From assembly GCA_001788495.1 (NCBI GenBank), contig MGCF01000006.1, positions 2,106-66,105 of the forward strand: 64,000 bases of DNA. The letters are read 5' to 3'. This document shows positions 1 through 64,000 of this stretch, one piece after another; the stretch's first letter is position 1; the number at the start of each line of letters is the position of its first letter. The notes beneath the pieces were generated by a model, which saw only the letters and a program-made list of their open reading frames with translations, made no database searches and was not told the origin of the DNA. This stretch comes from Candidatus Rokubacteria bacterium RIFCSPLOWO2_02_FULL_73_56 (GTDB lineage Bacteria; Methylomirabilota; Methylomirabilia; Rokubacteriales; CSP1-6). The position numbers were made by a program, and so were the translations under genes.

Positions 1-1514
1 CCCGCCGCGGCGAGGCGCGCGCTCAGATGCTCGGAGGCGGCGACCGAGCGGGTGCCGACGAGAATCGGTCGTCCCTGCCCGTGGAGCGCGGCGATGCGCT
101 CCACCACCGCCCCCCACCTCGCCTCCGCGTCCCGATACACTCGGTCGGCATGCCGCCGCCGGCGGAGAGGCCGGTTGGTCGGGATGGACACGACCGGCAG
201 CCGATAGACCGACCAGAGCTCGGCCGCGGTCTCACGCGCGGTCCCGGTCATGCCGCACAGCATGAGATAGCGCCGGAAGAAGCGCTGGTAGCTGATGCGC
301 GTGAGCGCGTCGTGGCGCGCGCTGAGGGGGCATTCCTCCTTGACCTCGATGAGCTGGTGCAGCCCATGCTCCCACGAGCGGTCCGACATGAGACGCCCGG
401 TGTACTCGTCGATGATCTGCACCTTCCGGTCGCGCACGATGTAGTGCAGATCGCGGTGGAACAGGTGCAGCGCCGTGAGGGCCTTGGTGACCAGCTCCTC
501 CCGCCGGCGGCGGCCGGTCCACACGCCGCCGAGCGGCGGCGCGTTCTCGTCGAGCCGAAGCATGCCCGACTCGGTCAGCCGTGCCGCACGATCCTGCTCG
601 TCGATCGCGAAGTCGAGGCCGGGCGTCAGTCGTGACGCCAGGGCGAGTGCCGTCGAATAGAGGCGGCGCTCGCTCGCGGCGCCGGCGGCGCCGCCGCCGG
701 AAATGATCAACGGCGTGCGCGCCTCGTCGATCAGCACGCTGTCGGCCTCGTCGACGATCGCGTAGCTGAGCCCGCGCAGCACCAGCCGGCCGGCGCGGGC
801 GTCGTCGCCCGCGAGGCGCTCGAGCTGGAGCAGGGTGCGGCTGGCACGCGGTCCCAGAGCCAGCCGGTCTCGCAGGTAGTCGAACGCCACTTCCTTGTTC
901 GTGACGTAGGTGACGTCGGACGCGTAGGCGGCGCGCCGGTCCGCATGCTCCATCCCGTGGACCACGACACCGACCGTGAGCCCGAGCCCCCGATAGACCG
1001 GGCCCATCCACTCGGCGTCCCGGCGCGCCAGGTAGTCGTTGACCGTGATGACGTGGACCGGAATGCCGGCGAGCGCCGCCGTGCACGCGGCGAGCGTCGC
1101 GGTCAGCGTCTTGCCCTCGCCGGTTTCCATCTCCGCGACCATGCCGCCGAGCAGCACGCGTCCACCGACCAGCTGGACGTCGAAGTGACGCTCTCCCAGG
1201 GTCCGTTCGGCGACCTCCCGCACGAGGGCGAAGGCGCGGGCGACGAGATCGTCGACGAACCGGCGCGCGCGGAGCTCTCGACCGAGCCGCTGGGCCGCCG
1301 CGAGGATCGCGTCCTCGCCGAGCGTCGCGATCCCGCCGCCGTGCCGGTCGACGAGCGCGGAGAACCGCATCCAGCGTGCCCTGCGCACCGCTCGGTGACG
1401 CAGCAGGGGCGCCACGGCCCGAGCGGCAAGACGATCGAGGGCCCCAGGCGGACGCTCGCTACGCTCCGGATAGGCGCCGAGCGGGACCTCGGGGTGGACC
1501 GCGAGCCTAGACAT
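1..1514 (-). CDS. SecA-family preprotein translocase ATPase paralogue (divergent, possibly accessory SecA2-like). 5' partial within the window; the gene continues past coordinate 1.
   Basis: Reverse-strand translation from the ATG at 1512-1514 gives 'MSRLAVHPEV...ERHFDVQLVGGRVLLGGMVAEMETGEGKTLTATLAACTAALAG...VTNKEVAFDYLRDRLA...YAIVDEADSVLIDEARTPLIISG...LCGMTGTA...VVSIPTNRP...GRPILVGTRS', i.e. SecA Walker A, DEAD-box and preprotein cross-linking motifs. There is no stop before the window edge, so the ORF tool did not list it. Its ATG overlaps the TAG of the upstream M50-HlyD gene (ATGTCTAG). Confidence 0.8.
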   Translation of the reverse strand, partial: MSRLAVHPEVPLGAYPERSERPPGALDRLAARAVAPLLRHRAVRRARWMRFSALVDRHGGGIATLGEDAILAAAQRLGRELRARRFVDDLVARAFALVREVAERTLGERHFDVQLVGGRVLLGGMVAEMETGEGKTLTATLAACTAALAGIPVHVITVNDYLARRDAEWMGPVYRGLGLTVGVVVHGMEHADRRAAYASDVTYVTNKEVAFDYLRDRLALGPRASRTLLQLERLAGDDARAGRLVLRGLSYAIVDEADSVLIDEARTPLIISGGGAAGAASERRLYSTALALASRLTPGLDFAIDEQDRAARLTESGMLRLDENAPPLGGVWTGRRRREELVTKALTALHLFHRDLHYIVRDRKVQIIDEYTGRLMSDRSWEHGLHQLIEVKEECPLSARHDALTRISYQRFFRRYLMLCGMTGTARETAAELWSVYRLPVVSIPTNRPLRRRRHADRVYRDAEARWGAVVERIAALHGQGRPILVGTRSVAASEHLSARLAAA

Positions 1515-3654
1515 TGAAGCGCGAGAGGAAGAGCTGCCGGACCGTCCGGTACCACTGCAGGGCGAGCGGTCTCGAGCCGTGGTCGAAGCGCACGTACGCG
1601 CGGCCGCCGACGTTGAGCCGGAGGGACCGAGCCGCAAGCTCGACGTCCACCTGAAAGACCTTCTGGGTCGCCGTGACCCCCTTCGGGTCCCGCGGATCGA
1701 CGACGATCTGTCCTCCGCCAGCGCTGCCGAGCGCCGTCGTCGGCAGCCGCTCGCTCGCGGCCGGCACGATCCGGCGGAGCGTGGCGGGAACCGTGTCGGC
1801 GAGGCTCTCGGCGAGGCGCACCTCCAGCCCCACGGTATGGAAGCGGACCAGATCGATCGCGCCCTGGGGCACGGCGGCCCGGATCGTGACCGTGGCGAGC
1901 TCGACCACGTAGGCCAGCTGCTCGCCCTTCTTGACGAAGCGACCCGGCAGGTCCTCCGGCGTCGGCACGATGAACGCGCCCGCCGTGCCGCTGCGAACCG
2001 TCAGGGCCTCGACGCGCTCCAGCGCCTGGCCCAGATCTTGCCGCGCGTACCGCAGATCCTTCTCGATGATCTCGGCCTTCACCCGATCCACCGGGCGCTG
2101 CTCGTCGTAGCGCGCCTGGAGCTCGCGGACGCGCGCCCTGAGCATCGCCACACGGACGCCCAGATCGGAATCCCTGAGCACGATCAGCGCGTCGCCTTGC
2201 CGCACCCGGGAGCCCGACGACGCGACGAACCGCTCGACGAACCCGTCGGTGCCGGCCCGGACGAGCGACTCCTCCGGAATCCAGACCACACCCTCGACGA
2301 CGCTGCGATACGGGACCGGCGCCAGCGTCACCACGCCGACGGCGGCCGCGACGGCCGCGCCCGCGACGGCGAGCGCCCGCGCGCGGTGCTTGCGGAGGCG
2401 CGGACTCGCGAAGAGAAACCGCGCCCCCTTGCCGATCGGAACGCCGATCCAGCCGACGGCCGTCAGGCCCGCGAAGAACATCGCCAGCCAGAAGTACCGG
2501 TCGGCGATGAAGGCGATGATGGCGATCACCACGAGCACCCGGTAGGCGAAGGAGGCCGCCGCGTAGGCCACGAACCACGCACGCTCGCCGGCCGTGGCCA
2601 CGGCCAGCTCGGCCTCACGCTGCCCGAACAGGTAGCGTTCGCAGAGATACCCGAGGTACTTGTTGGACCGCTGCCGCAGGTTCGGAATCTCCAGGAGGTC
2701 GCCCAGGATGTAGTAGCCGTCGTACCGCAGCAACGGGTTTGCGTTGAAGAAGATCGTGGTGACCCCCGCGATCAGGATCACGTTGTAGGTGATCACGCGG
2801 AGCAGCCCGGCCTCGACGCTCAGCCAGACGTAGAGGGCCAGGGCCGCGAGGAACAACTCCACGGTCATCCCCGCGGCGCCGACGGCGATGCGCCGCCACT
2901 TGCTGCGGAACGCCGAGGCCGACGAGGCGTCCACGTACGGCACGGGCGTCATCACGAGGACCATGACGCCCATGTCGTGGACCTCACCACCGAATGCCTT
3001 CGTCGTGTAGGCGTGACCGAGCTCGTGCAGCGCCTTGATCAGGGGGAAGAGCAGCCAGATCGTGAACAGGGCCTGCATGGAGAACAGGCGATCGAGGGTG
3101 TCCCGGGTCAGGTCCGTCCAGTACACGCCGGCGAGGACGAGTGCCGGGAGGACGACCAGGACCCAGGCGACCGCCCCCGCCGGGCCGACGAGGGGTCTGA
3201 CGAGCGGGACCGTCGCTGCGAGGAACCGCTCGGGGTCGAGCAGCCGCATGCGCCACGAGAAGAAGCTGGAGACCCGGCCGAGCCACCTCCTCCGCTGCTG
3301 GCGTTCGTACCGCTCCAGCAGGTCCGCCGCGTCGGGCGGGACATCGGACTGGAGCACGTCGCTCGCGTGGAGCTGGCTCAGGAGCTGGATGACGTCCTCC
3401 TGGGTCGGGCCGTCGTCGCCCAGGCGCTCGCAGGCCGTTTCCCAGAGCTCCTGAACCGTGCGCCGGCCATCCATGAGCCCGATCACCAGATACGCCTGCG
3501 GGGTGAAGCGGTGAAAGCGCTGGCCGGCGCGGTCCTCCAGCACGTACCACGTCTTGCCGCGGTACCGGTGGCGGTGGATGTGCGCGTGACTCCTGAGCCG
3601 CGGCTGGAGCTCGGCGACCCGGTACCAGGAGCTGCTGAAGAGCGGTTGCGTCAC
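1507..3654 (-). CDS. Tri-domain membrane protein: N-terminal PqqD-like peptide-binding (RRE) domain, peptidase M50 (site-2 protease, HExxH) and C-terminal HlyD-family periplasmic adaptor.
   Basis: N-terminal 'RFTPQAYLVIGLMDGRRTVQELWETACERLGDDGPTQEDVIQLLSQLHASDVL' matches the PqqD/RRE pattern. Multi-TM core with 'LIKALHELGHAYTTKAFGGEVHDMG' (HExxH) and 'NPLLRYDGYYILGDLLEIPNL' is typical of M50. The C-terminal coiled-coil plus beta-barrel ('RYARQDLGQALERVEALTVRSGTAGAFIVPTPEDLPGRFVKKGEQLAYV') is HlyD-like. Start taken as the GTG at 3652-3654 immediately after the upstream gene stop; an internal ATG start is possible. Confidence 0.7.
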   Translation of the reverse strand: MTQPLFSSSWYRVAELQPRLRSHAHIHRHRYRGKTWYVLEDRAGQRFHRFTPQAYLVIGLMDGRRTVQELWETACERLGDDGPTQEDVIQLLSQLHASDVLQSDVPPDAADLLERYERQQRRRWLGRVSSFFSWRMRLLDPERFLAATVPLVRPLVGPAGAVAWVLVVLPALVLAGVYWTDLTRDTLDRLFSMQALFTIWLLFPLIKALHELGHAYTTKAFGGEVHDMGVMVLVMTPVPYVDASSASAFRSKWRRIAVGAAGMTVELFLAALALYVWLSVEAGLLRVITYNVILIAGVTTIFFNANPLLRYDGYYILGDLLEIPNLRQRSNKYLGYLCERYLFGQREAELAVATAGERAWFVAYAAASFAYRVLVVIAIIAFIADRYFWLAMFFAGLTAVGWIGVPIGKGARFLFASPRLRKHRARALAVAGAAVAAAVGVVTLAPVPYRSVVEGVVWIPEESLVRAGTDGFVERFVASSGSRVRQGDALIVLRDSDLGVRVAMLRARVRELQARYDEQRPVDRVKAEIIEKDLRYARQDLGQALERVEALTVRSGTAGAFIVPTPEDLPGRFVKKGEQLAYVVELATVTIRAAVPQGAIDLVRFHTVGLEVRLAESLADTVPATLRRIVPAASERLPTTALGSAGGGQIVVDPRDPKGVTATQKVFQVDVELAARSLRLNVGGRAYVRFDHGSRPLALQWYRTVRQLFLSRFNV

Positions 3655-3659
3655 GGGCG

Positions 3660-5417
3660 CTACGGGAGCCAGGCCCAGAGCTTCAGCCGGAGCCAGTCGG
3701 CGGCCTGGCGTGTCCAGATCCAGACGAGCAGGTGCCGCCCGGACACGATCTTGCCGACCCCCTCCATGCCGGGCCGGAGACGCTGCGGCGCCCGATCGAG
3801 TCTCGCCTCCACGCGGAAAGAATTGCGCCCGTCGCGGGCCGTCGAGACGGGCGTGATCTTCGTCACCGTGAACGGCAGCGCGTCCGATGGCCAGGCAGTC
3901 AGGAGGAGCTGGCCTCGCTGGCCCACGGCGATGTCGGCGATGTCGCGCTCGTCGACCTCGAGCACCGTGCGGTAGCCGGCCAGCGGCGCGACCTCGAAGA
4001 GGGTCTGGCCCCGCTCGATCGGGGCGCCGAGCGACTGGCTCAGGTCTCCGGTCACGACGACGCCGTCGAACGGCGCCACGACGTGGGTGCGGGACAGATG
4101 ATCGTCGGTCAGGGCGAGCTGCGCCCGCGCCTGGTCGGCCTGGGCGCTCGCGATCTGGAGCGCGGCGGCGTCCCCCTTGGCACGGGCCTGGTCCCGCTGG
4201 CGGCTCAGCTGCTCGAGCTGGCCCTGCCACCTCGCCCGTTCGAGCCTGAGCTCGCGGTCGTCGAGCACCGCGAGCACCTGCCCCTCACGGACGGCGTCGC
4301 CGGCGCGGACCGGCGCGTCCTTCAGATAGCCGCTGAACGGGGCGACCGCGGCGATGCGCGTGCTCGGCTCCATCACGCTCCGGGCCGACACGCGGTAGTC
4401 CCCCTCGGCCAGCGCCAGGAACAGGCCCAGGGCCGTGAGCCCCGCCACGGTGAGCTTGAGTGCGGTATGCCGCGGACCGATGAGATGGCCGAGGTGGCGC
4501 AGTCCCACCTGGACCGCCTTCTCGATCAGCCAGCGATCGTCCCGGCGCTGCACCTCCAGCACGGGACCCGCGACGGCCGCGAGCGCCTCGCAGAACTCCA
4601 CCGTCGCCCGATCGAACGGCCGGTCGGCCCCCCGCTCCAGGGTCAGCGCGCCGACCACACGCGCCCCCTCCGCGAAGAGGACCGTGCAGATCGCCCCGGC
4701 GTTGGACTGCCGCGCCAGGTCGGCGTGGGCCCCGGTCACGCGCGCCTCGGCCCCCGGCGGTTCCGGGTAGACCACCGTCGCGCGCTGGTCCAGGGCCTCG
4801 TCCATCGCGGCGCCGATCGCGCGGATCAGATTCGTCTGCTTGGCGAAGTTCGCCGTGTGGGAGACGGCCCGCGGGTGCATCCGGCCGCGCTTGAGGAAGC
4901 CGACGCTCACCCGGTCGCAGCCCAGACGCGTGGCCAGAGTCGTGACGAAGGTCGTCGCCGCGCCGTAGAACCGCTCGTGGCCGAGGCTGCTCGTGACCAG
5001 CTCGAGGACCGTCTGCAGCCGCTGCTTCGACGCCTCGACGCTCCCCGGATCGAGCTGCGCGGCGCCGAGGCGGTGCACCAGCACCTCGAGCCAGCCGGCG
5101 CCCCACTGGAGCTGGCGCAGGACCCCTTCCAGCTCCGCCTGGGGCCGGGGTGCGATGTCGAGCGCGACGACGCCGTGCACCCGCCCGTTCGCCTGGATCG
5201 GATACGCGACGTCGTAGCGCTCACGGTCCCGCACCGACGCGTCCGTACCTGCCTCGCGCTTCAGGACGATACCGCGCCGCTCGGCGAGCGCACGCTCCGC
5301 GGCCTCGGCCAGATGCGCCGCGGCGCGAGAGCCTTCCGGCCAGAAGGCCGCCGGAGCGAACTTGCCCGTGGTCGGAGAGGCGGCGACGACGACGCCCCGG
5401 CCGACGCCCGGGATCAT
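3660..5417 (-). CDS. GAF-domain-containing HlyD-family membrane-fusion (periplasmic adaptor) protein. The true N-terminus probably extends upstream (see the in-frame TAA finding).
   Basis: N-terminal 200 aa have GAF-like composition, followed by one TM helix ('LKLTVAGLTALGLFLALA'), then HlyD-like biotinyl/lipoyl, coiled-coil and beta-barrel segments ('APFSGYLKDAPVRAGDAVREGQVLAVLDDRELRLERARWQGQLEQL...VVAPFDGVVVTGDLSQSLGAPIERGQTLFEVAP'). The 53 codons between 5417 and 5577 are open, protein-like and in the same frame. Confidence 0.7.
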   Translation of the reverse strand: MIPGVGRGVVVAASPTTGKFAPAAFWPEGSRAAAHLAEAAERALAERRGIVLKREAGTDASVRDRERYDVAYPIQANGRVHGVVALDIAPRPQAELEGVLRQLQWGAGWLEVLVHRLGAAQLDPGSVEASKQRLQTVLELVTSSLGHERFYGAATTFVTTLATRLGCDRVSVGFLKRGRMHPRAVSHTANFAKQTNLIRAIGAAMDEALDQRATVVYPEPPGAEARVTGAHADLARQSNAGAICTVLFAEGARVVGALTLERGADRPFDRATVEFCEALAAVAGPVLEVQRRDDRWLIEKAVQVGLRHLGHLIGPRHTALKLTVAGLTALGLFLALAEGDYRVSARSVMEPSTRIAAVAPFSGYLKDAPVRAGDAVREGQVLAVLDDRELRLERARWQGQLEQLSRQRDQARAKGDAAALQIASAQADQARAQLALTDDHLSRTHVVAPFDGVVVTGDLSQSLGAPIERGQTLFEVAPLAGYRTVLEVDERDIADIAVGQRGQLLLTAWPSDALPFTVTKITPVSTARDGRNSFRVEARLDRAPQRLRPGMEGVGKIVSGRHLLVWIWTRQAADWLRLKLWAWLP

Positions 5418-5576
5418 CCCGCACTGGAGACCGAGCCAGTTCCGGTAGAAGGCCTCCGGCGTCGCCGCCTCGGCGAACTCGCGCCAGAGGGCGTCGAAGG
5501 AAGGCTCCCTGGGGCCGACGCCGCTCAGCGGCGGCGGCGGCGTGATCGGACGGTGGACCTCGACCAGGGCCGGCTC

Positions 5577-5915
5577 TTACGACGCCGCCGGCGCGTCGGC
5601 CTGCGCTCCCTCGACCTGGACGGCGCCAAACCGGGCTTCATGTTCCCGCAACACGTTGGCCAGGAGCGTCGACAGCCGCTTGGCGACGAACGGGTTGAGG
5701 ATGAGTCGGTCGGTGAGCTGCACCGTCACGTCCTTCTGCCCGGCGTGCCACGCCTGGTTGATGCCGAAGAGCAGGACGACCTCCTCGCGCGTGCTCGCGA
5801 CGTTGCAGACGTTCGAGTACGAGCTCTTCATCCGGGAATCGTCCCACTTGATGGTGAGCTGCTGGGCCGTGCGCTCGGGCCCGGCCACAGCTTCGCGTTC
5901 ACGCTCGTCCGCCAT
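5577..5915 (-). CDS. DUF3467-like small protein (copy 1), 112 aa.
   Basis: 'MADEREREAVAGPERTAQQLTIKWDDSRMKSSYSNVCNVASTREEVVLLFGINQAWHAGQKDVTVQLTDRLILNPFVAKRLSTLLANVLREHEARFGAV...' carries the YSN / EFV.L.FG / R.IL.P..AKRL / YE..FG signature I associate with DUF3467. It is in the same frame as the downstream GAF-HlyD gene, separated by one TAA. Confidence 0.65.
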   Translation of the reverse strand: MADEREREAVAGPERTAQQLTIKWDDSRMKSSYSNVCNVASTREEVVLLFGINQAWHAGQKDVTVQLTDRLILNPFVAKRLSTLLANVLREHEARFGAVQVEGAQADAPAAS

Positions 5916-5944
5916 ACCGTCTCCTCTCCTCCGCGCAGCGGGTC

Positions 5945-6892
5945 TCAGCTCGATGGGGTCCGGGTCAGTATGCCCGGCGGCCGCGGAGCCTCGGCCGCTC
6001 GAATGGGCACGAGCTCCGCGGCGTGCCACCCGTACCTCGCCGCGTAGGCCGCGTTGAGCCCCAGGCACCGCGTCGAGCTGCACGCCTCGCGATGCACGCA
6101 CTGGTAGAAGCCGTTGCGCCGGAACTCGGTCCAGAAGGCGGGGTCGATGAACAGCCGCGGCTGCGAGTTGTCGAGCGTGTCCCCGTCCTCGCCCAGCAGG
6201 CAGTGCGGAAAATTCTTGACCATGACGCCACGGTCGAGCGCGTGGCATCTGGCGATCGCCGTCCTCAGGAAGGGGAGCACCTCGAGGTGGGATGCGCCCA
6301 GCTCCTTGACGTCCTGCTCGTTCATGGCGAAGTAGACCCAGAACTCGTGCTGGACCATCCGCCGCAGGTGTCCGAGCCGGTCGACGAGCCGGGGCAGATG
6401 CCGGTAGCTCTTCACCGTGACGACGGTGTTCGTGAGGGTCGCGACGCCCGGCAGCGCGTCCAGGTTCTCCAGGCCCCGGAGGGTCTTGTCGAACGATCCC
6501 GGCACTGTCGTGATCGCGTCGTGCGTCTCGGCGTCCGCGGCGGTGACGCTCACGAAGAACTCGTCGACTCCCGCGTCGACCAGCTCTCGGCAGTAGGCCT
6601 CGCTCGCCAGGCGCATCCCGTGCGTCTGGATCCGCACGTGCTCGAAGCCCCTCCGCCGCGCCTGTCTGGCCAGCTCCGGCAGGTCACGCCGCAGCGTGAT
6701 CTCCGCCCCGGTGAGGATCAGACCCGTCCACCGTCGGTGCGTCGCGTTGTAGTCCAGGAGCTGCTCGAACCGGCTGAGCGACTCCGGCTCCAGCCGGTCC
6801 ATGGTGTCCTCGATCATGCAGTGGACGCAGGCCAGATTGCAGCGGAACTCCAGCGTCATCGACACGTAGCGATCGTCGTCAAACCGTCCCAC
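5945..6892 (-). CDS. Radical SAM enzyme with a C-terminal auxiliary Cys cluster (SPASM/twitch-like), a putative peptide- or protein-modifying maturase.
   Basis: 'RCNLACVHCMIED' is the CX3CX2C 4Fe-4S/SAM motif at residues 18-25. The C-terminal 'HCLLGEDGD...YQCVHREACSSTRCLGLN' Cys cluster suggests a second Fe-S site. Length 315 aa. Confidence 0.75.
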   Translation of the reverse strand: MGRFDDDRYVSMTLEFRCNLACVHCMIEDTMDRLEPESLSRFEQLLDYNATHRRWTGLILTGAEITLRRDLPELARQARRRGFEHVRIQTHGMRLASEAYCRELVDAGVDEFFVSVTAADAETHDAITTVPGSFDKTLRGLENLDALPGVATLTNTVVTVKSYRHLPRLVDRLGHLRRMVQHEFWVYFAMNEQDVKELGASHLEVLPFLRTAIARCHALDRGVMVKNFPHCLLGEDGDTLDNSQPRLFIDPAFWTEFRRNGFYQCVHREACSSTRCLGLNAAYAARYGWHAAELVPIRAAEAPRPPGILTRTPSS

Positions 6893-7235
6893 GGGGCTTC
6901 CCTTCCCTCTCGGCTCGAGTCGCCGGGGACCCTGCGCCCTCGAACCGCGCCTCGTACTCCGCGACCACCCGGCCGAGCAGCACGGCGAGCCGCTTCGCGA
7001 CCGGCGGACTCAGCACGATCCGCTGGCCGAGATCGACGACGAGCTCCTGGCGGTCGGTCCGCGAGGCGCGGCTCACGCCGAACGACAGGACGAACTCCGC
7101 GTCGCTGGTCGATACGTTGCACTGGTTCGCGTGCATCCGCCTGGCGCTCGCGTCGTCCCAGCGGACCCGGGCGGCGCCCGAGCTCACGGCTTCGTCCCCG
7201 TGACCAGGAAGAACGGCGTCTCGAGGTCGATCCAC
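6879..7235 (-). CDS. DUF3467-like small protein (copy 2), 118 aa.
   Basis: 'VRWDDASARRMHANQCNVSTSDAEFVLSFGVSRASRTDRQELVVDLGQRIVLSPPVAKRLAVLLGRVVAEYEARFEG' is paralogous to copies 1, 3 and 4. It overlaps the rSAM start by 14 nt and the O-MT stop by about 50 nt. Confidence 0.6.
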   Translation of the reverse strand: MDRPRDAVLPGHGDEAVSSGAARVRWDDASARRMHANQCNVSTSDAEFVLSFGVSRASRTDRQELVVDLGQRIVLSPPVAKRLAVLLGRVVAEYEARFEGAGSPATRAEREGKPRGTV

Positions 7236-8275
7236 CGGACGTCGACGCCGCGGAACCCGAGTGCGCCGAGCTGATCAACGTACGCCGCCGGCGAGCGAAA
7301 CGAGCGGAAGAACAGCAGCAGCGGGATCATCGCGTATGACGGCGCGCCGGTCGCGACCGGTCCCCGCTCGAAGATGAGGAGCGTTCCCCCGGGCTTCAGC
7401 GCCTCGCTCGCCCGGACGAGCAGACGCCTCGCGTCCCGCTCCGGCCAGTCGTGCAGCATGGACTTGAACGATACCAGATCGCGCCCGCCGGGCAGCGGAT
7501 CGGTCAGCGCGTTCCCCCGGACGAAGTCGATCCGCGCGCCTTCGGGCTCGCGCTCCACGTGTGCGCGGCCGATGTCGCACACCACGGGCAGGTCGAACAC
7601 CGTCGCCGTGACCGCCGGGTACCTCCGACAGATCCGGAGCGCGAATTCCCCGCTGTTGCCGCCGACGTCCAGGACCCGCTCGTGGCCCCCGAAGTCGTGA
7701 TGCTGCAGGCACACCCCGGCCTCGTACTTCGTGAGACACGTGGTGATGCGCATCCACCGTCGGGTCGCCTCGTAGTCCTCGGCGCTCGCCCCGAGCGCCC
7801 GGTCGTAGGAGAACAAGCGAAAGGTGCGGGCCTGACGCCGGAACGTCTCGGGGTCCCGGATCGCCGCCGTGAACAGGTCCGTGAAGTCCGGCAGCACCAG
7901 CGCGGCGTACTCGAGCTTCGTCTCGAGCAGGTCACGGAAGCGGAGGGCCCTCCGGAAGTCCTCGCTCAGCGCGACGCCTCGCGGCCGTTCCTCGACGACG
8001 CGGTTCGTCCGGAGCAGGTCCAGCAGCAGCCGCAGGCCGCGGCCGTCGCCCGGGAACCCCGTCGCGAGATCCGCGACGGCCATGGCCTCGTGGGCAGCCA
8101 GCCGGTCGATCACCCGGAGCTCGAACGCCGTCTTCAACGCCCGTGCGTCGATCAGGGTCGTGAGAAAGCCGTCGACACAGAGGTACTCCCGCTCGTCTGT
8201 GGGCTCCATGGACGCCGCCGGCGGCGGGCCCACCGCGAGGCCCCGAGCGCGGTCGGTCACGTCAAAAGACTCCAT
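7184..8275 (-). CDS. Class I SAM-dependent O-methyltransferase (plant-type OMT fold, dimerisation domain plus MT domain).
   Basis: 'ERVLDVGGNSGEFA' is SAM-binding motif I, and the C-terminus is OMT-like. Start taken as the ATG at 8275 ('MESFDVTDR'), which overlaps the upstream gene by 14 nt; the ATG at 8209 ('MEPTDEREY') is an alternative. Confidence 0.7.
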   Translation of the reverse strand: MESFDVTDRARGLAVGPPPAASMEPTDEREYLCVDGFLTTLIDARALKTAFELRVIDRLAAHEAMAVADLATGFPGDGRGLRLLLDLLRTNRVVEERPRGVALSEDFRRALRFRDLLETKLEYAALVLPDFTDLFTAAIRDPETFRRQARTFRLFSYDRALGASAEDYEATRRWMRITTCLTKYEAGVCLQHHDFGGHERVLDVGGNSGEFALRICRRYPAVTATVFDLPVVCDIGRAHVEREPEGARIDFVRGNALTDPLPGGRDLVSFKSMLHDWPERDARRLLVRASEALKPGGTLLIFERGPVATGAPSYAMIPLLLFFRSFRSPAAYVDQLGALGFRGVDVRWIDLETPFFLVTGTKP

Positions 8276-9134
8276 AATAGGCGCTCTTGAGGAACACCAG
8301 CCTGCCACCCTCCATACGGTAGTCGATCCCGACATCGTACAGCATGTGGCTCAGACTCGGCCGGTTCCTTTCGACGAACGACACGATCGCTTCCGGATAC
8401 GCCAGCCGCCGCAGGAAGAAGAGGAACTGATCCACGTCAATCCCGACGAAGTAGACGGCATCGTTCCGCTTCTTGTTCGCCACCACGATCACCCGGCACT
8501 TCTGCAGCTCCGGCCACAGGATCTCCTCGATCGGCACCCGCGTGGCGTCCATGTACGCGGAACACCCGGCCTTGTCCTTGATCTCCGCGAGCTGCGAGCG
8601 CGCGTCGAAGAAGAAGTAGAAGTTCTCGAGGGCGGTCCCGCGCTTCGTCAGCGAGTAGCAGATGCCCCCGGAGACCGTGCTCCCGGGCGTCCCGACATAC
8701 ATGTGGATCTCGTCCAGGGAGGCCGTCCCCGTCAGCAGCGACGGGCCCACGTCGAGCGAGAACATGAAGTACGGCAGGCGCTCGTTGACCGGGACGTCGC
8801 AGCGCACCCGAGGCCGGAGCGCCTCGGCGACTCGCGTGATGGAGCGCGTGCGCTCTCGGCGCCGATAGTCGTAGAAGTAGAGCTCCCAGCGCAGCTCGCC
8901 CCCGATCCACTTGACTCCGAAGACCGTCTTCGACACGCCGATCGCCTGCCGGAGGAGCGGCACCAGGTCGAAGCATTCCTCTCCCACCCCCGCGACCTCG
9001 AACGACCGGAACAGCAGGTTCACCGATCGAAACTTGCCGCCCGGGGGCGCGACCGGCTCGTACTCCCACAGGCAGAAGTCCTGCAGCGTCTCCCCCTCCG
9101 CCGCGTACTCGAGGCGCTCGTCGAGCGTCTTCAT
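8262..9134 (-). CDS. Hypothetical protein, 290 aa, aromatic/Lys-rich and markedly lower GC than its surroundings; distant paralogue of the C-terminal domain of the upstream gene.
   Basis: 'MKTLDERLEYAAEGETLQDFCLWEYEPV...NFYFFFDARSQLAEIKDK...FVGIDVDQFLFFLRRLAYPEAIVSFVERNRPSLSHMLYDVGIDYRMEGGRLVFLKSAYYGVF' has real-protein composition. Its ATG overlaps the upstream gene's TGA (ATGA at 9131-9134). Local GC is roughly 58% against about 72% elsewhere. Confidence 0.65.
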   Translation of the reverse strand: MKTLDERLEYAAEGETLQDFCLWEYEPVAPPGGKFRSVNLLFRSFEVAGVGEECFDLVPLLRQAIGVSKTVFGVKWIGGELRWELYFYDYRRRERTRSITRVAEALRPRVRCDVPVNERLPYFMFSLDVGPSLLTGTASLDEIHMYVGTPGSTVSGGICYSLTKRGTALENFYFFFDARSQLAEIKDKAGCSAYMDATRVPIEEILWPELQKCRVIVVANKKRNDAVYFVGIDVDQFLFFLRRLAYPEAIVSFVERNRPSLSHMLYDVGIDYRMEGGRLVFLKSAYYGVF

Positions 9135-10252
9135 TGCGCGCCGAAGTAGATGGAGAGGAAGTCCTTGCCTTCCCGGTCGAAACCGCCCGTCACGTGCCCG
9201 AAGGGCGCCGCGCTCACCTGCGCGTACGCCGCCTCGAACCGGTCCGCGGAGATCGCGTAGTGCTCGCAGATCCTGAGGAACAGGGCGTGGAGATCGCGCA
9301 GCCGCAGTCGCGCGTTGTAGAGGTTGATGTCGAACGAGTTCCGCGGGTTCCCCTCCTCGGTGGTCTCCAGGTACAGGAATCGATCGGCGGCCACCCGGCC
9401 CGCGGCCTGCAGGACGATCTCGCGCGCGAGCGCGAGCGGGGTACCGGAGGGGCCGCCCGCGAAGGCGCGGGCCATCCGCTCCAGCATGTCGTCGGTGGAG
9501 AGCCCGGGATGGCACGTGTACCGCGCGACGGAGCACCGCCGGCTGTCGTCGGCATCCCACTTGAATCCCAGGTACATGAGGAGGGGATCCCGCCGGTTCT
9601 CCGCCTTGGCCCTGACCAGTCTCCCCCCGAATTCCAGATAGGCCTTGTAGCGCTGCGTCCGCTCGCTCTCCTCGAAGCCGAAGAAGACGATGTTGGCCTG
9701 GAAGATGTTCTCGCGGAACGCCGCCACGAAGCGCTCCGGCATCCGGAGGCGCTCGCAGATCGCCAGGAGGCGCCCGCCGGCGTCCTCGCTGAGCGAATCC
9801 CGCTTGAAGCCCCACAGGAACCGGTTCGCGAGCAGGGTCCGCTCGAACATCTTGAAGGAGCGCTCGAGCACCGGCTGGACTCCGAGGTCCTCGACGAGGC
9901 GAAGCAGCTCGGCGGCCTGCTCGGGGATGCCTTCGGTGAGCGACACGGGCGACTTCCGGCTGGAGAGCGGCGCCGCCGGCGGCAGCGGCTCGCCCCCGAG
10001 CGAGCCGTGCTCCCACTCGTAGTCCCGGACGGCGTGCGCCAGCATGGCCGCGAGCCGCTTCGCGGTGGAAGGGCTCAGGACGATCCGGTCGGACACCTCG
10101 AGCACGAGCTCGTCGGTGCCGGGCACCCGGCGCCCCTTGCTCCCGAAGGACAGGGTGACCTCCGAGCGATCGGCGGACAGCTCGAACACGTTCGCGTAGC
10201 TCGTGCTCGCATTCGAGCCTTCCCAGCGCACCGGGACCCGAGCCTCAGACAT
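9131..10252 (-). CDS. DUF3467-like N-terminal domain (copy 3) fused to an unknown about 260-aa domain.
   Basis: 'MSEARVPVRWEGSNASTSYANVFELSADRSEVTLSFGSKGRRVPGTDELVLEVSDRIVLSPSTAKRLAAMLAHAVRDYEWEHGS' is DUF3467-like. The C-terminal '...FDINLYNARLRLRDLHALFLRICEHYAISADRFEAAYAQVSAAPFGHVTGGFDREGKDFLSIYFGAQ' resembles the C-terminus of the 290-aa neighbour. GGAGGG RBS 7 nt upstream; 93 nt downstream of the giant gene stop. Confidence 0.65.
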   Translation of the reverse strand: MSEARVPVRWEGSNASTSYANVFELSADRSEVTLSFGSKGRRVPGTDELVLEVSDRIVLSPSTAKRLAAMLAHAVRDYEWEHGSLGGEPLPPAAPLSSRKSPVSLTEGIPEQAAELLRLVEDLGVQPVLERSFKMFERTLLANRFLWGFKRDSLSEDAGGRLLAICERLRMPERFVAAFRENIFQANIVFFGFEESERTQRYKAYLEFGGRLVRAKAENRRDPLLMYLGFKWDADDSRRCSVARYTCHPGLSTDDMLERMARAFAGGPSGTPLALAREIVLQAAGRVAADRFLYLETTEEGNPRNSFDINLYNARLRLRDLHALFLRICEHYAISADRFEAAYAQVSAAPFGHVTGGFDREGKDFLSIYFGAQ

Positions 10253-10345
10253 CGGGGCCCTCCGCGCCCGACGGGTCGGCGGGGCCGACGCCGCCGCGTC
10301 CGCTCCTACCCGCCTCCACCGCCGGGATCAGTCTCCCTCGACACG

Positions 10346-13300
10346 TCACGCTCCGCTGATCGCGGTCGCGGGGCTCGCCTCGACCAGCTCGATGTCCGGG
10401 GCCACGTCGATGCTCCAGTCCAGGAGGTGCGACTCCGCCGACTCCGGCCGACTCAGCTCACCGCGCCGCGCGGCCGTCGTCAGGCTGCTCCAGAGATCCC
10501 CCGCCGCGTCGCCGTCGAAGATCCGGAAGTCGCGCAGGGCCGCCAGGACCCCGCCGCCGCGCTGCTCGTCGCGCGTGCTCAGGCCCGCGAACGCCCCCGC
10601 CGACCAGTCGATCCCCGGCGCGGCCGGTGCGAGGCGCACCGGCCCACCGAGCGCGACCTCGACAGGCTGCGCGGAACCCGTGTCGTGCGCGACGAGCCGC
10701 TCGCCCTGCGTCAGCGTCGGCGACATCACGTCGGCCACGCCCTCGTGCGCGAATCCCATCACGTGTCCGAGCTCGTGCATGGCCACCGTCAGCAGGTCCA
10801 CGCCGCCACTGCCGCCGCCGACGATCCAGCCGTACCCTGCAGCGTCGGCGTCGAAGACGATCGAGCGGCCCACGGTGGTGGCGAGCACCGGCCCGTCGAG
10901 CTCCGCGACCGCGAACCGGAAGTCCGCCAGCGCCCCCAGCCGCGAATCCCCGTTGCCCAGCGTGTCGGTCCACTGGCGGATCGCCGTGTCGACCGCGCCG
11001 TCCAGCGTGCGGACGTCGAGCGTGCCGGTCGCCGCCGGTGCGGACGCGATGGCCGCCGCTTCCATGTTCTGGCCGCCCGACTGCGCGAAGGCGGGATCCG
11101 TCGTCTTGATCGTGACGTTGTCGAAGCTCGCCGCTCCGCCGGTCGCGAACACGCCGAATCCGCCGTCCACGACGACCGCGTTGAACGCGAAGCCGACGAC
11201 CGCCTGACCGTTCAGCGTCACGCTGACCGTCGACCCCTTCAGCGAGATGCCCAGCGTGTAGTCGGTGCCCGCGTTGATCGTCCGGGCCACCGACGCGTCG
11301 ATGACCCAGCCGTTCTTCGCCGTGTAGTGCCCGATCACGACCTTGTCCGCGGGCGCGTCGATCGCGACGAACTTGAAGTCGTCCCCCTCGTACCGGTCGA
11401 AGACGAAGCCCGCGCGGCCCTGCGTGTTGACGATCGAGGACAGCTCGAGCACCGACGATACCTGGAACCCGCCGACGCCGAGGTCGATCAGCTTCGCCGC
11501 GGTCCCGCCCGAGGGCGGCACGGCCACGTAACGGCCGCCGCTCACGGCCCACGTTCCGCTCGTCGCGCCCGTGAACAGGTCGGCGACGCCGTCGCCGAAG
11601 TCCTCGGTCGACTGGAACGTCGCGGCCGCCTGCACCACCTGCACCTGGACGTTGTCGAACGAGCCGCGCGAGTTGTCCGAGCCCACCCCGACGAGGCCCC
11701 AGTTCAGGCCGTACGACCAGCCGTCGATCACCCGCGGCGCGAACGTGTAGGTCAGCGAGTCCTTGTTGTTGACGATGATCGTGGCGTTGAGGCCGTTGAT
11801 CGACAGCATCATGTTGTAGTACGTGTCGGCCTTCGCCAGGAACGGCGTCTGCTTGTCCACGTGCCAGCCCGAGGCGTCCCGGTGGCCGGCCACCAGCTTG
11901 TTCGTGGAGATGTCGATGCCGGTGAACTTGAAGTCGGTCTTCGTGTTGTAGTCGAAGATCAGGTAGGCGTTCCCCTTCCAGCCTGCCGTCGGCTTCACCA
12001 CGTCGACCGACGCGAGCATCTCGAAGTAGGCGGGCAGCGCGTCGCCGACCTGGTACACGGCGACCGCGTCGCCGCCCAGCGACTGCGCCGACACCTGGAG
12101 CGCGCCGCCCGAGACCGTCCACGCCCCGGAGTCGGCGAAGAACGCCTGGGCCGTACCGTCGTTGAAGTTCGCCGACCGCAGCACGTCGCGCTTGCCGCCG
12201 GGAACGTTCCCCGGCTGCGGGTCCGTGGGCGCGCCGGTCTGGTCGTGCCACGCGAAGTCCTGCTGCCTGATGACGGCGAGCTCGCCCTCCGGCTCGCCGT
12301 TCCGCGTCGGGTCCGCGCCCGTGTCGGCGGCGCGCGTCGGGTCGGCGCCGTCGTTGGCCGACAGCTGGTAGAGGAATTCCGCGAGCTGCGGCTGCAGCGT
12401 GCGGCTCACCGTCGCCATGCCGAACGGCGCAAACGGCACGAGGTAGCTGTTGAACTCGCCGGCCCAGTCGATGAGCCGGTCGCCGCCCGTGTTGCCGATC
12501 AGGACGTCGCGGCCGGCTCCGCCGAAGGCGCGGTCCTCGTAGCTGGCGGCCGTGTCGGGCGCGTTGTTGAGCCCGCCCGCCGTGGTCAGCACGTCGTCGG
12601 CGTTGAGCAGGTCGTTGCCCCAGCCGCCGTAGAGGTCGTCGCGACCCGTGCCGCCGACGAGCCAGTCGTTGCCCGTGTCGCCGAAGAGCGCGTCGTTGCC
12701 GTCGGAGAAGATCCCCGTCGCGACCTCCGCGCCCTCGGTGCTCACGAAGTTGAGGAAGAACTCCTTGCCCGCGCCCGTCTTCGACAGCTCGCCCACGTCC
12801 GTCAGCAGGATCTTCCGCAGCGGATCGTACTCGTCGTACAGCGCGAACTCGCCCGCGCGCCGCGTCCGGTCGACGTGCCAGCCGTCCGGGTCGTCCGGGT
12901 TGAAGCGGAGGATGTCGCCGTCCGCGAGGTTGAGCGGATGCCCGTAGTCGGTGCGGATGACGCCGATGAGCAGGTCGGTGGCGTCGTACAGCTGCGCGTA
13001 GGACTCGACCGGTGCCTCGGCGCCGGAGATCGCGTCGTCCCCCGAGCCGCCGTGGAGCGTGTCGTTGCCGACACCGCCGTAGATGATGTCGTCCGACTTG
13101 TGCGCGACCGTCGCGGAGCCGCCGAACTCGTCCTGGGTGCCGTTGAAGGTCACGTCCACGCTGAACGGCGTGAGGTCGGCCGTCTTCTTCAGCTGGCCGC
13201 TCACGTTGATGGTCGCCGACTGCACGTTGCCCGGCGTCGTGATGAGCAGGTCGAGCTGGCCGGCGAGGCTGCCGATCCCGTACAGCGGCTCCGCCGTGCC

Positions 13301-16300
13301 GTTCCGGCTCGTGAAGAGCCGGCCGTCGTCGCCGAGGACGCCGTCGTCGCCGGCGCCGCCCGAGATCCAGTCGTTGCCGTAGCCGGCCACGAGGTCGTCG
13401 TCCTGCCCCTCGCCGAAGAGCACGTCGTTGCCCTTCATGCCGTAGACGACGTCGTCGCCGCCCTCGCCGTGCAGCTCGTCCGCCGCGCCGATGTCGGTCG
13501 CCGCCTGCGCCGCCGTCGGCGCGTAGTCGAGACCGCCCGGGGTGTAGTCGACGAGCTGGACGCCGCGCACGACGATCTTCGCCTGCGGCACCGCCGGCGG
13601 GTCGTTCGTGTAGGTGTCGTAGTTGAAGGCCAGGAAGCCGCCGAACATCTCCACGCCGCCGCCGCCGCCCGGCGCGTCGTTGACGCCGAGCAGCCGATAG
13701 ATGTTGCCGTTGTCGCCGAGGATCACGTCGGCGTCGGTCGCGTGGCCCTGCGGCGTCAGGTTGCCCGCGTCGTTGCGTGCGACCGCGGTCCCGGAGCCGC
13801 CGAAGACGAGGTCCGAGCCGTCCGGCCGTTGGTTCGGCGTCTCCAGGCTGAACAGCGTCGAGCTGCCGCCGATGATGTCGTCCTGGCCCTGGTTGCCCAG
13901 GATGACGTCGTTCCCGCCGTTGCCCTCGACGTAGTCGTCGCCGTCGGTGGCCGCGTCGAAGGACGGGTTCAGGACGAGGGCGTTGCCCGCGTCCCGGGAG
14001 GCGCCGACGCGCGAACCGTTGCTCACGAAGTCGATCGAGCCGTCGCCCTGGATCACGTCGTCGCCGAGCTCGCCGAAGACCGTGTCGTCGCCGCCGCCGC
14101 CGGCGATGTAGTCGTTGCCGTAGAGGACGGCCGGCGTGCCGTTGGCGTGGTCCAGGAGCGTGATCTGGAAGTCGGCCCAGGCCGCGCTCCCACGCGGGTC
14201 CGCGTACTGGCTGGCCGAATTGATCAGGAGCTGGCCGGCCGTGGCCGCGGCGGTGCTGTAGACCTGCGTGCCGCTCAGCACCCGGAACCGCGGATTGGTG
14301 AAGTCGCCGAGCGTCAGCGACCGGTCGAGCGACACGTTGTCACCGAAGATCAGGTCCTTGTCCAGGCCGCCGTCGATGGCGTCGCTCCCGGTATTGCCGA
14401 TGAGGATGTCGTCGCCGGCGTTTCCGTACATCGTGTCGTCGGCGCCGTCGCTGTTGCTCTTGCTCTCCACCTGGATCACCCCGGCCGTCGACAGCAGCGT
14501 CTCCGCGATCGTCTGCGTGACGAGGCCGAAGTCGCCGAACTCGATGTCGGCGCCGCCGTCGCCGAAGAGCGTGTCCTGGCCGGGCGTCAGCGTGTCGTGC
14601 GTGTCCGGCGGGAACCCGGGAATGGGCGCCGACACGGCGAACACCGTGACCAGCTCGCGGTCGTAGAGCGTGCGGTCGATGACACCGCTGTCCTGGTTCG
14701 GCTCGGGGATGCTGACGGTCGTCTTGTGGACGTTGAACCCGTCGTCGCCGTAGATGATGTCGTCGCCGTCCTGGCCGTGGATCGTGTCGTGGCCCGAGCC
14801 GCCGGCCAGGTGGTCGCCCGCCTGGCTGCCCCAGATCGTGTCGTCGCCGCGCCCGCCGAAGATCGTGACGCTCTGGGTGGCGTTGCGCGCGTCGATCACG
14901 TCGTCGCCGGGGTTGTTGAAGGCGATCGCGTGCACCGACGCCACGCCCGACGTGCCGACGTACCGGCTACCGTCCTGCGAGGTGTCGCCGAAGACGACCA
15001 GCGGCGAACCCGCACCGCCGCCGCCGTTGATGGTGATGGTGTCGCTGCCGCCGCCGCCGTGCACGAGGGTGAGCGGGCCGCGGGTGCCGTCGGGCGCGGC
15101 CATCGTGCCGTCGATCGTCAGGCTGTCGTCGCCGCGGCCGAGCATGACCTCGAGCGTCTCGACCATCGTGTAGTTGATGCCCTTGGCGAAGTCGTGCGGC
15201 GTCCCGTCCTCGCCGACGAAGTGCAGGTCGGGGCCCATCCCGTTCATGAACAGGTTGCTGCCCGTCAGCGTGCCGACGTCGTTCGCGCCGCTGCCGTCGT
15301 TGAAGATGTTCAGCGTGTCGACCGAGCCCGTGTCGTCCGTGGTGATGACCTCGCCGACCGGGCCCGGATCGGTCTCGGTCGGCAAGATCACCGCCCGCCT
15401 GATCGAGCGGTCTTCTGGCCCGACGCTGCCGTCGATGGTGAGCGCTCCCTGGATCGCCGTGCTCGCCACGTGCGGCTGCACCGGGAAGAATTTCAGCGGC
15501 TGGATCTCGTCCGTCGGCGGGGCCTGCGGATTCGCCGTGACCCTGACGACGAACGGCGTGAACCAGTTGGTCGCGTCGAAGGTCACCGTGGCCGGGGTGA
15601 CGACCAGGCCGTCCGCGTCGAGGACGGCCGGGGTGAAGACCGGGCCGCCCGGCGGCACGACCACCGCCGAGTCGACCAGCGTCTGGTCGTCCGTCAGGAG
15701 GGCGATCGTCACCGCCGCCGCCGGCGCGTGCGTCAGCCGCAGGCTGTACGTGTCGCCGGTCGGGTCGCCCTTCACCACCAGCGTCGATCCGTCGGTCTCC
15801 CGCACGTAGACGCCGGCTCCATCCGTGTCGATGAGCTTGACGTTCAGCTTCGGAGCCGGCTTCGTCGCGAAGAAGCTTGTGTAGCTCGCGTCGGTGCCGC
15901 CCACCGCATGGCTGATCTGCGCCGTCACGGGATTCTGGACGACGAAGTCCTGGGCGGCCGCCACGTCCACGGTCGCAGCCACGTCCCAGTTGGACTCGTC
16001 GAACGTGAACGTCTGTGTCCCGGCGTTGTATCGCGGGTCGAGGCTCGAGAGCGCCAACCGCGCGTCGCTCGGACTCAGCGTCACCGTCACGGTCTGGCCC
16101 GCCGCCGGCGCCTTCGCGAGCTCCAGCGTGTAGCTGTCGGTGAGGCCGTGCGTGCCGGCCGCAGCGTCCTCCTCGAGCACCACCGTGTCCAGGTCGGTAT
16201 GCGTGAGGCGCAGCCCGGGCTGGTCGTCGTCGAGGACCCGCACCTTCACGTTGCGGATGGCCACGTGGTTGAAGTCGTCGTCCAGGCTACGGCTGCTCAT

Positions 16301-19300
16301 GCTCACGATGACCAGCCCGTCGCCTTCGCGAGCGACATCGTCGATGGCCTTGACCGTCACCGTCTTCTTGGTGCCCGCCGGCGTGCCCGCGGCGAACGTG
16401 AGCACGGCCGCGGGCTGGAAGGTGGCTCCCCCGTCGATCGACACCAGGAGCGTGGCGGCGCCGAGCGCCCCCGCCTCGGACGGGGAGCCGGCCGCCGACA
16501 CGGTGATGTACACGTCGTCCGTGGGCGCGGCCGCGAGGCTCACGTCGTAGGAGTCTTCCGTCGCGCCCGCCTCGCCCACCGTCGTCGCGCCGCCGCTCTC
16601 CTCGATCACGATCTGCCCCGAGGCCGGGGTCGCCACGTGCAGGTCCACGCCCTCCGCGGGCAGGTTGTCGTATGCCGGGTCGGTCGAGGTCACCTGGTGG
16701 TTGATGACCGCGCTGATGCCCTCCAGGTCACGGCTGACGATCGGCAGCGTCACGTCGCCGCCCACGTTGAACGTGTCCCAGCCGATGCCGCCGACCACGT
16801 TCACCGCCACATCCGCCGGCGTGCTGAGGACGAAGAAGTTGTCGTTCCCCTCCAGCCCGTCGACGGTGATGGACTGGACGTTCTCGAACGTGATGTGCAG
16901 CCCGGCCCCGAAGATGCCCTCCTCGGAGATCGCGAAGTTGTCGCTGAACTCGGTGCCGAGGACGACGATGCGGTTGAAGCCGGTGCCGCCGTCGATGTCC
17001 ACCGGCGCGTTGACGGTGTACTGGATGAGGTCGTTGCCGTCGCCGCCCAGCGCGGCCGCCTGCGCCGCCGTCGACAGGTCCTTCAAGACCTCGCCCGTGA
17101 GCGGGTCGGCCAGCGCGAAGGCGCGGATGATGAACGTGTCGTCGCCCGCGTTACCCTCGAGGCGCAGCTCCGCCTGGTTCGCGTACACCTGCATCGTATC
17201 GTTGCCCGAGCCGCCGTAGACCACCATGGGGAAGGTGACCCCGCGGCTCAGCCAGCCCTTGGTCGTGTAGATGGTCGCGATCTCGTCCCCCGGCGCCACG
17301 GCCGGCGGGATCCGCTCGGCGCCGAAGACCTGGCCGACCTGGAAGAAGTCGTCCCCGGCCCCGCCGTCGAGCGTCGTGATGCTGCTGTTGTCGTCGCTGT
17401 AGAACGCGTCGGCGCCGGTGTAGCCGTTGACGATCAGCCGTCCGTTGACGTTCTCGTCGTAGTTGATCCGCTCGACGCCGGCCAGCAGGTGCTGCGGGTC
17501 CGGCTCCGGCAGGTGGGCCGGATCCGGCGTCAGGTACGCCACGAAGTTCCGCCGGACCAGGAACAGGTCCTCGCCGTCCGGGTTGTTCGAGTCGCCGACC
17601 TCGGTGCCGTTGATGGTCAGCGTGTCGGCGCCGTCGTCCGGGGCGCCCGTGTCGAACACGTTGATGACGTAGTCGGTCGCGGTGGCGTCGGCCCGGACGT
17701 TGACCACGACGTCGTCCGTGTCGCCCTGGCCGTCGATGTCCAGGGTCGAGGCCCGCGTGTGCAGCTCGTTCACCGTGACGAGGTCGTGCCCGGCGCCGCC
17801 GAAGACCTCCACGTGGCCCGTCAGCGCGTGCGTCGGGAAGCCCGGGTCCGCGGGCCCGTGGTTCTCGTAGTCGAAGGTGATCGCGTCGTCGCCGTCCTCG
17901 CCGTAGTACCGGATCTCGGGCGCGGTGACCGTCCCCTTCGTCAGGATCGTGTCGCCCCCGCCCCCGCCGTGGACCTCCACGAAGCTCGCCGCGGTGACGT
18001 GGGCGTCGTCGACGAGGATCGTGTCCGCGTCGCTGTTGCCGGAGATCACGAGGTCGCCGGTCTGGATCGTGCCGTCGACGTCGATCGTGCTGCCGAGGCC
18101 CGGGTCGCTGTTGCCGAAGTCGCCGTCGATGATGACGTGCCCGCCCGCGCCGGTGACGAGCGAGGCGCCGCCCTCCAGGTGAAAGTCGTCGCCCGCGTGC
18201 AGCGTGATCGTGCCGTTGACGAGCACTGCCCCGGTCGCGTCCGCGTCCGGGCTGCCGAAGTCGTAGACCGCGGTCTTGAGGAAGAATCCGCTGCGGACGA
18301 CCAGGTGGTCGTCAGCGCTGTCGTCCGTCGCGATGTAGGTGATGTTGAGCGCGACGACGTTCTCGGTGATGTCGATCGGGCTGTCGGCGGTGACGGTGAT
18401 GTCGCCGCCCGCGGCCATGCCGGGGTCACCGCTGTCGACGACGCCGCCCTCGGTCAGGTCGCCCGTGTTCACGATCCACGTGCTGCCGAGGATCGCCTTG
18501 CCCTCGAGGAAGCCGATCTCCGTGTTCAGCGGGTTGCCGGCCGCGCCGATGTCGTCGCGCGCCACCAGGTACGCCTTGCCGGAGACCACGTTCTGCGGGC
18601 TGACGTTGCTGTTCAGGATGCTGCCCGTCGGTGCCGTGAGGAAGGCGGTGAACGCCGGGCCCGTGCCCGCGGTGTTCAGGTACAGGTCGCCGAGCACCTC
18701 GATGATGTAGGTGTTGGCGAGGTTGCTGTACGAGGTCAGCACGCCGGCGCCGTTCAAGCGGCTGTTGATGTCCACGTCGTTGCCGGACACGCCGATGCCG
18801 AGGAACGCCGTGAGCGTGATGCTGTTGCCGATGATCTCCGCGGCCGGCGTGTTCATTGCGTCGAAGATCGAGCCGGTGAACGCGTCGAGGTCCACGTTGC
18901 CGCTGTTCGACTGGACGTGCTCGACGTTCATGTCGCCGAACGTCTCGGAGACGAAGATGTCATCGTCCGCGTCCGCCACGAGGGTGCCGGTGCCGTTCAC
19001 GTCGACGTCGAGATAGTCGCCCGGCTCGCCGATCCCGCCGTTGTGCGCGGTCAGCACGACGTGGTTGGCGTTGATCTTCGTGAAGTCCGTGTCCAGCGCG
19101 TCGAGGATCGAGCCGTCGAGCGCCGTCAGGTGCACACCTTCCACACCGCTCTGCGAGAACATGAACTCCACGTTCATGTCGTCGTTCTGCTCGACGAGGT
19201 AGATCGCGCCGAGCGCGCGCGCCGTGATCGTGGCGCTCGCGCCGAGGTCGGTCTTGACCGGGGTCACCGCCGTCCCGATCGAGCCGTTGGCCGCTTCGAG

Positions 19301-22300
19301 GATGGTGTCGCCACCGATCACGTTGGTGCCGCCCGTCACGTTCAGGATCGACTGGCCGCTCTTGATCCGGATGTCGTCGTCGAGATCCGTCTGCACGAGG
19401 CCGAGGTTGATGTTGTGGGTCTCGGACCCGAGGTAGACGCTGTCGTGCGCGCCGACGTCGACCTGGTCCACGATCTCGACGTCGACGTCCTCGCGCTGGT
19501 CGATGACGATCGTGTGGATGTTCGCGCCCGGCGCGGTCGGGTCGTTGACCTCGGGCGCGATGGTCAGCACGACGCCGTCCTGGTCCAGCAGGTTCGCGGT
19601 CACGACCAGGTCCGCCCCGGAGACGGAGGCGACGACGTAGAACTCGCCCACGTCCGTCGCGTTCGCGCCGCCCGTCACGTGGATCCGCGTGTCGGGCGCG
19701 AACAGGACGGGGTCCCAGGTCCCGGACGTCCGGTGGAACGTGTGGGGCCCGGTGACGTCGACGGTCGTGGTGACCGCCGGACCCAGGTACGTCACGTCGA
19801 CGCGCTCGGCGGCCGCGAGCGCCACGCGCTCGTCGTTCGTGAGATTGTGGACGCCCCCGCTCACGTCGATGGTCGTGACGCCGACCGCCTTGCCCACGCC
19901 CTTCGACGCCGTGATGACCAGATTGGCGCCGGTGATGTTCGGCTCCTCGATCGTCGGGCTCGTGTCCGCGATGTCCTTCAGGAGGCCGGTGCTGATCGTG
20001 TAGAGCAGCTCCTCCTCGGTGAAGATGTGGATGCTGCCCTCGATGTCCGAGGTCTCCTGCGCCGTCAGCGTGTAGGCGAATGACGCATCGAAGCCGTCGA
20101 ACTCCAGGCCCACGAGGTGATCGACGAGCCCGCCCGGCTCGCCGTACTGCGTGTTCAGCGTGTGGTACTGCGCCGTCCGGCTCGCCTCGAGCGCCAGGAT
20201 GGCCGCGTCGTCGTAGCCGAGCTGGGTCCGGTAGAAGGCCTCCTCCTGCGGCCGCAGGTGCACCGGGAAGGCGATGTCGAAGACGTTGCTGCGGTACTTC
20301 ACCGCGGCGCCGGTGCTGAGCCCGTGGCCCGCGATGTGGATCGTGTCCGTCGCGCTGTCGACGTCCGCCAGCGGGTCGAACAGCCCGGTGCCCACGCCGC
20401 CGGCGTCCAGGCGGTGCTGGGTGCCCAGCGCGCCCGTGCTGTCGAGGTCGAGGTAGTGCCCGAGCCCCGCCTCCAGCGCGCTGACCGCCAGCCGCACGTG
20501 GTCGTCGTCCACCTTGACGATGTAGTACGTCCCGTCGGGCGCGAGGACGTCGGACACGACGGTGTGCACGGCCGTGTCGCCGGTCTCCACGCTGTAGCGG
20601 ACCACGTCGCCCGTCGCCAGGCCGTGGCCCGTCCCGAGATCGATCGCGTCCAAGGCGTTGTCGAGGTCCGTCGAGGTGCTGAAGAGCCGCACGCGATACA
20701 GCGCCTGGCTCGCCGGCGAGCCGTTCGCTGTCAGGTTCACGAAGCCGGCGTCGGCCAGATGCACCTTCAGCTTGATCGTGTTCGCGTCGACGACGCTCAC
20801 GTAGTACGTGAGGCCCTCGGTGAGCCCGATGCTCGTGCCGTGGGTCTCCTGGCTGTAGGTCACCGCGTCGCCCTCGCTCAGGCCGTGGGCGGCGAGCGTG
20901 ATCGTCTCGGCCGTGCCGTCGACGGCGGTCTTGGCGTCGAAGAACAGGCCCGTGCCGACCGTGATACCGTGGCCGGACCCTGTGGCGCCGGTCCCGTCGA
21001 TGTCGATCGCCTTCCCGCTCTGGGCGTCGCCCGCGCTCAGGGCGAGCTTCATCGTGTCGCCGGCGACGATGGCGTAGTACTTCACGCCGCCGCCGAGCGC
21101 CACGGAGGCCTCGTGGATCGTGAGCGGCGCGCTCGGCTGGCTGTGCCGGTACTCCCAGTACGTCTGGTACTCCTGCTCCCGCAGCGCGGCCAGCGAGTCC
21201 TTGACGTCCTGGACCTTGGCGTTGGCGCCCGTGCCCGCGGTGAGCCGCAGGTCGTGCCACGGGCCGGCGAGCAGCTGCTCGTACGTCCGCTCGTCGCGCG
21301 TCTCGGCCTCGTTGGCGTCGACGACGCCGCCGTTGACCACCGTGATGTGCACGTCCGCCGGCGTCGAGATCGACTCGACGTTCAGGTTGCCGTCCTTCTC
21401 CTGGACGTAGATGTCGGCGCCCGCGGCGATGTTCACCTTGTCCCACTGGAAGACACCGGCGTCGAGGATGAGCGGCTTGCCGTTGGCGCCGACGGCGCCG
21501 TTGGCGGTCAGTCCGATGGCGCCGCCCTCGACGAGCCCCTCGTGCCCGCTCGCCACGAAGATTCCGCCCTGCGACGTCAGCGTGACCTCGCCGCCCGAGC
21601 CGAAGATGTTGTGCTGGCTCTTCACCTGGTCGACGCGCAGGTCGCCGAAGCGCTCGTCGATGTGGACCTCGCCCGACGTGGTCGTCGCCTTGAGGCTCGC
21701 CGACGAGTTCTCGCTGAGGTCGGTCGTGATCGGGTTCTGGTCGGTCCCGACGCCGGTGCCCGCGATCAGCTCGATCCGCTGGCCGGCGACGACGGCGTCG
21801 GCGCTCTGCTGGATGATCGACTTGGTCGTCGAGATCTTGGTCGTGCCGGTCGGGTTCGTCACCGGCCCGTTGAGGATGACGTTGCCGTTCGAGTCGACGT
21901 CGATGTCGCCCTGGGTGAAGCCGATGAACTGCACGCTGATCGGCCGGTCGGACTCGATGGTGTGCGTGAAGACGTGCAGGTTGTCCTGCTCGGCCTCGAT
22001 CTCGTTGTGATACGTCGTCTCGCCGTACCAGGTGCTGTCCGAGTGCTGGTCGATGATGTGGATCTTCTTCTCGCTCTCGTGGATCTCCTCGTAGTCGAAC
22101 GTGTACTTCACGCCGTCCAGCGCGAGGTCCTTGAAGTAGTAAGGGCCGTTGCCGAGGAGCACCGGCGGGCCGAGGGGCTCGTGCTGGTCCCAGGTGACGG
22201 TCTCCGGATCCACGGACAGCCAGTCGATACCGAGCCACGCGCTCACGTCGTGGTGGTAGTAGAAGTAGTCACGCGTCCGCGCGCCGCGCTGCCAGCCGTA

Positions 22301-25300
22301 CCGCCAGCCGGCGTCCGGCGTGTAGGTGTCGGTGCTGCCCGCGAGCGTGCTCACGTCGGTCGGGAGGCCGCCGACGCCGTCGTCGATCGTCCGCTGGACC
22401 GAGCCGTCCTCCTGGACCTTGTAGAGCACGAAGTACGGGGTGCCCGGCTTCGCCTTGTCCGTGATGGTCAGCGTGCCCGCGCCGCGGATCGAGTCGTCCA
22501 CCTTGTTGAGGACGAGGTCGTAGCCGGTCGTGTTGTCGATCTCGAAGTTCGCGTAGCCGCCCAGCACCCGGATGATGCCGTTGCCGGTGTTGAGCACGTG
22601 GCCGGTCAGGTCGATCTGGCCGCCCCGGTTCCGGATCGCGTCGACGATGATCTGCTGCGTCGCCGTGTTGTACTTCACGATGAAGTCTTTGTTCGTGTAG
22701 GACGTCAGGTTCACGATCACGCCGTCGGCCGGTGTGAGCGTCGAGATCTCGTTGGCCACCGTCGCGCCGAGCACGAGGTGGTAGGTGTCCTTGCCGCTCT
22801 GCATGAGGCCGTTGACGTTGATGTACTCGGCGTCGATGAAGATCTTCTGGCCGTAGAGGTTGACGTCCGTCGGGATGTCGCTCAGCAGGTTGTCGATCTG
22901 CGCGTGCGGGCCCGCCGTCGGGCTGTTGTAGGTGGAGTGGTATTCCGTCGGCGGTGACGCCACGTCCTCGGCGAGCGTCAGCGCGGCGGCGTCCGTCTCG
23001 ATGGCCGAGAAGAGGCCGGGGTACAGGGTGGCGTCGATGCTGCCCGGGATCACGCCCTTCGTGATGTCGCCCCAGATCGCCTCCGGCTCGCCGGCGACCG
23101 CGAAGTTCGTCACGTCCGTGATGAACACGGTGCCGCCGGCGATGATGGTCAGGTTCTTGGCCTGCACCGAGGCGAGGATGATGATGTTGCCCTCGCCGCC
23201 GGGGTACGTCGTCAGCGTGACGTCGCCGCCCAGGTTCGAGATCCCCTGCCCCTGCACGACGATGTCCGGCCACGCGTAGATCCGCGTCTTGCCTTCGTGG
23301 AAGACGGTGCCGGCGATGAAGTCGTTGTCGACGGTGATCGTCGGCGTGCTGGCGGCGTTGTCGGGGATGCTCGCGAAGCTCGCCGTGCCGGGGACGATCG
23401 TGTGGTCGCCGGGGCTGCCGTCGGGCGTGATGCTGTTGTCCTCGGCGGCGTTCAGGACGTTCGAGCTGAAGATCTGCGCGTTCGTGGTGACCAGGTTGCC
23501 GTTGAGGAAGAGGCCGCCGTTGACCTCCGGGATCGTCAGCCCGTTGAGCTTGAGGAACGCCGGCGTGTGGTTCTGGATGTCGATGCTCGCGTCGCCCGGC
23601 GCGTCGAAGGTGCCCGTGCCCTGCAGCTGGTCGGTGCGGATGTCGATGCGCCCGGCTTCGGCCTTCTGCGGATCGACGGTCACCGTGACCGCGTACTGCC
23701 CGACCGCGACGCCCTTCAGGTTGTTGAGGTCGAAGTTCAGGGTCGTGCCGCCCTTCGTCACGCTGTGCGTGAAGCTGGCGCCGGCCGGGAAGAACCGGTA
23801 GTCGTCGGCGACGTTGCCCGTGTTCACCGTGGACAAGGCGAACTGGTTGTTGCTGATCTTGCGGACGTAGTAGCTCTGGCCGTCGACGAGGGGGCCGATC
23901 GCGCCGGCACCCCCCGTGTTGTGATAGACGACCGTGTCGCCGGTGCTGAGGCCGTGGCCCGCGATCTCGATGCTCCGGAACTCGAACAGCCCCTCGGCCG
24001 CGAGCTCGCCCTCGATGCGCGCGATCTCGCCCTCGTAGAAGGCCTTCAGGGTCGCGTTCGTGTTGCCGTACTGGTTCAGCTGGTCCCGGGCGTGCTGCAG
24101 CTCCTGGAGCAGCTCGGAGCTGACCACCTCGGGCTGCGACGTGAACGTCACGCCGCCGGTCTGCGTGTAGCCGACACCCTCGCCGAGGATGTGGCCGCCG
24201 TTCACGCCCTCGTCCGCCCACTCGAAGAGCGTGAGCATCTTGTGCCGCTCGATGCCCGTGCGCACGGTCCCGTTCATGATGACGGTGCCGTGGCCTTCCT
24301 GCTCGATGTCCGCGTCCTGCATGAACGCGGTCGCGGCGCCGTTCAGGAAGTCCTGGACCGCGCTCACCCAGCTCGTGCCCTTGGCGAGGCCCGAGAGGTC
24401 CGACAGGCCCTTGCGCTCGGCCTGCAGCGTCGCCTCTCCGGCCGTCTCGAGGAGGGCCCCGGTCGAGATCGTGATCGTGTTGTCGGTGATGAGGATGGTG
24501 TGCGAGTCGGTGTCGCCGAGCGGGATCGCGCTTCCGGCCACCGTCTCGGCGGTCGCGTCCATGACGTAGTTGTCGCGGACGAAGTTGGCGTCGGTGCCGG
24601 CGTAGAGACCGAGGTCGCCCTTGGCGTGGATGAACGCGCCGGCGCCGACGAAGATCTCGTTGTCCGGGTACACGCGGCTCTTGGCGTCCACGAGGATGAC
24701 CGTGGCCAGGCCGATCGCCTCCGCTTCGACGTTCGACTTGATGGTGCCGCCGCCGCGCGCGAAGAGGCTGATGGCGCCGATGCTCGTCAGCGAGGCGTTG
24801 GCGCCGACGTTCACCTTGGCGAGGTCGGTGTTCGTCACGATCGTGCTGTAGGCGGCGAGCCCGGAGAACGCACCGATCGTGTCGAACACCACCTTGTCGT
24901 GAACGTCGAAGTCGTTGTAGGCCTTCAGGATGAAGCCGCCGGGGTTGCTCGGGTCGCCGATCACGTCGAGCGAGGCGCCGACGCCGACGTCGACCAGCGT
25001 GGTGAAGTTGATGGTCGAGGTGTCGTCGCCGCCGCCGCCGGAGATGAAGCCGCCCGCCGTCCCGTCGAAGTTCGCCTCGCCCAGCGAGGGCTTGTACGCG
25101 TGGGTGATGGCCTCGACGTCGATGTCCTTCGCGACGACGATCGCGTTGGCGCCGACCCGCGCGGTCGTGTGCGCGGTCACGTCGTTGTCCGCGGAGCCGC
25201 CCGCGCCGGCCAGAAGGCCGCCCGAGAACGTCCGCAGGCGCGTGTTGAACTTCGCGGTGTGCTCCGCCGTGACGTCGAGGCCGCCGCCGCCCGCGAGACT

Positions 25301-28300
25301 GATCTTCCGGAGCGACGAGTTGCCGCCCAGGATCTCCGCGGTGGTCGTGCTGTCGTTGTTCGTGTCGGCCACGGCCGCCGCGCCCGAGAGCACGAAGCCG
25401 ATGCTGCCCGAGACCGTGTCGGCGAAGTTGTCGTCCGTGCCGTGGGCGATGATGACGAGGGTGCCGCCGGTGAGCTTGACGTTGTTGCCCACGAAAGCGT
25501 GCGTCACCGTGTCCGACGACGCGATGCCCGTCGCGATACCGCCCGCGACGAGGCCAACCGTGTTGCTGCTGGAGTCCGCCAGCTGCCGGCTGTCGTTCTT
25601 CGCCTCGACCTTGGTCTGGCCGGTGATGGTCAGCGTCGAGTTGTCGCCGATGGAGGCCGAGACCTCGCCGTTGTCGGTCGCCTCGCTGATGGTGGCGTCG
25701 AGGCCGACGAGGCCGCCGGCCGAGCCGGTCGTCTTCGCCTTGGCCGTGTAGCCGCTGGCGCCAACCTGCTGCTTGCCGGTGACGCTCAGGCTACCCGCGA
25801 CGATCGTCCCGGCCACGACTGCCGTGACCACGGGCGAGGCCTCGACGTCGGCGAGCGAGAAGCCGGCGCCGAGGACGCCGACGGCGATGCCGAACGTCTC
25901 GGCGCGCGCGAACGGCGTGGCGGTCGCGGCGACGGACACCCCGCCCGTCACCGTGATGTGCCCGCCGGTGCCGATCGTCGCCTCGATCTCCGGCGTGACG
26001 TCCACGAAGGCGAAGTTGCCGGCCATCGCGCCGATGCCGCCCGCCAGCGCCTCCGTCTGGGCGTAGGCCGTAACCGTCGAGGCCGCGCTCACCGACACGC
26101 TGCCGACCGTTCCACTCTGCCCGATCTCGACGTTGCTGCCGATGAACGCGCGCGTGTCCGTCGCCGAGCCGTTGTCGACGTCGATGATCACGAACGCGGC
26201 ACCGGCGCCGACGGCGCCGATGCTGAGCTGCCCGGCGTGGCCGTGGAGGTTCTGGTCGCCGACGGCGGACACGAGCACGCTGCCCGCGCGGATGATGGTC
26301 GCGTTGTTGAGGATGCCGGCCGACACGGTGCTCGCGTCGCTGATGGCGACGACGGCGGCGCCCAGGCCGACGAAGCCGACGGAGCCGGACAGGGAGGTGA
26401 CGACGATGTCGTCGTCGAGGATGCCCTTCACGTTGATGTGACCGGCGCTGCCCGCCTTGAGCGTGCCCCCCGCCTCGGCCTCGGCGTTCACGCCCACGTT
26501 CACCACGGCGATCGACGCGCCGACGCCGACGAACCCGCCCGCGACGCCGCCGGTGATGATCTCGATGTCGACGTCCTCGTTGGCCGTGACCTCGATGTTG
26601 TGGCCGGCCTCCACGTTGGTGGTGCCGCCCTGGATCCGCGCCACCGTGCCGGTGGACGGCGCCGCGCCGGTCACGGCATCCTGGATGGCCGTCGTCGAGG
26701 GCGCGGAGCCGGACAGGCTGGTCCCCGCGCTCTGCGTGCCCGAGTCCACGCGGTTCTGGCTGGTCTTGCTGTTGCCGCTGCCGTCGCCCGAGAACCCGCC
26801 GAGGAGGCCGGAGACCTGGCCGCTGGACTTCCCGCCCTGGTCGGCGGCGTCGTCCGTGGCCGAGCCGTTGTCGCCCGCGGTCGCGGACGCGTGCGTGCCC
26901 TCGTCGTTCTGGTAGTCCGAGGAGATCGGATTGCCGACCGACCACACGGAGACGGCGGCGGTGAGGCCGACGAGGCCGCCGGCGCCGCTGAGCGTGAAGC
27001 CGTCCACCTCGTGGATGCCGACCGCGTTGACCTCGACGTCGTTCTCGGCGTCGACGACCGCGCCGCTCCGGATCTCGGCCAGCGTGTCGTTGTTGAGGCT
27101 GCCGACGTCGACGGCGCCACCGACCCCGACCACGCCGCCGGCCACGCCGACGACGAACGTCGACAGGTGCGCCTGGTTGGAGGCCCCGACGTAGACGCCC
27201 TGATCGGCGTCACCGCTGAGCCCGGCGCCCTGGTTGATGCTCGCGTTGCTGCCGATGAAGGCGGTGGTGTCGGAGTCGACGAGGGTGACCGCCACCGCGC
27301 CGGACACGCCGACGAAGCCCACGCCGGCCGCGATCACGAGGTGGAGGACCTGTTCCTTCGACTGCGCCTGGACGATGACGCCGTGCGCCTCGGCCAGCGT
27401 GTCGGGGTCGCCCCCGCCGATCTCGCCGTTGAGGATGCCGCCGAAGCCGCTGCCGCTGCCGTCGGCGTCGACGTCGGCGCCGTTGGCGATGAACGCCGAG
27501 GTGTCCTTGTTGATGACCATCACGCCCACGGACGCGCCGATGCCGACGAAGCCGCCCGCGATGCCGCCGGACACCATCGTGATGTCGGTATTGTCCGTGG
27601 CGATGACCGCGACGTCGCCGCCCGCGACGACGGTGGCGTTGCCGATGGTGGCCGTGGTGGTGTTGTTGATGGTCAGCACGTCGACCGCGCCGCCGATGCC
27701 GACCACGCCGCCGCCCAGGCCGAAGGCGACCTGCACGACGTGCTCGTCCGCGTGCGCCTCGACCTCGACGTCGTTCATGGCGTGCACGACGGCGCCCGCG
27801 CCGATGGAGGCGAGCGTGGTGTTGCTGAGCACGGTGACGTCGACGGAGGGCGCCACGCCCACCACGCCCACGCCGAGCGAGCCGGCCACGGCCAGGTGGT
27901 AGAAGTCGTTGCCGGCCGCCACGCTGACCGACTGCGCGGCGTCTGCGCCGCCGCCGAGGTTCACCTGCGCGTTGTCGCCGATGTAGGCGTTCGTGTTCGT
28001 GCTGATGACGTTGACGCCGGCGGAGATGGCGACCCCCGCCGTGCCGCCCGCGACGCTGATCGTGAACGTCGCGATGTCGTCCCGGTTCGTGGCGGCGAGC
28101 GCCACACCGCGCCGGGACTGCTGGCCGGGGCTCACCGAGCGGGCGCCGGAGAGCGACGGATCCGTCGCCTCCGAGTTGCCGTCGTTGTTCGAGTCCATGT
28201 TGCTCATCGTCGGCGTGTGGACTTCGCCCTGGGCCTTCAGTGACGTCGAATCGGGGCTGCTCGAGACCGAATCGGCGTGGATGCCCTCGCCGCCGGCGTT

Positions 28301-31300
28301 GTTCGGGTCGAACGTCGGGGCGGCGTTGTTGAACGCCTCGCCAAAGCTGCCGTCGTTGACGAGCACGGCGCTGGTCGTGCCGTCGCCCGAAACCCACGCG
28401 CCCGCGCCGATGAAGGCCTCGGTGGTCTTGCTGACGACGCTCACCGCGCCGGAGGCGGCGACGCCGGCGGTGCCGGACACCGCGAGCACGCCGACGATCT
28501 TGTCCATCTCGGTCTGGTCGTCGGCGGTGATGACGACGTTGCCGCCCGCGTGCACGTGGCCGGCGCCGGCGGAGGCCGGGCCGCCCGTGGGATCGTCGCC
28601 GATCCACGCCCGCGTCTGGTTCGTGACGATGTGCACCGACGCGTCGAGGGCCACCGACGCCGTGCCGCTGAGGCTCATGCCCGCCGCGACCGAGGTGACG
28701 TCCTCGCTCGCGACCGCGCTGACCTCGATGTCGCCCTCGACCTCCGCCGTGACGTTGGAGTCGATGTAGGCGAGCGTGTCCTTGGTGATGGTCGCGACGT
28801 CGGCACCGAGGCCCACGCCGGCCGTGCCGCCGGCCGCGAGGTTGCCGGCCACGGAGACGATGTCCGTGTCGTCCTGGGCGTGGACCGACAGGTCGGGCTT
28901 GCCCGAGGCGCCGTCGTTCACGGTGATGTTCGCGCTGCGGCCGATGAACGCGTGCGTGTGCTCCGTGAGGACGTTCACGACGGCCGAGCCCGCGACCCCC
29001 GCGGTGCTGGCGCCGCCGCCCGCGGCGGCGATCGTGATCAGGTCCTCGCTCGAGGTGGCGGCGATCGTGATGCCGGTCGCGCCGTCGGAGGTCACGACCG
29101 CGTTGTCGCCGATGTAGGCCTCGACCGTGTCGGTGTGGACGAGGACGCTGGCCGCCGCGCCGACGCCGGCCGAGCCCGCGCTCGCGCCGATCGACCCGGC
29201 GACCATCGTCGCGTCGAGGTGGCCGTCGGCCGTCACGTCGATGTCGCCCGCGTGCACGGTCGCGCCGCCGATGTATGCCCGCGTCGTCGTGGTGAGCACC
29301 TGGACCGTGCCGGAGCCGGCGACGCCGACGGAGTTCCCGATGCCGGCGTTCGCGGCGATCGAGACGATGTCCTCCGACGAGTCGGCGTCGACGGTGAGCG
29401 CGCCGGCGGAGTCGACGGTCGCGCCGGTCGTGATGTAGGCCTCGGTGTCCTTGGAGATCACGCTGACTTCGAGCCCGGCGCCGACGCCGGTGGAATCGGT
29501 CGAGATGCCGAGCGCGCCCGCGGCGTTCGTCATGTCGATCGTGCTGGACGCGTGCAGGCCCACCGACTGGCCGCTCGGGGTGATGCTGCCGTCCTGGTTG
29601 ACGGCCGCGGTCCCGGCGATGTAGGCGTGGGTGTTGACCGTGTAGATGGTGATGTCGGCCGCGCCCGCGATCCCGACGCCGCCGTTGCTGCCGCCGCCCG
29701 CCAGCGCCGCCGAGCTGATCGCGATTGCCGGGTCGTCGACGACGGAGTTGTCCGGCAGGTCGAGCGTCGGCGGGGGCGCCAGCGTCGTCGTGGCGTCGAC
29801 CGTCAGCGCGCCCGCGGCGTCCGCGGCGCCCGCGATGAACGCGTCCGTGTCGCTGGTCACCACGGTCACGGCCACGGCCGCGCCGACCGACGTCCCGCTC
29901 GAGAAGCCGACGCCCGCGGCGATCGTCTGGAGGATCAGCTGGTTCTCGGCCGTGACGTGCAGGGCGCCCGTCGACAGCAGGTGCGCCGTGTTCGCGACCG
30001 AGGCCTCCGTGGTGAACGTCACCACGTTGACGGCGACCGAGCCTGCGATCCCGATGTCGCCCGTGCCGCCGGCCGCCGCAGCGCCCCAGACGATGAACTC
30101 GTTCTTGTTGCTGCCGGTCGTGACGGCCTCGACCGTGATCCCGTCGCCGTGGATGACCGAGCCGCCCAGCACGCGCGCCTTGTTGTTGATGCTCGCGACG
30201 TTCACGCCGACCGCCGCGCCGATCATGTTCGAGTCCTCGAGCGTGACCGCGAGCCCGAGGGCCTTCGAGGTCTCGTCCACCTCGGCCTGCGCGCTGACCT
30301 TCACGGCGCCGGTCGTCGTGATGTCGGCGCCGCTGGCGACCTCCGCGATGTTGTCGAGGCCGATGTAGCTCACCGCCACCGCGGCCGCGACGCCGACGCC
30401 GCTCGAGCCGCCGCCCGACTCGCCGCCGGCCGTGCCGCTCGCGGCGCTGGTCTGCCCGCTCGCCGACGGCGTCGACTGCGAGCCGGCGTTGCCCGTGACG
30501 TTCGTGGTGTTCGCGGCGCCGCTCGACTTCGAGTCCGCGCTCTGACCGCCCTCCGACTGCTTCTTCTCGCCGCCCGCGCTCGCGTTCACCTCGAGCGTGC
30601 TCGACATCTTGGACTTGGCCTGGACCGTGAAGCTACCGCTCGCGTTGTCCACGCTGCGAGCCAGCGTCGCCGTGCTGCTGTCGGTGACGACGACCACGCC
30701 GACGGAGGCGCCGATCGCCGCATCCGAGCCTTCGGCCTCGGAGCTGACCGTCGTGCCGAAGGTGCCCTGGTGGTCGGTGCTGATCTGGGAGGCGCCGCCG
30801 CCGAGATGGACGACGCCGCCGGTGCCGACCCGCGCGGTCGTGTGGTTCTCGGAGATGACGACCGCCACGGCGGCGCCGATGCCGGTGTCGCCCTTCGCGC
30901 CGTTCTTCGCCTCGGTCGTGAGGTCGTCCTTGCCGGTCGCCTGGGCCGACAGGTGGTCGATGCCGGTGCCCGTCACCGCGACGCCGTTCTCGAGCTCGGC
31001 CGTGGTGTCGTGCAGGACCAGGTTCAGGGCGAACGAGGCGCCGATACCCGCGCTGTCGGCCCCGCCCTCGCCGTCGCTGTCCTCGTCGGGCAGCGCCTTG
31101 GCGGTGTCCTCGGCCACCGAGGTGGCGGTGAGCTGGATCCCGCCGACTCCGGTCCCGCCGTCGCCGCCGTCCGCCAGGTTCAGGGTCGCGCCCGTCTCGA
31201 TGGACGCCGTCGTGTCGACGTCCGAGTAGTTGATGGCGACCGAGGCCGCGATGCTGATGTCGTCGGCGCCGGCGCCCGAGGTCGCCTGGGCGGAGAACGA

Positions 31301-34285
31301 GTGCTTGTCGGTCACCTCGGAGACGACGTCCGTCATCTCGGCCTTGACGCTGACGCCGTCGGCCGTGATCGTCGCGTCGCCGATGTGGGCGGAGTTCGTC
31401 ACGAGGGCGACGTTGATGGCCACCGCGGCCGCGATGCCCGTGCCGGCGTTGGCGACCGTCCCGTCGGCGGTCGCGCTCGCGTCCACGTTCTCGGAGGCCT
31501 GGACCGTCAGGGCGCCGTCGGAGTCGATCGTGACGCCGTCCGCGATCTGGGCGCGCGCCGTCGCCTTGGCGACGTTCACGGCGATCCCCGCGGCCACGCT
31601 CACGTTGTCGTTGTCCTGGTTCTGGGCCTTGGCCTTGTCGTTGCTGCTGTCCGCGCCCGAGGCGTGGCTGCCGCTGCCGCGGTTGGCGCTGGCCTGGGTG
31701 TTGCCGAAGTCCCGCTGCTGATTGCTCTTCTGCTGGGCGTTCTTCCCGCTGGAGTCGCTGCCCTCGCCCTCCCCGCCTTCCGCGCTCGCCTTGGCCTCGG
31801 CCAGGCTCTTCGAGCGCCCCTTGGCCTTGAACCGTGTCGCCCCGCCGGTGGTGACGCTGCGCGTCGTCTCGGACACGACCGTGTCCTGCGCCCAGCCGAA
31901 GGCGATCGCCACGCCGACCGCGACGTCGGTGCCGACGGCCTTGCCCTCGGCCTTCGTGCTGACGTCGCTCGTGCCGCTGGCGTCCGCGAGCAGCTCGCCC
32001 CCGACCACGAGCGCCGGCTGCAGCGCCGTGCCCTGGATCTGGGTCGCCGTGTCGAGGGTCACGACCGAGACGGCGACGACCGGCGCGATCGCGTTCCCGC
32101 CGGCTCCGCCGCCCTTGGCCTCGGTCTCGATCGTGTGGGTCGCCGTCGCCGTGAGGTGCACGTCGTCGGCGTCCGTGAAGACGACGCCGGAGCCGATCGT
32201 CGCCTTCGTGTCGTTGTCGGCGACGGTGAGCGCCACCGAGGCGCCGACGCCCGTGCTCTTGCCGGCGTCGTCGTCGCCGTCGTCGTCGTCGATGCTCGCC
32301 TCGGCCCTCGCCGTGATGTGGGTCGTCGACTCCGCCAGCAGCGTCAGGCTGCTGCCGTTGAGGTCGACCGTCGCCGCGGGGTCGACCAGCGCGTAGACGT
32401 TCGCGATCGTGACGTTGATCGCCAGCGCCCCGGCGAGCGCAAGGCCCGACGACCCCCCGCTCGCCCCGGACTTCGCGGTCACGTCGAAGTGGCTGTCCGG
32501 CATCACCGCGTGCACGGTGATCCCGTTCGGCCCGTCGAGGCTCGGGCTGCCCGTGAGCCACGCCTTGACCTCGACGACGTGCACGCCGATGCCGACGCCG
32601 AGGCCCACGCCCTCGGGGTTGTTGTCGGTCGTCGAGCCGTCGCCGATCGTGGCGATGTCGTAGGTGCCGCTCGCGGTGAGGCCGATCGTCGTGTCCGAAG
32701 TGATCGTCGCGTCGTCGATCTCGGCCCACGTGTGGCCGGTGATGACCGACACCGCGACGGTCGCGGCGAAGTTGACGTTCCCCTCGCCCGTCGCGGCCCG
32801 ATCGCTCGTGTCGCTGTCGTCGTTCGGGTCCTTGAGCCGCTCCTTGGACGTCTGCGAGCCGTCGTCGGCGTGGTCCTTGGCGCCCTTGGGCGACGCCTTC
32901 GCCGTCGTGTCGACGGTCCGGCTGGTGGTGGCCGCGATCGCGACCGAGCTTGCGTCGATCGAGGTCGTCGCGTCGCTGATCACGACTTCCGTGTCGCCGA
33001 AGACCACGCTCACGGCGACGATGGCGCCCGCGGTGCTCGAGTTGCCGAGCGTGCCGTCGGCCGTCGTCGTGAGGTGGACGGTGTTCGTCGCGTCGATCGT
33101 CGCCGCCCCCGTCGCCACCAGGTCCGAGTCGTTGTGGACGGTGACCGTGGCCGAGCTGCTGACGACCGCGACCGCGAACGAGGCGTCCGTCGTGGTTTCG
33201 GTGTTGTCCTTGCTGCCGTCGGTCGGATCGGGCTTCCGCGCGAGCGTGAGGCTCGGCATGCTCGACGTGGCGTCGATGTCGATCGTGCCGGTCGCGGCGA
33301 GGTCCGCGTTGTCGAGGTCCACGGTGGCGGACGAGAACAGCAGCAGCTCGCTGAAGTTGACCTTCCCGTCGAGCTTGCTGGCGGTGTTGATCGTCACCGT
33401 TTCCTGGCTCAGGGCCAGGATCGTGATGTCGTGACCGCTGATCGTCGAGTTCGTGACCGTGACCTCGGCGGACGGCAGCTGCAGGAAGTCGGCCGAGTCG
33501 GCGTCGCCCGTGACGGTGCTGGGCTTCCCCGCGTTGAGCGTCACGTCGTGCGCGCTCAGCGTCGTGCCGGTCATGTGGATCGTCGAGTCGGACTCGACGG
33601 TGAGATCCTTGCCGCCGGTGAGCGTGAACGTGCTGGCGGCGACCTCGATGTCGCTCGAGCTGTGGAACCGGAGGTTGAAGCCGACGCTCGTCGGGCCGGT
33701 GCCCTGCAGGCGGAAGAGATCGTTGCCGATGCCCGGGATGACGCCCTCGAGGAACGAGATGTCCTTGCCGCCCACGAAGTCGATGTCGAGGAGCCCGCCG
33801 TCGCCGCTCACGAAGGTCGCGAGCGCGGGCAGGTCGAACGAGTCGAGATCGATGCGGATCGTGTCGCCCCGGAGGTCGCTGTTGGTGTCCCCACCGTCGC
33901 GCTGGATGACGACCTGGTGCTCCCCGGCGTTGTCCAGCACGGCGGAGGCGAGGACGTTCCCGAGGTTCCCCGTCTCGCGCAGCTCCAGGATCGGGTCGGA
34001 GCCGCTCAAGTCCGCGACCAGCGTCATGTCGGCGACGAGGCTGAGCGTCGGGTACGTGAGGTTCGCGGACAGCAAGAGCCGCGGCTCCAGCGTCTCGAGC
34101 GCGAACGCCTGGCGCTGCCGCGCGAGGTCCGCGAGACGCGCCCACCGGCGGCCGGCACGGCGCCGCTGGGCGCCCTGCGCGTAGATCGATTGCATGAGGC
34201 GATGGAAAAAGAGCTCGGCGATCGTGCGGACACGCGAAGCGCGCCGACGCGGACGGGACGGACGGGCGTCGAGCAGCGTGGTCAT
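10346..34285 (-). CDS. Giant (7,979 aa) extracellular repeat/adhesin-like protein with N-terminal LEPR-XLL-type motif, about 45-aa beta-repeat arrays, RTX calcium-binding repeats, two LamG-like domains and a C-terminal metzincin zinc-protease domain.
   Basis: Single uninterrupted ORF with coherent Thr/Ser/Gly/Ala/Val/Asp-rich repeat composition. N-terminus '[74 protein letters not shown]' has no hydrophobic signal peptide. The internal 'GGxGxDxUx' nonapeptides, LamG-like blocks and C-terminal '[22 protein letters not shown]' (HExxHxxGxxH plus Met-turn) are listed as separate features. The long antisense ORFs across it (9134..20083+, 23297..28243+, 28277..35887+) are artefacts. Confidence 0.9.
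   Translation of the reverse strand: [7979 protein letters not shown]
10349..11020 (-). other. C-terminal metzincin-type (matrixin/M10-like) zinc metalloprotease domain of the giant protein.
   Basis: '[33 protein letters not shown]...[28 protein letters not shown]' shows HExxHxxGxxH followed by a Met-turn. HELGH maps to about 10765-10777. Confidence 0.6.
11100..12180 (-). other. Two tandem LamG/concanavalin-A-like lectin/glucanase domains in the giant protein.
   Basis: Two about 180-aa blocks of beta-sandwich-like sequence, '[20 protein letters not shown]...[36 protein letters not shown]...FDNVQVQV' and '[22 protein letters not shown]...[36 protein letters not shown]...FDNVTIKT'. Approximate coordinates. 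Confidence 0.5.
12460..14910 (-). repeat. RTX/hemolysin-type calcium-binding nonapeptide repeat region of the giant protein (approx. residues 6460-7275).
   Basis: Multiple 'GG.G.D.L.G' runs, e.g. '[41 protein letters not shown]', '[31 protein letters not shown]', '[50 protein letters not shown]', '[31 protein letters not shown]'. Coordinates are approximate, from residue counting. Confidence 0.7.
34064..34090 (-). other. LEPRLLLSA motif (LEPR-XLL-type N-terminal sorting/recognition motif) at residues 66-74 of the giant protein.
   Basis: Direct read of the translation. I recall the motif as the signature of a named N-terminal domain of giant repetitive proteins whose function is unknown. Confidence 0.6.
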
Positions 34286-34628
34286 TTGAGGCTCCCTTGG
34301 AGAGCGAGCAGAGGCAGGGCGATGAGACGAGAAACCCGCGGATGCGAGTGCCAGCGCCTCCCGGAAATCACCTGGGCGGTTCTCCTACGGGCTAGCGAGC
34401 GACGCCACGGGTTGTGGCGGCGCCACTCTCGGACCAAACCTGTGCGTTGTCAAGGGCCGTTCTGCTGGCACCCGGGGCATTTCCGGAAGGCCCGCCGGCC
34501 CAGGTCAGGAGGCGTGCCTCCGGGTCACCGCCACGCCCCTCCCCCGATGACGCGAATTCCGGGCGGTGCGATCATGGCCCTGGCTCCCCGGTCATGGCAA
34601 GACGACAGGCCGTCCAGGCGCCGGCCCG
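34286..34628. promoter_or_regulatory. Divergent intergenic/promoter region between the giant-protein operon (minus) and the glycosyltransferase gene (plus).
   Basis: About 340 nt non-coding, the only sizeable gap upstream of a roughly 34-kb co-directional gene string. No motif could be assigned with confidence; a TGGCAC-containing stretch at about 34464 does not have correct sigma54 spacing. Confidence 0.35.
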
Positions 34629-35645
34629 ATGACGGCGGCAGACGCGCGGCGGGTGGTGCTCGTCGCTCCACCGTACGGCTGGCTGCGCGGCGAAGTGCCG
34701 AGACGCTGGCTCTCGGGACGCGGCGTCGACGCCGTGCTGCTCGCCCATGCCTCGCCGCAGTTCGGGGTCCCCGGCGCGATGGACGCCATCGAAGCCCTGG
34801 CGCGGAGCGCCCCTGCGACGTGGCACTTCTACCCCTTCCCGCACGACGAGTATCTGATCGACACGCTCCAGGCGCGCGGCCACCGGGTGCTCGTCGGCCT
34901 CGACGACGACTACTGGCACCCGAGCCCCTGGCATCCCGTCGGACCCCGGCTGGACAGCCTCCCAGACCTCGAGGCGCTGCTCGCCGCCGCCGACGGCCTG
35001 GTCGTCACGACGGAGCCGCTCGCCGGGATCGTCGCGCGCTTCAACGCCAACGTCGCCGTCGTGCCGAACGCCCTCGACCTCGAGGCGATGCCGGCGGCCC
35101 GCCCGCCACGGGAGGGACGGGCCAGGCGGGTTGGATGGAGCGGCTGGCCGGGACACCGGGGCGACACGGCCCTCCTCGAGGCGCCGCTGCGCGCGCTGCT
35201 CGCGGAGGACCCGGAGCTCACCTTCGTCGTGGCCGGCGAGCTACCGGCCTGGGCGGTGGGCGAGGCCCGGGTGGAGCGCGATACGCGCCTGCTCCCTCCG
35301 CTGGCACACTACCGGCGGCTCGCGCGGCTGGAGATCGATCTGTTCGTCGCGCCGCTGGTCGAGCACCCGTGGAACGAGGCGCGGAGCCTGCTGAAGGCCC
35401 TCGAGGCGGCCGCGCTGGGACTCCCGATGATCGTGTCCGACGTGGGCCCGTATCGCGCCGTGCCCGCGGATGTCGCGCTGAAGGTTCCGAACACCGCGGC
35501 GGCCTGGCGCGCGGCCCTCGAGCGGCTGATCGCCGACGCCGCGCTGCGGAGGGCGCTCGCCGGGCGCGCGCTTGCATGGCTCCGAGAACACCACACGATC
35601 GACACCACCGGTCCGCTCTGGCGGGCGGCGCTCGCCGCCGTGTGA
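34629..35645 (+). CDS. Glycosyltransferase, GT-B fold (family 1/4-like).
   Basis: C-terminal 'LLKALEAAALGLPMIVSDVGPY' resembles the GT1/GT4 donor-binding motif. Rossmann-like 'RRVVLVAPPYGW' at the N-terminus. Start at the ATG at 34629; a GTG at 34566 is an alternative. Confidence 0.6.
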   Translation: MTAADARRVVLVAPPYGWLRGEVPRRWLSGRGVDAVLLAHASPQFGVPGAMDAIEALARSAPATWHFYPFPHDEYLIDTLQARGHRVLVGLDDDYWHPSPWHPVGPRLDSLPDLEALLAAADGLVVTTEPLAGIVARFNANVAVVPNALDLEAMPAARPPREGRARRVGWSGWPGHRGDTALLEAPLRALLAEDPELTFVVAGELPAWAVGEARVERDTRLLPPLAHYRRLARLEIDLFVAPLVEHPWNEARSLLKALEAAALGLPMIVSDVGPYRAVPADVALKVPNTAAAWRAALERLIADAALRRALAGRALAWLREHHTIDTTGPLWRAALAAV

Positions 35646-35676
35646 CGGCCCGCGTTGGGGGGCCGGCGCGCGCGGC

Positions 35677-35988
35677 TCAGCCCGGCAGCGCCCCGAACCG
35701 CGCCTCGTACTCCCTGAGGATGTTGGCGAGCAGCGCGGAAAGCCGCTTGGCCGCCATGGGGCTCAGAATGATCCGGTCCGTGAGCTGCACCGGGATCTCT
35801 TTCTGGGCGCTGTGCCAGGCCTGGTTGATCCCGAACAGGAGGACGACCTCCTCGCGTGTGCTCGCGACGTTGCACACGTTCGCGTAGGAGCTCGTCATGT
35901 TCGAGTCGTCCCACTTGATCTGAGGCTGGGCCTGCGCCTGCCCGGCCGGCCGCGGTGACGGGGTCTCTGCGCTCCGTTCGTTGGCCAT
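35677..35988 (-). CDS. DUF3467-like small protein (copy 4), 103 aa, near-identical core to copy 1.
   Basis: 'IKWDDSNMTSSYANVCNVASTREEVVLLFGINQAWHSAQKEIPVQLTDRIILSPMAAKRLSALLANILREYEARFGALPG'. About 85% aa and about 87% nt identity to 5577..5915 over roughly 250 bp. Confidence 0.65.
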   Translation of the reverse strand: MANERSAETPSPRPAGQAQAQPQIKWDDSNMTSSYANVCNVASTREEVVLLFGINQAWHSAQKEIPVQLTDRIILSPMAAKRLSALLANILREYEARFGALPG

Positions 35989-36115
35989 CGGTTCTCCTCG
36001 TCGAGGGTCGTCCGCTCGATGGTGACAGGCTGAGCGTCCCCTGCAGGGTACTCCGGAGGCCGAGCCGCGCGCAACCGCAGAAGGCGTCGAGGACGGAGGG
36101 TGCGGGTTCGCCGGC

Positions 36116-37141
36116 TCAGAACGCGATCGCGCCGCGCCCGAAGAGCGTGCGCGCGCGGAGCTTGGCGTGGAGCTCCGTCACCCGCTCGAGCGGAACCACC
36201 TCGGACACCACGGGGCGGATCGTGCCCGCGGCTACGAGGCGCGCCGCCTCGCCGAGCTCCCAGCGCGACGCGTAGCGCGAGCCGAGGACCGTGATCTCCT
36301 CGGTCACCAGGCGCCGCGAGGCGACCTCGAGCGTGATGCCCGGGAACGTCGTCAGGACGACCATCCGCCCGCGGCGCGCGAGCACGTCGAGGCAGAAGGC
36401 GTGCGTCTCGCGGCTGCCCACGAGGTCGATCGCCACCGTGGGGCCCGCCGGCGCCGCGGCCGCGAGCCGCGCGCGCGCGTCCGGCGCGCGGAAGTCGAGC
36501 GTCGTGCCGGCGCCGAGCTCCCGCGTCGCGTCGAGCTTCGCCGCGTCGAGGTCGACGGCGATCACCTCGGCGCCGCAGAGCCGCGCCATCTGCACCATGT
36601 GCACGCCCACCCCGCCCGCGGCGCCCACGATCATGACGACGTCCGCCGGGCCGATGCCCGCGCGCCGCGAGACGTGGAAGGGCGTCGCGATCGCGTCGGG
36701 GATCGCGGTGGCCTCGACGGCGCCGAGCCCTTCGGGCACGGGCAGAAGGTTCCCGGCGGGCAGCGCGGTGTACTCGGCGTAGCCCCCGTCGGCGGCGACG
36801 CCCACGTAGCCGCGGAGGTTGCGGCAGAGCGGCTCGTGGGCCAGGCGGCAGAAGTCGCAGCCGCCGCACGCGAGGTAGAAGTACGCCATCACGCGCCGGC
36901 CGACCTCGGGGTGCGCGACGCCGGGGCCGAGCGCGGTGACGATCCCGACCAGCTCGTGGCCGGGAATCCGCGGGAGGTCCTCCGGCCGCCCGCCGAGGTT
37001 GCCGTTCATCGCGTTGAGCACCGTGAGCCCGACGCCGCACGCCTCGACGCGCACCAGCGCCTCGCCCGCGGCCGGCGCCGGCGTCGGCACGTCGGCGGGC
37101 GTCACCTCGCCGCCCCACGCGTGGAGGACCTGGGCTCGCAT
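36116..37141 (-). CDS. Zinc-dependent alcohol dehydrogenase (MDR superfamily).
   Basis: 'GHELVGIV' catalytic-Zn motif, 'CGGCDFC' structural-Zn motif, 'VMIVGAGGVGVHMVQMA' NAD-binding GxGxxG. Confidence 0.8.
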   Translation of the reverse strand: MRAQVLHAWGGEVTPADVPTPAPAAGEALVRVEACGVGLTVLNAMNGNLGGRPEDLPRIPGHELVGIVTALGPGVAHPEVGRRVMAYFYLACGGCDFCRLAHEPLCRNLRGYVGVAADGGYAEYTALPAGNLLPVPEGLGAVEATAIPDAIATPFHVSRRAGIGPADVVMIVGAAGGVGVHMVQMARLCGAEVIAVDLDAAKLDATRELGAGTTLDFRAPDARARLAAAAPAGPTVAIDLVGSRETHAFCLDVLARRGRMVVLTTFPGITLEVASRRLVTEEITVLGSRYASRWELGEAARLVAAGTIRPVVSEVVPLERVTELHAKLRARTLFGRGAIAF

Positions 37142-37160
37142 GACTCGGGCGATGGGCGCG

Positions 37161-37847
37161 CTACTTGACGATCGTCGCGGTGACCGCCATCAGGGTCTCG
37201 GTGGTCGCCTGCGTGGTCCGGTAGCCGAGGACCCGGCGCAGGACCTCGTGGGTCTGGGTCGTGCTCCCGCCGAGGACGACGGGCCGGCCGGACGGCACGA
37301 CGAGCTCGGTCGAGGCCTCGTTGACCTCGATGGCGCCGGAGCGGTCGCCGGCGAACCAGCTGAGCGTGGGGGTGAGCCTGAGCCGCACCTGGTCGCCGGG
37401 CAGGATGCTCGCGCGCACCTTGAGCGACGTCCCGACGTCGCGGAAGGTCACGCCGGTGGCGAGGTGGCCCGCGCCGGTCAGGTAGTCCTGGTAGAAGGCG
37501 ACGTGCGGGTACGGCACCTGGCTGGCGACGAGCAGCGTGGACTCGCCGCCGTCCTGGACGAGCGTGAAGACCCCCGTGCGCTGCCGCACGCGCCGCTCGC
37601 GGCTCTCGACGCCGACGCGCCCCGACCCGCGCACGCCGCCGGGCTCGGTGATCACGACGCGCCCGCCCGCCCCGACCCCCTCGCGGCTCGCCGTCGCCTC
37701 CTGGCGGAACTCGAAGACGACCTTGACGGTGCGCGGCGCCTGGGCGGCGGCGCCTCCGGGCAGGCCCGCGACGAGCGCGAGCGCGGCGGCGACCGAGAGG
37801 GCGGGGCTCATCGTCCCAAGCGTAGCCTCCGCGGCCGGCCCGCGCAA
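37161..37847 (-). CDS. Short secretin-domain protein (type II/III secretion system secretin family) with signal peptide.
   Basis: Signal peptide 'MSPALSVAAALALVAGLPGGAAAQA'. 'FRDVGTSLKVRASILPGDQVRLRLTPTLS...ELVVPSGRPVVLGGSTTQTHEVLRRVLG...TETLMAVTATIV' follows the secretin C-terminal domain pattern. At 228 aa it is unusually short for a secretin. Confidence 0.5.
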   Translation of the reverse strand: MRGPAAEATLGTMSPALSVAAALALVAGLPGGAAAQAPRTVKVVFEFRQEATASREGVGAGGRVVITEPGGVRGSGRVGVESRERRVRQRTGVFTLVQDGGESTLLVASQVPYPHVAFYQDYLTGAGHLATGVTFRDVGTSLKVRASILPGDQVRLRLTPTLSWFAGDRSGAIEVNEASTELVVPSGRPVVLGGSTTQTHEVLRRVLGYRTTQATTETLMAVTATIVK

Positions 37848-37895
37848 AGGGCTTGAAATCGGCGGGCGGGCTGACGCACCCTCTGGGGGGACGCC

Positions 37896-38297
37896 ATGAG
37901 CAAGCGAGACCTCTACGTCGTCGCCGCCGATCGGAAGGACCTCTACGAGCTGCTCCGGAAGCAGTTCGCCGGCAACGACAGCGTCGAGATCATCCTGGAC
38001 CGCCGCAAGGCCGAGCGCCGGCGCGGCGGCGGCGGCGTCGCGCCGGACAAGCGCAGGAGCGACCGCCGCGTCCGCGACGACGCCTACCTGCTGAAGACGC
38101 TCGGCGTCGTGCTGGTCTCGGTCGAGCGGGACGAGCCCGCCCGCCCGGCGGCCCCCCCCAGGGCCGCCGCCCCCGCCAGGGCGGCCGGCCCCACGAAGGC
38201 GGCGGCCGCCAGGCCCGCCAGGCCCGCCCGACCCGCCAGGCCCGCCCGAGCCGCGAAGGCCCGCCGGGCCGCCAGGCGCAGGAAGCGCCCCGGGTAG
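37896..38297 (+). CDS. Hypothetical small protein with Arg/Ala/Pro-rich C-terminal tail.
   Basis: N-terminal 'MSKRDLYVVAADRKDLYELLRKQFAGNDSVEIILDRRKAERRR' is protein-like. The overlapping frame 37853..38338 is Arg-junk. Confidence 0.4.
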   Translation: MSKRDLYVVAADRKDLYELLRKQFAGNDSVEIILDRRKAERRRGGGGVAPDKRRSDRRVRDDAYLLKTLGVVLVSVERDEPARPAAPPRAAAPARAAGPTKAAAARPARPARPARPARAAKARRAARRRKRPG

Positions 38298-38322
38298 CGC
38301 GGCGCGGGCTCCGCCGCGCCGC

Positions 38323-39039
38323 TCAGCCGCCGAGGTAGAGGCGCTTGACGTCGGGGTCCGCGAGCAGGGTGGCGCCGGGCCCCTCGAAGCGGTTCCGCCC
38401 GAGCTCCAGGACGTAGCCGCGGTCGGCGATCGCGAGCGCCCGCGCGGCGTTCTGCTCCACGAGCATGAGCGTGTAGCCGGCCCGCCTCATCTCGACGAGC
38501 TTGTCGAAGATGAGCGTGACGAACTTCGGCGACAGCCCGAGCGAGGGCTCGTCGAGGAGGATCAGCTTCGGCCGGACCATGAGCGCCCGCGCGATCGCGA
38601 CCATCTGCTGCTCGCCGCCCGACATCGTGCCCGCGCGCTGGTACCGGCGCTCGAGGAGGATCGGGAACAGCGCGTAGACCGCCTCCAGCGCGGCGGCGAT
38701 CTGGCGCTCGTCGCGCACGGTGTAGGCGCCCATCTCGAGGTTCTCCAGCACGGTCATCTGCGGGAACACGATCCGCCCCTGCGGCACGTAGGCGAGCCCC
38801 CGCCGGAGCACGAGGTCGGGCCGGACGCCGGTGATGTCCTCGCCGTTGAACACGACGCGCCCGCTCCGCGGCCGGAGGAAGCCGACGATCGTCTTGAAGG
38901 CGGTGGACTTGCCGGCGCCGTTCGGGCCGATGATGCTCACGATCTCGCCGGCCTGCACGTCGAGGGAGACCTCGTGCAGGATGTCCATCGTGCCGTAGCC
39001 GGCGGTGAGCGTGTGGGCCGCGAGGATCGGCGCGCTCAC
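38323..39039 (-). CDS. livF: Branched-chain amino-acid ABC transporter ATP-binding protein LivF.
   Basis: Walker A 'GPNGAGKST', signature 'MSGGEQQMVAIARAL', Walker B 'LILLDEPSLGL'. GTG start overlapping the upstream gene's TGA (GTGA at 39036-39039). Confidence 0.85.
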   Translation of the reverse strand: MSAPILAAHTLTAGYGTMDILHEVSLDVQAGEIVSIIGPNGAGKSTAFKTIVGFLRPRSGRVVFNGEDITGVRPDLVLRRGLAYVPQGRIVFPQMTVLENLEMGAYTVRDERQIAAALEAVYALFPILLERRYQRAGTMSGGEQQMVAIARALMVRPKLILLDEPSLGLSPKFVTLIFDKLVEMRRAGYTLMLVEQNAARALAIADRGYVLELGRNRFEGPGATLLADPDVKRLYLGG

Positions 39040-39689
39040 GCCGCGCTCCGCTTGGCGCAGACGTAGAGGACGTGCGGGTACGGCAGGAAGTCGCGCATCG
39101 CGTGGCGGCGGACGACGAACCCGGCGGCGCCCAGCGCGGCCGTCAGCTCCTCGGCGCTCCAGTACCTGACCGGCGTCGCGGGCGCCATCAGGCGGTCGAG
39201 GAGCCAGGTGAACCAGCGCTTCGGCGCGGGCCGGGTGTCCACGTCCTTCACGAGCAGCACGCCCTCGTCCGCGAGGCAGCGGTGGAGCTCGCGCAGGAGC
39301 GGCCCGACGTGCTCCGGCGCGACGTGGTGCACGATGTCGAGCATGTAGGCCGCGGCGACCTCGCCGTCGCCCTTGAAGTCGCGCGCGTCGCCCTGCTCGT
39401 ACGCCACGTTCTCGACCGCGAGGCGCGCGGCCGCGCGGCGCGCCAGCGCGATCCGCCGCGCGCTCAGGTCCACGCCCCGCACGAACCGCCGGGGCCCGGT
39501 CGTCGCGTAGTAGAGCGAGAACAGGCCGAAGCCGCAGCCGATGTCGAGCACGCATCCGGACTCGGGCAGGTACTGGCCGATCTCGTCGAGGAACCGCTGC
39601 CGCAGGACCCAGAAGCGTGCCCAGCAGTAGGCCCGCACGACCGGGTCGTCGTACGCGCGCACGATGCGGCGGATCGCCTCAGCGCGCAT
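39036..39689 (-). CDS. Class I SAM-dependent methyltransferase.
   Basis: Motif I 'VLDIGCGFGLFSLYYA'; 217 aa; embedded between livG/GT39 and livF with overlapping stops and starts. Confidence 0.75.
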   Translation of the reverse strand: MRAEAIRRIVRAYDDPVVRAYCWARFWVLRQRFLDEIGQYLPESGCVLDIGCGFGLFSLYYATTGPRRFVRGVDLSARRIALARRAAARLAVENVAYEQGDARDFKGDGEVAAAYMLDIVHHVAPEHVGPLLRELHRCLADEGVLLVKDVDTRPAPKRWFTWLLDRLMAPATPVRYWSAEELTAALGAAGFVVRRHAMRDFLPYPHVLYVCAKRSAA

Positions 39690-41130
39690 ACAGGAGGTAT
39701 CCGGGGCCGCGCCGGTCCAGGCGGTACGTCGAGAGCCGCAGGCGGAGGCTGCCGAACTGCTGGACGCGCGCGTAGCCGCCGCCGGGCCAGCCGTGCTCGA
39801 AGAGGACGATGAACTTGGGCGGGCGCCGGTCGAACTCCTCGGCGAAGTACGCGCGGAGCTTGTGGACGATCGGCGTGCCGGGATCGTGGTAGAAGGGGAA
39901 GTCGTAGACGAAGCGCGTCGGCTGCACGATGCGCAGCCGGAGCAGCGCGTCGATCCCGCCGTCCGTCGTGTCGAGCACCTGCACGTACTCGCCCGGGCCC
40001 ACGCGGCCGTCGAGGTCGCGGACGAGCGCGCTCACGCGCCGCTGCTTGTCCGCGATCCACGGCGCCCGGGACGCCTCCACGCCCTTGATCCCGAGCAGCG
40101 CCGTCGCGACCGCGATGCTCGCGAGGGCCACCGCCGCGGGCACCCGGCGGCGGGCGCGGAGCAGCGGCTCGACCTCGGCGAGCAGGAGGACGGCCGCGAA
40201 GGCGGCCAGCGGGTACAGGTGGTACTCCCAGCCCTTGCCCTGGACGACGAAGTGCGCGACGCCGTAGCCGAGCCCGACCGCGGCCACCGCGTGGCGCACC
40301 CCGAAGCGCCGGTGGACGCCGGCGCTCACGAGCGCCAGGGCCACGCCGACGCCGATCGGGACCCACACCTCCCAGCGCCAGGGCGTCCACCGGGCGGGAC
40401 GCCCGAGCCGCGCGTAGAGCGGCAGCAGGTACTCGAAGACGATCTCGCGCCAGGCGCCGAGCGCGCCGCGCGCCGCGACCCACACCGTCACCAGCATCGG
40501 CACGAGGAGCGCCGCCATCGCGAGGATCGCCAGCGGGATCCACGGCCGGCCGCCGCGCCGCCACGTGACGATCGCGACGACGCCCAGCAGACCCGCGACG
40601 AGCAGCGCCGCGTGCGGCTTCACCGTGAGCGCGGCGCCGAGCGCGAGCCCGCCCCAGAGCAGGCCCCACTCCACGCCGGTCTCGGCCCAGCGCGCGACGC
40701 CGAGCGCGCCGAGCAGCAGGAACGGGCTCAGGAGGAAGTCGCGCTGGCCCGCCTGCCACGCGCCGCCGGCCAGGTGGTAGGTCGCGAAGAACAGCCCCGC
40801 GCCCGCCGCCGCGACGCGCCCCCACGGCCGGGCGAGCGCCGCGACGCAGAGCGCGGTGCCCGCGAGCCAGAGGAGGTCGAAGGCGCGCCAGCCGGCGTCC
40901 GACGCGCCGAACACGCCCAGCACGACGCGGTGGAGCAGGTACACCCCGGGGAAGTTCATGTCGAAGAGGTCGCGGTACGGCGCGGCGCCCTCGCCGATCC
41001 GCCAGGCGACGTAGTGCATGATCGGCGCGTCGTGGACGAGCGGCCAGGCGCGCGAGCGCCAGGCGAGCACGGCGGCGAGCGCCGCGAGCGGCAGGAGCGC
41101 GAGCCCGCTAGCGGCCGAAATACGCTTCAA
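39679..41130 (-). CDS. Integral-membrane glycosyltransferase, ArnT/PMT (GT39/GT83)-like.
   Basis: 483 aa with about 11 predicted TM segments. N-terminal 'PLVHDAPIMHYVAWRIGEG...YRDLFDMNFPGVYLL' resembles the ArnT/PMT lipid-linked-sugar transferase family. Overlaps the livG stop by 23 nt. Confidence 0.55.
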   Translation of the reverse strand: MKRISAASGLALLPLAALAAVLAWRSRAWPLVHDAPIMHYVAWRIGEGAAPYRDLFDMNFPGVYLLHRVVLGVFGASDAGWRAFDLLWLAGTALCVAALARPWGRVAAAGAGLFFATYHLAGGAWQAGQRDFLLSPFLLLGALGVARWAETGVEWGLLWGGLALGAALTVKPHAALLVAGLLGVVAIVTWRRGGRPWIPLAILAMAALLVPMLVTVWVAARGALGAWREIVFEYLLPLYARLGRPARWTPWRWEVWVPIGVGVALALVSAGVHRRFGVRHAVAAVGLGYGVAHFVVQGKGWEYHLYPLAAFAAVLLLAEVEPLLRARRRVPAAVALASIAVATALLGIKGVEASRAPWIADKQRRVSALVRDLDGRVGPGEYVQVLDTTDGGIDALLRLRIVQPTRFVYDFPFYHDPGTPIVHKLRAYFAEEFDRRPPKFIVLFEHGWPGGGYARVQQFGSLRLRLSTYRLDRRGPGYLLYAR

Positions 41131-41815
41131 TGACCCGCTCGTCGGCCTGGATCGCGCCGGGCGGCCCCTCGGCGATCTTCTCGCCGTGGTCCAGCACGAA
41201 CACGGTCTCGCAGAGCCCCATGACGACCTTCATGTCGTGCTCGACGAGGAGCACGGTCTTGCCCCGCTCGCGCAGCTGCCGCACCGCCTCCAGCAGGTCG
41301 TTCAGCAGCGTGCGGTTGACGCCGGCAGCGGGCTCGTCGAGCAGCACCAGCGTCGGGTCGCGCATCAGCATGCGGGCGAACTCGACGAGCTTCTGCTGGC
41401 CGTAGGAGAGGTTGCCCGCGTACTCGTCCTGCAGGGCCTCGAGCCGGACGAACCGGAGCAGCTCGAGCGCGCGCGCGCGCGCTTCCTCGAGGTGGCCGCG
41501 CGTCACGACGAGGAGGTTCTCCAGCGCGGTCAGCTCGGGAAACACGCGGATGATCTGGAACGTGCGCCCGATCCCCTTGAGGGCGATGCGCCACGGCGGC
41601 AGCCCGTCGATGCGCTCGCCGTTCAGGAGGACCCGCCCGGCGTTGCGTCGCTCGAGGCCGGTGACGCAGTTGAAGAGCGTCGTCTTGCCCGAGCCGTTCG
41701 GGCCGATCAGGCCGTAGATCCGGCCGGCGGCGAGGCTGAGCGAGACGCCGTCCACGGCGGCCACGCCGCCGAAATGCTTGTGGAGCCCCTCGACCTCGAG
41801 CACGGGCGCCGGCAT
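41108..41815 (-). CDS. livG: Branched-chain amino-acid ABC transporter ATP-binding protein LivG.
   Basis: 'GLIGPNGSGKTT', 'LSYGQQKLVEFARML', 'LVLLDEPAAGV', and the C-terminal LivG-type extension. Confidence 0.85.
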   Translation of the reverse strand: MPAPVLEVEGLHKHFGGVAAVDGVSLSLAAGRIYGLIGPNGSGKTTLFNCVTGLERRNAGRVLLNGERIDGLPPWRIALKGIGRTFQIIRVFPELTALENLLVVTRGHLEEARARALELLRFVRLEALQDEYAGNLSYGQQKLVEFARMLMRDPTLVLLDEPAAGVNRTLLNDLLEAVRQLRERGKTVLLVEHDMKVVMGLCETVFVLDHGEKIAEGPPGAIQADERVIEAYFGR

Positions 41816-41993
41816 CAGATGGTCCTCGGCAGGCGATACGAGTCGGCATCATGCGGCTCCGAGTCACGAGCATCACGAGGCCCGAGGGAGGAGCCGACCG
41901 CAGCGTACGCGGTTGTACGTGAGGATCGGCGACGACCGAGAACGAAGTGAGGCGACGTGAATCGGAGCCGCATCAGATGGTCCTCGGCAGGCG
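41812..41993. repeat. Small MITE-like insertion at the livM/livG junction: 24-bp direct repeats (41812-41835 and 41970-41993) flanking about 135 bp with 18-bp terminal inverted repeats (41851-41868 and 41956-41973).
   Basis: 'GCATCAGATGGTCCTCGGCAGGCG' occurs twice, 158 bp apart. Each copy holds the overlapping livM stop and livG start (TGATG). ATGCGGCTCCGAGTCACG and CGTGAATCGGAGCCGCAT are reverse complements at 17/18. The second DR copy preserves the LivM C-terminus '...YRLPRTI*'. Confidence 0.55.
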
Positions 41994-42863
41994 GTACCGG
42001 ATCTGGAGGATCCCCAGCACCCCGCGCGGCATCAGGAGCACGACCGCGACGATGATCGCGCCGAACAGGAGCTGGTGCACGTACGGGAAGCGCGCCCACA
42101 CGAACTCCTGGGCGACGAACAGCGCCACGGCGCCGAGGACCGGGCCCCAGACCGTGCCCTTGCCGCCGAACAGGACCATGACGATCATCGTGATCGTGGT
42201 CGCCAGCGGAAACACGCTGACCGGCTCGATGTAGCCCTGGTCGCGCGCCGCGAGCGCGCCCGCGATCCCCGGTCCCACGGCCGAGAGCAGGAAGGCGTAG
42301 AGCTTGTGCCGCGCGGTGTCGATGCCCATCGCCTCGGCCGCCAGCTCGTCCTCGCGGATCGTCATGAGCCGCAGGCCGAAGCGCGAGGTGATGATCGCGT
42401 ACGTGAGCAGCGTCACGCCCCCCGCGGTCGCCGCCATCGCGTAGTAGATGGGCACGGTGGCGTGGAGCGTCGGCAGCGACAGGCCCGAGCCGCCGCCCGT
42501 GAGCCCCTCGAAGTACGAGACGAGCGCCCGCAGCACCTCGTTGAGGCCGAGCATCGCGATGGCGAAGTACGGGCCCTTGAGGCGCAGGCACGGGTAGCCG
42601 ATCACCAGCGCGACGGCGCACGCGCCGACGCCGCCCGCGAGCGCGGCGGCGAGCCAGGGCCAGTCGGCCTTGGCGACGAGGATCGCCCCGGTGTAGGCGC
42701 CGGCGCCGAAGAACGCCACGTGGCCGAAGGACACGTAGCCGGTGAGCCCCGAGATCAGGTTCCAGGAGCCCGCGAGCGCGATCCACATGAAGATCTGGAG
42801 CATCGCGCGCACGCCGTAGCCGGTCCCGAGCGCCGGGTAGACGGCGAGCGCCGCCAGGAGCAC
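41973..42863 (-). CDS. livM: Branched-chain amino-acid ABC transporter permease LivM.
   Basis: Hydrophobic multi-TM sequence with the LivM family conserved region 'GYVSFGHVAFFGAGAY'. GTG start. Confidence 0.8.
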   Translation of the reverse strand: MLLAALAVYPALGTGYGVRAMLQIFMWIALAGSWNLISGLTGYVSFGHVAFFGAGAYTGAILVAKADWPWLAAALAGGVGACAVALVIGYPCLRLKGPYFAIAMLGLNEVLRALVSYFEGLTGGGSGLSLPTLHATVPIYYAMAATAGGVTLLTYAIITSRFGLRLMTIREDELAAEAMGIDTARHKLYAFLLSAVGPGIAGALAARDQGYIEPVSVFPLATTITMIVMVLFGGKGTVWGPVLGAVALFVAQEFVWARFPYVHQLLFGAIIVAVVLLMPRGVLGILQIRYRLPRTI

Positions 42864-42889
42864 GCCGAGCGCCGCGAGGAGCGCGCGCT

Positions 42890-43768
42890 TCAGGTCTGTC
42901 GTCCCCCGAGGAGCCCCGTCGGGCGCACGAGGAGCACGACGACGAGCAGGACGTAGGCGACCACCTCGGAGAGCTGCGTCGTCAGGAAGAGCGCGGCCCC
43001 CTGCTCGACGAGCCCCAGCAGCATCCCGCCCAGGAGCGCGCCGGGATAGTTTCCGGCGCCGCCGAGGACGATCACGAGGAACGACTTGAACGTCCAGATC
43101 TGGCCCATCTCCGGCTGGATCGCGACGATCACCGCGATGAGCGCGCCGCCGGCCGCCGCGAGCGCGCTCGCGAACCCGAAGGTGAGCATGTGGACCCGCT
43201 GGACGTCGACCCCGCAGACCATCGCGACCTCCCGGCTCTGCGAGGTGGCGCGGATCGCCTTGCCGAGCCGCGTCCCGCGCAGGAACAGGAAGGCGAGGCC
43301 GGTGACGCCCGCGGCGAACACGAACGCGACCAGGCGCGGCTTCGAGACGGCGAACGGTCCGAGGGGGAACGAGCCGGTCAGGTACTCCACGGCGCGCAGG
43401 TCGGACGTGAAGGCGAGCTGCGCCAGGTTCACGAGCCCGATCGAGATCCCGAACGTGAGCAGCAGCGACGAGAGCTCCGGCGCGTCCACGACGCGGAAGA
43501 CGAGCGTCCGCTGGAGCACGACGCCGACGACGAACAGCACCGCCATGGTCACCGGGACCGACAGGTAGGGGTTCAGCCCGAACAGGCTGTGCAGGAAGAA
43601 GGTCGTGTAGGCGCCCAGCATCAGCAGGGGGCCGTGGGCGATGTTGATGACGCGCATGACCCCGAAGATCAGCGCCAGCCCGAGCGCCACCATCGAGTAC
43701 AGCGCCCCCGCCAGGATGCCGGAGATGACCACCTGGCCGACCATCGCCGGCGTGATGGCGACATTCAT
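42890..43768 (-). CDS. livH: Branched-chain amino-acid ABC transporter permease LivH.
   Basis: 'MNVAITPAMVGQVVISGILAGALYSMVALGLALIFGVMRVINIAHG' is the typical LivH N-terminus; 292 aa. Confidence 0.8.
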   Translation of the reverse strand: MNVAITPAMVGQVVISGILAGALYSMVALGLALIFGVMRVINIAHGPLLMLGAYTTFFLHSLFGLNPYLSVPVTMAVLFVVGVVLQRTLVFRVVDAPELSSLLLTFGISIGLVNLAQLAFTSDLRAVEYLTGSFPLGPFAVSKPRLVAFVFAAGVTGLAFLFLRGTRLGKAIRATSQSREVAMVCGVDVQRVHMLTFGFASALAAAGGALIAVIVAIQPEMGQIWTFKSFLVIVLGGAGNYPGALLGGMLLGLVEQGAALFLTTQLSEVVAYVLLVVVLLVRPTGLLGGRQT

Positions 43769-43813
43769 CGCGGGGTCCGCGAGGCCGGCACGAACCGGCG
43801 GACGCTCAAGCGC

Positions 43814-44989
43814 TCAGCGCTGGTTCCAGGGCGGCGTGGGAAACCGGAGCTTCCCGGTCGCCAGCTCGTCCGGCCAGACGATGACCTTCTTCCCGTCCTG
43901 CCACTGCGTCGTGACCATCTTGTGGGCGGTCTGGAACCCGTCCGCGTCGACCTTGAACCCGCCGAACGCCGTCTTCGTGTCGAGCTTCAGGAGCGTCTCG
44001 CGCACCTTCTCGCTGTCCAGGCTCCCGGCGCGCCTGACGGCCTCCGCCCAGACGGTGCACCCGGCGTACCCGGCCGCCGAGTGGTAGACGGGCTCGCGGC
44101 CGAACTCCTTCTTGTAGGCCCCGGCGAACTCCGTGTTGCCGGGATAGGGCAGCGCCGCCTCCCACTGGGTCGCCCCGGTGATGTACTCGGCGTTCTGCTT
44201 GAGGAGGTTGTAGAACTCCGGCAGGTCGCCGCCGACCGTGACGCCGTACATCTTGGGGTTGACGTTCAGCTCCTTCATCTGGCGCGTGATCGCGATCGCG
44301 TCGTCGAAGTAGGTCGAGGCCGCCAGCACGTCCGGGTTGGCCGCCTTGATCTTCGTGAGCATGCCGGAGAAGTCCTGGTTCCCCTTCGGGTAGCCCTCCT
44401 GGAAGACGACCTCCATGCCGCGTTTCTTGGCCAGATCGACCGCGCCGACCGCCGAGGCCTTCGCGAAGAGGGTGTCCTCGTACACGACGGCCACCGTCTT
44501 GAGCCCACGCTTGGCGGCCATGTCCACGAGGCCCTCCAGGTAGACCTCCGCCGGCGAGATGACCATGAAGATGTACTTGCGGCCCTTCTTGAAGATCGAG
44601 GTGGTCGCCGCCAGCGGCGTCACCATCACCTTCTTGTACTTCTCGGTGACGTTCGCCGAGGCCTCGGTCACCGGCGAGGAGTACGGGCCCATCAGCGCGT
44701 CCACCTTGTCCTCGGTGATGAGCTTCTCGTAGAGGCGCACCGCGGTGGCCGGCGTCGACTGGTCGTCGTAGACGACGAACTCGACCTTCCGGCCCAGCAG
44801 CCCGCCCTTGTCGTTGATCTGCTTCGCGCAGAGCTTGTAGCCTTCGTGCTGGTAGTTGCCCAGCTTGGCGTAGGTTCCGGTGAGCGACATCGAGGCGCCG
44901 ACGCGGATCGGCCCCTGCGCGCCGGCGGGGAGGCTCGCGGCCAGGACGGCGGCGGCGACGAGGACGGCACCGAGGGTCTTGATGGTCAT
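43814..44989 (-). CDS. livK: Periplasmic branched-chain amino-acid-binding protein (LivK/LivJ family).
   Basis: Signal peptide 'MTIKTLGAVLVAAAVLAASLPAGAQG', then 'PIRVGASMSLTGTYAKLGNYQHEGYKLCAKQINDKGGLLGRKVEFVVYDDQS', a periplasmic-binding-protein type I fold. CAGGAGGG RBS. Confidence 0.85.
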   Translation of the reverse strand: MTIKTLGAVLVAAAVLAASLPAGAQGPIRVGASMSLTGTYAKLGNYQHEGYKLCAKQINDKGGLLGRKVEFVVYDDQSTPATAVRLYEKLITEDKVDALMGPYSSPVTEASANVTEKYKKVMVTPLAATTSIFKKGRKYIFMVISPAEVYLEGLVDMAAKRGLKTVAVVYEDTLFAKASAVGAVDLAKKRGMEVVFQEGYPKGNQDFSGMLTKIKAANPDVLAASTYFDDAIAITRQMKELNVNPKMYGVTVGGDLPEFYNLLKQNAEYITGATQWEAALPYPGNTEFAGAYKKEFGREPVYHSAAGYAGCTVWAEAVRRAGSLDSEKVRETLLKLDTKTAFGGFKVDADGFQTAHKMVTTQWQDGKKVIVWPDELATGKLRFPTPPWNQR

Positions 44990-45049
44990 GGGGGCCCTCC
45001 TGCTGAGCGGGGTTCGGGTTCGAGCCTATCACGCATAGCATCCTGCGCT

Positions 45050-45079
45050 TTGACGTGTCAAGGCTCACGCCGCTAGACT
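45050..45079 (+). promoter_or_regulatory. Sigma70-like promoter for ynfA: -35 TTGACG (45050-45055), -10 TAGACT (45074-45079), 18-nt spacer. The -35 element lies inside the palindrome TTGACGTGTCAA (45050-45061).
   Basis: Direct read of sequence; AGGAG RBS 6-7 nt before the ATG at 45153. The same region is divergent from livK. Confidence 0.4.
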
Positions 45080-45152
45080 GCGGGCACCATGACGCCCCGG
45101 GTCGTCTGACCCGCGCCGGCACCGGGCCCCCCGCCCGGGAAAGGAGCCACGG

Positions 45153-45482
45153 ATGCTCGGCATCGCGCGATCGCTGCTGCTCTTCGTCGCGGCGGGCGCC
45201 TGCGAGATCGGCGGCGGCTACTTCGTCTGGCAGTGGTGGCGCGCCGGCGCCTCGTGGGCCGTCGGCCTGGCCGGCGCGGCCCTGCTCGTCGTCTACGGCG
45301 TCGTCCCGACCTATCAGCCCGCGCACTTCGGGCGCGCCTACGCCGCGTACGGCGGTGTGTTCGTCGTGCTCGCCGTCCTGTGGGGGTGGGCCGTGGACGG
45401 CATCGCCCCGGACCGCTTCGACGTCGCGGGCGGGGCGCTGTGCCTGCTCGGGGTCGCGGTGATCATGTACTGGCCCCGCTGA
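45153..45482 (+). CDS. ynfA: YnfA-family (UPF0060) small inner-membrane protein.
   Basis: '[28 protein letters not shown]...[53 protein letters not shown]' aligns along its length with E. coli YnfA (LFFATALCEIIGCFLPWLW...GRVYAAYGGVYV...VVDG). Confidence 0.85.
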
Positions 45483-45508
45483 GCCGGGCGCGCGCGGCCG
45501 TCCGGGGG

Positions 45509-46006
45509 CTAGTCGCGGAACTCCTGGTCGAGGATCTCCCGGATGAACCGGTCGAGCGAGACCGGGTAGAAGCGCGCGTCGGGCGAGGCGATGACGCCGG
45601 TGTTGATGACCTCGCGCTGCTGGAGCTCCTCGAGCACGCGCTCGAGGTGGCCGTGGGCGTCGCGCTCCTGGCGTCGGATCCGCAGGTCCTCGCTCTCGAG
45701 CGCCACGCGCGGCGCGTAGCGGAAGCTGAAGACGCGGGCGACGAGCCGGCGGTCCATCAGCTCGGTCTCGCCGAACACCTCGCCGTAGGTCGGGCCGTCG
45801 CCGCCCGCCGCGAGCACGAGCCGCGGCGAGACCTTGATGCGCCCGCGCACCTCCACCGAGCGCCCGGGATGGTCCGGCTCGGCGCCGACGAGGATGTAGG
45901 GCAGCACGTGGTAGCCCGTGATGATCCCGTGCAGGGGCTTCCGCACCACCTGCGTCTGGTCGAAGACGTGGCGCAGGAACTCGGGATCTTGCCAGCGCTC
46001 GCTCAC
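45509..46006 (-). CDS. Hypothetical protein (165 aa).
   Basis: GTG start. 'VSERWQDPEFLRHVFDQTQVVRKPLHGIITGYHVLPYILVGAEPDHPGRSVEVRGRIKVSP...' is protein-like. The upstream part of the listed ORF is Arg-junk. Confidence 0.5.
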   Translation of the reverse strand: MSERWQDPEFLRHVFDQTQVVRKPLHGIITGYHVLPYILVGAEPDHPGRSVEVRGRIKVSPRLVLAAGGDGPTYGEVFGETELMDRRLVARVFSFRYAPRVALESEDLRIRRQERDAHGHLERVLEELQQREVINTGVIASPDARFYPVSLDRFIREILDQEFRD

Positions 46007-46027
46007 GCGAGGTAGTGTACCAGCCGG

Positions 46028-46183
46028 ATGGACCAGCGCCCGCGCCCGTCGCCGAGCCCCGCCCGCCCGGGAGTCACGGAGTGGGTGCACACCTGCGAGC
46101 GCTGCGGTGCGCGGATGGAAGAGCGCCAGTGCAAGATCGTCTGCACGACCTGCGGCGCCTTTCGAGACTGCAGCGACCCCTGA
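46028..46183 (+). CDS. Unlisted small zinc-ribbon ORF (51 aa, 7 Cys).
   Basis: 'MDQRPRPSPSPARPGVTEWVHTCERCGARMEERQCKIVCTTCGAFRDCSDP*' has CxxC...Cx3CxxC...C spacing and very high GC3 (47 of 51 codons). It was not in the ORF track because it is under 60 aa. Confidence 0.4.
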   Translation: MDQRPRPSPSPARPGVTEWVHTCERCGARMEERQCKIVCTTCGAFRDCSDP

Positions 46184-46274
46184 GCGCGCCGCCCCCGCGC
46201 CCCGCCTAGCCAACGCCCAGCCCGCATGATTCGCGAACGGCGCTGGCGCGATGACCGTTCGAAACTCATCCGGG

Positions 46275-46667
46275 CTAGAGCACCGCGATCGCCTCGACCT
46301 CGATCAGCCAGCCCGGCTGCGCGAGCGCCGTGACGCCGACGAGCGTGGAGGCAGGGAGCCGCGCGCCGAAGATCTCCGCGCGGATCGGCCCGAGGTCCGC
46401 GCGGTGCCGGAGGTCGGTCAGGTACGTGGTGAGCTTCACGATGCTCGCCGTCGTCCCGCCCGCCGCCTCGACCTGCGCGACGAGCGCGCGGAACGCCTCC
46501 CGCGCCTGCGCCGTGAAGTCGCCCGGGTGGGCGACGGCGCCGCTCGCGTCGTAGGCGACCTGGCCCGAGACGAACACGACCGCCTGGGCCCCGGTCACCT
46601 TGAGGGCCTGGCTGTACGTCGGGGGATCGAACACGCCTTTCGCCGCCACCTTCTCGATCTGGACCAT
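46275..46667 (-). CDS. ridA: RidA/YjgF-family reactive-intermediate deaminase.
   Basis: 'YSQALKVTGAQAVVFVSGQVAYD...' and the C-terminal '...RAEIFGARLPASTLVGVTALAQPGWLIEVEAIAV' match the Rid family. Confidence 0.8.
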   Translation of the reverse strand: MVQIEKVAAKGVFDPPTYSQALKVTGAQAVVFVSGQVAYDASGAVAHPGDFTAQAREAFRALVAQVEAAGGTTASIVKLTTYLTDLRHRADLGPIRAEIFGARLPASTLVGVTALAQPGWLIEVEAIAVL

Positions 46668-46737
46668 CGCGTCTCCCTCCGCGCCGCCGGGCTACACTCC
46701 CCGCATGCCGGCGGCGTCGGGCGAGTATAGCCGAGAA

Positions 46738-47604
46738 CTATTTCGCCCGCGGGTGCAGCGCGGACGCGTGGACGAGCCAGCGGCCCGGCCAGCCCGGGAC
46801 GGCGCACCCGGCGCGGAGCGCCCCCGCCCGGACGAGCCGCGCGGTGGCCGGCGCGACGTCGTCCGGCCGGAGGCCGAACAGGCGGCCGAGTGCCGGCGCG
46901 CTCGCGTACACCGCGCCGCGCAGATACCGCTCGGTCAGCTGCTCCACGGCGGCCCTGCGCGCCAGGCGCCGGCCCTCGGCCACCGCGTCCGGCAGCCAGG
47001 CCTCGAGCAGGTCCCAGCGGTAGGAGAAGCTCGGCTCGTACCGCTCCTCCGTCTTGACGATCCACAGGCCCTGCTGGAGCTCGGCCATCGCGCGCTCGAA
47101 CTCGCGCGTGCGCCGGGGCTCGAGCATGAAGCAGTTGGCGCGCAGCCCGCGCGTGTACTGCGGATGCTCGCGCACCAGGGCTTTGAGGACGTGGTGAGCG
47201 GTGTGCGACATCCGGCCGGCCGCGTACTCGGCCTCGAAGTCCCGCGCCCGCTGGCGGCCCCGCACGAGCGCGTAGAACGCCGGGAACAGGTCCAGCGCGA
47301 CCAGCACCGGCCGACCCTTGAGGAGCTTGCCGTAGTAGACGCGCTTCGTCGCCGGCAGCGTGTCCTTGAGCTCCCACGTGCGGCCGATCCCCGCGTCGTG
47401 GTGGGAGCGCCGCGGCCAGCGCGGCTCGGCCCGGCCGACCACCGCCTCCCACAGGCAGGCGACGCCCTCCGGGAAGCGGTAGAAGGTCGAGCAGAGCCCG
47501 ACGGCCTCCACGAACGCGAGCGCGGCGCGCTCGCTCCGCACGGCGAGCGAGGGCAGCCGGCGGAAGCGCCGGTCGCGCAGGCGCTCGAGCGACGCGCCGG
47601 TCAC
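46738..47604 (-). CDS. Winged-helix DNA-glycosylase-like protein (YcaQ/AlkZ, DUF1006-like); assignment tentative.
   Basis: GTG start at 47604. 'LVALDLFPAFYALVRGRQRARDFEAEYAAGRMSHTAHHVLKALVREHPQYTR...GLWIVKTEERYEPSFSYRWDLLEAWLPD' resembles YcaQ-family proteins. Confidence 0.4.
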   Translation of the reverse strand: MTGASLERLRDRRFRRLPSLAVRSERAALAFVEAVGLCSTFYRFPEGVACLWEAVVGRAEPRWPRRSHHDAGIGRTWELKDTLPATKRVYYGKLLKGRPVLVALDLFPAFYALVRGRQRARDFEAEYAAGRMSHTAHHVLKALVREHPQYTRGLRANCFMLEPRRTREFERAMAELQQGLWIVKTEERYEPSFSYRWDLLEAWLPDAVAEGRRLARRAAVEQLTERYLRGAVYASAPALGRLFGLRPDDVAPATARLVRAGALRAGCAVPGWPGRWLVHASALHPRAK

Positions 47605-47624
47605 GTGAGCTCGACCAGTACGCG

Positions 47625-48074
47625 CTACTCGAGCGTGAACGCGGGCGGGCTGCCCGACTGCCGCTTCGCGCAGAAGCGCGGGCCGTCGAGCGGGCGCGCG
47701 CCGCCCCGCAGGTCCGCCGCGACGTGGAAGCAGGGCGTGCCGGCGGCGACGCGGAAGCCCGGGGCGCCGGGGATCGGGATCACGTTGAGCCCGGGCCGCA
47801 GCGTCCACACGAGCTCGACGCTCGCGGGCCGCGCGCCCTCGCGGACCCGGAGGCGCACGGCGCACTCCCCGCTGCCGGCCACCTCGAGCTTCGCCACCCA
47901 GCGCTGCACCGCTTCGCCCTGCGGCAGCGGGCTCGGCGTCATGCCGAGGTCGCTGACCCGCACCGTCTTGATGCTCGCGCAGCGCACGGGCTCGGCGGCG
48001 CCGGCGCCCGCGGGCGCGCCGAGCGCCAGCAGGCCCAGCGCGACGAGTCCGAGCGCCCGGCCGCTCCGTCCCAT
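47625..48074 (-). CDS. Hypothetical secreted protein (signal peptide).
   Basis: 'MGRSGRALGLVALGLLALGAPAGAGAAEP...' followed by a Cys-containing beta-rich 125 aa. Confidence 0.5.
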   Translation of the reverse strand: MGRSGRALGLVALGLLALGAPAGAGAAEPVRCASIKTVRVSDLGMTPSPLPQGEAVQRWVAKLEVAGSGECAVRLRVREGARPASVELVWTLRPGLNVIPIPGAPGFRVAAGTPCFHVAADLRGGARPLDGPRFCAKRQSGSPPAFTLE

Positions 48075-48137
48075 GATCCCCTCATAGTGGAGGACGCGCG
48101 GGAGGTCAATGCCCTTCACGGCGCGCGCCGGCAACCG

Positions 48138-48542
48138 TCAGCGGCGCCGGTCGGAGATCCGGACCGCGAGCGCGCGGAGCCGGTCGAGCGTCGCGGGACT
48201 CAGCAGCGCCGTGAAGGCCTCCGGGTCGGCCTTCGCCCGCTCGAGCGCCTCGCCCAGCCGGCGCGCGTCGCCGCCCGTGCCGCGCGTGAGGTCCGCGAAG
48301 ACCTCCGCGGCGAGCTCGTAGAACGCCTGGGCGAGCTCCGGCGAGCCCGCGAGGGTCTGGACCTCGCGGTCGATCGCGGCGGCCCGAGGGTCGCCGGCGA
48401 CCGCCGGGCCGCGCTGCGCCGGGTCCTGGAGCAGCCGGAGGACGGCGGCGAGCGCCTCCTCCGAGGCCGGGTCGAGGGCCTGCGCGGCCGCCGGGGCCGC
48501 GGCGCAGGCGAGGAGCAGCACGGCGAGCGTCGCGCGGCGCAT
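48138..48542 (-). CDS. Hypothetical secreted helical protein (134 aa).
   Basis: 'MRRATLAVLLLACAAAPAAAQALDPASEEALAAVLRLLQDPAQRG...' is a signal peptide followed by an Ala/Leu/Glu-rich helical sequence. Confidence 0.5.
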   Translation of the reverse strand: MRRATLAVLLLACAAAPAAAQALDPASEEALAAVLRLLQDPAQRGPAVAGDPRAAAIDREVQTLAGSPELAQAFYELAAEVFADLTRGTGGDARRLGEALERAKADPEAFTALLSPATLDRLRALAVRISDRRR

Positions 48543-48585
48543 GCTTCCATTGACCACGTTTCGGCGAGCCTGTAAAGTGCGCCCC

Positions 48586-48786
48586 ATGAAGAAGACCGCG
48601 AAGAAGGCCGTGAAGAAGCAGACGGTGTCGAAGCCCAGGACGAAGACCACCGCGCGGAAGACCGCGGCGAAGAAGCCGGCGGCCCAGGCGCCGCGGCGGG
48701 CCAGGGCCGCGAAGCCCGCCGCGCCGTACACGCCGCCGCCGCTCACGACGTCGGGCTGGGCACCGTTCCGGTACCCGCCGCAGTAA
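48586..48786 (+). CDS. Histone H1-like / Lys-Ala-rich basic nucleoid-associated small protein (66 aa).
   Basis: 'MKKTAKKAVKKQTVSKPRTKTTARKTAAKKPAAQAPRRARAAKPAAPY...' consists of KKAAK-type basic repeats. Confidence 0.5.
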   Translation: MKKTAKKAVKKQTVSKPRTKTTARKTAAKKPAAQAPRRARAAKPAAPYTPPPLTTSGWAPFRYPPQ

Positions 48787-48844
48787 GCTGAACAAGCTCC
48801 TCCCGCACACCCTGCCCGGCGGCCTGCTGCTCCTCGGAGCCGCC

Positions 48845-49996
48845 GTGTCCCTGCAGGTGGACGCGCTCCGCGGCGCGCTCGAGCCGCTCGTCCCCGTCTA
48901 TCCGTGGATCGTCTTCGGCGCGGGCGTCCTGCTCGGCTGGCGCTTCCACCGGCTGCAGCCCATCCTGGCGCTCGTGCTGCTCCTCGCCGCGGAGCGCACG
49001 CTCGCGACCTTCGCCGACGCCGGGGCGGCTCCGGCCGACCGCGCGGTGACGGCGGCGGTCGCGCTCCTGCTGCCGCTCGACCTCGCGGTCCTGGCCTGGC
49101 ACTCCGAGCGCTCGCTGCGCGCGGGCGCCGGCCGCTTGACCCTCGCCCTGCTGCTGATCCAGCCGCTCGCGGTCGTGCTCGTGCGACAGCCCGAGCTGGA
49201 GAGCCTGGCGCGCGCGCTCGACGCCGGGCGCGCCGGGGGGCCCGGCCTCCGGGGCGCGGCGCTCACGCAGCCCGAGCTCCTCGCCTTCGGTGCCGCGCTG
49301 GCGCTCGCCAGCGCGCGCTTCGCGCTCCGGCAGACCCTCATCCAGTCGGGCTTCCTCTGGGCGCTGCTGGCGGCGTTCCTCGCGGTCGGGGCCGGCACGG
49401 GGCTCGCGGCCACGGTCTACCTCACGACGGGCGGGCTCGTGCTCGTCCTGGCGCTCGTGGAGACGTCGCACCACATGGCGTACGACGACGAGCTCACCGG
49501 GCTGCCGGGCCGGCGCGCCTTCGAGGACGCGCTCCTGCGGCTCGGCGGCCAGTTCGCGATCGCGATGCTGGACATCGACCACTTCAAGCGGTTCAACGAC
49601 GAGCACGGCCACGACGCGGGCGACCAGCTCCTGCGGATGGTGGGCGCCACGCTCACGCGCACGGAGGGCGGCGGGCGCGCGTTCCGCTACGGGGGCGAGG
49701 AGTTCGCGATCCTCTTCCCGGGCCGCTCGGCGGTGGACGCGCTGCCGCACCTCGAGGCCCTGCGGCGCGCGATCGAGGCCACGGGCTTCACGCTGCGCGG
49801 CCGCGACCGCCCCACGCAGAAGCCCAAGCGGCCCGTCGCGGCCGGGCCGCGCCGGAAGCTCTCCGTGACGGTCAGCATCGGCGTCGCCGAGTCCGACGGG
49901 GGCGAGGCCGACCCGCGCGAGGTCGTCAAGGCCGCGGACCGGGCGCTCTACCGGGCCAAGGGCGCCGGACGCAACCGCGTCGTGTGCGCCGGCTAG
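48845..49996 (+). CDS. Membrane-anchored GGDEF-domain diguanylate cyclase.
   Basis: Five or six N-terminal TM helices, then 'DELTGLPGRRAFED...FAIAMLDIDHFKRFNDEHGHDAGDQLL...RYGGEEFAILFPG' with an intact GGEEF motif. GTG start. Confidence 0.85.
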   Translation: MSLQVDALRGALEPLVPVYPWIVFGAGVLLGWRFHRLQPILALVLLLAAERTLATFADAGAAPADRAVTAAVALLLPLDLAVLAWHSERSLRAGAGRLTLALLLIQPLAVVLVRQPELESLARALDAGRAGGPGLRGAALTQPELLAFGAALALASARFALRQTLIQSGFLWALLAAFLAVGAGTGLAATVYLTTGGLVLVLALVETSHHMAYDDELTGLPGRRAFEDALLRLGGQFAIAMLDIDHFKRFNDEHGHDAGDQLLRMVGATLTRTEGGGRAFRYGGEEFAILFPGRSAVDALPHLEALRRAIEATGFTLRGRDRPTQKPKRPVAAGPRRKLSVTVSIGVAESDGGEADPREVVKAADRALYRAKGAGRNRVVCAG

Positions 49997-50853
49997 GCGT
50001 CGCCCGCCCCGGCGAAGGCGAGGATCGCGTCGACCACGGCCTGCGGCTGCTCCTCCGGGATGAAGTGGCCGGAGTCGGGCACCGCGTGGCCCGTGACGGG
50101 CCCGGCGCAGCGCGCGCGCCAGACGCCGAGCATGTCCGCGGCCTGCGGCACGCGCCCGGCGCCGCCCCAGAGGACGAGCGTCGGCACGCCGATCTTGCGG
50201 TCGCGGTCGGCGCCGTCGTGCTCGAAGTCCAGACTCGCCGCGGCCCGGTAGTCCTCGAACCCGGCGCGCATCGCGCCCGGCTGGCGGAAGCAGCGCAGGT
50301 ACTCCTGGATCGCCTCCTCCTCGATCGCGGCCGGGTTCCACGCCCAGCTCCGGTACAGGAAGCGCAGGTAGACGTCCTCGCGCCCGGCGGTGAGCGCCTC
50401 GGGCAGGTCCGGCACCTGGTGGAAGAACCAGTGCCAGCGCGCGCGCGCGCTCACGCGGTCGGTGCGCTCGAACACGTCGTACGTGGGCGCGATGTCGAGG
50501 AGGACGAGGCGCGTGAGGAGCGCCGGGTGGTCGAGCGCCAGGCGGTGGGCGACGCGCGCGCCGCGGTCGTGGCCGACCAGCGTCACCGGGGCGAGTCCGA
50601 GGGCGGCGATCACGTCGGCGACGTCGGCGGCCATCGTGCGCTTGTCGTAGCCGGCGGCCGGCCGGTCCGAGTCGCCGTAGCCGCGGAGGTCGGGGGCGAC
50701 GACCGTGAACTGCTCGGCGAGCACCGGCATCACCTTGCGCCACATGTGGCCGGTCTGGGGGTAGCCGTGCAGGAGCACGAGCCCCGGCCCCCGGCCGAGC
50801 CGGCGGTAGTGGAGGCGGATCCCGTCGCGCGTGCCGACGACGCCCCGGGTCAT
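49993..50853 (-). CDS. Alpha/beta hydrolase, haloacetate dehalogenase/epoxide hydrolase-like.
   Basis: 'LLHGYPQTGHMWRKVMPVLAEQFTVVAPDLRGYGDSDRP', 'VGHDRGARVAH' nucleophile elbow, and a C-terminal His. Confidence 0.75.
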   Translation of the reverse strand: MTRGVVGTRDGIRLHYRRLGRGPGLVLLHGYPQTGHMWRKVMPVLAEQFTVVAPDLRGYGDSDRPAAGYDKRTMAADVADVIAALGLAPVTLVGHDRGARVAHRLALDHPALLTRLVLLDIAPTYDVFERTDRVSARARWHWFFHQVPDLPEALTAGREDVYLRFLYRSWAWNPAAIEEEAIQEYLRCFRQPGAMRAGFEDYRAAASLDFEHDGADRDRKIGVPTLVLWGGAGRVPQAADMLGVWRARCAGPVTGHAVPDSGHFIPEEQPQAVVDAILAFAGAGDA

Positions 50854-50967
50854 GCGCCCGATTAGACTCCGGAGGGGCGCCGGCGCGCAACGCCCGGCGA
50901 TTCGAGGGCCTCGGGCGCCGCGCCTGTGCTCCCGTTCGCCACGCCCGCTGAGCCCGGCGGCGCGGGG

Positions 50968-52959
50968 CTACGCGCGCGCGACCGGCTCGCGCTCGGCGAG
51001 CCACGCGTGCGCGGCGGCGCGCAGCGCCGCGCGCTCGCGCGGGTCGAGCCCCGCGGGGTCGAACCGGTAGCGGTAGTGCAGGCGGACGAGCGGCCGGAGC
51101 GCGTCCTCGTGGATGCGCTCGACCCACGCCGACGCCGGCTCGGACGGGCGCCGGCCGCGCCCCGCCACGGCCAGCGCCCGCTCGACGAGGTAGAACTCCG
51201 AATCGTCCCCGCGGCGCTGCCGCGGTGCCGCGGGGGCCGGCACCGCCGCGCCGCCCCGGCCGACGCGCTTGCGCGCCCAGAGGCGCCACGCGAGGAGCAG
51301 GATGAGGGGGATCAGCAGCCAGGCCAGGTACGGTCCCATCCAGTCGCCGCCCTCGCTCCAGCGCCACCGCGCGAAGAGGAACTGCGCCCACGCCCACAGG
51401 TCGCCCACCGGCCCCAGGAGCGAGTCCGGGGTCTCCTCGTCCACCCACACGGACGGCGTCGTGTCCACGTCCCGCCACGCGCCGCCGACCCACGCCAGCG
51501 CCCACGCGTGCGCGTGGCGCTGCCGCACGATCCAGCGCCGCTCGAGCCAGCTCCACTCCTGCACGGAGTAGCCGACGGCGTAGCGCGCGGGGAGGCCGGC
51601 AGCACGCAGCAGCAGGACGGTCGCCGTCGCGAAGTACTCGCAGTGGCCGGCGCGCGTCTCGAGCAGGAACTGCTCGAGCGGGGGGACGTCCCGCCGCGCG
51701 GCGCGCCGGTAGAGCGAGTAGCGGAAGTTCCGCCGGAACCAGCGCTCGACGGCGCGCACCGCCTCGGCGGGCGGGAGCGTGGCGAGGCGGAGCTCCGCGG
51801 CGACGCGCGCCAGGACCACCGCCTCGCGCGCCGGCACGCCCGTGTCGGCCTCGGTCGGCGGCGCGTCGAGCGGCGCCGCCGGGTCGAAGCGGACGCCGTA
51901 GGTGACGAGGCCGAGGCCCTCGTCCACCTTCACCGCGCCGAGCCGGTTCCGGCTCACGGTGACGGCCGCGAGCCGGTCGAGCCGGTACGCGCCGTTCGGC
52001 AGCGTCAGGACGCCGCGGCCGCGGGGCAGGTACGCGCTGATCGCGACCGTGCGCGGCGCCGTGGCGGGCGGCCCGAGCGTCCACGTCTCGCCGTCGGCCT
52101 CCGGCTGGATCGGCGTGAACCCGGCGGCGGACGCGAACCACGCGGGCGAGCTGTAGAGGTCGTAGCTCGCCTCGCGCAGCAGCAGCGGCACCCGGACGCC
52201 GGGGCCCGGGTCCACGCGCAGCACGACGCGCTCGGAGAGCTTCAGCTCGCCGAGTTGCCCGATCGCCGTCATGCTGCGGAACGGGTCCAGGTCCCGGCGC
52301 ACGAGGCTGAAGATGTACTCGAAGACCCGTTCCTCGACGACGGTCTGCAGGCGGTGGAGCGCCGCCTGGCCGCCCCAGCCGAGCGCGGCCGCCGCGACGA
52401 CGAGCGCCGCCCACCAGGCGGGCCGGAAGCGCCGCGAGCGCTCGAACCAGAGCGCCCAGCCGACGAGCGCGCAGAGGCCCGCGTAGAACACGGGCGTGCG
52501 CACGTTCGCCGCGCTCGTCGCGAGCACGACGAGCGCCAGGTACGGGTAGGCGAAGTCCACCGCGCCGGCCGGCGCCGCCGGGTCGCGCTCGGCCCGGCGC
52601 CGCAGCGCCCAGAAGAAGGCGGTGAGCGGCACGCGGCCCTCCACGCTGTAGGCCTGGCAGGCGGCCAGGGGCGCGAGGAGCAGGGGCAGCCACTCGAACA
52701 GGATCGTGAGCGCCCGCGGCCCGGCGACGGCCGTCCGCCCGGCGCCCGTCGTCGCGAAGAGGTAGACGGCGCCGCCCAGGAAGAGGACGGCGCACAGGTC
52801 GGCGACGCGGTTGAAGTCGCTCCGCGACAGCTCGAGGCGCCACGTGACGGCGCGCGCGCCTTCGAGGAGGGTCGCGACGGCGAGGCCGAAGAAGACGAGG
52901 CCGGTCTGCCAGCCCCAGAAGACGAGCGCGGCGCCGAGCAGGAGCGGCGGCGTGCTCAC
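50968..52959 (-). CDS. Transglutaminase-like membrane protein TgpA family.
   Basis: N-terminal TM region, then 'FLLETRAGHCEYFATATVLLLRAAGLPARYAVGY' (transglutaminase core Cys) and a C-terminal TM. GTG start overlapping the DUF58 stop (GTGA at 52956-52959). Confidence 0.8.
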   Translation of the reverse strand: MSTPPLLLGAALVFWGWQTGLVFFGLAVATLLEGARAVTWRLELSRSDFNRVADLCAVLFLGGAVYLFATTGAGRTAVAGPRALTILFEWLPLLLAPLAACQAYSVEGRVPLTAFFWALRRRAERDPAAPAGAVDFAYPYLALVVLATSAANVRTPVFYAGLCALVGWALWFERSRRFRPAWWAALVVAAAALGWGGQAALHRLQTVVEERVFEYIFSLVRRDLDPFRSMTAIGQLGELKLSERVVLRVDPGPGVRVPLLLREASYDLYSSPAWFASAAGFTPIQPEADGETWTLGPPATAPRTVAISAYLPRGRGVLTLPNGAYRLDRLAAVTVSRNRLGAVKVDEGLGLVTYGVRFDPAAPLDAPPTEADTGVPAREAVVLARVAAELRLATLPPAEAVRAVERWFRRNFRYSLYRRAARRDVPPLEQFLLETRAGHCEYFATATVLLLRAAGLPARYAVGYSVQEWSWLERRWIVRQRHAHAWALAWVGGAWRDVDTTPSVWVDEETPDSLLGPVGDLWAWAQFLFARWRWSEGGDWMGPYLAWLLIPLILLLAWRLWARKRVGRGGAAVPAPAAPRQRRGDDSEFYLVERALAVAGRGRRPSEPASAWVERIHEDALRPLVRLHYRYRFDPAGLDPRERAALRAAAHAWLAEREPVARA

Positions 52960-54284
52960 GCGAGCGCCAGCCCCTCGCGGATCCGCCCCGCGACCAGGTG
53001 CCGCGCGTCGGCCGGCAGCCCCGGCAGGGCCACGCCGGGCGCGGTCACGACGAAGACGCGCGTGGGGGTGCCGAGCGCCTGCAGGTGGCGGATCAGCTCG
53101 CGGCGCGGCGCGTCCCACGCGAGCAGCACGCACACGCAGCCGCTCAGCGTGCCGACGCGCTCGAGCACCGCGGTGTGGAGCGCGCGGAACGGCCTGTCGC
53201 GGCACACGCCGACGCTCGCCAGCACCTCGAGCATCCGGTCCGTGTGGCCGAGCCCGCGGCCGGCGGTGAAGCAGTACGCCTCGGGGCCCACGAACATGAG
53301 GTCGAGCAGCGACTCCTGCGTGTCGATCGAGACCGCGATCGACGCGGCGACGGAAACCGCCTCCTCGAACGCCGGCTCGCCGTCCGCGGCGCCGAACGTG
53401 TCGAGCACGAGCGCGTGGCGCACGAAGAACTCGTCGAGGTATTCCTTCACCACCGGCTTGCCGACGCGCGCCCAGCTCTTCCAGTGGATGCGCCGGAGCG
53501 GGTCGCCCGGGCGGTAGTCGCGCAGCGCGACGAACTCCTCCGAGTCGCCGACCGACGACGCGAGCGCGACGCCGCCCGGCTGGTACTTGCGGGTGCCCGG
53601 CAGCCCGATGTCGGGCACCGGATAGCGCCGCGGCAGCACGACGAGCGACTGCGGCAGCGGCAGCCGCCGGAGCGCCTGCACGAGGCCGAGCGGGTCGGGG
53701 CGCGCGATCGTCACCGCAGCGAACCGGAGCCGCCCGCGGCGCATCGGCGTGACCTCCACGCGCACCTCCACCTCGTCCCGCGGCGGCAGCGGCGGCACCG
53801 GGCGCCGCGGGATCACGGCGCCCCGGTTGCGCGCGACGAGCCACATCCAGCGAGGGTAGCCGACGGTGCGGTCGAACCAGTTGCGCCGCTCCTCGCCGGG
53901 CTCGCGCGCGCGCGTGAACTCCTCGAAGGACGGGCGCGGGTCGGCCAGGTCGTCGAGCAGCACGAGGCCCTCCTGGCGCGCGTCGGTCTCGTTCGTGAGC
54001 ACGACGCGGTACGTGACCGGCTGGCCGGCGGTGGCGAAGCGCGGCAGGACGCGGCGCGCCGAGAGCCGCGCGCGGAAGGTCGCGCTCGCCGCCGTGGCGA
54101 GCACGAGCAGCGCGCCCAGGAGCGCGAACACCTGGGAGCCGAGCGTGCGGTTGGTGTCGAGCCCGACGACCGCGGCCGCCCCGAACGCCGCGAGCGCGAG
54201 CCGCCCGGCGGGCGTGAGCCGCCGGCCGAGCCGGTGCTGGAGCGAGGAGACCGACCGGAACCAGCGGTACCAGACTCGCCGCAT
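52956..54284 (-). CDS. DUF58 (vWA-like) protein, MoxR partner.
   Basis: 'GDSEEFVALRDYRPGDPLRRIHWKSWARVGKPVVKEY' is the DUF58 signature. Positioned between MoxR and TgpA. Confidence 0.8.
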   Translation of the reverse strand: MRRVWYRWFRSVSSLQHRLGRRLTPAGRLALAAFGAAAVVGLDTNRTLGSQVFALLGALLVLATAASATFRARLSARRVLPRFATAGQPVTYRVVLTNETDARQEGLVLLDDLADPRPSFEEFTRAREPGEERRNWFDRTVGYPRWMWLVARNRGAVIPRRPVPPLPPRDEVEVRVEVTPMRRGRLRFAAVTIARPDPLGLVQALRRLPLPQSLVVLPRRYPVPDIGLPGTRKYQPGGVALASSVGDSEEFVALRDYRPGDPLRRIHWKSWARVGKPVVKEYLDEFFVRHALVLDTFGAADGEPAFEEAVSVAASIAVSIDTQESLLDLMFVGPEAYCFTAGRGLGHTDRMLEVLASVGVCRDRPFRALHTAVLERVGTLSGCVCVLLAWDAPRRELIRHLQALGTPTRVFVVTAPGVALPGLPADARHLVAGRIREGLALA

Positions 54285-54293
54285 GGCGCCCCG

Positions 54294-55232
54294 CTAGACC
54301 GGCACCGGCACCTTCTTGAGGATCTCCTCGACGACCGAGGCGGTGGTGACGCCCGAGAAGCGCGCCTGGGGGTCGACGACCATGCGGTGGGCGACGACCG
54401 ACACGGCGATCTCCTGGACGTCCTCGGGGATCACGAACTCGCGGCCCTCGAGCAGGGCGAGGGCCTGGGCGGCCTTCATGAGCGCGAGCGAGGCGCGCGG
54501 GCTCGCACCGAGCTGCACGCCCTCGGCCGAGCGCGTCGCGCTCACGACGTCGACGACGTAGCGCTTGAGCTCGTCGGTCATCCGCACCGCCGCCACGCTC
54601 TCCCGCACGCCGAGCATGTCCGCCAGGGACACGCACGGCGTCACGTCGTCGATCGGGTGCCGCCGCGCCTGCGCCGAGAGGATCGCCACTTCCTCCTCGG
54701 GCGCGACGTAGCCGAGGCTGAACTGCAGGGCGAAGCGGTCCATCTGCGCCTCGGGGAGCGGGTACGTGCCGCGGAACTCCACCGGGTTCTGGGTCGCGAT
54801 GACGAAGAACAGCTCCTCGAGCCGGTAGGACTGGCCCTCGATCGAGACCTGCCCCTCGGCCATCGCCTCGAGCAGCGCCGACTGCGTCCGCGGCGAGGCG
54901 CGGTTGATCTCGTCGGCGAGCAGGATGTTGGTGAAGACCGGGCCCTCGTGGAAGTGGAAGGCGTGGTCGCGCTGGTCGTAGACGGACACGCCGAGGATGT
55001 CCGAGGGCAGGAGGTCGGGCGTGAACTGCACGCGCTTGAACGTGGCTCCGATCGAGCGGGCGAGCGCCTTGGCGAGCGTGGTCTTGCCCGTGCCCGGGTA
55101 GTCCTCGAGCAGGACGTGCCCGCCGCTGGCGAAGGCGGCCAGGAGCTTGCGGACCGCCGACGACTGCCCCTTGATGACGGTCTCGATGCTCGCGGCGAGC
55201 TTCGCGCAGACCTCCCGGGGCGGCAGGCTCAT
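54294..55232 (-). CDS. MoxR-family AAA+ ATPase.
   Basis: 'GHVLLEDYPGTGKTTLAKALARSIG' Walker A; '...LLADEINRASPRTQSALLEAM...' sensor/arginine region. Confidence 0.85.
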   Translation of the reverse strand: MSLPPREVCAKLAASIETVIKGQSSAVRKLLAAFASGGHVLLEDYPGTGKTTLAKALARSIGATFKRVQFTPDLLPSDILGVSVYDQRDHAFHFHEGPVFTNILLADEINRASPRTQSALLEAMAEGQVSIEGQSYRLEELFFVIATQNPVEFRGTYPLPEAQMDRFALQFSLGYVAPEEEVAILSAQARRHPIDDVTPCVSLADMLGVRESVAAVRMTDELKRYVVDVVSATRSAEGVQLGASPRASLALMKAAQALALLEGREFVIPEDVQEIAVSVVAHRMVVDPQARFSGVTTASVVEEILKKVPVPV

Positions 55233-55242
55233 GGCTCCAACT

Positions 55243-55483
55243 CTACCCCGACCGGCGCAGGGCGGCGATCATATCCAGCACCCGCAGGATCTCGCGCCCT
55301 CGCGGTCCACGACGAACGTCGAGCGGTAGGCGACGTTGCGCTCGGCGTCGAGCACCGGGAAGGCGCGGAGGGCCGTGCGGTGGACGTCGGCCAGGAGCGG
55401 GAACGGCAGGGCCCGCGCCCGCGCGAACGCGGCGTGGCAGAACGGGCGGAACCCGGGGGCGGCGTGGCCGAAGCGCAGGCCGG
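55243..55483 (-). pseudogene. Remnant of a Bcp/peroxiredoxin (AhpC/TSA family): C-terminal about 75 aa only, with a frameshift.
   Basis: Reverse-strand frames give 'GHAAPGFRPFCHAAFARARALPFPLLADVHRTALRAFPV...DAERNVAYRSTFVVDREG' then, in the +1 frame, 'REILRVLDMIAALRRSG*'. No N-terminal CxxxxC half is present (the space is occupied by the crotonase gene). Confidence 0.35.
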
Positions 55484-56290
55484 TCACGCCGGCGGGTCCT
55501 CGAACCGCGGTGGGCGCCGCTCGAGGTTGGCGCGGACGGCCTCGGCGTGGTTGGCGCCATCGAGCAGCGCGCGCTGCACGCGCTCCTCCAGGCGCAGGCC
55601 CTCCTCGAGGCCCGCGGTCACGGCACGCTGGAGCAGGCGCTTGCCGGCGCGGACCGCGTCGGGCGACCGGGCGGCGAGCTCGCGCGCGAGCTCGAGCGCG
55701 GTCGCGCGCGGCGTCGCGGAGAGCCGCGTCGCCAGGCCGAGCGCGACCGCCTCGGTGCCTGTGACGACCCGGCCGGTCAGCGCCAGCTCCTTCAGCACGT
55801 CGAGCCGCACGAGGTGGCGGAGCGTCTGCGTGCCGGTCATGTCGGGGACGAGCCCCCAGCGGACCTCCATGACCGAGAGCTGCGCGTCCGGCGCGACCAG
55901 GCGGATGTCGGCGGCGAGCGCGATCTGCAGCCCGCCGCCGAAGCACGCGCCGTGCACCGCGGCGATCACCGGCACGGGCAGCTCCGCCCAGACCCACGCC
56001 GCCTGCTGGGCGAAGGTGGCGACCTCGCCGGGCTCGCGCGCGAGCAGGTCCCGCACGGCGCGGCCCTCGGCCCGCGCCGCCGCGAAGCTCGCGAAGTCGA
56101 GGCCCGCCGAGAACGCGCGCCCCTCGCCGGAGAGCACGACGGCGCGCAGCGCGCGGTCGCCGGCGAGGGCCCGCCCCGTCGCCACGAGCGCCTCGAACAT
56201 GGCCGCGTCGAGGCCGTTCAGCTTGTCCGGCCGGTTGAGCCGCACGTCGGCCACGCCGGCGTGCCGCGCGACGCTGACGCGCTCGCTCAC
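55484..56290 (-). CDS. Enoyl-CoA hydratase/isomerase (crotonase) family protein.
   Basis: 'VADVRLNRPDKLNGLD...VVLSGEGRAFSAGLDF...AAVHGACFGGGLQIALAADIRL'. GTG start overlapping the cupin gene stop (GTGA). Confidence 0.8.
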   Translation of the reverse strand: MSERVSVARHAGVADVRLNRPDKLNGLDAAMFEALVATGRALAGDRALRAVVLSGEGRAFSAGLDFASFAAARAEGRAVRDLLAREPGEVATFAQQAAWVWAELPVPVIAAVHGACFGGGLQIALAADIRLVAPDAQLSVMEVRWGLVPDMTGTQTLRHLVRLDVLKELALTGRVVTGTEAVALGLATRLSATPRATALELARELAARSPDAVRAGKRLLQRAVTAGLEEGLRLEERVQRALLDGANHAEAVRANLERRPPRFEDPPA

Positions 56291-56568
56291 GGGGCTTTCC
56301 ACTCGATCTCGACGAAGGCGAACTCGAAGGGGTTCGCGTTCTTGACGTCGTGCTCGACCCCCGCGGGGCGGAAGTACGCGCGGCCCGTGCGCAGGTCGGC
56401 CGGGGCGACGCCGTCGGGCCCCACGACCTCGAGGCGGCCCGTCGAGAGCGGCACCACCACGTAGGGATGCTCGTGACGGTGCCGGCCGGTCGTGGCGCCG
56501 GGCGCGAACCGCCACTCCGTGACGCGGACGCTCGCGTTGTCGATCTGGACCGTGGCCACGGCGCGCAT
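56287..56568 (-). CDS. Cupin-domain protein (93 aa).
   Basis: 'HRHEHPYVVVPLSTGRLEV...YFRPAGVEHDVKNA' has two His-containing cupin motifs. Confidence 0.6.
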   Translation of the reverse strand: MRAVATVQIDNASVRVTEWRFAPGATTGRHRHEHPYVVVPLSTGRLEVVGPDGVAPADLRTGRAYFRPAGVEHDVKNANPFEFAFVEIEWKAP

Positions 56569-56616
56569 CGCGGAGGCTACGGTAGCACGCCGCGACGGGG
56601 AGCGGTGACGCGCGCG

Positions 56617-57708
56617 CTACTTGTCCTTGCCCTTGCCCTTGCCGGGCCCGCCGCCGAGGACGCCGTACGCGTTCCCGCTGCCCCTGCCGCTGACGACGCC
56701 GAGCGCGTTGCCGTTACCCATCGCGCCCGGCGCCACCGCCGGCGCGCCCACGCTGCCGGCGCCCGGCACCCCCGCCGCCGCGGGCACCGTCCCGCTCGCC
56801 GCGCCCACGGTGCCGCTGCCCGGGCCGCCGCCGACCGCGCCGAAGGCGTTGCCGCCGCCGGGCACACCCGCGCCGCTCGCGCCCGACACGCCGCTCGCCG
56901 CGCCCGCCCCCGCCTCGCTGCTCGCGCTGCCGTCCACGCGTCCGCGCGCGACGCCCGCGCCCGGCGTCGCGACCGGCGGCAGCGTCCGCGTCAGGTCGCG
57001 CGCCGCGTTCGCGACGGCCGCCCGGATCAGCGGCTGCATGCTCGCCGCGGGCGCCTCCCGCGGGATCACCGAGAAGCTGCGCCCGAGGCCGCCGGCGGCC
57101 TCACGGGGGATCGTCCGCACGGGCGACAGCGCGCGCGTCACGCCGATCTGCTGGAGCGCGCCGACGTCCACCGGCCGGCCGACGGGTCGGCCCGCCGCGT
57201 CGAGCCGCGTCACGTCGATGAGGCCGCGCAGCACGGTGATCGTCGAGGCGGGCCCGCCGTCGCCCGACACGACCTCGGCGACGACGACCGTGCCGCGGAT
57301 CGCGGCGACCGCGTTCGGCGTGCGGATCTCGACGACCTCGCCCTGCCGCATCCGGGTCTTGTCCACGGCGACGGCGATCTTGCCCTCGGCGAGGCTCACG
57401 GTGGAGGTCCCGGGGCGCTCGGTGATGACGAGCACCGAGTGCTCGCGCGCCGTGACGGTCGCCTTGCCCCCGAGCAGGATGCGCACGACCGAGCGCTCGC
57501 CCGTCGTGATCCGGTCGCGCACGAAGACGTCGTCCCTGAACTTGAGCGGGGCGGGCTCGGCGACGGCGGTCCGCTCGACGGTCGCCGTGCCCTGGAGCGA
57601 GGCGACGACGCCGACCGGCCTCGTCTCCGTCGAGCCCGGGCCGCAGAGCGCGAGCGTGGCAAGCGTCGCCAGGATGGTCGGCCGAACGGCCCGTCTGAGC
57701 ATCGTCAT
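56617..57708 (-). CDS. FecR-domain secreted protein with Gly/Ala-rich low-complexity C-terminus.
   Basis: Signal peptide 'MTMLRRAVRPTILATLATLALCGPGS', the FecR-like 'VTAREHSVLVITERPGTSTVSLAEGKIAVAV', then about 120 aa of G/A/S/V-rich tail ending in KGKGKDK. Confidence 0.55.
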   Translation of the reverse strand: MTMLRRAVRPTILATLATLALCGPGSTETRPVGVVASLQGTATVERTAVAEPAPLKFRDDVFVRDRITTGERSVVRILLGGKATVTAREHSVLVITERPGTSTVSLAEGKIAVAVDKTRMRQGEVVEIRTPNAVAAIRGTVVVAEVVSGDGGPASTITVLRGLIDVTRLDAAGRPVGRPVDVGALQQIGVTRALSPVRTIPREAAGGLGRSFSVIPREAPAASMQPLIRAAVANAARDLTRTLPPVATPGAGVARGRVDGSASSEAGAGAASGVSGASGAGVPGGGNAFGAVGGGPGSGTVGAASGTVPAAAGVPGAGSVGAPAVAPGAMGNGNALGVVSGRGSGNAYGVLGGGPGKGKGKDK

Positions 57709-58030
57709 GGGATCCCTCCGCCGGGGCGTCCGCCCCGCGTCGCCGAGAGGCCGGAATTCGCTGGCCGAAAAGGAAGCAATTCCACTGCCACCGGGATTCC
57801 GGAATCCGGCGCGAGCCCGCCGCCGGGCGGGGCGGCGTTTTCGTCCGCCGTTCCGCCGCGTTCGGCGTGCGCTCGTCCGGGACCGCCCCCGTCCCGGCCG
57901 GCGCCGGCAGGGCCGTGCCGGCCGTCGCGCGCGCCGCGCTGGACGGCCTGGCAACGCGGGCTGCCACGATGGCCCGGCGCGGGGCGCGGTATAGTTTCCG
58001 GACACGGGGCTCACCGACACGGGAGGGACG

Positions 58031-59161
58031 ATGCTGCCGCTCGAGGGGATCAAGGTGGTCGAGATCGCGCAGAACCTCGCGGGCCCCTACGCCGGGGAGA
58101 TCCTGGCGGCGCTCGGGGCCGACGTGGTCAAGGTGGAGCGCCCGGAGGGCGGCGACGACGCGCGCGGCTGGGGTCCGCCGTTCTGGCGGGGCACCTCGCC
58201 CGCGTTCCTCACGATGAACAGCGACAAGCGCTCGATCACCCTCGACCTCAAGGACCCCGCGGCGGTCGCCTGGCTCACGGCCTACCTCGGCGACGCCGAC
58301 GTCCTCGTGCAGAACCTGCGGCCGGGCGTCCTCGAGGCGTTCGGGCTCGGCCCCGAGGCGCTGCTGGCGAAGTATCCGCGCCTCGTCTACTGCTCGCTCT
58401 GGGCGTTCGGCCGGACGGGGCCGCTGCGCCTCAGACCCGGCTACGAGCCGATGGTCCAGGCGTTCGCCGGGCTCATGACCGTGAACGGCGACGAGGGCGG
58501 GCCGCCGACGCGGATCGGCACCTCGATCCTCGACTACGGCACCGGGATGTGGACGGCGATCGGGACGCTCGCGGCGCTGGTGCGCCGCCAGCAGACGGGG
58601 CGTGGCGGCGTCGTGGACGCCTCGCTGTTCGAGACCGCGCTCGCGTGGCTCACCGGCCACTACACCGCGTACCGGATCACCGGCGAGCTGCCCGTCCCCC
58701 ACCGCAGCGGCAGCCGGCGGCTGGTGGTCTTCCAGGCCTTCGAGGCGAAGGACGGCCCGGTCATCGTCGCCGCCGGCAACGACCGGCTCTTCGCCAAGCT
58801 CGCCGAGGCGCTCGGCCGGCCCGACTGGGCGCAGGACGCGCGCTTCGCGACGAACGCCGCGCGGGTGACGAACCGCGCGGCGCTGATCCCCGAGATCGAG
58901 GCGATCGTGCGCACCCGCACGAAGGCGGAGTGGCTCGAGCGCCTGGAGCAGGCCGGGGTGCCGTGCGCGCCGATCCAGAACCTCGCCGAGGTGCTGGCCG
59001 AGCCGCAGACCGGGGCGACGGGGATGCTCCAGCCCGTGCCCGAGCTCGGGCTCGAGCTGCTGGGGCTGCCGCTGTCCTTCGACGGCGAGCGGCCGCCGAT
59101 CCGGCGCCGGGCGCCGCACCTCGGCGAGCACAACGGCGAGATCCTCGGCGAGCGCGGCTGA
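58031..59161 (+). CDS. CoA-transferase family III (CaiB/BaiF) protein.
   Basis: 'MLPLEGIKVVEIAQNLAGPYAGEILAALGADVVKVERPEGGDDAR...' is a canonical family III N-terminus; 376 aa. Confidence 0.85.
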   Translation: MLPLEGIKVVEIAQNLAGPYAGEILAALGADVVKVERPEGGDDARGWGPPFWRGTSPAFLTMNSDKRSITLDLKDPAAVAWLTAYLGDADVLVQNLRPGVLEAFGLGPEALLAKYPRLVYCSLWAFGRTGPLRLRPGYEPMVQAFAGLMTVNGDEGGPPTRIGTSILDYGTGMWTAIGTLAALVRRQQTGRGGVVDASLFETALAWLTGHYTAYRITGELPVPHRSGSRRLVVFQAFEAKDGPVIVAAGNDRLFAKLAEALGRPDWAQDARFATNAARVTNRAALIPEIEAIVRTRTKAEWLERLEQAGVPCAPIQNLAEVLAEPQTGATGMLQPVPELGLELLGLPLSFDGERPPIRRRAPHLGEHNGEILGERG

Positions 59162-59385
59162 GCGCCCGCCCTAGCGCGCATTATTCACGAACGGTCAGCG
59201 CGCGAGCCGGGCAGGGCCTGTCGCAGGGTGCGGTCCTCGCGGGGCCGGCGCCGTCACCCATTCGCCCGAACGCCGCGCTGCGCGCGGCGGACGGGACGAA
59301 GGGGGCCCACAGCGCGCGGCCCCGCGAGGGCCGCACCCTGCGCCACCCGCCCGGTCGTGCCAGCGCCGTTCGCGAATAACGCGCG

Positions 59386-59886
59386 CTAGCGCGCCGACGC
59401 GCTCGAGAGCGCGACGACCGCGTCGCCGGCGCGCAGCGTGGCGTCCCAGCCGATCGCGATCGCGCCCTTGACGCTCTCGTGGGCGGGGCAGCCCTGCGGG
59501 TGCACGGCGAGCGCGCGCTCGGCGGCCTCGCGCGCCTCCGCCGGCACGCTGAGATCGTAGTGGACCTGGATCGACGCGATGCGGATCGTCGTGCCCGTGC
59601 CGACGATGCGCCCGTCCACCGTCGCCGTGTACGCGCTCCGGTCGAACGTGATCTTGCGCCCTGCCAGGGCGCCGGCCAGCGTGCCGTACATTCAGCCGGC
59701 CACCGCCGCCACGATGTGATCGAGCGTCGAGGCCACCGGCGGGCCCGCCTTGACGCCGTAGTACGCGCGGAGCGCGCCCTGCACGCCGTAGACGACCGGC
59801 TCCGGGACCTCGCCCAGCCACGCGTTGCGGAAGCCGCCGCGGTACTCGAGGCGGGCGTGCGAGACGTACTCGAACTCCTGGCTCAT
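59386..59886 (-). CDS. OsmC/Ohr-family peroxiredoxin-like protein with an in-frame TGA (59692-59694) at the catalytic Cys position: candidate selenoprotein (Sec-OsmC), alternatively a pseudogene.
   Basis: The two listed ORFs (59692.. and 59386..59691) are one reading frame: 'MSQEFEYVSH...STLDHIVAAVAG-TGA-MYGTLAGALAGRKITFDRSAYTATVDGRI...AVHPQGCPAHESVKGAIAI'. This aligns with OsmC 'AAHAACFSMAL', putting the TGA exactly where the peroxidatic Cys sits. A second conserved Cys ('GCPAHES') is present. Strong GAGGAGGAGGAGG RBS before the ATG at 59886. Confidence 0.55.
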
Positions 59887-59915
59887 GCGGTCCTCCTCCT
59901 CCTCGTCGGTCGGCT

Positions 59916-60485
59916 CTACGCCGCCTTGACCGTCAGCACCGGGCACGGCGCCATCCGGATCACGCGATCGGCGACGCTCCCCACGAGGAGGCGATGGACC
60001 TCGCCGCGCCCGTGCGTGGCGAGCAGCACGAGGTCCGCCTGCTCCTCCTTCGCGGCGGCGACGACCTCGCGGTAGGGCACGCCGACGCGCAGGAGCGTGC
60101 GCACCCGGCAACCGGCCGCGCGCCCGGCGTCGGCCCACTCCTCGAGCTTCCTGGCCCACTCGCGCCCCGCGGCGGAGAACTCGCGCACCCGCTCGCCCGC
60201 GAGGGGCCCGGCGAAGACGCGCCCGGGCGGCGGCACCTCGCCTTCCTCGTCGGCGCGCGGGATCCCGAGCTGGTGCTCCGCCTGCAGCGCCCGCAGCTCC
60301 GCGCGCAACTCCTCGGTCTGCAGCCGGACCTCGGTGTCGATCGGCGTGGCAGGCAGGACGTGCAGCAGCACCAGCTCGGCCCCGAAGCTCGGGGCGAGCC
60401 GCTGCGCCAGGCTCCAGGCCTTCTCCGACCCGAGGGAGAAGTCCGTGGGCACCAGGACCCGGGTGATGCCGGAGGTCGTCGTCAT
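59916..60485 (-). CDS. Universal stress protein (UspA family).
   Basis: 'ITRVLVPTDFSLGSEKAW...LVLLATHGRGEVHRLLVGSVADRVIRMAPCPVLTVK'. Confidence 0.8.
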   Translation of the reverse strand: MTTTSGITRVLVPTDFSLGSEKAWSLAQRLAPSFGAELVLLHVLPATPIDTEVRLQTEELRAELRALQAEHQLGIPRADEEGEVPPPGRVFAGPLAGERVREFSAAGREWARKLEEWADAGRAAGCRVRTLLRVGVPYREVVAAAKEEQADLVLLATHGRGEVHRLLVGSVADRVIRMAPCPVLTVKAA

Positions 60486-60689
60486 GGCTGCGCCCTCCCT
60501 TCGTACCGAACGCTCTACGTGCATGAAGCCTGCCGCGGCACCGGAGGGCCGGGCGTCGCGGAAGTGCCCGAGCGGGCGCGCCCTCGGCGAGGCGGCGGGA
60601 CCTCCGCCCGGCGGGCGCCCTGGGGCGCGCGACCCCCGGCGGGGCGCGCATGCCACAAGCCCGGCAGGCGCGCCCCCTCGACGGCGGCC

Positions 60690-61733
60690 TCACTCGTGCG
60701 GCGCGTCGAACGGGCCCGAGATGCGCACGACCTCGTTGACGGGCCAGGCGCCGCGGCGGATCGTGACGACGAGCAGGTCGCCCGCGATCCCCGCGCGACG
60801 GGTGTCGGGCGTGACCGGGACGAAGCCGAGGCTGCGCGGGGCGTCGCCGTCGGTGAAGCGCGCGAACTCGACCGCCCGCCCCTCGGCGTCCACGGCGAGG
60901 ATCCGCTCGGCGTGGCGGTCGGCGACGAACAGGCGGCCGCCCGGGCTCAGCGCGATCCCGGCCGGCATGGGGCCGCGCAGCACGCGCCGCGCCTCGCCGT
61001 CCGCGCCGACGCGCCAGATCTCGCCGTCCGTGCGCTGCCACGGCGCGTCGGCGCTCCCGTCGCTCCCGACCCAGAGCCGGTCGGCGTCGTCCATCGCGAG
61101 CACGCGCGGCCGGGTCATGCTCGCCCAGCGCGCGTCGAGCACGCGCCCGGAGGGATCGAACCGGACGACGACGCCGCGCTGGCGGTCGGCGACGTACACC
61201 CGGCCGCTCCGGTCGACGGCCACGCCCTCGGGCTGCACGAGGAGCGGCGTGCCGCCCCGGGGCGGCGTGCCGCCCGCGAAGAGCTCGGCGCGCCCGGCGT
61301 GGAGGCGGTAGACGGCGCCGATCAGCCGGTCGCGCTCGAACGTCGTGACGAAGAGCTCGCGCCCGGCGCGCCCGGCGGACACCTGCGGGTTCCAGAGCGG
61401 CGGTCCCCAGGCGTAGCGCGCCTCGCCGCCGGGCGCGAGGCGGGCGCCGCCGGGCGGGATCCGGTAGAGCCGCAGCATGTCCACCTCGTCGCCCAGGTAG
61501 CGGCGCCCGGTCCGCGCGAGGAGCACGGCCCCGGCGTGGTCCACCGCGAGCGTCGACGTGGACGGCAGCCCGCGCGCCGCGCGCGAGGCCGCCGGGTCGA
61601 AGCCCGTGCCGGTGACGTACACCTCGGCGCTGAATCCGGGCGGGAGCGTGAGCTCGGCGCCCGCCGGCGAGGCCGGGACGAGGAGGACGGCGACGACGAG
61701 GGCACGCACCCGCACCGCGCGCGACCCCCTCAC
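60690..61733 (-). CDS. Secreted NHL-repeat / SMP-30-like beta-propeller protein.
   Basis: Signal peptide 'VRVRALVVAVLLVPASPAGA', then repeated '...GVAVD.SGRVYVAD...G.V.RFD..G' NHL-like blades. Start uncertain (GTGs at 61733, 61715 and 61709). Confidence 0.5.
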   Translation of the reverse strand: MRGSRAVRVRALVVAVLLVPASPAGAELTLPPGFSAEVYVTGTGFDPAASRAARGLPSTSTLAVDHAGAVLLARTGRRYLGDEVDMLRLYRIPPGGARLAPGGEARYAWGPPLWNPQVSAGRAGRELFVTTFERDRLIGAVYRLHAGRAELFAGGTPPRGGTPLLVQPEGVAVDRSGRVYVADRQRGVVVRFDPSGRVLDARWASMTRPRVLAMDDADRLWVGSDGSADAPWQRTDGEIWRVGADGEARRVLRGPMPAGIALSPGGRLFVADRHAERILAVDAEGRAVEFARFTDGDAPRSLGFVPVTPDTRRAGIAGDLLVVTIRRGAWPVNEVVRISGPFDAPHE

Positions 61734-61959
61734 CCGGTGGTGACGGCGGCCAGGACGGACTCCACCAGGTGCGGGAGCCCCGCGGTGTCGAGGCTTCCGT
61801 CGTCGGCGAACGGCGTCGCCAGGATGTGGAAGATGTGCGGCCAGTCGATCATCGCCGCCGGCGCCGACTATACCATGCGCGCGTCGCGCTCGGAGGGCGT
61901 GACGGAAGCGCGCACGCGCGATCCCGTTGGAGGTGTCGGCCGGGGAGTGCGAGGGGGCG

Positions 61960-62270
61960 TCAGCCCCCTCGTCGCGGCCCCGCGTTGTCGAGGAACGTCC
62001 CGGCTTTGCCGGGGCGCGACGAGCCTCCGGGGGTCTTGGAGGGCCCGTCGAGGCCCCCCATGTTCTCAGAGCCCGTGAACGAATCGCCTGGTCGAGGAGC
62101 GCCACGGCTTCGCCGCGGCGCTCCGAGCGTCGGGGGGTTTGGGGGGCCCGTCGAGGCCCCCCATGTTCTCAGAGGGCGTGAACGAATCGCCTGGTCGAGG
62201 GGCACCACGGCTGCGCCGGGGCGCCCCGAGCGCCGGGGGGTTTGGGGGGCGCCCGGAGCCCCCCATGTTC

Positions 62271-62280
<10 letters not shown>
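61960..62280. repeat. Tandem array (about 2.4-3 copies) of a 104-bp GC-rich repeat, each unit containing the perfect hairpin GGGGGGCC-CGTCGA-GGCCCCCC; array overlaps the last codons and stop of kbl.
   Basis: Units at about 62027-62130, 62131-62234 and a partial unit at 62235-62280, with a degenerate copy upstream. Conserved core '...CCCGTCGAGGCCCCCCATGTTCTCAGAG..GTGAACGAATCGCCTGGTCGAGG...'. Translations of the repeat explain the spurious Pro/Gly-rich ORFs at 62066..62266 and 61927..62181. Confidence 0.7.
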
Positions 62281-63455
<1,175 letters not shown>

Positions 63456-63485
63456 CGCCGTCCCCCTCCCCCGCCGACGCCCGCC

Positions 63486-64000
63486 TCAGCGGGCCGCGTA
63501 GCGGCGCGTCACGTTCGGCAGCAGGTACTCGTTGAACGCGCGCGCGAGGTCGTACGCGGGCCGGAACCCCCACTCGCGGCGCGCCCGCGCGTCGTCCACG
63601 TCCTCGGGCCACGTGTCCACGATCGCCTGGCGGCGCGGGTCGGGCGCGAACGTGAGGCGCGCGGCCGGGAAGGCCCGCCGCACCAGCCCGGCGAGCTCGC
63701 CGGCGCTCGGGTTGAACCCGGTCACGTTGTACGCGAGGGCCGTGACGGCGTCGGCGGGCGCGGCCAGCAGGGCGAGCAGCGCCTCGATCGCGTCCGGCAT
63801 CGCCATGAACGGGATCCGCGTGTCCTCGCGCACGAAGCAGGCGTAGGGCTGGCCCACGGCCGCGGCGTGGATCATCTCGGACGCGTAGTCGCTCGTGCCT
63901 CCGCTCGGCAGGGTGAACGCCGAGATGAGCCCCGGGAAGCGGATCGCGCGGAAGTCCACGCCGCTCGGCTCGCCCTGCGCGGCGAGCTGGCGGTAGTGGC
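63486..64000 (-). CDS. tdh: L-threonine 3-dehydrogenase, NAD-dependent epimerase/dehydratase type. 5' partial within the window; the gene continues past coordinate 64000.
   Basis: C-terminal 170 aa '...IRFPGLISAFTLPSGGTSDYASEMIHAAAVGQPYACFVREDTRIPFMAMPDAIEALLAL...'. The frame is open to the window edge, and the gene lies immediately upstream of kbl in the canonical tdh-kbl arrangement. Confidence 0.7.
   Translation of the reverse strand, partial: HYRQLAAQGEPSGVDFRAIRFPGLISAFTLPSGGTSDYASEMIHAAAVGQPYACFVREDTRIPFMAMPDAIEALLALLAAPADAVTALAYNVTGFNPSAGELAGLVRRAFPAARLTFAPDPRRQAIVDTWPEDVDDARARREWGFRPAYDLARAFNEYLLPNVTRRYAAR

Follow-up and report, generated by a model that had tools for sequence, protein, structure and literature searches.

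The 64,000-nt stretch of Rokubacteria DNA analyzed here (the window) raises the question of whether a giant protein without a Sec signal is exported and processed by a machine encoded next to it. A sequence-only reading had proposed an undescribed sorting and secretion system, in which a LEPR-XLL repeat protein is followed by coupled maturation and export genes. Using GC3 frame analysis and ORF calls, we placed all genes from the 7,979-aa giant through the SecA paralogue on the minus strand (Table 1). All of the genes listed in that reading were found, and each named domain was matched in Pfam and NCBIfam, but the list lacked one gene. The SecA paralogue gene is cut by the window end, and in the source population the operon runs beyond this edge to a 274-aa third HlyD-type adaptor, which, being outside the window, escaped the sequence-only reading. 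The proposed tight coupling is evident: intergenic gaps do not exceed 159 nt, five junctions overlap, and no intergenic gap of the operon contains a terminator-like site. A promoter region had been placed 5′ of the giant gene; there we detected one promoter-like site, recognized by consensus match only, and found no Rfam elements.

Table 1. Features of the locus, ordered by position in the window
Feature	Coordinates	Strand	Remarks
SecA-like ATPase	1..1514 (<1)	-	First 504 residues; gene runs off window
PqqD-like (RRE) + M50 intramembrane metalloprotease + HlyD-type adaptor, 715 aa	1507..3654	-	
GAF + HlyD-type adaptor	3660..5576	-	First ATG at 5417
DUF3467 protein, 112 aa, copy beside core module	5577..5915	-	PF11950, 77 bits
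Radical SAM enzyme, 315 aa, optional cassette	5945..6892	-	Pfam Radical_SAM, 70 bits
Second DUF3467 protein, 102 aa, divergent, optional cassette	6879..7187	-	PF11950, 56.7 bits; gene call in source population
Class I SAM-dependent O-methyltransferase, 363 aa, optional cassette	7184..8275	-	Methyltransf_2, 90 bits; Dimerisation, 31 bits
290-aa protein, optional cassette	8262..9134	-	No family match
DUF3467 fused to 270-aa C-terminal domain, 373 aa, optional cassette	9131..10252	-	PF11950, 48 bits, residues 6-85
Giant candidate cargo, 7,979 aa	10346..34285	-	Source-population gene call also 7,979 aa
LEPR-XLL motif, residues 61-82, ...FALETLEPRLLLSANLTYP...	34040..34105	-	After 60-residue Arg-rich leader
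Group 1 glycosyltransferase	34566..35645	+	Pfam Glyco_trans_1_4, 35.8 bits
Promoter-like site, TTGCCA-18-CATGAT	34571..34600	-	Upstream of giant gene; consensus match only
Fourth DUF3467 copy, 103 aa, outside operon	35677..35988	-	PF11950, 80.9 bits
Secretin-domain protein, 228 aa	37161..37847		Upstream; 43 bits

The candidate cargo consists of a basic leader, the LEPR-XLL motif, LktA-type 53-residue repeats (LktA_tand_53, 292 bits), RTX repeats and a C-terminal M10-like HExxH region. It scores 27-30 bits (30.1) against the LEPR-XLL model NF012209, which has a cut-off of 17. Hydropathy analysis detected no hydrophobic segment in its first 300 residues, and the leader has no hydrophobic core, in agreement with the claim that a Sec signal is absent. 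Over its C-terminal ~1,400 residues, the cargo shares 38-52% identity with proteins whose genes immediately precede the export module in nine loci (L006, L026, L031, L034, L037, L038, L039, L061, and L068); two other homologues of this region (L083 and L085) have no module nearby.

The genes downstream include a fixed module that is found across phyla. Its center is the PqqD-M50-HlyD protein, which is predicted to have a cytoplasmic N-terminal domain, seven transmembrane segments and a periplasmic adaptor. In Pfam, PqqD scores only marginally above its cut-off (24.7 versus 23.4 bits), HlyD_3 scores 31.5 bits, and Peptidase_M50 falls below its cut-off; both catalytic motifs are intact. The M50 part most resembles the protease that cleaves the RiPP leaders of daptides, although the score against the NCBIfam model (daptide_HExxH, 164 bits) is below the cut-off of 300. 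The motifs HELGH (residues 210-214) and NANPLLRYDG (304-313) are invariant: HExxH was present in all 80 related loci and NxxPxxxxD in 79. The family comprises 4,297 representatives at 50% identity, all of ~715 aa.

In 69 of 69 loci, the gene immediately before the M50 gene encodes the GAF-HlyD protein (GAF, 40.7 bits; HlyD_3, 64 bits). In the window, its conserved coding sequence begins directly after the TAA at 5577-5579, and the start codon is likely the CTG at 5567-5565. The predicted topology is a cytoplasmic N-terminal region containing the GAF domain, one transmembrane segment at 372-390 and a periplasmic adaptor, such that both the RRE and GAF domains would be cytoplasmic and the adaptor domains periplasmic.

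The SecA-like gene lies directly downstream of the M50-HlyD gene in 70 of 71 loci. The window protein matches SecA_DEAD (336 bits) and SecA_PP_bind (91 bits) in Pfam, while every score against the NCBIfam SecA and SecA2 models is under cut-off. A full-length relative aligns only to residues 16-603 of B. subtilis SecA; the SecA-like protein ends at the equivalent of residue ~603. The family (median ORF 663 aa in 65 loci, 62 of which retain the ATPase motifs) contains NBD1, the preprotein cross-linking domain, NBD2 and only the start of the scaffold helix. Thus, a SecA paralogue is present as had been noted, but it is a truncated 663-aa form that, compared to SecA, lacks the wing domain, the two-helix finger and the C-terminal tail. 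The gene is absent from two operons (Thalassospira and L053), and so not every operon provides the motor in cis.

Together with the small adaptor, which is encoded downstream in 54 of 61 loci, these genes form a block whose synteny is retained in many phyla, in at least 571 species. Of 61 loci, 11 have a TolC-type gene after the block, and TolC is also present in Methylosinus and Thalassospira. We found no outer-membrane gene within the window. The secretin-domain protein had been suggested as the outer-membrane component; however, its gene has a counterpart in none of the related loci, and the cis partner elsewhere is TolC. An ABC protein of type I secretion system (T1SS) size was encoded within 10 kb of the module in only 2 of 80 loci.

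DUF3467 proteins are frequent companions of the module, being encoded in 42 of 65 related loci (directly upstream and on the same strand in 36 of the 42), but they are not universal, which qualifies their proposed role as a system component. The module-adjacent protein is highly conserved over its entire length and across phyla, with no variable core; prediction of the DUF3467 fold was unsuccessful (pLDDT 51-53). The fourth copy, which has an uncertain tie to the export system, is the paralogue closest to the copies that are linked to the module in relatives.

Four further genes that had been listed in the gene set, those for the radical SAM enzyme, the O-methyltransferase, the 290-aa protein and the DUF3467 fusion, do not belong to the core but form an optional cassette found in ~5 of 80 loci. 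The best NCBIfam match of the radical SAM enzyme, HxsC4 (97 bits), is below the cut-off of 500, and its homologues adjoin the module only in L001, L003, L053, and L057. Homologues of the O-methyltransferase occur in L001, L013, and L053, and those of the 290-aa protein, which has no match in Pfam, NCBIfam, PHROG or PDB, are beside the module in L001, L013, L053, and L057 (57-72% identity). Full-length homologues of the DUF3467 fusion, whose C-terminal 270-aa domain matches nothing in PDB or Pfam, occur in L001, L053, and L057. The glycosyltransferase is possibly a lineage-specific companion of the module, as homologues with 70-72% identity adjoin it in L001 and L003, the two nearest relatives.

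The sequence-only reading had suggested asking whether LEPR-XLL giants co-occur with these genes, and in the gene neighborhoods compared here they do. A very large repetitive gene adjoins the module in 39 of 80 loci and in 20 of the 28 with full 10-kb flanks; the other eight have no adjacent giant, and the close relative L002 contains the core without one. Among plasmid and chromid records of cultured Alphaproteobacteria, all 11 that we examined encode adjacent giants, of 4,033-12,737 aa. The adjacency is far above chance expectation and spans at least seven phyla as well as plasmids. Among the adjacent giants, the N terminus was readable in 18, ten of them from cultured bacteria (rhizobia, roseobacters, Methylosinus and Thalassospira). 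Each of the 18 carries LEPR-XLL at residues ~30-100 behind a basic leader (ten leaders were aligned), and PGAP names two adjacent giants "LEPR-XLL domain-containing protein." No LEPR motif was seen in two adjacent large genes (L062 and L065). Six-frame translation of the 80 loci gives 2.0 million residues; in these, a strict form of the motif occurred six times, each time where such a giant gene begins, compared to 0.15 times per replicate in a shuffled control. In a reverse check of 72,556 plasmid records, the module was present in 13, including all six with a Mesorhizobium-type LEPR N terminus. We found neither a curated family nor a paper describing the export module, consistent with the proposal that the system is undescribed.

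From this gene neighborhood and domain content, we infer that the module exports the giants and cleaves their leaders. RTX repeats, which lie near the C terminus of the cargo and of many adjacent giants, typically accompany C-terminus-first type I secretion. A type I system (ABC exporter plus TolC) encoded elsewhere could thus export the giant C terminus first, with the module handling only the N terminus: the module would keep the LEPR-XLL leader at the inner membrane until a GAF-sensed signal prompts cleavage, and would so decide between adhesin retention and release as LapG and LapD do for LapA. That M50 enzymes are proteases rather than channels, that GAF is a sensor domain, that operons without SecA exist and that the window lacks an outer-membrane gene are all compatible with this scheme. 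We nevertheless consider it unlikely. A pure protease switch needs neither three adaptor domains in cis nor the TolC encoded in 11 loci, the SecA-type motor is nearly universal, and giant RTX adhesin genes usually adjoin their ABC exporter genes, whereas such exporters are almost never adjacent here.

Other explanations assign the giant no role as a substrate. M50-family site-2 proteases classically cleave anti-sigma factors, and with its GAF sensor the M50 protein might control expression of the giant by regulated intramembrane proteolysis, with no transport or cleavage of the giant. This is quite improbable, as the loci have no conserved sigma/anti-sigma pair and the HlyD fusion, SecA-like motor, small adaptor, TolC and strict tie to a motif at the neighbor's N terminus would be left unexplained. 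Four DUF3467 proteins, a radical SAM enzyme, a methyltransferase and an RRE-M50 protease related to that of daptides could also be the parts of a RiPP-like pathway unrelated to the giant, in which DUF3467 precursors are modified, cleaved and exported through the adaptors. However, the full-length conservation of DUF3467, its absence from 23 of 65 loci, the rarity of the tailoring genes and the unexplained adjacency to LEPR-XLL giants make this highly improbable. Finally, small-molecule pumps also use HlyD adaptors and TolC, and PGAP calls several components "efflux RND transporter periplasmic adaptor subunit." Export of small molecules, lipids or polymers, with the giant adjacent through co-regulation or island structure, merits equally little credence: the module has no conserved gene for an RND, ABC or MFS transporter, the preprotein cross-linking domain and the RRE indicate a polypeptide substrate, and the adjacency to giants holds across phyla and on plasmids.

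Judged from sequence, the locus probably encodes a dedicated, envelope-spanning machine for the export and processing of proteins that start with a basic leader and then LEPR-XLL, with the 7,979-aa protein as cargo. The PqqD-like (RRE) domain, on the cytoplasmic side of the M50-adaptor protein, would recognize the leader of this cargo, similar to the recognition of leader peptides in RiPP pathways. The SecA-like ATPase, having kept the motor and preprotein clamp and lost the SecY-docking parts, may pass the cargo, still unfolded, into an inner-membrane complex to which the M50 domain contributes seven helices and the GAF protein one. We know of no M50 protease that serves as a protein conduit; since the SecA-like protein also lacks the two-helix finger, this translocation path is conjecture. 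In the periplasm, the three HlyD-type adaptor domains (of the M50 protein, the GAF protein and the small periplasmic protein) would form a conduit to a TolC-family channel. The M50 active site would remove the leader, the GAF domain may gate the machine on a small-ligand signal, and DUF3467 could associate with the cargo in the cytoplasm as a small adaptor or chaperone. In this lineage, the optional cassette would add a modification step.

The GAF-HlyD, PqqD-M50-HlyD and SecA-like proteins form a fixed and widespread module. Relatives of the 715-aa PqqD-M50-HlyD protein number more than 6,400 in 90% clusters, with 4,297 representatives at 50% identity (E ≤ 1e-30); the best 150 of these 4,297 are all about 715 aa long. 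Scanning one genome per species, we found the module in at least 571 species. Carriers include Methylomirabilota, Nitrospirota, Acidobacteriota, Planctomycetota, Myxococcota and Desulfobacterota, together with Alpha-, Beta- and Gammaproteobacteria and one Flavobacteriales MAG. We counted gene order in 80 loci of different species (related loci from other genomes carry L numbers below). The gene for GAF-HlyD lies immediately upstream of that for M50-HlyD in 69 of 69 loci, and the SecA-like gene immediately downstream in 70 of 71. Next in order is a small adaptor with a signal peptide (~275 aa; 54/61 loci), followed by a TolC/OEP gene in 11 of 61; these two genes close the Methylosinus and Thalassospira operons. 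DUF3467 is encoded within 42 of 65 loci and, in 36 of those 42, immediately upstream on the same strand.

Two operons lack the SecA-like gene, those of L103 (Thalassospira marina pCSC3H3, 27607-46572) and L053 (7618-10574). Both keep the set of LEPR-XLL, DUF3467, GAF-adaptor, M50-adaptor and small-adaptor (and TolC) genes and are a SecA-less subtype. In one population variant, L091, the GAF-adaptor gene (10499-12256) is split into ORFs of 103 and 472 aa, reflecting either an assembly error or a natural frameshift. PGAP names for the core components vary: 'peptidase M50', 'PqqD family protein', 'biotin/lipoyl-binding protein' and 'hypothetical protein' all occur, and the SecA-like protein appears as 'preprotein translocase subunit SecA', 'DEAD/DEAH box helicase', 'translocase' or 'prepilin peptidase'. 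In the RefSeq records of L095 (22222-24138, Methylosinus sp. C49), L100 (22186-24147) and L104 (2785-4770), the SecA-like protein goes under 'prepilin peptidase', 'DEAD/DEAH box helicase' or 'translocase', and the M50-adaptor under 'hypothetical protein', 'PqqD family protein' or 'biotin/lipoyl-binding protein'.

As the window has a G+C content of 70-77%, raw ORF lists are crowded with spurious frames, and we chose frames by third-position G+C. This singled out one coding frame per stretch and yielded the minus-strand array tabulated here.

Genes of the window array, in the frames chosen by third-position G+C
Feature	Position	Strand	Remark
SecA-like	<1..1514	-	
PqqD-M50-HlyD	1507..3654	-	
GAF-HlyD	3660..5576	-	first ATG 5417
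DUF3467	5577..5915	-	
Radical SAM	5945..6892	-	
Second DUF3467	6879..7187	-	
O-methyltransferase	7184..8275	-	
290-aa protein	8262..9134	-	
DUF3467 fusion	9131..10252	-	
Giant gene	10346..34285	-	7,979 aa

The sequence-only reading had proposed this array as a candidate sorting and secretion system. Its genes are present, and Pfam and NCBIfam searches bore out every domain that it had named. Intergenic gaps in the operon are at most 159 nt, no gap contains a terminator-like site, and a single promoter-like site lies 285 nt 5' of the giant's ATG; we found no riboswitch in the giant gene's 5' region. The nearest homologues are in Rokubacteria/Methylomirabilota. The operon was found again in six assemblies of one population, where it adds a gene for a 274-aa HlyD-type protein past the window edge and then ends. 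HlyD_3 and HlyD_D23 domains mark this protein and two proteins of the window as HlyD-family adaptors, and no TolC-family channel is encoded in the window. Just after the last gene of the operon, beyond the window's left edge, lies a 265-aa ORF with a faint LAGLIDADG match on the opposite strand (L086 17816-18613).

Upstream of the giant, the window encodes a glycosyltransferase, a fourth DUF3467, a Zn-dehydrogenase and a 228-aa secretin-domain protein. The last of these (37161-37847, minus strand) has a signal peptide and a partial Secretin match of 43 bits (profile positions 17-127 of 169). It had been put forward as a possible outer-membrane component, a role that we rejected since none of 82 related loci has a homologue. 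The third adaptor and TolC, on the other hand, belong on the parts list. The group 1 glycosyltransferase (34566-35645, plus strand) has 70-72% identical copies adjoining the module in the two closest relatives, L001 (6672-7697) and L003 (4795-5784), where a TPR protein accompanies it; it is possibly a lineage-specific companion of the module. A GGDEF diguanylate cyclase (48614-49996, plus strand) and a MoxR-type AAA ATPase/DUF58 pair (52956-55268, minus strand) lie 14-20 kb from the giant gene. Third-position G+C is 0.83-0.93 in the genes downstream of the giant (window 1-10250), 0.97 in the giant itself and 0.96-1.0 in neighbouring housekeeping genes (36000-45000), a mild difference that could reflect a horizontal origin of the module.

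The M50 part of the window protein carries HELGH at residues 210-214 and NANPLLRYDG at 304-313. Across loci, HExxH is kept in 80 of 80 and NxxPxxxxD in 79 of 80; Pfam PF02163 scores 22.1 bits on the window protein (cut-off 27.2). The PqqD-like domain is a marginal match (PF05402, residues 41-100, 24.7 bits against a cut-off of 23.4) and is also precomputed for many homologues. From hydropathy, the M50-adaptor is predicted to consist of a cytoplasmic N-terminal domain with a PqqD-like fold, seven membrane helices and a periplasmic adaptor, and the GAF protein of a cytoplasmic part of ~370 residues, one membrane helix and a periplasmic adaptor. The family closest to the M50 part is the leader protease of daptides, which are ribosomally synthesised, post-translationally modified peptides (RiPPs); daptide_HExxH scored 164.3 bits, below its cut-off of 300, and RiPP_HExxH_LiaK 35.4 bits against 225.

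The SecA-like protein has a median length of 663 aa (645-667 aa in 63 of 65 complete ORFs), and 62 of 65 keep the GEGKT and DEAD motifs. Its alignment to Bacillus subtilis SecA is confined to residues 16-603 of the latter. What it retains is the two nucleotide-binding domains, the preprotein cross-linking domain and the first part of the scaffold helix; it lacks the wing domain, two-helix finger and C-terminal tail, and Pfam finds no wing or scaffold. The best model match was PRK12904 at 472 bits (cut-off 814) and all SecA2 models fell below their cut-offs, scores that are lowered by truncation of the window copy. NCBIfam holds no model for any core component, all matches being below cut-offs.

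What the module accompanies is a very large gene. Of the 48 loci whose upstream flank is 4 kb or longer, 23 carry an ORF on the same strand that is at least 1,094 aa long and ends no more than 3 kb from the GAF gene, after removal of two spurious cases; most of these ORFs run for more than 2,000 aa to the end of the 10-kb flank, and they are rich in Gly, Asp and Thr. In other loci the large gene is downstream or convergent. Overall, a large gene is adjacent in 39 of 80 loci, and in 20 of the 28 with full flanks. Since proteins longer than 2,000 aa make up about one in a thousand bacterial genes, this adjacency is far above chance.

Where the N terminus of the neighbour is readable, a basic leader is followed by F-x-x-LE(P/Q)R-x-LLSA(D/N/T). 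LEPR-XLL giants lie upstream of the module in L005 and L024 and downstream in L025, L043, L050, L064 and L066. In 2.0 million six-frame residues from the 80 loci there are six occurrences of the strict motif, each at residue 33-81 of such a gene, compared with 0.15 matches per replicate in a shuffled control. All 18 adjacent giants with a readable N terminus have LEPR-XLL; the motif was not seen in two more large neighbours with ill-defined starts (L062, L065). In two gammaproteobacterial loci (L025, 9669-12653; L043, 15671-22144), a DUF4347-like segment (...VFVD..PDYQ.LVDDL...) directly follows the motif, and DUF4347 also heads a Richelia giant with no module nearby (L085).

Annotated plasmid records of cultured strains, used as an independent check, gave the same picture. 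The module is present in 13 of 72,556 records, all from Alphaproteobacteria, and each of 11 records examined has a gene for a protein of 4,033-12,737 aa directly upstream. The N terminus is readable in ten. It reads LEPRVLLNAD in Methylosinus sp. C49, LEPRYLLSAD in Sinorhizobium chiapasense and FEPRVLLSAD in Pseudosulfitobacter, and is of LEPR-XLL type in Mesorhizobium ciceri R30, Rhizobium johnstonii TP5, R. beringeri TP6 and Rhizobium sp. WSM1274. PGAP itself labels the Thalassospira and Pontibrevibacter giants 'LEPR-XLL domain-containing protein'. In Alisedimentitalea the motif is just 5' of the PGAP start: the annotated start of the 8,148-aa 'calcium-binding protein' of the A. scapharcae plasmid (WP_343211605.1; L097 726-830) lies just 3' of an in-frame VEQLEPRLLLAADFT, so that the leader has been lost from the annotation. 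The same start-codon error may hide the motif in other records. The reverse association was tested on a small scale: the first 140 residues of the Mesorhizobium giant matched six plasmid records, all six among the 13 module carriers, and the first 200 aa of the giants of Thalassospira and Pontibrevibacter matched only themselves among plasmids. Scanning metagenomes with the LEPR leader confirmed two loci, neither informative on the association. The co-occurrence of the module with LEPR-XLL giants, a check that the sequence-only reading had proposed, supports the central interpretation of that reading.

In the window giant, NCBIfam NF012209 places LEPR-XLL at residues 61-82 (27.2-30.1 bits, cut-off 17), and no hydrophobic segment occurs within the first 300 residues. 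The protein also has LktA-type 53-residue repeats (292 bits) and a C-terminal M10-like HExxH. The same LEPR-XLL/RTX/serralysin layout has been noted in passing for a Vibrio giant (PMC10868602). Over its C-terminal ~1,400 residues the window giant shares 38-52% identity with the upstream neighbour of the module in nine distant loci. Homologues of this region are nearly all fragments without N termini; the module is present at one such locus (L084) and absent at two others (L083 and the Richelia locus L085), indicating that the C terminus is not the specific link. In two unrelated organisms a SapC-family gene adjoins giant RTX-type genes, both beside a module (Alisedimentitalea, L097 1058-1855) and where the module is absent (Richelia sinica, L085 14263-14973).

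DUF3467 (PF11950) was recognised in four window copies at 77, 56.7, 48.2 and 80.9 bits (cut-off 25). It is ~100 aa long, conserved over its whole length, and usually encoded directly after the cargo gene. In two Bradyrhizobium MAGs (L056, 14361-22139; L078, 14178-22138), the giant gene and DUF3467 lie together, convergent with the module on the opposite strand; DUF3467 there stays with the cargo gene, not the machine genes. In the window and its two closest relatives, the DUF3467 TAA is followed by in-frame, conserved GAF-HlyD coding sequence (window 5565-5579; L001 8080-8094; L003 6483-6497), and in none of the three does ATG, GTG or TTG precede the conserved LW..FAEAAT..F..WL.LQC motif of GAF-HlyD. 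TAAGAG with a CTG six bases on is conserved in these three Rokubacteria. Judged by these sequences, GAF-HlyD may either start at CTG with an SD-like AAGAG or be made by TAA readthrough as a DUF3467-GAF-adaptor fusion. The cargo-side position of DUF3467, its fusion to another domain and the in-frame junction with the GAF protein are consistent with a role as adaptor or chaperone in contact with cargo and GAF protein alike. Structure prediction gave no fold for DUF3467, and we found no relative with a solved structure.

The radical-SAM, O-methyltransferase, 290-aa and DUF3467-fusion genes are an optional cassette. They recur together only in L001, L003 (partly), L013, L053 and L057, on the opposite strand in two of these, and radical-SAM and methyltransferase genes adjoin only ~5 of 80 modules. 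Modification enzymes had been counted as part of the dedicated pathway, which does not hold generally. PDB, Pfam, NCBIfam and PHROG gave no match for the 290-aa protein or for the domain at the C terminus of the DUF3467 fusion, nor could we detect a relationship between them. We considered a prenyltransferase-like barrel for these domains, given a strand-rich, aromatic repeat pattern; nothing tested supports it.

The module is probably a machine for leader-guided export and leader cleavage. Three adaptor domains and TolC are what a conduit across the envelope would be built from, the SecA-like protein has kept its polypeptide-holding clamp, neither a Sec nor a Tat-type signal is present on the cargo, and elsewhere the pairing of a PqqD-like leader-binding domain (RRE) with M50 is associated with removal of leader peptides. 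The scarcity of ABC exporters of a type I secretion system (T1SS) nearby also argues for such a machine: the window operon has no ABC exporter (~600-750 aa, TMD plus NBD), the window's ABC ATPases (38323-39555, 41108-41848) are not of exporter type, and T1SS-size ABC proteins (ORFs ≥600 aa long that contain Walker A and LSGGQ motifs) occur within 10 kb in only 2 of 80 related loci. A classical T1SS encoded elsewhere might export the RTX-bearing giant, with the module only anchoring and releasing the N terminus, as LapG/LapD do for LapA. The window giant does have RTX repeats (HemolysinCabind, 76.5 bits), and C-terminal secretion signals are not of a kind that sequence reveals; RTX motifs are absent from several module-adjacent giants (L010, L023, L035). 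We regard this as the main alternative, if an unlikely one. A DUF3467-based RiPP pathway, with which the window's radical-SAM enzyme and methyltransferase would agree, is also less likely than export: we found no short precursor with a conserved leader and variable core, DUF3467 being uniformly conserved. Signalling by regulated proteolysis and a small-molecule pump are less likely too.

We infer from these parts which way transport runs, what kind of pore crosses the inner membrane and what the GAF and DUF3467 proteins do. Joining them, we give an even chance to a new type of diderm secretion, in which a SecY-independent truncated SecA and an RRE-M50 protease would replace the ABC exporter of T1SS. 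The N-terminal LEPR-XLL leader would be the element read by the system, cargo of up to ~12,700 residues would enter the three-adaptor/TolC conduit, and the leader would be cut off during passage, with cleavage expected directly after LEPRxLLSA. DUF3467 would be a cargo-bound adaptor, also able to recruit modifying enzymes.

Export as proposed here from the genes has much in common with the T1SS for giant RTX adhesins (LapA/LapBCE with LapG/LapD; SiiE/SiiCDF): very large, repeat-rich surface proteins that bind Ca are exported in one step with the use of HlyD-type adaptors and a TolC-type channel, the cargo gene sits beside the machine genes, and a protease acts (presumably, for the module) on the cargo N terminus. 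However, the module has a truncated SecA-like ATPase and an adaptor-fused M50 membrane protease in place of an ABC exporter, three adaptor-domain proteins rather than one, and a conserved recognition element that is N-terminal instead of a C-terminal signal. LapG is periplasmic, whereas the module protease is intramembrane and bears an RRE. The RRE-M50 proteases of RiPP pathways (daptide NF041824; YydH/LiaK) likewise join a PqqD-like leader-binding domain to an HExxH intramembrane protease, and in the window a radical-SAM enzyme and a methyltransferase are neighbours of the protease gene. Unlike these, the module protease is fused to a periplasmic adaptor, it presumably acts on proteins of 1,000 to 12,700 aa and not on a short peptide, and tailoring enzymes are missing from most loci.

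Accessory SecA2 proteins (SecA2/SecY2 of Gram-positive bacteria; mycobacterial SecA2) are also second SecA paralogues serving a few unusual, often very large surface proteins. The module paralogue differs in its missing domains and in its partners: it belongs to diderm bacteria and is teamed with adaptors and TolC, and neither SecY2 nor an Asp gene accompanies it. The nearest published observation is of giant Omnitrophota and actinobacterial proteins that contain SecA DEAD and preprotein-binding domains without scaffold or wing, proposed to act in export of the giants (10.1101/2023.11.21.568195). The same motor and clamp are thus tied to giant proteins in both cases, but there the SecA domains are inside the giant itself, and no M50, adaptor or LEPR-XLL components were reported (10.1101/2023.11.21.568195). 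Like PEP-CTERM/exosortase, LPXTG/sortase and GlyGly-CTERM/rhombosortase, the module pairs a short motif on otherwise unrelated surface proteins with a dedicated membrane protease; its tag, in contrast, is N-terminal, its protease is a metalloprotease of family M50, and an ATPase motor and a presumed conduit across the envelope accompany it.

A full-text literature search, with subscription journals largely outside its scope, returned no description combining the module components, and turned up DUF3467 and LEPR-XLL as passing mentions only. To our knowledge, type I ABC systems and a few autotransporter-like cases are the only understood routes of export for proteins 5,000 to 12,000 residues long. 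We know of no pathway assigned to the LEPR-XLL tag, which is curated in NCBIfam, of no function for DUF3467, and of only passing notice of SecA paralogues without SecY-docking elements. If our reading of the module holds, one gene set would account for all three of the latter, add a new class of engine to the tripartite adaptor/TolC machines and tie RiPP-style leader recognition to protein secretion. Since the analysis identified genetically tractable carriers (Mesorhizobium ciceri R30, Rhizobium johnstonii TP5, Ensifer adhaerens and Methylosinus sp. C49), the hypothesis is directly testable. The hosts of the module include nitrifiers (Nitrospira), methanotrophs, rhizobial symbiosis megaplasmids, roseobacters, Burkholderiales and sulfate reducers, a range that gives the giant, adhesin-like cargo a likely importance in biofilms, symbiosis and particle attachment.

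Follow-up and report, generated by a model that had tools for sequence, protein, structure and literature searches.

What does a SecA-type motor do beside HlyD-type adaptors, and which protein would it move? SecA usually works with the SecYEG channel, and type 1 secretion usually relies on ABC transporters. The window analyzed here (the whole 64,000-nucleotide stretch of DNA) begins within a SecA-like gene that overlaps the gene of a protease–HlyD fusion, and contains no canonical secA.

A shortened SecA motor in overlap with a protease–adaptor gene

The features concerned are:

1–1514, minus strand: 5′ part (504 of 665 codons) of the SecA-like ATPase gene, by translation and Pfam; the rest lies beyond the window edge
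1507–1514, minus strand: overlap ATGTCTAG, with the start codon of the SecA-like gene and the stop codon of the M50-HlyD gene, read from the sequence

Translation of positions 1514 to 3 yields 504 codons with no stops, the frame staying open to the left window edge, and identical contigs supply the full-length protein of 665 aa (P0001; L001, positions 9857–11854). It consists of an N-terminal extension with an (A/G)YPER motif, NBD1, the preprotein-binding domain (PPXD), NBD2 and the first part of the scaffold helix, of which the window holds the extension, NBD1, PPXD and the start of NBD2. Pfam finds SecA_DEAD (2e-100), SecA_PP_bind (7e-26) and P-loop_SecA (its start within the window) and no other domain, SecA_SW included. 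The motor motifs claimed by the first-pass annotation are all in the translation (METGEGKTLTATLAACTAALAG, VDEADSVLIDEARTPLIIS and MTGTA), and METGEGKT, VDEADSVLIDEARTPLIIS, TNMAGRGTDI and GRxGRQGDPG align with SecA structures from the PDB; the DEAD-motor motifs (Walker A, DEAD box, arginine-finger region) and the PPXD are present. Absent from the full 665 aa are the wing domain, the two-helix finger (IRA1), a complete helical scaffold and the C-terminal tail with its Zn finger, a feature for which the first-pass annotation had proposed a search. Of the 871 residues of T. maritima SecA, the alignment reaches residue 647, after which the present protein has only about 12 more. This end is a family trait: the 650–690-aa length and the C-terminal end are common to at least 145 clusters (50% identity).

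An AlphaFold model of an 84%-identical homologue (P0002; pLDDT 81.5) has a single helix (622–661) as its final element. In Foldseek it superposes on SecA, with SecY-bound forms fitting best (TM 0.75–0.76), and it also matches E. coli SecA-N68, an engineered C-terminal truncation (PDB 5k9t; E = 6e-49, TM 0.67 normalized to the target). The two have a near-identical content of NBD1, PPXD and NBD2, but SecA-N68 is a laboratory fragment, whereas the present protein is natural and widely conserved, with its own N-terminal region of ~80 residues carrying (A/G)YPER and an insertion of ~19 residues in NBD1. The ATPase of SecA-N68 is deregulated because the IRA1 switch is missing.

We then scored the full 665-aa protein against NCBIfam models with curated cut-offs. 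The canonical SecA models scored highest, yet neither cut-off was reached (TIGR00963, 630.8 bits vs 814; NF009538, 618.3 bits vs 800), and the same held for all four SecA2 models (TIGR03714, 485 of 930 bits; TIGR04221, 491 of 725; TIGR04397, 560 of 1085; NF012136, 407 of 1100). Solved SecA2 structures scored no higher than canonical SecA. Because every curated SecA and SecA2 cut-off is missed, the protein is, by these scores, neither a housekeeping SecA nor a SecA2. The first-pass label "SecA2-type" therefore has to be dropped, the last third of SecA being missing as well, while its description as a divergent SecA-type ATPase distinct from the housekeeping enzyme, and probably an extra one, stands. 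Judged by domain content and gene neighborhood, the gene encodes a shortened SecA export motor, probably an additional one, and comes from a conserved gene set.

The overlap was likewise described correctly: the plus strand reads ctagacat at 1507–1514, hence ATGTCTAG on the minus strand, in which ATG (1514–1512) opens the SecA-like gene and TAG (1509–1507) closes the upstream gene (1507–3654). The gene caller placed the start of P0001 at M49. Residues 1–48 are conserved in homologues, however, with Y16, E18 and D28 invariant and the motif (A/G)YPER, which identifies the ATG at 1514 as the true start codon. The same overlap pattern (ATGNNTRR) recurs in 46 of 53 related loci, which span several phyla, and is therefore not due to chance. 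We infer from it that the two genes are translationally coupled. No Shine-Dalgarno-like sequence is apparent upstream of the SecA-like start, which fits termination-reinitiation.

The operon and its conservation across phyla

Upstream of the SecA-like gene, the operon contains:

1507–3654, minus strand: PqqD (RRE-like)–M50 intramembrane metalloprotease–HlyD fusion (M50-HlyD), 715 aa, by Pfam, NCBIfam, gene call, alignment and hydropathy
3660–5417, minus strand: GAF-HlyD protein, 585 aa, by Pfam, NCBIfam and hydropathy
5577–5915, minus strand: DUF3467 protein, 112 aa, small, cytoplasmic and highly conserved, directly upstream of GAF-HlyD
5945–6892, minus strand: radical SAM enzyme, 315 aa, a lineage-specific operon insert, by Pfam and NCBIfam
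6879–7187, minus strand: second DUF3467 paralogue, 102 aa
7184–8275, minus strand: O-methyltransferase, 363 aa, lineage-specific
8262–9134, minus strand: 290-aa protein with no family match, recurring with a DUF3467-fusion gene beside LEPR genes
9131–10252, minus strand: 373-aa protein with an N-terminal DUF3467 domain and an unannotated C-terminal region

M50-HlyD has a cytoplasmic N-terminal domain, ~6–7 hydrophobic segments, the motifs HELGH and NxxPxxxxDG, and a periplasmic HlyD domain. Its Pfam matches to PqqD (5e-5) and Peptidase_M50 lie at or below the gathering thresholds. Its N-terminal 380 aa resemble the RRE-fused leader proteases of RiPP systems (NF041824 daptide_HExxH, 8e-48); with 163.4 bits against a cut-off of 300, over model positions 1–360 of 379, the protease is by score a relative of daptide_HExxH and not a member. 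GAF-HlyD combines a cytoplasmic GAF domain, one TM segment (319–337) and a periplasmic HlyD/MFP domain, and its gene is conserved directly upstream of the M50-HlyD gene in related loci. The gene that follows the SecA-like gene encodes a short HlyD adaptor with a signal peptide (L001), and HlyD_3, HlyD_D23 and RND_mfp matches are spread over these three adaptor proteins. The tight linkage to HlyD-type adaptors proposed in the first-pass annotation is thus seen in the gene order, whereas the SecY2-like neighbor it suggested looking for did not appear: the position is taken by the short HlyD adaptor, and no SecY2, Asp or glycosyltransferase gene is found among the called genes of L001–L009. The operon encodes no ABC transporter and no known protein-conducting channel; the ABC genes at 38–42 kb of the window belong to a branched-chain amino-acid uptake system.

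A DUF3467 gene adjoins the module in 26 of 58 loci, being absent from about half, and also on a Methylosinus plasmid. These proteins are 60–80% identical over their whole length across many samples, and the window operon has three such genes. A SecB-like chaperone role for DUF3467 was considered and dropped: neither the protein nor its profile had a PDB sequence match, hhalign against E. coli SecB returned a probability of 0.1%, and the AlphaFold model is poor (pLDDT 52). The radical SAM and methyltransferase genes are limited to Methylomirabilota-type loci. Neither the 290-aa protein nor the C-terminal region of the 373-aa protein gave a family or PDB match, and the two share no similarity. 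Two further genes brought up in the first-pass annotation and weighed as parts of the system, a secretin-like ORF (37161–38486) and a GT-B glycosyltransferase (34566–35645), look incidental and were rejected, the former having no counterpart in any related locus and the latter recurring solely in the closest relative (L010).

Scanning a genome collection with the M50-HlyD alignment yielded 61 genome loci from Methylomirabilota, Nitrospirota, Gemmatimonadota, Desulfobacterota, Alpha-, Beta- and Gammaproteobacteria and Campylobacterota (at least six phyla), including the complete genome of Ca. Nitrospira defluvii. The order GAF-HlyD, M50-HlyD, SecA-like, short HlyD is seen in most of the 61, that of Ca. 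Nitrospira defluvii included, and in nearly all with enough sequence; in a few (L059, L067 and L068), M50-HlyD has no adjacent SecA-like gene. Of the related loci, 21 have a TolC/OEP gene within the operon, as does the Methylosinus plasmid; no such gene was found in the window or beside the other Methylomirabilota modules. Culturable hosts include Methylosinus sp. C49, Neptuniibacter, Ensifer, Mesorhizobium and Methylobacterium extorquens. RefSeq names homologues "PqqD family peptide modification chaperone".

By domains and gene neighbors, the window genes are members of the "secondary SecA_DEAD" module (Kamneva, Poudel and Ward, PLoS One 2015, PMC4452313). These authors described, in Gram-negatives, secondary SecA_DEAD proteins in which SecA_SW is absent or reduced to a fragment and whose genes adjoin those of GAF-HlyD, M50 and HlyD proteins, and they suggested that the module works in a type-1-like manner. 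Both sets share SecA_DEAD without SecA_SW, GAF-HlyD, Peptidase_M50 and HlyD/Biotin_lipoyl neighbors and an occasional OEP/TolC gene, and they overlap in taxonomy: the paper has one species of Nitrospirae and several of Proteobacteria, and the present set includes Ca. N. defluvii. The HlyD coupling is therefore not new, contrary to the first-pass annotation. The present copy differs in coming from a Methylomirabilota/Rokubacteria-type genome, a phylum outside that study, and the paper makes no mention of LEPR-XLL giants, DUF3467, a PqqD/RRE-like domain or the conserved 8-nt overlap. In the literature after 2015 and on LEPR-XLL, we found no mechanistic study.

A giant LEPR-XLL protein as candidate cargo

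Upstream of these genes lie:

10346–34285, minus strand: giant protein of 7,979 aa, candidate cargo, by ORF, GC3, Pfam, NCBIfam and translations
34043–34105, minus strand: LEPR-XLL motif region of the giant protein (residues 61–81, ...FALETLEPRLLLSANL...), proposed export/processing signal

The giant protein has an N-terminal LEPR-XLL domain (NCBIfam NF012209, 29.2 bits, above the cut-off of 17), a long unannotated body, RTX calcium-binding repeats and, near the C-terminus, a metzincin-like HELGHxxGxxH domain; its N-terminus shows no hydrophobic Sec-type signal. A protein search with its first 140 residues gave no match at E ≤ 0.001, because the tag is too short, and LEPR genes were therefore sought by a DNA-pattern scan of metagenomes with the motif alone. 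In the set of related loci, 14 besides the present one contain 17 LEPR-type motifs, all on the module strand and near ORF starts, against 0–4 in shuffles, and all 10 of the neighbors' motifs tested against NF012209 exceeded the curated cut-off. Two annotated isolate plasmids carry LEPR giants of 8,100–8,800 aa directly upstream of the module. In the reverse test, 117 metagenomic LEPR ORFs were collected by motif alone, 95 of them with at least 1 kb of upstream sequence; a core module gene lay in the same stretch for 22 of these 95, and for 7 of 17 where more than 6 kb was available. Most sampled LEPR genes thus had no module gene in the stretch available. The regular neighbors of the module are huge RTX, cadherin or LamG-type extracellular proteins, and our literature search returned no report of LEPR-XLL giants flanking the module or of a DUF3467 gene preceding it.

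The N-terminal LEPR-XLL tag thus probably marks the 7,979-aa neighbor as cargo, in line with the first-pass proposal that the motor serves a special cargo, which it probably does, with the adjacent giant gene as the best candidate. Classical RTX proteins have a C-terminal signal and leave the cell through an ABC exporter, and such an exporter for the giant protein could be encoded elsewhere.

A possible export route and its alternatives

More likely than not, in our view, the SecA-like gene supplies the ATPase of an exporter that spans the envelope, is linked to TolC, resembles type 1 secretion and is dedicated to LEPR-tagged giants. The observed basis of this exporter model is the domain make-up, gene order and its conservation, the overlap, TolC in related operons and the two-way LEPR-XLL association; recognition, cleavage, transport direction and channel identity are our inferences. 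A short SecA, reduced to the motor and preprotein-binding domain, would replace the ABC transporter. Made in step with PqqD-M50-HlyD through the conserved 8-nt overlap, this soluble motor would dock on M50-HlyD, whose cytoplasmic PqqD/RRE-like domain would recognize the basic LEPR-XLL tag at the N-terminus of the cargo (here the 7,979-aa RTX protein) and whose M50 intramembrane metalloprotease would remove it. The motor may then feed the unfolded chain, N-terminus first, into an inner-membrane platform of M50-HlyD and GAF-HlyD. The periplasmic HlyD domains of these two proteins and the secreted short HlyD would bridge to a TolC-type outer-membrane channel, and the GAF domain may gate the machine.

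Several observations count against the exporter model. The operon has no known channel gene, and the motor has neither the two-helix finger nor the wing that SecA uses at SecY. We know of no M50 protease that forms a protein-conducting channel. Also on this side are the missing TolC neighbor in Methylomirabilota, the many sampled LEPR genes with no module gene in the stretch available, the RTX repeats and the weak PqqD and M50 matches. Further such points are the loci with a lone M50-HlyD and the barely expressed genes of M. extorquens, three of the four module genes in exponential growth (PMC4452313).

It seems distinctly unlikely that this is an accessory Sec system, in which a SecA2-type ATPase passes a dedicated cargo on to SecYEG or SecY2, with the HlyD proteins coming in at a later stage. 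Such a system would account for an apparently second ATPase of the SecA type whose motor and preprotein-binding domain are intact, for the resemblance of its model to SecY-bound SecA and for the tree of Kamneva et al., in which the secondary clade adjoins actinobacterial SecA2 (PMC4452313). Against this, the protein falls below the cut-off of all four SecA2 models, lacks the wing, two-helix finger, second half of the scaffold and C-terminal tail, and is encoded in overlap with M50-HlyD in 46 of 53 loci; no conserved SecY2, Asp or glycosylation genes lie nearby, the glycosyltransferase recurring in the closest relative only, and the cargo N-terminus has no hydrophobic Sec-type signal. The missing domains rule out a housekeeping role, and we give next to no credence to the gene being the organism's main SecA in an incidental position. 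Canonical models do score highest (631 and 618 bits), but below cut-offs of 814 and 800; moreover, the C-terminal third is missing, the length and end recur in at least 145 clusters, synteny is conserved, and the secondary proteins of PVC (Planctomycetes-Verrucomicrobia-Chlamydiae) genomes were unrelated to the canonical SecA of the same genomes (PMC4452313).

A RiPP-like system, with PqqD-M50 trimming the leaders of small modified peptides (perhaps of DUF3467 type), HlyD exporting them, the SecA-like protein acting as unfoldase or chaperone and the giant gene as a bystander, is unlikely. It draws on the daptide leader protease as best NCBIfam match of the M50 part, the PqqD match, the RefSeq homologue name and the radical SAM, O-methyltransferase and three DUF3467 genes of the operon. 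The two enzyme genes, however, occur in Methylomirabilota-type loci only; DUF3467 is 60–80% identical end to end, unlike precursor peptides with variable cores, and missing from about half of the loci; and the recurrent neighbor of the module is a large LEPR-XLL protein. Regulated intramembrane proteolysis is the classical function of M50 enzymes, and GAF is a sensory domain, which would suit envelope signaling or quality control, with site-2-protease-type regulated proteolysis, GAF sensing and the SecA-like protein extracting substrates, and no secretion. Kamneva et al. suggested a regulatory role for the GAF protein (PMC4452313). We regard this as very unlikely, since three HlyD/MFP-type periplasmic domains, together with a TolC gene inside the operon of 21 loci, indicate a conduit across the envelope, and the consistent neighbors are huge RTX, cadherin or LamG-type extracellular proteins.

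Relation to known systems and implications

The exporter proposed here shares with type 1 secretion (HlyB-HlyD-TolC) the HlyD-family adaptors, a TolC-family channel in related operons, an ATP-driven motor and large RTX-repeat substrates encoded beside the machinery. It differs in having no ABC transporter but a soluble SecA-type ATPase, three distinct HlyD-domain proteins, one of them fused to an M50 protease, and a candidate signal that is N-terminal (LEPR-XLL) instead of C-terminal. With the accessory Sec systems of Gram-positives and mycobacteria (SecA2-only or SecA2/SecY2) it has in common a second SecA paralogue and probably few cargos; unlike them, it fails all SecA2 models, is without the wing, two-helix finger and tail that SecA2 largely retains, and has MFP and TolC partners in diderm hosts in place of SecY2, Asp and glycosyltransferase partners. 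The RRE-fused M50 leader proteases of RiPP systems (NF041824; YydH/LiaK family) show the same N-terminal PqqD-like domain followed by an HExxH intramembrane metalloprotease, but M50-HlyD carries a C-terminal HlyD fusion and probably acts on huge proteins instead of peptides. West-Roberts et al. (bioRxiv 10.1101/2023.11.21.568195) reported SecA_DEAD and PPXD embedded in giant proteins of Omnitrophota and Actinobacteria, likewise a SecA motor without scaffold or wing, linked to giants and proposed to act in export; there the SecA part is fused inside the giant, whereas here it is a separate 665-aa protein in an HlyD-adaptor module.

In a wider reading, which we place just short of an even chance, the module would be a distinct, unnamed secretion pathway of diderm bacteria, defined by the LEPR-XLL tag, powered by a truncated SecA and equipped with an RRE-fused site-2-type protease that reads and removes the tag and with three HlyD adaptors to TolC. 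That its cargo would be very large adhesin- or RTX-like proteins, often ~8,000 aa, with DUF3467 as a dedicated cytoplasmic accessory factor, we hold to be nearly, though not quite, as likely true as false. The LEPR-XLL tag is N-terminal, and therefore export could begin during translation of the giant protein. The LEPR-XLL link supplies a concrete, testable cargo signal. The results also correct database labels for a family now called "preprotein translocase subunit SecA", "prepilin peptidase" and "PqqD family peptide modification chaperone". If the pathway is real, it would combine, in one widespread machine, a SecA-type motor with HlyD and TolC components, would thus be a hybrid of Sec and type 1 secretion, and would offer an explanation for how bacteria export proteins of ~8,000 residues.

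Extent and start of the SecA-like gene

In the window, which has a G+C content of 72%, third-position G+C marks out a single long minus-strand operon (1-34285). Its genes mostly join through overlaps of 4-14 nt or short gaps.

Genes of the operon in transcription order (window coordinates)
1. 10346-34285, minus: giant protein, 7,979 aa
2. 9131-10252, minus: DUF3467 fusion, 373 aa
3. 8262-9134, minus: 290-aa protein, no family or structure match
4. 7184-8275, minus: O-methyltransferase
5. 6879-7187, minus: DUF3467, 102 aa
6. 5945-6892, minus: radical SAM enzyme
7. 5577-5915, minus: DUF3467, 112 aa
8. minus: GAF-HlyD, 585 aa
9. 1507-3654, minus: PqqD-M50-HlyD, 715 aa
10. 1-1514, minus: SecA-like gene
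11. just beyond the window: HlyD-type adaptor, 274 aa, with signal peptide

Translation reveals, at the operon's downstream end, 504 stop-free minus-strand codons running from 1514 to the window edge. Its Pfam matches are SecA_DEAD at 2e-100, the preprotein cross-linking domain at 7e-26 and the initial 54 positions of NBD2, and all the SecA motor motifs quoted in the first-pass annotation, including Walker A and the DEAD box, are present. Because plus-strand positions 1507-1514 read ctagacat, the SecA-like ATG overlaps the TAG of the upstream gene as ATGTCTAG on the minus strand, confirming the 8-nt overlap with M50-HlyD proposed earlier. A database match with 100% identity over the common part (P0001) led to six near-identical metagenomic contigs that carry the whole locus, with occasional substitutions relative to the window. 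The gene caller starts the protein at M49; since the 48 residues before it are conserved among homologues, with the motif (A/G)YPER, we place the start at the ATG at 1514, giving 665 residues. The overlap is deeply conserved, with the SecA-like start codon placed 8 nt ahead of the end of the M50-HlyD stop in 46 of the 53 loci, and appears not to have been described before. Just beyond the left end of the window, the operon is bounded by an opposite-strand gene (13271-14068 of L001, a metagenomic contig carrying the locus) that directly follows the gene for the short HlyD and has a faint match to Pfam LAGLIDADG_3.

A truncated SecA outside the SecA2 models

The SecA-like protein aligns with residues 46-647 of the 871 of T. 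maritima SecA and ends 12 residues further on, in a conserved ...LAFSGRxE. According to the alignment, it keeps NBD1, PPXD, NBD2 and the beginning of the scaffold helix and lacks the rest of the scaffold, the wing domain and the two-helix finger; the full 665-residue protein also has no Zn-finger tail, the C-terminal feature envisaged earlier. An AlphaFold model of P0002, a full-length homologue with 84% identity (pLDDT 81.5), can be overlaid on SecA structures, with SecY-bound forms fitting best (TM 0.75-0.76), and also matches the engineered truncation E. coli SecA-N68. The full protein falls below the curated cut-offs of canonical SecA models (631/814 and 618/800 bits) and of all four SecA2 models (560/1085, 491/725, 485/930 and 407/1100 bits), and scores no better against solved SecA2 structures than against canonical SecA, so that the proposed SecA2 type is not upheld.

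NBD1 carries a family-specific insertion of ~19 residues (…LGPRASRTLLQLERLAGDDARAG…) that separates the YLRD segment from the DEAD box (protein residues ~216-246, window ~775-870). The insertion is conserved throughout the short-SecA family and missing in T. maritima SecA. Related loci encode proteins of 659-669 aa, and a whole-library search yielded 150 clusters at 50% identity, nearly all 650-690 aa long and matched through to their final residues. Three representatives (P0295, P0387 and P0390) reach 993-1240 aa, far above the usual ~660, and may be fusions with another module part. In public annotation, some short SecA-like proteins go under the name 'prepilin peptidase', and their M50-HlyD partner under 'PqqD family peptide modification chaperone' (L192, NZ_AP022333.1 17222-19138; P0002, P0019); the family appears to be systematically misnamed.

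A published module and its conservation

The coupling to HlyD adaptors, put forward as new in the first-pass annotation, was published in 2015 by Kamneva, Poudel and Ward (PLoS One, PMC4452313), who described 'secondary SecA_DEAD domain proteins' without scaffold or wing domain whose genes accompany GAF-HlyD, Peptidase_M50 and HlyD/Biotin_lipoyl genes, and sometimes an OEP gene. In PVC bacteria, the secondary proteins proved unrelated to the canonical SecA that these genomes also encode. The secondary clade was placed as sister to actinobacterial SecA2, and the paper suggests a type-1-like machine in which the SecA part is the ATPase. Our literature search found no functional study of the module after 2015, and the module is absent from an extensive 2021 review of tripartite systems.

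A genome scan by M50-HlyD alignment yielded 61 loci in Methylomirabilota/Rokubacteria, Nitrospirota (including the complete genome of Ca. Nitrospira defluvii), Gemmatimonadota, Desulfobacterota, Alpha-, Beta- and Gammaproteobacteria, and Campylobacterota. In almost all loci with sufficient sequence, six-frame searches recovered the order GAF-HlyD, M50-HlyD, SecA-like, short HlyD; in 21 loci a TolC-family gene lies within the operon. In Marinobacterium arenosum and two Gemmatimonadota MAGs (L059, L067, L068), GAF-HlyD, M50-HlyD and short HlyD have no SecA-like gene next to them; their ATPase gene may lie at another site, or the module may be able to dispense with it. Hydropathy profiles point to a single membrane span in GAF-HlyD and to about six or seven hydrophobic segments in M50-HlyD. 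The latter retains HELGH and the NxxPxxxxDG motif, and its first ~380 residues resemble RRE-fused RiPP leader proteases (8e-48, under the family cut-off).

A DUF3467 gene lies immediately upstream of GAF-HlyD in 26 of 58 loci, a partnership that appears to be undescribed. The 112-aa DUF3467 protein shares 60-80% identity over its whole length with hundreds of metagenomic proteins; it shows no similarity to SecB or PDB entries, and its fold prediction is of low confidence (pLDDT 52). Three DUF3467 paralogues share the one operon (5577-5915, 6879-7187 and 9131-10252, minus). The 373-aa fusion and the 290-aa gene (8262-10252), a pair for which we found no family or structure match, recur near LEPR-XLL genes on unrelated metagenomic contigs (L096, L137 and L177 carry both; L117, L136 and L143 carry one), which suggests a second accessory cassette for LEPR-XLL cargos. 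Radical SAM and O-methyltransferase genes occur, among genome loci, only in those of Methylomirabilota type (L010, L022, L023), and likewise on the unclassified metagenomic contig L096; the two enzymes might modify the cargo or an accessory protein.

Two neighbours previously linked to the module drop out: the secretin-like ORF has no counterpart in related loci, and the glycosyltransferase recurs only in the closest relative. The lone secretin-like ORF (37161-38486, minus; Secretin domain, a weak 41 bits) adjoins an alcohol dehydrogenase gene and an ABC cluster for branched-chain amino-acid uptake, with no other type II or IV secretion genes nearby.

Association with LEPR-XLL giant proteins

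The N-terminus of the giant protein, which carries the candidate cargo signal (...RQRQAFALETLEPRLLLSANL), lacks a Sec-type hydrophobic core and passes the cut-off of NCBIfam NF012209 ('LEPR-XLL' domain, model name LEPR-8K; 29.2 bits, cut-off 17); RTX repeats and a metzincin-like motif lie close to its C-terminus. Searching from module to cargo, we found 17 LEPR-type motifs in 14 related loci (in many others the large ORF crosses the sequence edge, leaving its N-terminus unreadable), all 17 sharing the strand of the module and lying no more than about 110 residues from an ORF start, compared with 0-4 in residue shuffles; all ten tested pass NF012209. Two annotated replicons of isolates show the complete arrangement. 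Methylosinus sp. C49 plasmid pMSC49a encodes, in order, an 8,847-aa protein (N-terminus ...IIFDTLEPRVLLNADV), DUF3467, GAF-HlyD, 'PqqD family protein', SecA-like (misnamed 'prepilin peptidase'), adaptor and TolC. On an Alisedimentitalea scapharcae plasmid, a ~8,150-aa protein precedes HlyD, M50 and SecA, with a LEPR motif in frame just upstream of the annotated start. There (L193/L195, NZ_CP123586.1 around 183224) the upstream in-frame codons encode ...VVEQLEPRLLLAADFTIS, and the RefSeq start of this 'calcium-binding protein' appears too far downstream. A divergent SapC-family gene lies upstream of this giant gene; in Chlorobium chlorochromatii, sapC and tolC genes are likewise reported to adjoin giant protein genes (2026 preprint, 10.64898/2026.03.19.712371).

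In the reverse direction, a metagenome scan for DNA encoding LExLEPRLLLSA returned 120 loci, 117 with the motif near the start of an ORF, mostly large and truncated. A core module gene occurred in the same stretch in 0/22 loci with <1 kb of upstream sequence, 11/40 with 1-3 kb, 4/38 with 3-6 kb and 7/17 with >6 kb. The motif extends to a longer consensus, RR[KR]-φ-x-φ-E-x-LEPRLLLSAD with φ for any hydrophobic residue, located ~37 residues after the first Met. The only papers mentioning LEPR-XLL use it as an annotation label, and the cargo link appears to be new.

Interpretation

The architecture, conservation, overlap and two-way gene association with LEPR are observed, and the most parsimonious interpretation is a TolC-linked exporter of type-1-like character that handles LEPR-tagged giant proteins. 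The truncated SecA would drive ATP-dependent threading, the RRE-like domain and M50 protease would read and remove the LEPR tag, and three HlyD-type proteins would span the periplasm; we infer this recognition and cleavage, and likewise which way the cargo is transported and what forms the inner-membrane channel. Several points speak against an exporter: a known channel is missing from the operon, the window's copy has no TolC gene nearby, and many LEPR genes lack an adjacent module. The RTX repeats of the giant protein might instead reflect a classical ABC system whose genes are located elsewhere.

Of the earlier interpretation, a probable secondary, cargo-dedicated SecA-type motor stands, without the SecA2 label or the novelty of HlyD coupling. 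The window's copy belongs to a kind of module already described in 2015, and this system is made testable by its DUF3467 partner, its conserved overlap and the proposed link to LEPR-XLL cargo.

Follow-up and report, generated by a model that had tools for sequence, protein, structure and literature searches.

A hairpin-forming repeat has been inserted where the stop codon of a livM-type gene and the start codon of livG share a single base in a Candidatus Rokubacteria (Methylomirabilota) genome. By comparison with orthologous operons, the 158 bp found at this junction are a lineage-specific insertion into a 1-nt stop/start overlap, and alignment with copies from elsewhere makes the hairpin a member of a dispersed family of repeats, the 67-nt core of which is nearly invariant. 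The reading that we favour, and hold to be probable, is that of a dispersed hairpin insertion of the REP, ERIC or Rickettsia palindromic element (RPE) kind, which is tolerated at the livM-livG junction by way of a putative translational relay. The features lie within a 64-kb stretch of DNA that was analysed as a whole, hereafter the window, and are as follows:

41973-42863, minus strand: livM-type branched-chain amino acid ABC permease gene (ORF and translation), 296 aa, the protein ending ...RYRLPRTI*, with the stop codon TGA at 41973-41975

41970-41997, minus strand: upstream copy of the direct repeat, 28 nt, GTACCGCCTGCCGAGGACCATCTGATGC, comprising the last 24 nt of livM, with the stop TGA sharing one base with an ATG, and the next C

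41851-41973, minus strand: imperfect palindrome (hairpin), 123 nt, one copy of the dispersed repeat family, with basal arms at 41956-41973 and 41851-41868

41878-41944, minus strand: nearly invariant core, 67 nt, CGTTCTCGGTCGTCGCCGATCCTCACGTACAACCGCGTACGCTGCGGTCGGCTCCTCCCTCGGGCCT, from alignments A4 and A6 of copies from different loci

41840-41850, minus strand: tail between the hairpin and the downstream repeat, 11 nt, GATGCCGACTC

41812-41839, minus strand: downstream copy of the direct repeat, 28 nt, GTATCGCCTGCCGAGGACCATCTGATGC, which provides a Shine-Dalgarno (SD) sequence, the stop of the bridging ORF and the livG ATG

41815-41973, minus strand: bridging small ORF (sORF), 52 codons plus stop (MRLRFTSPHFVLGRRRSSRTTAYAAVGSSLGPRDARDSEPHDADSYRLPRTI*), its ATG overlapping the livM stop and its TGA overlapping the livG ATG

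41108-41815, minus strand: livG-type ABC ATPase gene (ORF; Pfam ABC_tran and BCA_ABC_TP_C), 235 aa

The insert is bracketed by a direct repeat of 28 nt (27/28 identical, 24 nt of it exact) at 41812-41839 and 41970-41997, with a start-to-start spacing of 158, which BLAST of the region against the window recovers at an E value of about 1e-5 to 4e-8. The upstream copy includes the SD-like GAGGA and matches the uninterrupted livM-livG junction of relatives. TGATG is present in both copies; this doubling of the junction within repeats had been noticed in the initial annotation, as had direct repeats of 24 bp lying 158 bp apart, which are the exact part of the longer repeat with its one mismatch. 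The same annotation placed an element of about 135 bp between the repeats: an element is there, but its size is to be corrected, as the DNA that is new relative to the empty sites of relatives amounts to 130 nt (41840-41969) between the repeat copies. The 158 bp separating the two TGATG motifs are made up of the 123-nt hairpin, the 11-nt tail and 24-28 nt of target sequence that occurs here a second time. At the base of the hairpin, 18-nt inverted repeats at 41851-41868 and 41956-41973 are complementary at 17 of 18 positions, just as had been described, and the long hairpin predicted from them is borne out by RNA folding: 41851-41973 has a minimum free energy of -63.6 kcal/mol against a shuffle mean of -44.6 (z = -5.2), with 0 of 200 shuffles equally stable. 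The tail together with the preceding T reads TGATGCCGAC and is similar to the livG start, TGATGCCGGC. The insert is no artefact of assembly, since 11 independently assembled metagenome contigs contain it, all with an identical sequence but for a single SNP in one of them.

Four related Rokubacteria lineages, with livM 89-95% identical, have an intact TGATG overlap and no insert; in operons L148-L154 the livM end and the livG start lie at the same base, and alignment A2 of the junctions has a clean 158-nt gap opposite the window insert. Since the orthologous operons compared have an empty TGATG site, the extra DNA is an insertion that duplicated the livM stop/livG start junction, and here the initial annotation was right. 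The downstream repeat has the window lineage's synonymous variant ACC, which is absent from L148, L149 and L152 and common to L154. That the spacer is simply old, or arose without foreign DNA from neighbouring sequence that was duplicated or folded back, can be argued from the 28-nt repeat, which is local sequence. We give this reading practically no chance, and it is refuted by the empty sites in relatives, by the presence of the same sequence at unrelated loci and by comparison of the 130-nt insert with 400 nt of each flank, where similarity is not above shuffled controls; with alignment scores inside the range of those controls, derivation from flanking DNA by tandem duplication or fold-back was rejected.

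Pfam BPD_transp_2 was found on a protein identical to the window's livM-type permease, the YRLPRTI C-terminus of which is essentially kept in 119 of the 120 best homologues, with minor variants such as YHLPRTV and YRLPRAI; P0038 has five additional residues beyond a livM C-terminus of the YRLPRTI type. No promoter or terminator motifs were found around the insert. A terminator scan of 41600-42200 gave 0 sites, and with GATGCCGACTCG following the hairpin there is no intrinsic terminator or attenuator, that is, no GC-rich stem with a U tract. A Pfam search of 32 ORFs and of the first 1000 aa of a 7,979-aa ORF found no transposase, integrase or reverse transcriptase in the window.

Copies of the hairpin were found at other junctions. 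The livM-livG junction of another lineage (L206/L165) has the same hairpin, in a 185-nt region, flanks included, that is 84% identical to the window, and L164, L166, L170, L171, L181 and L185 have a half-deleted form of the liv-junction hairpin; this variant without the entire 3' half persists in strains with livM 98.8-99.8% identical. Further copies lie upstream of rplC in L209, between leuB and asd in L210-L213, and in contigs L214, L215 and L216, the last of which comes from the same sample as one contig of the window organism. Family copies occupy at least six distinct loci across metagenomes, are co-oriented with the flanking genes wherever these are readable, and usually lie 0-5 nt past the stop codon of the upstream gene. 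The hairpin core is translated in about 30 different soil-metagenome protein fragments, and phmmer and word searches with translations of the element matched 9 + 37 predicted proteins with many different flanks; many of the family matches are Plass protein-level assemblies (SRC), in which chimeras are possible, and most contexts outside the window were found via called ORFs, which biases them toward open frames. The initial annotation had suggested a small non-autonomous mobile element, and with a dispersed repeat family that has copies at other loci this is presumably what the insert is.

In the window itself the hairpin is the sole real match of the covariance model R1, at 148.5 bits; neither BLAST nor this model found a second copy there, and about 1.4 Mb of other retrieved contigs contained no further copies. 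Early scans of viral, genome and metagenome collections used the 16-18-nt basal arm as query, which is unsuitable because the arms are the variable part of the element: the viral collection gave 15 chance matches, the genome collection gave single-arm chance matches among the matches listed, and a two-arm pattern scan gave no matches, although the pattern matches the window itself. A scan with the basal 18-mer recovered the second liv lineage; all its other matches were gene starts that encode MRLR.T signal peptides. Viral scans with two conserved core blocks gave 0 matches, a protein search by word index, based on the alignment in the sORF frame, yielded no more than 13 candidates and 2 matches, and the one weak 39-nt match in blastn of a plasmid collection (E 0.5) was dismissed. 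The best Rfam matches overlapping the element in the window reach 15-19 bits against thresholds of 34.5-35, so that no family attains its gathering threshold, and Rfam gave nothing on the element in the copies of L213-L216. Our literature search found no paper matching the repeat family, including on Rokubacteria repeats, and the family appears to be undescribed so far.

Across loci, the core interior is almost invariant, and the basal stem varies in sequence yet remains paired: the outer 8-17 nt of the inverted repeats differ among loci (ATGCGGCTCCGATTCACG, GTGCCGCACCGATATGCG, GCGCCGTGCCGATAACCG, TGCCGCGCCAACTTGC) around an invariant interior. The consensus structure has 41 pairs with 95.6% of cells paired, against 32-41% in slid controls, and 11 of the consensus pairs have double compensatory changes, which 0 of 500 shuffles reach. 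When translated, the core gives matches that are 90-97% identical in five reading frames. Between the window and L206 the hairpin is 92.7% identical, compared with 84.5% for the flanking livM and 83.7% for livG. In five of six copies it is the antisense strand that folds better, by 4-10 kcal/mol; folding energy is therefore no evidence of strand, and the suggestion that the sense RNA is the stabler strand by virtue of conserved G-U pairs was rejected. A flanking duplication is clear only in the window, where it is 28 nt long; those of L206 (about 11 nt and degenerate, p about 0.05) and L216 (8 nt) are marginal, and none is significant in L214 and L215.

How the insertion may be tolerated is suggested by its reading frames. 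The ATG of the first TGATG, which forms the first three bases of the hairpin stem, starts an ORF of 52 codons that stops at the second TGATG. In L206 the bridging sORF agrees in frame and in length, even though 16/36 positions of the tail region differ, and in the L181 variant exactly 78 nt (26 codons) have been lost in frame, so that a 26-codon sORF still ends on TGATG. At the other loci, the equivalent frame ends on the TGATG of rplC in L209 and on a TAG with the asd ATG immediately next in L211 and L212, and L213 stops at that TAG; in L216, a GTG 4 nt past the upstream stop opens an ORF that ends 3 nt ahead of the next ATG. A PDZ protein in L214 reads in frame through the element, before its signal peptide, the element in L215 is in frame with the downstream protein and readable from an ATG inside the element, and the database fragments P0156 (LivK-like) and P0159 (a flavoprotein) are apparently in frame with it in the same manner. 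A point against the relay is that about 15% of insertions of this sort would have such an ORF by chance alone, calculated as 1/3 for the frame times 0.45 for the absence of a stop.

In published experiments, termination-reinitiation proved to depend on genes that overlap or are very closely spaced, the final 15 nt of the upstream gene being sufficient (PMC10666635). The duplicated 28 nt re-creates the livG SD and overlap context, and the bridging sORF could pass ribosomes from livM to livG. The earlier proposal that the insert uncouples livG from livM is unsupported, as the 52-codon ORF links the two TGATG motifs and its frame is kept in two diverged variants. We envisage that the element entered probably at a staggered break, with duplication of the target. 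Ribosomes finishing livM at its TGA would restart on the overlapping ATG by means of the original livG SD, translate through the hairpin for 52 codons, melting it, and terminate at the second TGATG; because this lies within a duplicate of the last 24 nt of livM, it would be a full termination-reinitiation module for livG, and the duplicated SD would also allow independent initiation on livG. The insertion would then be tolerated because translation can be relayed, and an effect of the hairpin on how the mRNA is processed, or on its stability, may come on top. The usual view of palindromic repeats is that of clutter between genes by which operons are broken up; this insertion lies on the operon's most sensitive point, a 1-nt overlap between subunits of one transporter, yet appears to leave a complete path for ribosome hand-over, a path that has outlasted both 16% divergence in sequence and the loss of 78 nt. 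A relay, if real, would show how genes under tight coupling can absorb selfish DNA, and the junction would lend itself naturally to the study of termination-reinitiation where a very stable hairpin intervenes. That the 67-nt core is nearly invariant suggests a specific partner, protein or RNA, in an uncultured, poorly understood phylum, and model R1 can be used for a census of the repeat family.

Several other explanations have to be weighed against a mobile hairpin with a relay. The SD, ATG and open frame are kept in relatives and the motif SPxFVLGRRRSSRTTAYAPVGSSLGPR recurs in database proteins, which might suggest that the 52-codon ORF encodes a genuine small protein and that the hairpin is incidental; this is extremely improbable, for 15 of the codon differences are nonsynonymous and 3 synonymous, with changes distributed 9/11/5 over the codon positions, the C-terminal third is unrelated between lineages, and a deletion of 26 codons is tolerated. 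The element DNA is, moreover, translated in all other frames with equal conservation, so its conservation is at the nucleotide level; the sORF peptide is not conserved and, we infer, not functional in its own right. A different history for the insert, in which the window and L206 lineages inherited it from a shared ancestor and it was precisely lost several times by slippage between the repeats, instead of arriving recently or independently in the window lineage, is a real possibility, if not the one we expect. The two copies lie at the same nucleotide in the same orientation and have the same arms, which differ at every other locus, and the 84% identity of the 185-nt region equals that of the flanking genes; a hairpin bracketed by 28-nt repeats is also a good substrate for precise deletion. 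Against a single old event, the repeats of the window differ at 1 of 28 positions and the downstream copy in L206 is barely recognisable, an asymmetry that would not be expected; the closest relatives of the window (livM 90.5, 90.5 and 88.5% identical in nucleotides) are all empty, and the filled L206 lineage is the most distant (84.5%); and by a count made by eye, the tail of each lineage is slightly nearer to its own livG start than to the other's.

The hairpin might also owe its presence mainly to selection by the host for a structured RNA, for instance a processing site of RNase III or RNase E, or a stabiliser of the mRNA, through which genes within an operon are expressed to different levels; it would be kept locus by locus, with mobility as its mode of spread. 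There is precedent in the RNase processing documented at the palindromic repeats of Correia and ERIC elements (PMC10969869), and this view would account for a core conserved above the flanking coding DNA (92.7% vs about 84%), a stem with compensatory covariation and co-orientation with genes in all copies with readable flanks; 5/5 matches fused to real Pfam domains are in sense frames, against 0 of roughly 14 antisense-frame contexts. We nevertheless consider it unlikely: close relatives function without a hairpin at the same junction, the variant lacking the 3' half persists in near-identical strains, no Rfam family matches, the antisense strand folds at least as well, and a palindrome would be expected to covary just as much if it acted as a DNA hairpin or as a pair of ends bound by protein. 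The initial annotation's comparison with a MITE fits only loosely: it holds for the dispersal and for the inverted and direct repeats, and fails for conserved ends and a fixed duplication. A classical MITE, an internally deleted IS moved in trans with conserved terminal inverted repeats and a fixed-length duplication, would be small and non-coding, with inverted and direct repeats, as is the element at livM-livG, and dispersed over several loci. It is quite improbable here, since conservation is lowest in the outermost arms and highest in the interior, opposite to what a MITE would show, the duplications range from 28 nt to undetectable, and an 11-nt tail parts the right arm from the window repeat; no parent IS or transposase was found in the 64-kb window or in the other retrieved loci. 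We infer instead a non-autonomous mobile element of the REP, ERIC or RPE kind.

Among the known classes, RPEs are dispersed palindromes, about 100-150 bp in length, which do not stand in the way of translation and are found in frame with genes of the host (PMC10969869). The family described here is likewise palindromic, dispersed and readable in frame with host proteins (the DNA of L214 and L215; the fragments P0156 and P0159). RPEs belong to an unrelated host group, have no sequence relation that we found, and lie inside coding regions, whereas the window copy lies where a stop and a start codon overlap and forms a bridging ORF of its own, not a fusion. We know of no RPE reported with a long target duplication. 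The proteobacterial ERIC/IRU, REP/BIME and Correia elements are palindromic intergenic repeats, transcribed and often found right after stop codons, whose mRNA hairpins can serve as targets of RNase or as stabilisers (PMC10969869). Like the window element they are imperfect palindromes, with a comparable size of about 35-200 bp; no sequence or Rfam relation to it was found. Correia elements have conserved terminal inverted repeats and a fixed target duplication (TA), and REPs are units of about 35 nt linked to RAYT transposases, whereas the window element has a conserved core, variable ends and a 28-nt target duplication; relative to REP/REPIN, which has two conserved inverted REP units of about 20-40 nt around a variable spacer and a RAYT (Y1 transposase) gene in the genome, the pattern is opposite, with the core and apex conserved and the base variable, and there is no Y1 transposase in the window.

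Mycobacterial interspersed repetitive units (MIRUs), described by Supply et al. in 1997, are reportedly intercistronic, with small ORFs that overlap the flanking start and stop codons. The same is seen in the window, where TGATG stands at both ends of the 52-codon ORF, and likewise in L206 and L181. MIRUs, from Mycobacterium, are tandem direct repeats of about 46-101 bp, variable in number and not hairpins, whereas the window has a single 123-nt palindrome and no tandem array. Integron attC sites are imperfect palindromes of about 60-140 nt between co-oriented genes, with structure kept above sequence, a variable apex and unpaired stem bases, but they have conserved ends and a variable interior, the reverse of the window element. 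The attC core sites RYYYAAC ... GTTRRRY are absent, the element ending in ATGCGGC... and ...GCCGCAT with no GTTRRRY; the neighbours are housekeeping genes and not cassettes, and the window has no integrase.

A bolder version of the mobile-hairpin reading is that the family is specialised for operon stop/start overlaps, installs its own relay and is mobilised via transcribed RNA or a single-stranded hairpin, which would be new in bacteria. We rate this as rather unlikely. On this view the elements would stay open in two sense frames and the duplicated target would restore a stop/start overlap for the downstream gene, so that the element brings a relay with it, and a transcribed RNA or single-stranded hairpin intermediate would fit the variable duplications, the short flank-like stretch past the hairpin, the co-orientation in all copies with readable flanks and the conserved core with a free basal stem. 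At the start of most copies the upstream stop is overlapped by an ATG or GTG, as TGATG in the window and L206 and as TAGTG in L213 and L215.

An insertion interrupts the livM-livG junction and has duplicated the livM stop and livG start, as the initial annotation proposed. In the operons of four livM homologues (identity of about 95, 92, 92 and 89% across 284 aligned residues) the end of livM and the start of livG share one base in seven contigs; their junction runs uninterrupted as ...GTACCGCCTGCCGAGGACGATCTGATGCCGGCGCCC..., and the window aligned against it shows a clean gap of 158 nt. The parts of the junction, with the repeats located by repeat search, are:

41973-42863, minus strand: livM-type permease (296 aa; Pfam BPD_transp_2), C-terminus ...RYRLPRTI followed by the stop
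41108-41815, minus strand: livG-type ATPase downstream of livM (235 aa; Pfam ABC_tran and BCA_ABC_TP_C)
41812-41839 and 41970-41997: direct repeat of 28 nt with one mismatch, spacing 158
41851-41868 and 41956-41973: inverted repeat of 18 nt, 17/18 complementary

Both 28-nt copies end, in the sense direction, in TGATGC, a TGA stop overlapping an ATG. The junction has gained 130 nt of new DNA (41840-41969) and, in duplicate, 28 nt of target; the 158-bp spacing and the 18-bp inverted repeats (17/18) reported earlier hold, while the direct repeats are 28 nt with one mismatch rather than 24 bp, and the element of about 135 bp comes to 130 nt of truly new sequence. Close homologues of the livM protein are numerous and carry the label Candidatus Rokubacteria or Methylomirabilota, and YRLPRTI is essentially kept, with minor variants, at the C-terminus of 119 of the 120 best, so the upstream repeat copy is the ancestral livM end. 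Alignment of the 130-nt insert to 400 nt of either flank gave no similarity beyond shuffled controls, which marks it as foreign DNA and rules out local duplication as its origin. Because the same insert sequence recurs in 11 independently assembled metagenome contigs from aquifer samples, with a lone SNP in one of them, the feature is real and not an assembly artefact. No promoter or terminator motifs were found in the junction region, nor a mobilising gene in the 64-kb window.

The long hairpin that had been foreseen is borne out by folding: 41851-41973 (123 nt) forms a single imperfect hairpin at -63.6 kcal/mol against a shuffled mean of -44.6 (z = -5.2). Folding is slightly more favourable for the antisense than for the sense strand, and the energies are therefore no evidence for an RNA role. 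An 11-nt tail follows the hairpin and, together with the preceding base (TGATGCCGAC), is similar to the livG start (TGATGCCGGC); in L206, a contig of a second Rokubacteria lineage, the tail too resembles that contig's own livG start. Another description of the arrangement is thus a junction duplication of about 34 nt with the hairpin inside the first copy, a structure which a simple staggered-cut model does not predict.

A search with the 18-nt arm showed this hairpin to be present between livM and livG in that second lineage too (L206 and L165, 84% match to the window over 185 nt), the useful result of collection scans in which basal arms otherwise carry little information. A variant shorter by exactly 78 nt, without the hairpin's 3' half and most of the tail, occupies the junction in L164, L166, L170, L171, L181 and L185 and coexists with the full form, the strains being 98.5-99.8% identical in livM. 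Further matches to the arm, ATGCGGCTCCGANTCACG, lie in numerous unrelated gene starts that encode signal peptides with the N-terminus MRLR[LFIV]T (L161, L163, L167, L174, L184, L187, L188, L194 and others); these account for most collection matches and are not copies of the element. With phmmer, the 52-aa translation of the small ORF crossing the element had nine hits among 1.84 billion representatives, with SPxFVLGRRRSSRTTAYAPVGSSLGPRxAR set within unrelated sequences, and the remaining five reading frames, combined into one query, added 37 (roughly 25 distinct flanks), many of them 90-97% identical over 27-29 residues. Most of these protein hits are SRC entries, that is, Plass protein-level assemblies of soil reads, which come without DNA and are possibly chimeric. 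Contig DNA places copies at the following loci:

L209: upstream of rplC
L210-L213: between leuB and asd
L214: before a PDZ protein
L215: after a tiny ORF, on a lower-GC contig
L216: between two co-directional genes; its sample also yielded a contig of the window organism

A covariance model built from the copies (CM R1) counts one in the window (148.5 bits, next best 18 bits), and about 1.4 Mb of other fetched contigs held none beyond the liv, rplC and leuB-asd copies. Two database fragments, P0121 and P0124, look like copies with other arms at further TGATG junctions of the livM type. At the leuB-asd locus, L211 (1364-1598) and L212 (1140-1373) differ from L213 (638-806) in that about 35 nt of the element's left half gives way to different DNA, about 100 nt long and with small GC-rich hairpins of its own, perhaps a nested insertion; in L210 this stretch is a run of N.

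Across family alignments a 67-nt core, CGTTCTCGGTCGTCGCCGATCCTCACGTACAACCGCGTACGCT[G/C]CGGTCGGCTCCTCCCTCGGGCCT, is almost invariant, and the basal stem around it is locus-specific in sequence with complementarity retained. RNAalifold gave 41 pairs, with standard pairs in 95.6% of sequence-by-pair cells and two-sided changes at 11 consensus pairs; none of 500 shuffles reached the family's pairing values, and with the partner shifted by 1-3 columns pairing fell to 32-41%. Four copies have a T-C mismatch within CCGAT/CTCGG, the apex contains extra DNA in L213 and L211/L212, and the length of the flanking duplication varies among loci. The hairpins of the window and L206 have 9 differences in 123 nt (92.7% identity), compared with 84.5% and 83.7% for the flanking genes; the element is thus either under constraint or younger than the split of the two lineages.

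We class the element as a palindromic dispersed repeat tolerated inside operons. In size and position it is like ERIC, REP and Correia elements. Closest in functional arrangement are the mycobacterial MIRUs, reportedly intercistronic repeats whose small ORFs overlap the stop and start of their neighbours; overlapping small ORFs are a feature of both. Close in function as well are the palindromic elements of Rickettsia, palindromic repeats that are in frame with the host genes they are read with (PMC10969869). The description as MITE-like was right in that the element is small, repeated and hairpin-forming, but the label is approximate only, since variable ends around a nearly invariant core reverse the pattern of TIR-type MITEs, and of REPINs. 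The element does not pass as a TIR-type MITE, as an attC site or as an intrinsic terminator by their defining tests, and no Rfam family matches it; a literature search yielded no paper on repeats in this phylum. A second, unrelated palindrome of about 220 nt lies at 59165-59395 (plus strand), between the stop of a CoA-transferase gene (58031-59161, plus) and an opposite-strand ORF without Pfam match (59386-59691). It is a near-perfect hairpin (-187 kcal/mol, z = -11) with the ends CTAGCGCGCATTATTCACGAACGG ... CCGTTCGCGAATAACGCGCGCTAG and looks like a separate MITE-like repeat.

As to the history of the locus, the 28-nt repeats of the window differ at one position, the downstream copy having the window lineage's own ACC codon (absent in L148, L149 and L152, common to the more distant L154), while the downstream copy in L206 is barely recognisable (11 nt, p ~0.05). 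The nearest livM relatives of the window (90.5, 90.5 and 88.5% nucleotide identity) are empty, and L206, whose junction is filled, stands farthest off (84.5%). Together these observations favour two independent events, a recent insertion in the window lineage and an older one in that of L206. The arms common to window and L206 speak for the alternative, a single old insertion in their shared ancestry followed by several precise losses. If the two insertions were independent, as we favour, the junction would be a preferred target. For livM, L148 and L149 are clearly the lineages nearest to the window (90.5% nucleotide identity), with livG about equidistant from L148, L149, L152 and L206 (83.7-85.7%); these differing patterns hint at a possible recombination breakpoint at or near the insert-bearing junction.

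The earlier proposal that the insertion uncouples livG translation from livM is probably wrong. The ATG of the upstream TGATG opens a frame of 52 codons through the hairpin, and its stop is the TGA of the downstream TGATG at which livG starts; as GAGGA, seven bases before the ATG, lies within the duplicated 28 nt, small ORF and livG both have the native livG ribosome-binding context. The L206 frame also has exactly 52 codons and a TGATG end despite 16 differences in its last 36 nt, and the 78-nt deletion leaves a 26-codon bridging ORF with frame and TGATG end kept. Codon differences between window and L206 are 15 nonsynonymous and 3 synonymous (changes 9/11/5 by codon position); conservation does not lie in the peptide. 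Elsewhere the frame terminates at the TGATG of rplC (L209) or at a TAG immediately next to the asd ATG (L211 and L212; the L213 contig ends at that TAG), is in frame with the downstream protein (L214 and L215), or is opened by a GTG four bases past the upstream stop and ends three bases ahead of the next ATG (L216). Most copies open on an ATG or GTG that overlaps the stop of the gene before it, as TGATG in the window and in L206 and as TAGTG in L213 and L215. Such a relay frame is expected by chance in about 15% of insertions, and most other loci were found via called ORFs, with a bias to open frames from which the window, L206 and L216 are free. In reporter work, termination-reinitiation collapses at a gap of about 20 nt, and 15 nt from the end of the upstream gene suffice for it (PMC10666635); the duplicated livM end before livG provides such a stretch.

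Elsewhere in the window, 10346-34285 (minus) is a single ORF of 7,979 codons, almost certainly a real giant gene because its GC3 is 0.97; its first 1000 residues had no Pfam match at E<=1e-5, and three DUF3467 genes surround it (6879-7235, 9131-10252 and 35677-35988). At 38323-41130 (minus), livG is followed by a glycosyltransferase-like gene of the PMT_2 type (483 aa), which shares 23 nt with the livG 3' end, and by a methyltransferase gene (217 aa), ahead of a second ABC ATPase in the livF position (ABC_tran; 238 aa as called in metagenome loci). The PMT_2-like gene, about 483-487 aa and overlapping the livG end, is kept in three of the four related lineages examined; the fourth (L154) has a 483-aa gene without a Pfam hit about 150 nt after livG.

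Follow-up and report, generated by a model that had tools for sequence, protein, structure and literature searches.

The DNA analysed here is a stretch of 64,000 nucleotides (the window). Positions 59386..59886 on its minus strand very probably form one intact gene for a thiol (selenol) peroxidase of the OsmC/Ohr fold, 166 residues long, in which the UGA at codon 65 is decoded as selenocysteine (Sec). The reading frame starts with ATG at 59886, comprises 166 sense codons and ends with TAG (59388..59386). Its sole interruption is one TGA at codon 65 (59694..59692), found in the context ...HIVAAVAG-TGA-MYGTLAGALAGRK..., and the residue presumably encoded there, U65, falls at the position of the peroxidatic Cys. 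A purine-rich Shine-Dalgarno-like run, GAGGAGGAGGAGGA, was read from the sequence at 59904..59891, with its last base 4 nt 5' of the ATG. The codon of a second cysteine, Cys133 (59490..59488), lies within a GCPAH motif; Cys133 is invariant in all alignments and is probably the resolving Cys. The preliminary description of this DNA had proposed that read-through of the TGA would give a full-length 166-aa OsmC-like protein, and that the gene has no other lesion, an intact second Cys and a strong ribosome binding site; each of these features was found again on inspection of the frame. No strand was given in that description; the gene is encoded on the minus strand. Standard ORF finding and the public gene calls alike cut the gene into two ORFs, of 64 and 101 aa.

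Translated with Cys at codon 65, the protein scored 36.5 bits against the Pfam OsmC model PF02566 (gathering cutoff 27.5). Since the match extends over residues 56-146, the OsmC domain spans the stop codon. The same model also matched 24 of 25 wider relatives. The score against NCBIfam NF041052, 'OsmC-related (seleno)protein', was 18.4 bits with a cutoff of 95 (best E-value among the 25 relatives 2e-6), and against TIGR03562 (OsmC) it was 16.7 bits with a curated cutoff of 85.8. TIGR03561 (Ohr) gave no match to the window protein and matched two of the 25 relatives weakly, with a best E-value of 5.2e-5.

A phmmer search with the site masked as X aligned residues 67-145 with residues 62-136 of Pseudomonas aeruginosa Ohr (1n2f), so that codon 65 corresponds to Cys60 and Cys133 to Cys124, the peroxidatic and the resolving cysteine of Ohr, respectively. 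In the match to E. coli OsmC (offset 8, residues 81-147) Cys133 falls on residue 125. In sequence the protein resembles the solved OsmC/Ohr proteins only weakly (E = 0.07-0.4). Searching the PDB with a narrow family profile returned weak and partly spurious matches, e.g. FAP and serine racemase; for this comparison the masked single sequence served better as a query.

The structure was modelled for a Cys-form homologue, P0002, which is 73 % identical to the window protein. The AlphaFold model (pLDDT 78, pTM 0.75) predicts the OsmC fold and places residue 65 in the middle of a helix formed by residues 54-76. When this model was used in a Foldseek search of the PDB, the top 50 matches were all OsmC/Ohr-family or OsmC-like structural-genomics entries, and the best of them (E. 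coli OsmC, other OsmC proteins and Ohr) all had a probability of 1.0. The active site of OsmC/Ohr proteins contains a catalytic Arg and a Glu near the peroxidatic residue. R20 and D56, both invariant in the family alignment, are plausible candidates for the equivalents of this Arg/Glu pair of Ohr. With Ohr and OsmC (1n2f; E. coli OsmC 1qwi/1nye) the predicted protein would thus share the fold and a pair of redox residues spaced by approximately 68 positions, of which the first lies on the central helix and the second belongs to a C-P motif. It differs from them in having Sec, as read here, in place of the peroxidatic Cys and in being approximately 25 residues longer, with the N-terminal pattern FEY.S.ARL.YR.GYR.AYLGEV.EPVVYGVQG.

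The protein search covered 5.8 billion proteins and gave 1475 matches, 120 of which were listed. Among the matches listed, 112 are pieces of approximately 100 aa that begin at the Met directly after the TGA. The longer entries, few in number, differ in the residue at codon 65: Cys in P0002, Ser in P0003, Trp in P0001, P0007 and P0095, and Arg in P0009. In a HMMER scan of 1.84 billion cluster representatives with the Cys form P0002 as the query, 43 of the fragments found begin exactly at residue 66 and 21 end exactly at residue 64. Column 65 was counted in full-length relatives of 30-51 % identity whose sequence is free of gaps, frameshifts and scrambled stretches there. Cys occupies it in 30 of the 31 countable sequences; the exception, P0160, has Trp, possibly a TGA read as Trp. 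Cys133 is invariant in these full-length relatives. The coincidence of the TGA with the conserved catalytic Cys, suggested in the preliminary description, was therefore recovered both from the masked alignment with Ohr Cys60 and from the alignment with Cys-containing, distant full-length homologues. Among closer relatives a Cys form (TGT) is known from a 598-bp metagenome contig (P0002/L085), and a Ser form (TCG) was found in three samples. Above approximately 55 % identity the clade appears, from the sequences collected, to be almost exclusively Sec-containing.

The GTDB scan, with one genome per species, gave 230 genomes with a relative of the gene, and 80 loci were kept. TGA occupies the same codon and is directly followed by ATG in all 80 kept loci and in all 81 aligned sequences; the 64 codons before it are conserved in frame across the 80 loci. 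By their labels, 35 loci belong to Rokubacteria/Methylomirabilota, 37 to Ktedonobacteria or other Chloroflexota and eight to others, i.e. bins labelled Acidobacteria, Actinomycetota, Deferrimicrobiaceae or Nitrosotalea (probably mis-binned) or unclassified ones. Two copies of the gene are present in the complete genome of Ktedonobacteria bacterium brp13 (AP024096.1), near 7,645,725 and 7,666,395. Upstream of the TGA, 33 of 45 codons show at least 90 % amino-acid conservation in the 81 sequences, and each of these 33 is represented by at least two synonymous codons (mean synonymous entropy 1.38 bits). The downstream part is similar, with a synonymous entropy of 1.32 bits. Since the amino acids are conserved in both halves while synonymous codons vary, both halves are translated in frame and are under purifying selection.

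This strong selection on both flanks excludes a pseudogene or a sequencing error. The proposal that a Cys codon (TGC or TGT) was mutated to TGA, or misread as TGA in sequencing or assembly, is accordingly left with a next to negligible probability. It could appeal to the single base that separates TGT from TGA, to the L085 contig, which has TGT and an otherwise identical downstream hairpin, and to the long-read contig L088 (the source of Arg in P0009), which has CGA together with frameshifts. Against it, all 80 independent genomes, which represent at least two main phyla (Methylomirabilota and Chloroflexota) besides a few bins with other labels, have the TGA, and assemblies of the same population from four environmental samples contain contigs that are, in their aligned parts, 98.9-99.9 % identical to the window. 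The flanks of the homologous loci diverge, which rules out a single contaminating sequence. The L085 Cys form retains the hairpin, so that its TGT may well have arisen very recently or be a base error of that contig. All 80 related loci have TGA, not TGC or TGT, at this codon; the substitution of Sec for Cys, as opposed to decay, which the preliminary description had favoured, is thus upheld.

The suggested deltaproteobacterial origin of the DNA has to be abandoned. The window comes from a relative of the Rokubacteria/Methylomirabilota and is syntenic over 10 kb with L001 (Rokubacteria RIFCSPLOWO2_02_FULL_72_37, MGCE01), the nucleotide identity being 78-94 %. Within this block conservation is highest in the OsmC-like gene, with 93.8 % nucleotide identity in comparison to 78-86 % in the flanks, which also argues against a decaying gene.

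The preliminary description pointed to a GC hairpin, GCGCCC-UGGCA-GGGCGC, approximately 21 nt downstream of the UGA, as a possible part of a SECIS. This hairpin is present on the minus strand at 59672..59656. It starts 19 nt past the A of the UGA (22 nt from the U) and its loop starts 26 nt past the UGA; it can be drawn with a 7-bp stem and the loop GGC (GCGCCCU-GGC-AGGGCGC, the putative bSECIS core) or, alternatively, with a 6-bp stem and the loop UGGCA. The published model of the bSECIS has an apical loop of 3-9 nt, an upper stem of 4-16 bp, a G in the first two loop positions, a UGA-to-loop distance of 16-37 nt and a minimum free energy of -7.5 kcal/mol or lower (PMC13188914, Fig. 2A), and its loop follows the pattern N1-G-[G|U]-N-N2, in which N1 and N2 are able to pair (PMC13188914, section 5). 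The hairpin agrees with all published bSECIS criteria, having a 7-bp stem, the loop U-G-[G/U]-C-A, a spacing of 25-26 nt and an energy of -12.0 kcal/mol alone or -13.4 kcal/mol with flanking bases.

Its role as part of a SECIS does not follow from the single sequence, in which such a hairpin is not above chance: in this window of 72 % GC approximately 7 % of all TGA trinucleotides precede a perfect, model-compatible hairpin of at least 6 bp, and the single-sequence fold of the 69 nt after the UGA has z = -0.75, which is uninformative at such GC content. The evidence comes from comparison. RNAalifold, run on 81 sequences over 66 nt from the UGA on, independently predicted the hairpin as the only consensus helix. 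The hairpin cells of the alignment are paired in 99.8 % of cases, compared with 29-61 % when the partners are slid. Codons +8..+12 (GCC CTG [G/T]CA GGG CGC) have a synonymous entropy of 0-0.23 bits vs 1.33 elsewhere in the gene. The third positions within the stem that lie opposite G vary between C and U only (GGC/GGT, GCC/GCT, CGC/CGT), so pairing with G is kept, while Gly, Ala and Arg codons outside the hairpin use all four third bases. The stem variation totals 27 wobble-preserving single changes and one break. Conservation and not covariation is claimed for this hairpin, since no double compensatory changes were found among the 81 sequences. In the Ser-form relative the hairpin codons are relaxed (GGT GTT CTG GCC; codon +3 GGT). 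The gene therefore carries a conserved, SECIS-compatible hairpin, and the comparative pattern, with TGA in 80 of 80 loci and frozen synonymous sites in the hairpin, is far beyond chance.

When the sequence upstream of the UGA was included, RNAalifold also predicted a tentative second helix, GU.GCCG/CGGCAC, on the minus strand within 59681..59703. In this helix 59703..59697 would pair with 59686..59681 and the UGA would lie in a 10-nt loop. Its cells are paired in 96.9 % of cases vs 20-55 % with slid partners, and it might explain the invariant GGC codon of Gly68, but the support is weak because the encoded amino acids already fix most of the positions involved. Rfam searches were uninformative for or against a SECIS, since the whole window gave no matches at gathering thresholds and a permissive search of the 181-nt region gave two chance-level matches only.

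The only serious alternative to the Sec reading is a split gene. According to it, two small genes of 64 and 101 aa are translated by termination and reinitiation at UGA-AUG, and their products form an OsmC-like protein that is held together non-covalently and lacks the first catalytic residue. The ATG that directly follows the TGA in 81 of 81 sequences is what such a mechanism would use; gene callers annotate both pieces as genes, and the two corresponding classes of fragments dominate the database entries. However, the break coincides exactly with the column in which full-length homologues have Cys and which corresponds to the peroxidatic Cys of Ohr, and it would cut the predicted helix 54-76 in the middle. 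Since the Cys and Ser forms have Met66 as well, it is a residue of the protein, not a start signal. There is no conserved Shine-Dalgarno sequence 5' of the internal ATG, where codons -4..-1 vary freely at synonymous positions. The frozen hairpin 19 nt downstream has a SECIS geometry, identical to that in neighbouring UxxC selenoprotein genes. Taken together, these observations make a split gene very unlikely and leave decoding of the UGA as Sec as the preferred reading.

Related genomes use Sec. In L027 a gene for tRNA-Sec lies on the same contig, 8.5 kb from the gene of the family. In L007, L017, L027, L036 and L070 the next downstream gene encodes a Prx-like protein with the motif ...YRSAEW-TGA-PFCKTQL (UxxC), and in L059 a Prx-like UxxC gene is found nearby on the opposite strand. 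Other loci contain genes with FYRGRW-TGA-PYCN or FWTYG-TGA-[IY]NC, or an AhpD-like one with CHY-TGA. Genes of the Prx-like UxxC type adjoin the OsmC-like gene in approximately 20 % of loci. The neighbouring TGA genes have conserved hairpins of their own, with the same geometry (a 3-nt loop G[U/G]N on a stem of 7-9 bp), and in one group of them U-A to C-G compensatory changes were observed. A Methylomirabilota MAG with 63 predicted selenoproteins is mentioned in PMC13188914, which cites Deng et al. 2026 for it.

Of the machinery itself, this tRNA-Sec gene of L027 is the one component encountered: neither the 64-kb window nor the other loci fetched gave selA, selB, selC or selD. No tRNA gene was found in the 64-kb window. 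A tblastn search with an approximate SelD probe gave no selD-like match, either in the window or among the fetched loci, which is weak evidence. That Sec machinery was not seen in the 64-kb window, and that some gene callers give W at the site (P0001, P0007 and P0095), could be taken to mean that the UGA is read as a standard amino acid (Trp, Cys or Arg), either after reassignment of the code or by near-cognate read-through. Such decoding is highly improbable. The W in P0001 is an artefact of gene calling with translation table 4, in which a second TGA near the end also appears as W, and at this position the homologues carry Cys instead of Trp. Among the ordinary stops of the window TGA is the most frequent, ending 26 of 42 predicted genes (one of the 26 being the Sec-TGA itself, counted because the gene finder split the OsmC-like gene), which excludes a reassigned genetic code. 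Finally, the tRNA-Sec gene and the canonical UxxC selenoprotein genes on related contigs speak for Sec as the residue inserted at codon 65.

By analogy with known systems, we infer that the SECIS hairpin GCGCCCU-GGC-AGGGCGC, located within the coding sequence, would recruit SelB with its Sec-tRNA(Sec), and that Sec would in this way be inserted at codon 65. Sec65, which would take the place of the peroxidatic Cys of OsmC/Ohr half-way along the long central helix, would attack the hydroperoxide and be converted to a selenenic acid. Cys133 would resolve this intermediate to a selenenylsulfide, and a thiol donor would then reduce it. In Ohr and OsmC the thiol donor is a lipoyl protein. Thioredoxin or the neighbouring Prx-like protein is a candidate for this role here.

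A more far-reaching interpretation may be offered as a speculation that is rather unlikely to hold in full. According to it, the genes constitute an obligately Sec-dependent OsmC clade, with no Cys orthologues above approximately 55 % identity, which spread by horizontal transfer between phyla of soil and groundwater (Rokubacteria/Methylomirabilota, Ktedonobacteria and others) and carried its nucleotide-frozen SECIS along, and the OsmC-like protein forms one half of a two-selenoprotein relay for peroxide reduction together with the adjacent Prx-like UxxC protein. If true, this would be the first OsmC/Ohr-type peroxidase with selenenylsulfide-dependent catalysis.

An 'OsmC-like protein' was predicted as a selenoprotein family by Zhang, Fomenko and Gladyshev in 2005 in the Sargasso Sea data (PMC1088965). 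OsmC-like selenoproteins were also reported in the GOS data, where 5 Sec forms stand against 161 Cys forms (PMC2398784), and in Olavius symbionts (PMC1976440), and the type is listed in a catalogue of 2026 under PF02566 with the motif UxxT (PMC13188914, Table 1), its representative there being MCS5647933.1. The gene in the window resembles these published members in its PF02566 domain, a single in-frame UGA for Sec, a bSECIS downstream, the existence of Cys homologues and a presumed thiol-peroxidase or redox role. In contrast to the motif UxxT given in the published description, the sequence here reads G-U-M-Y-G-T, with Thr at +4 (UxxxT). The published members are rare, come from marine or symbiotic sources and are outnumbered by Cys forms, whereas the present clade belongs to Rokubacteria and Ktedonobacteria of soil and groundwater. 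With Sec peroxiredoxins and Prx-like UxxC proteins the predicted enzyme would share a nucleophilic Sec, a function in peroxide or disulfide redox reactions and the same bSECIS geometry; those proteins have the thioredoxin fold, not that of OsmC, and other motifs.

The type of selenoprotein has been known since 2005, and the present gene leaves the known picture of Sec decoding and of OsmC chemistry unchanged. No description of the present clade was found in the literature on OsmC selenoproteins in Chloroflexi, Rokubacteria and Ktedonobacter, and the GenBank entries checked are hypothetical fragments of approximately 100 aa only, e.g. MGH2514931.1 and GAC1399193.1 (102-103 aa). In at least 230 species-level genomes the gene is thus systematically annotated as two meaningless fragments; with its recognition these entries can be corrected, and the selenoproteomes of Methylomirabilota and Chloroflexota become larger. 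In selenoprotein families the Cys forms are usually dominant. As the present clade is almost exclusively Sec-containing, to judge from its sequences, it may provide a clean natural case for asking what Sec gives over Cys in the OsmC/Ohr site. The hairpin, conserved at the nucleotide level across phyla, offers a well-defined example of a bacterial SECIS beyond the usual model organisms. The gene should be of moderate interest to selenoprotein specialists and implies no new mechanism.

A gene for a universal stress protein (Usp) precedes the OsmC-like gene on the minus strand (59916..60485). It was assigned through the Pfam Usp match of the identical gene in L081-L084, and the same neighbour is found in L001, with 91 % amino-acid identity. 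Since the Usp gene ends 27 nt upstream of the OsmC-like start codon and both genes lie on the same strand, they are likely to be co-transcribed. A search around the OsmC-like gene gave no promoter-like or terminator-like consensus site.

Other candidates for selenoprotein genes in the window were considered and rejected. The GC3-based scan for a second gene with an in-frame TGA gave, besides the OsmC-like gene, antisense frames of the giant gene and one ordinary gene boundary. An AhpC/TSA fragment at 55269..55487 is a deletion remnant here, with the catalytic part missing. The spacer between the convergent gene ends downstream of the OsmC-like gene is occupied by a long imperfect palindrome of 237 nt (59162..59398) built of nested inverted repeats. 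It folds at -197 kcal/mol (z = -10.4) and is likely to act as a bidirectional, terminator-like hairpin.

Further genes with an in-frame TGA, of classical selenoprotein types, lie near the OsmC-like gene on related Rokubacteria contigs. Their products are UxxC proteins of the Prx-like or thioredoxin-like kind (U denoting the TGA) and a CxxU protein resembling AhpD, and these neighbouring UxxC/CxxU genes have conserved SECIS-like hairpins of their own. The loci concerned are L027 (10461-11000 and 18747-18844), L007, L017, L036, L070, L059, L016, L050, L073, L080, L004 and L071, together with L036:17832 and L075:11589. L027, one of the loci with an OsmC-like homologue, has a tRNA-Sec as well. At two Chloroflexota loci, genes near the OsmC-like gene read ...LLTPT-TGA-PLCSH... 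(L034:11719) and ...FLTPG-TGA-PICHV... (L076:9330), and the UxxC motif seen in these sequences may be the sign of another selenoprotein.

The window itself contains a C-terminal AhpC/TSA remnant of 72 aa (55269-55487, minus strand), located immediately after the enoyl-CoA hydratase gene. The same locus in the close relative L081 (14203-14475) encodes a fuller Prx-like gene, ...DFRGRADVVLVFYCYDWGGI-TGA-TPEL..., in which the in-frame TGA occupies the peroxidatic position. In the window and in the contigs L082 and L084, a deletion of approximately 57 codons removes that part of the gene.

In Ktedonobacteria bacterium brp13, whose genome is complete (AP024096.1), the TGA-containing OsmC-like gene occurs twice, at about 7,666,395 (L021) and about 7,645,725 (L026); the two copies are almost identical and lie approximately 20.7 kb from each other. 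In the stretch compared, the TGA and the following 66 nt, the copies differ by one synonymous change (GGT vs GGC), which falls in the hairpin stem. In the full-length relative P0160, at 40% identity, the Sec/Cys column is occupied by W (GGWLTGT), and this residue may represent another TGA translated as Trp. If so, the use of Sec would extend to a more distant branch of the OsmC-like family.

The entire spacer between the OsmC-like gene and the convergent CoA-transferase gene is occupied by a long imperfect palindrome (59162-59398) built from inverted repeats (28, 29 and 14 nt) nested within one another, and the TAG stop codon of the OsmC-like gene falls inside its outer arm. RNA folding predicted a single hairpin for this segment (-197 kcal/mol, z = -10.4). 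No second copy was found elsewhere within the window and no aligned counterpart in the syntenic locus L001. The palindrome may serve as a terminator in both directions, or it may be an element of the REP/MITE type.

A giant single ORF of approximately 7,949 codons with a GC3 of 0.97 extends over positions 10346-34195 on the minus strand. Proteins with a '(K/R)WDDS...(S/T)SYxNVCNV'-like motif are encoded on both sides of it: the motif is common to three small proteins of approximately 100 aa (5577-5888, 6879-7187 and 35677-35988, all on the minus strand) and the N-terminus of the 9131-10231 product (minus strand). The small proteins look like a repeated family, and they are adjoined by a gene (5945-6865) with the Cys-rich motif CVHCMIEDT.
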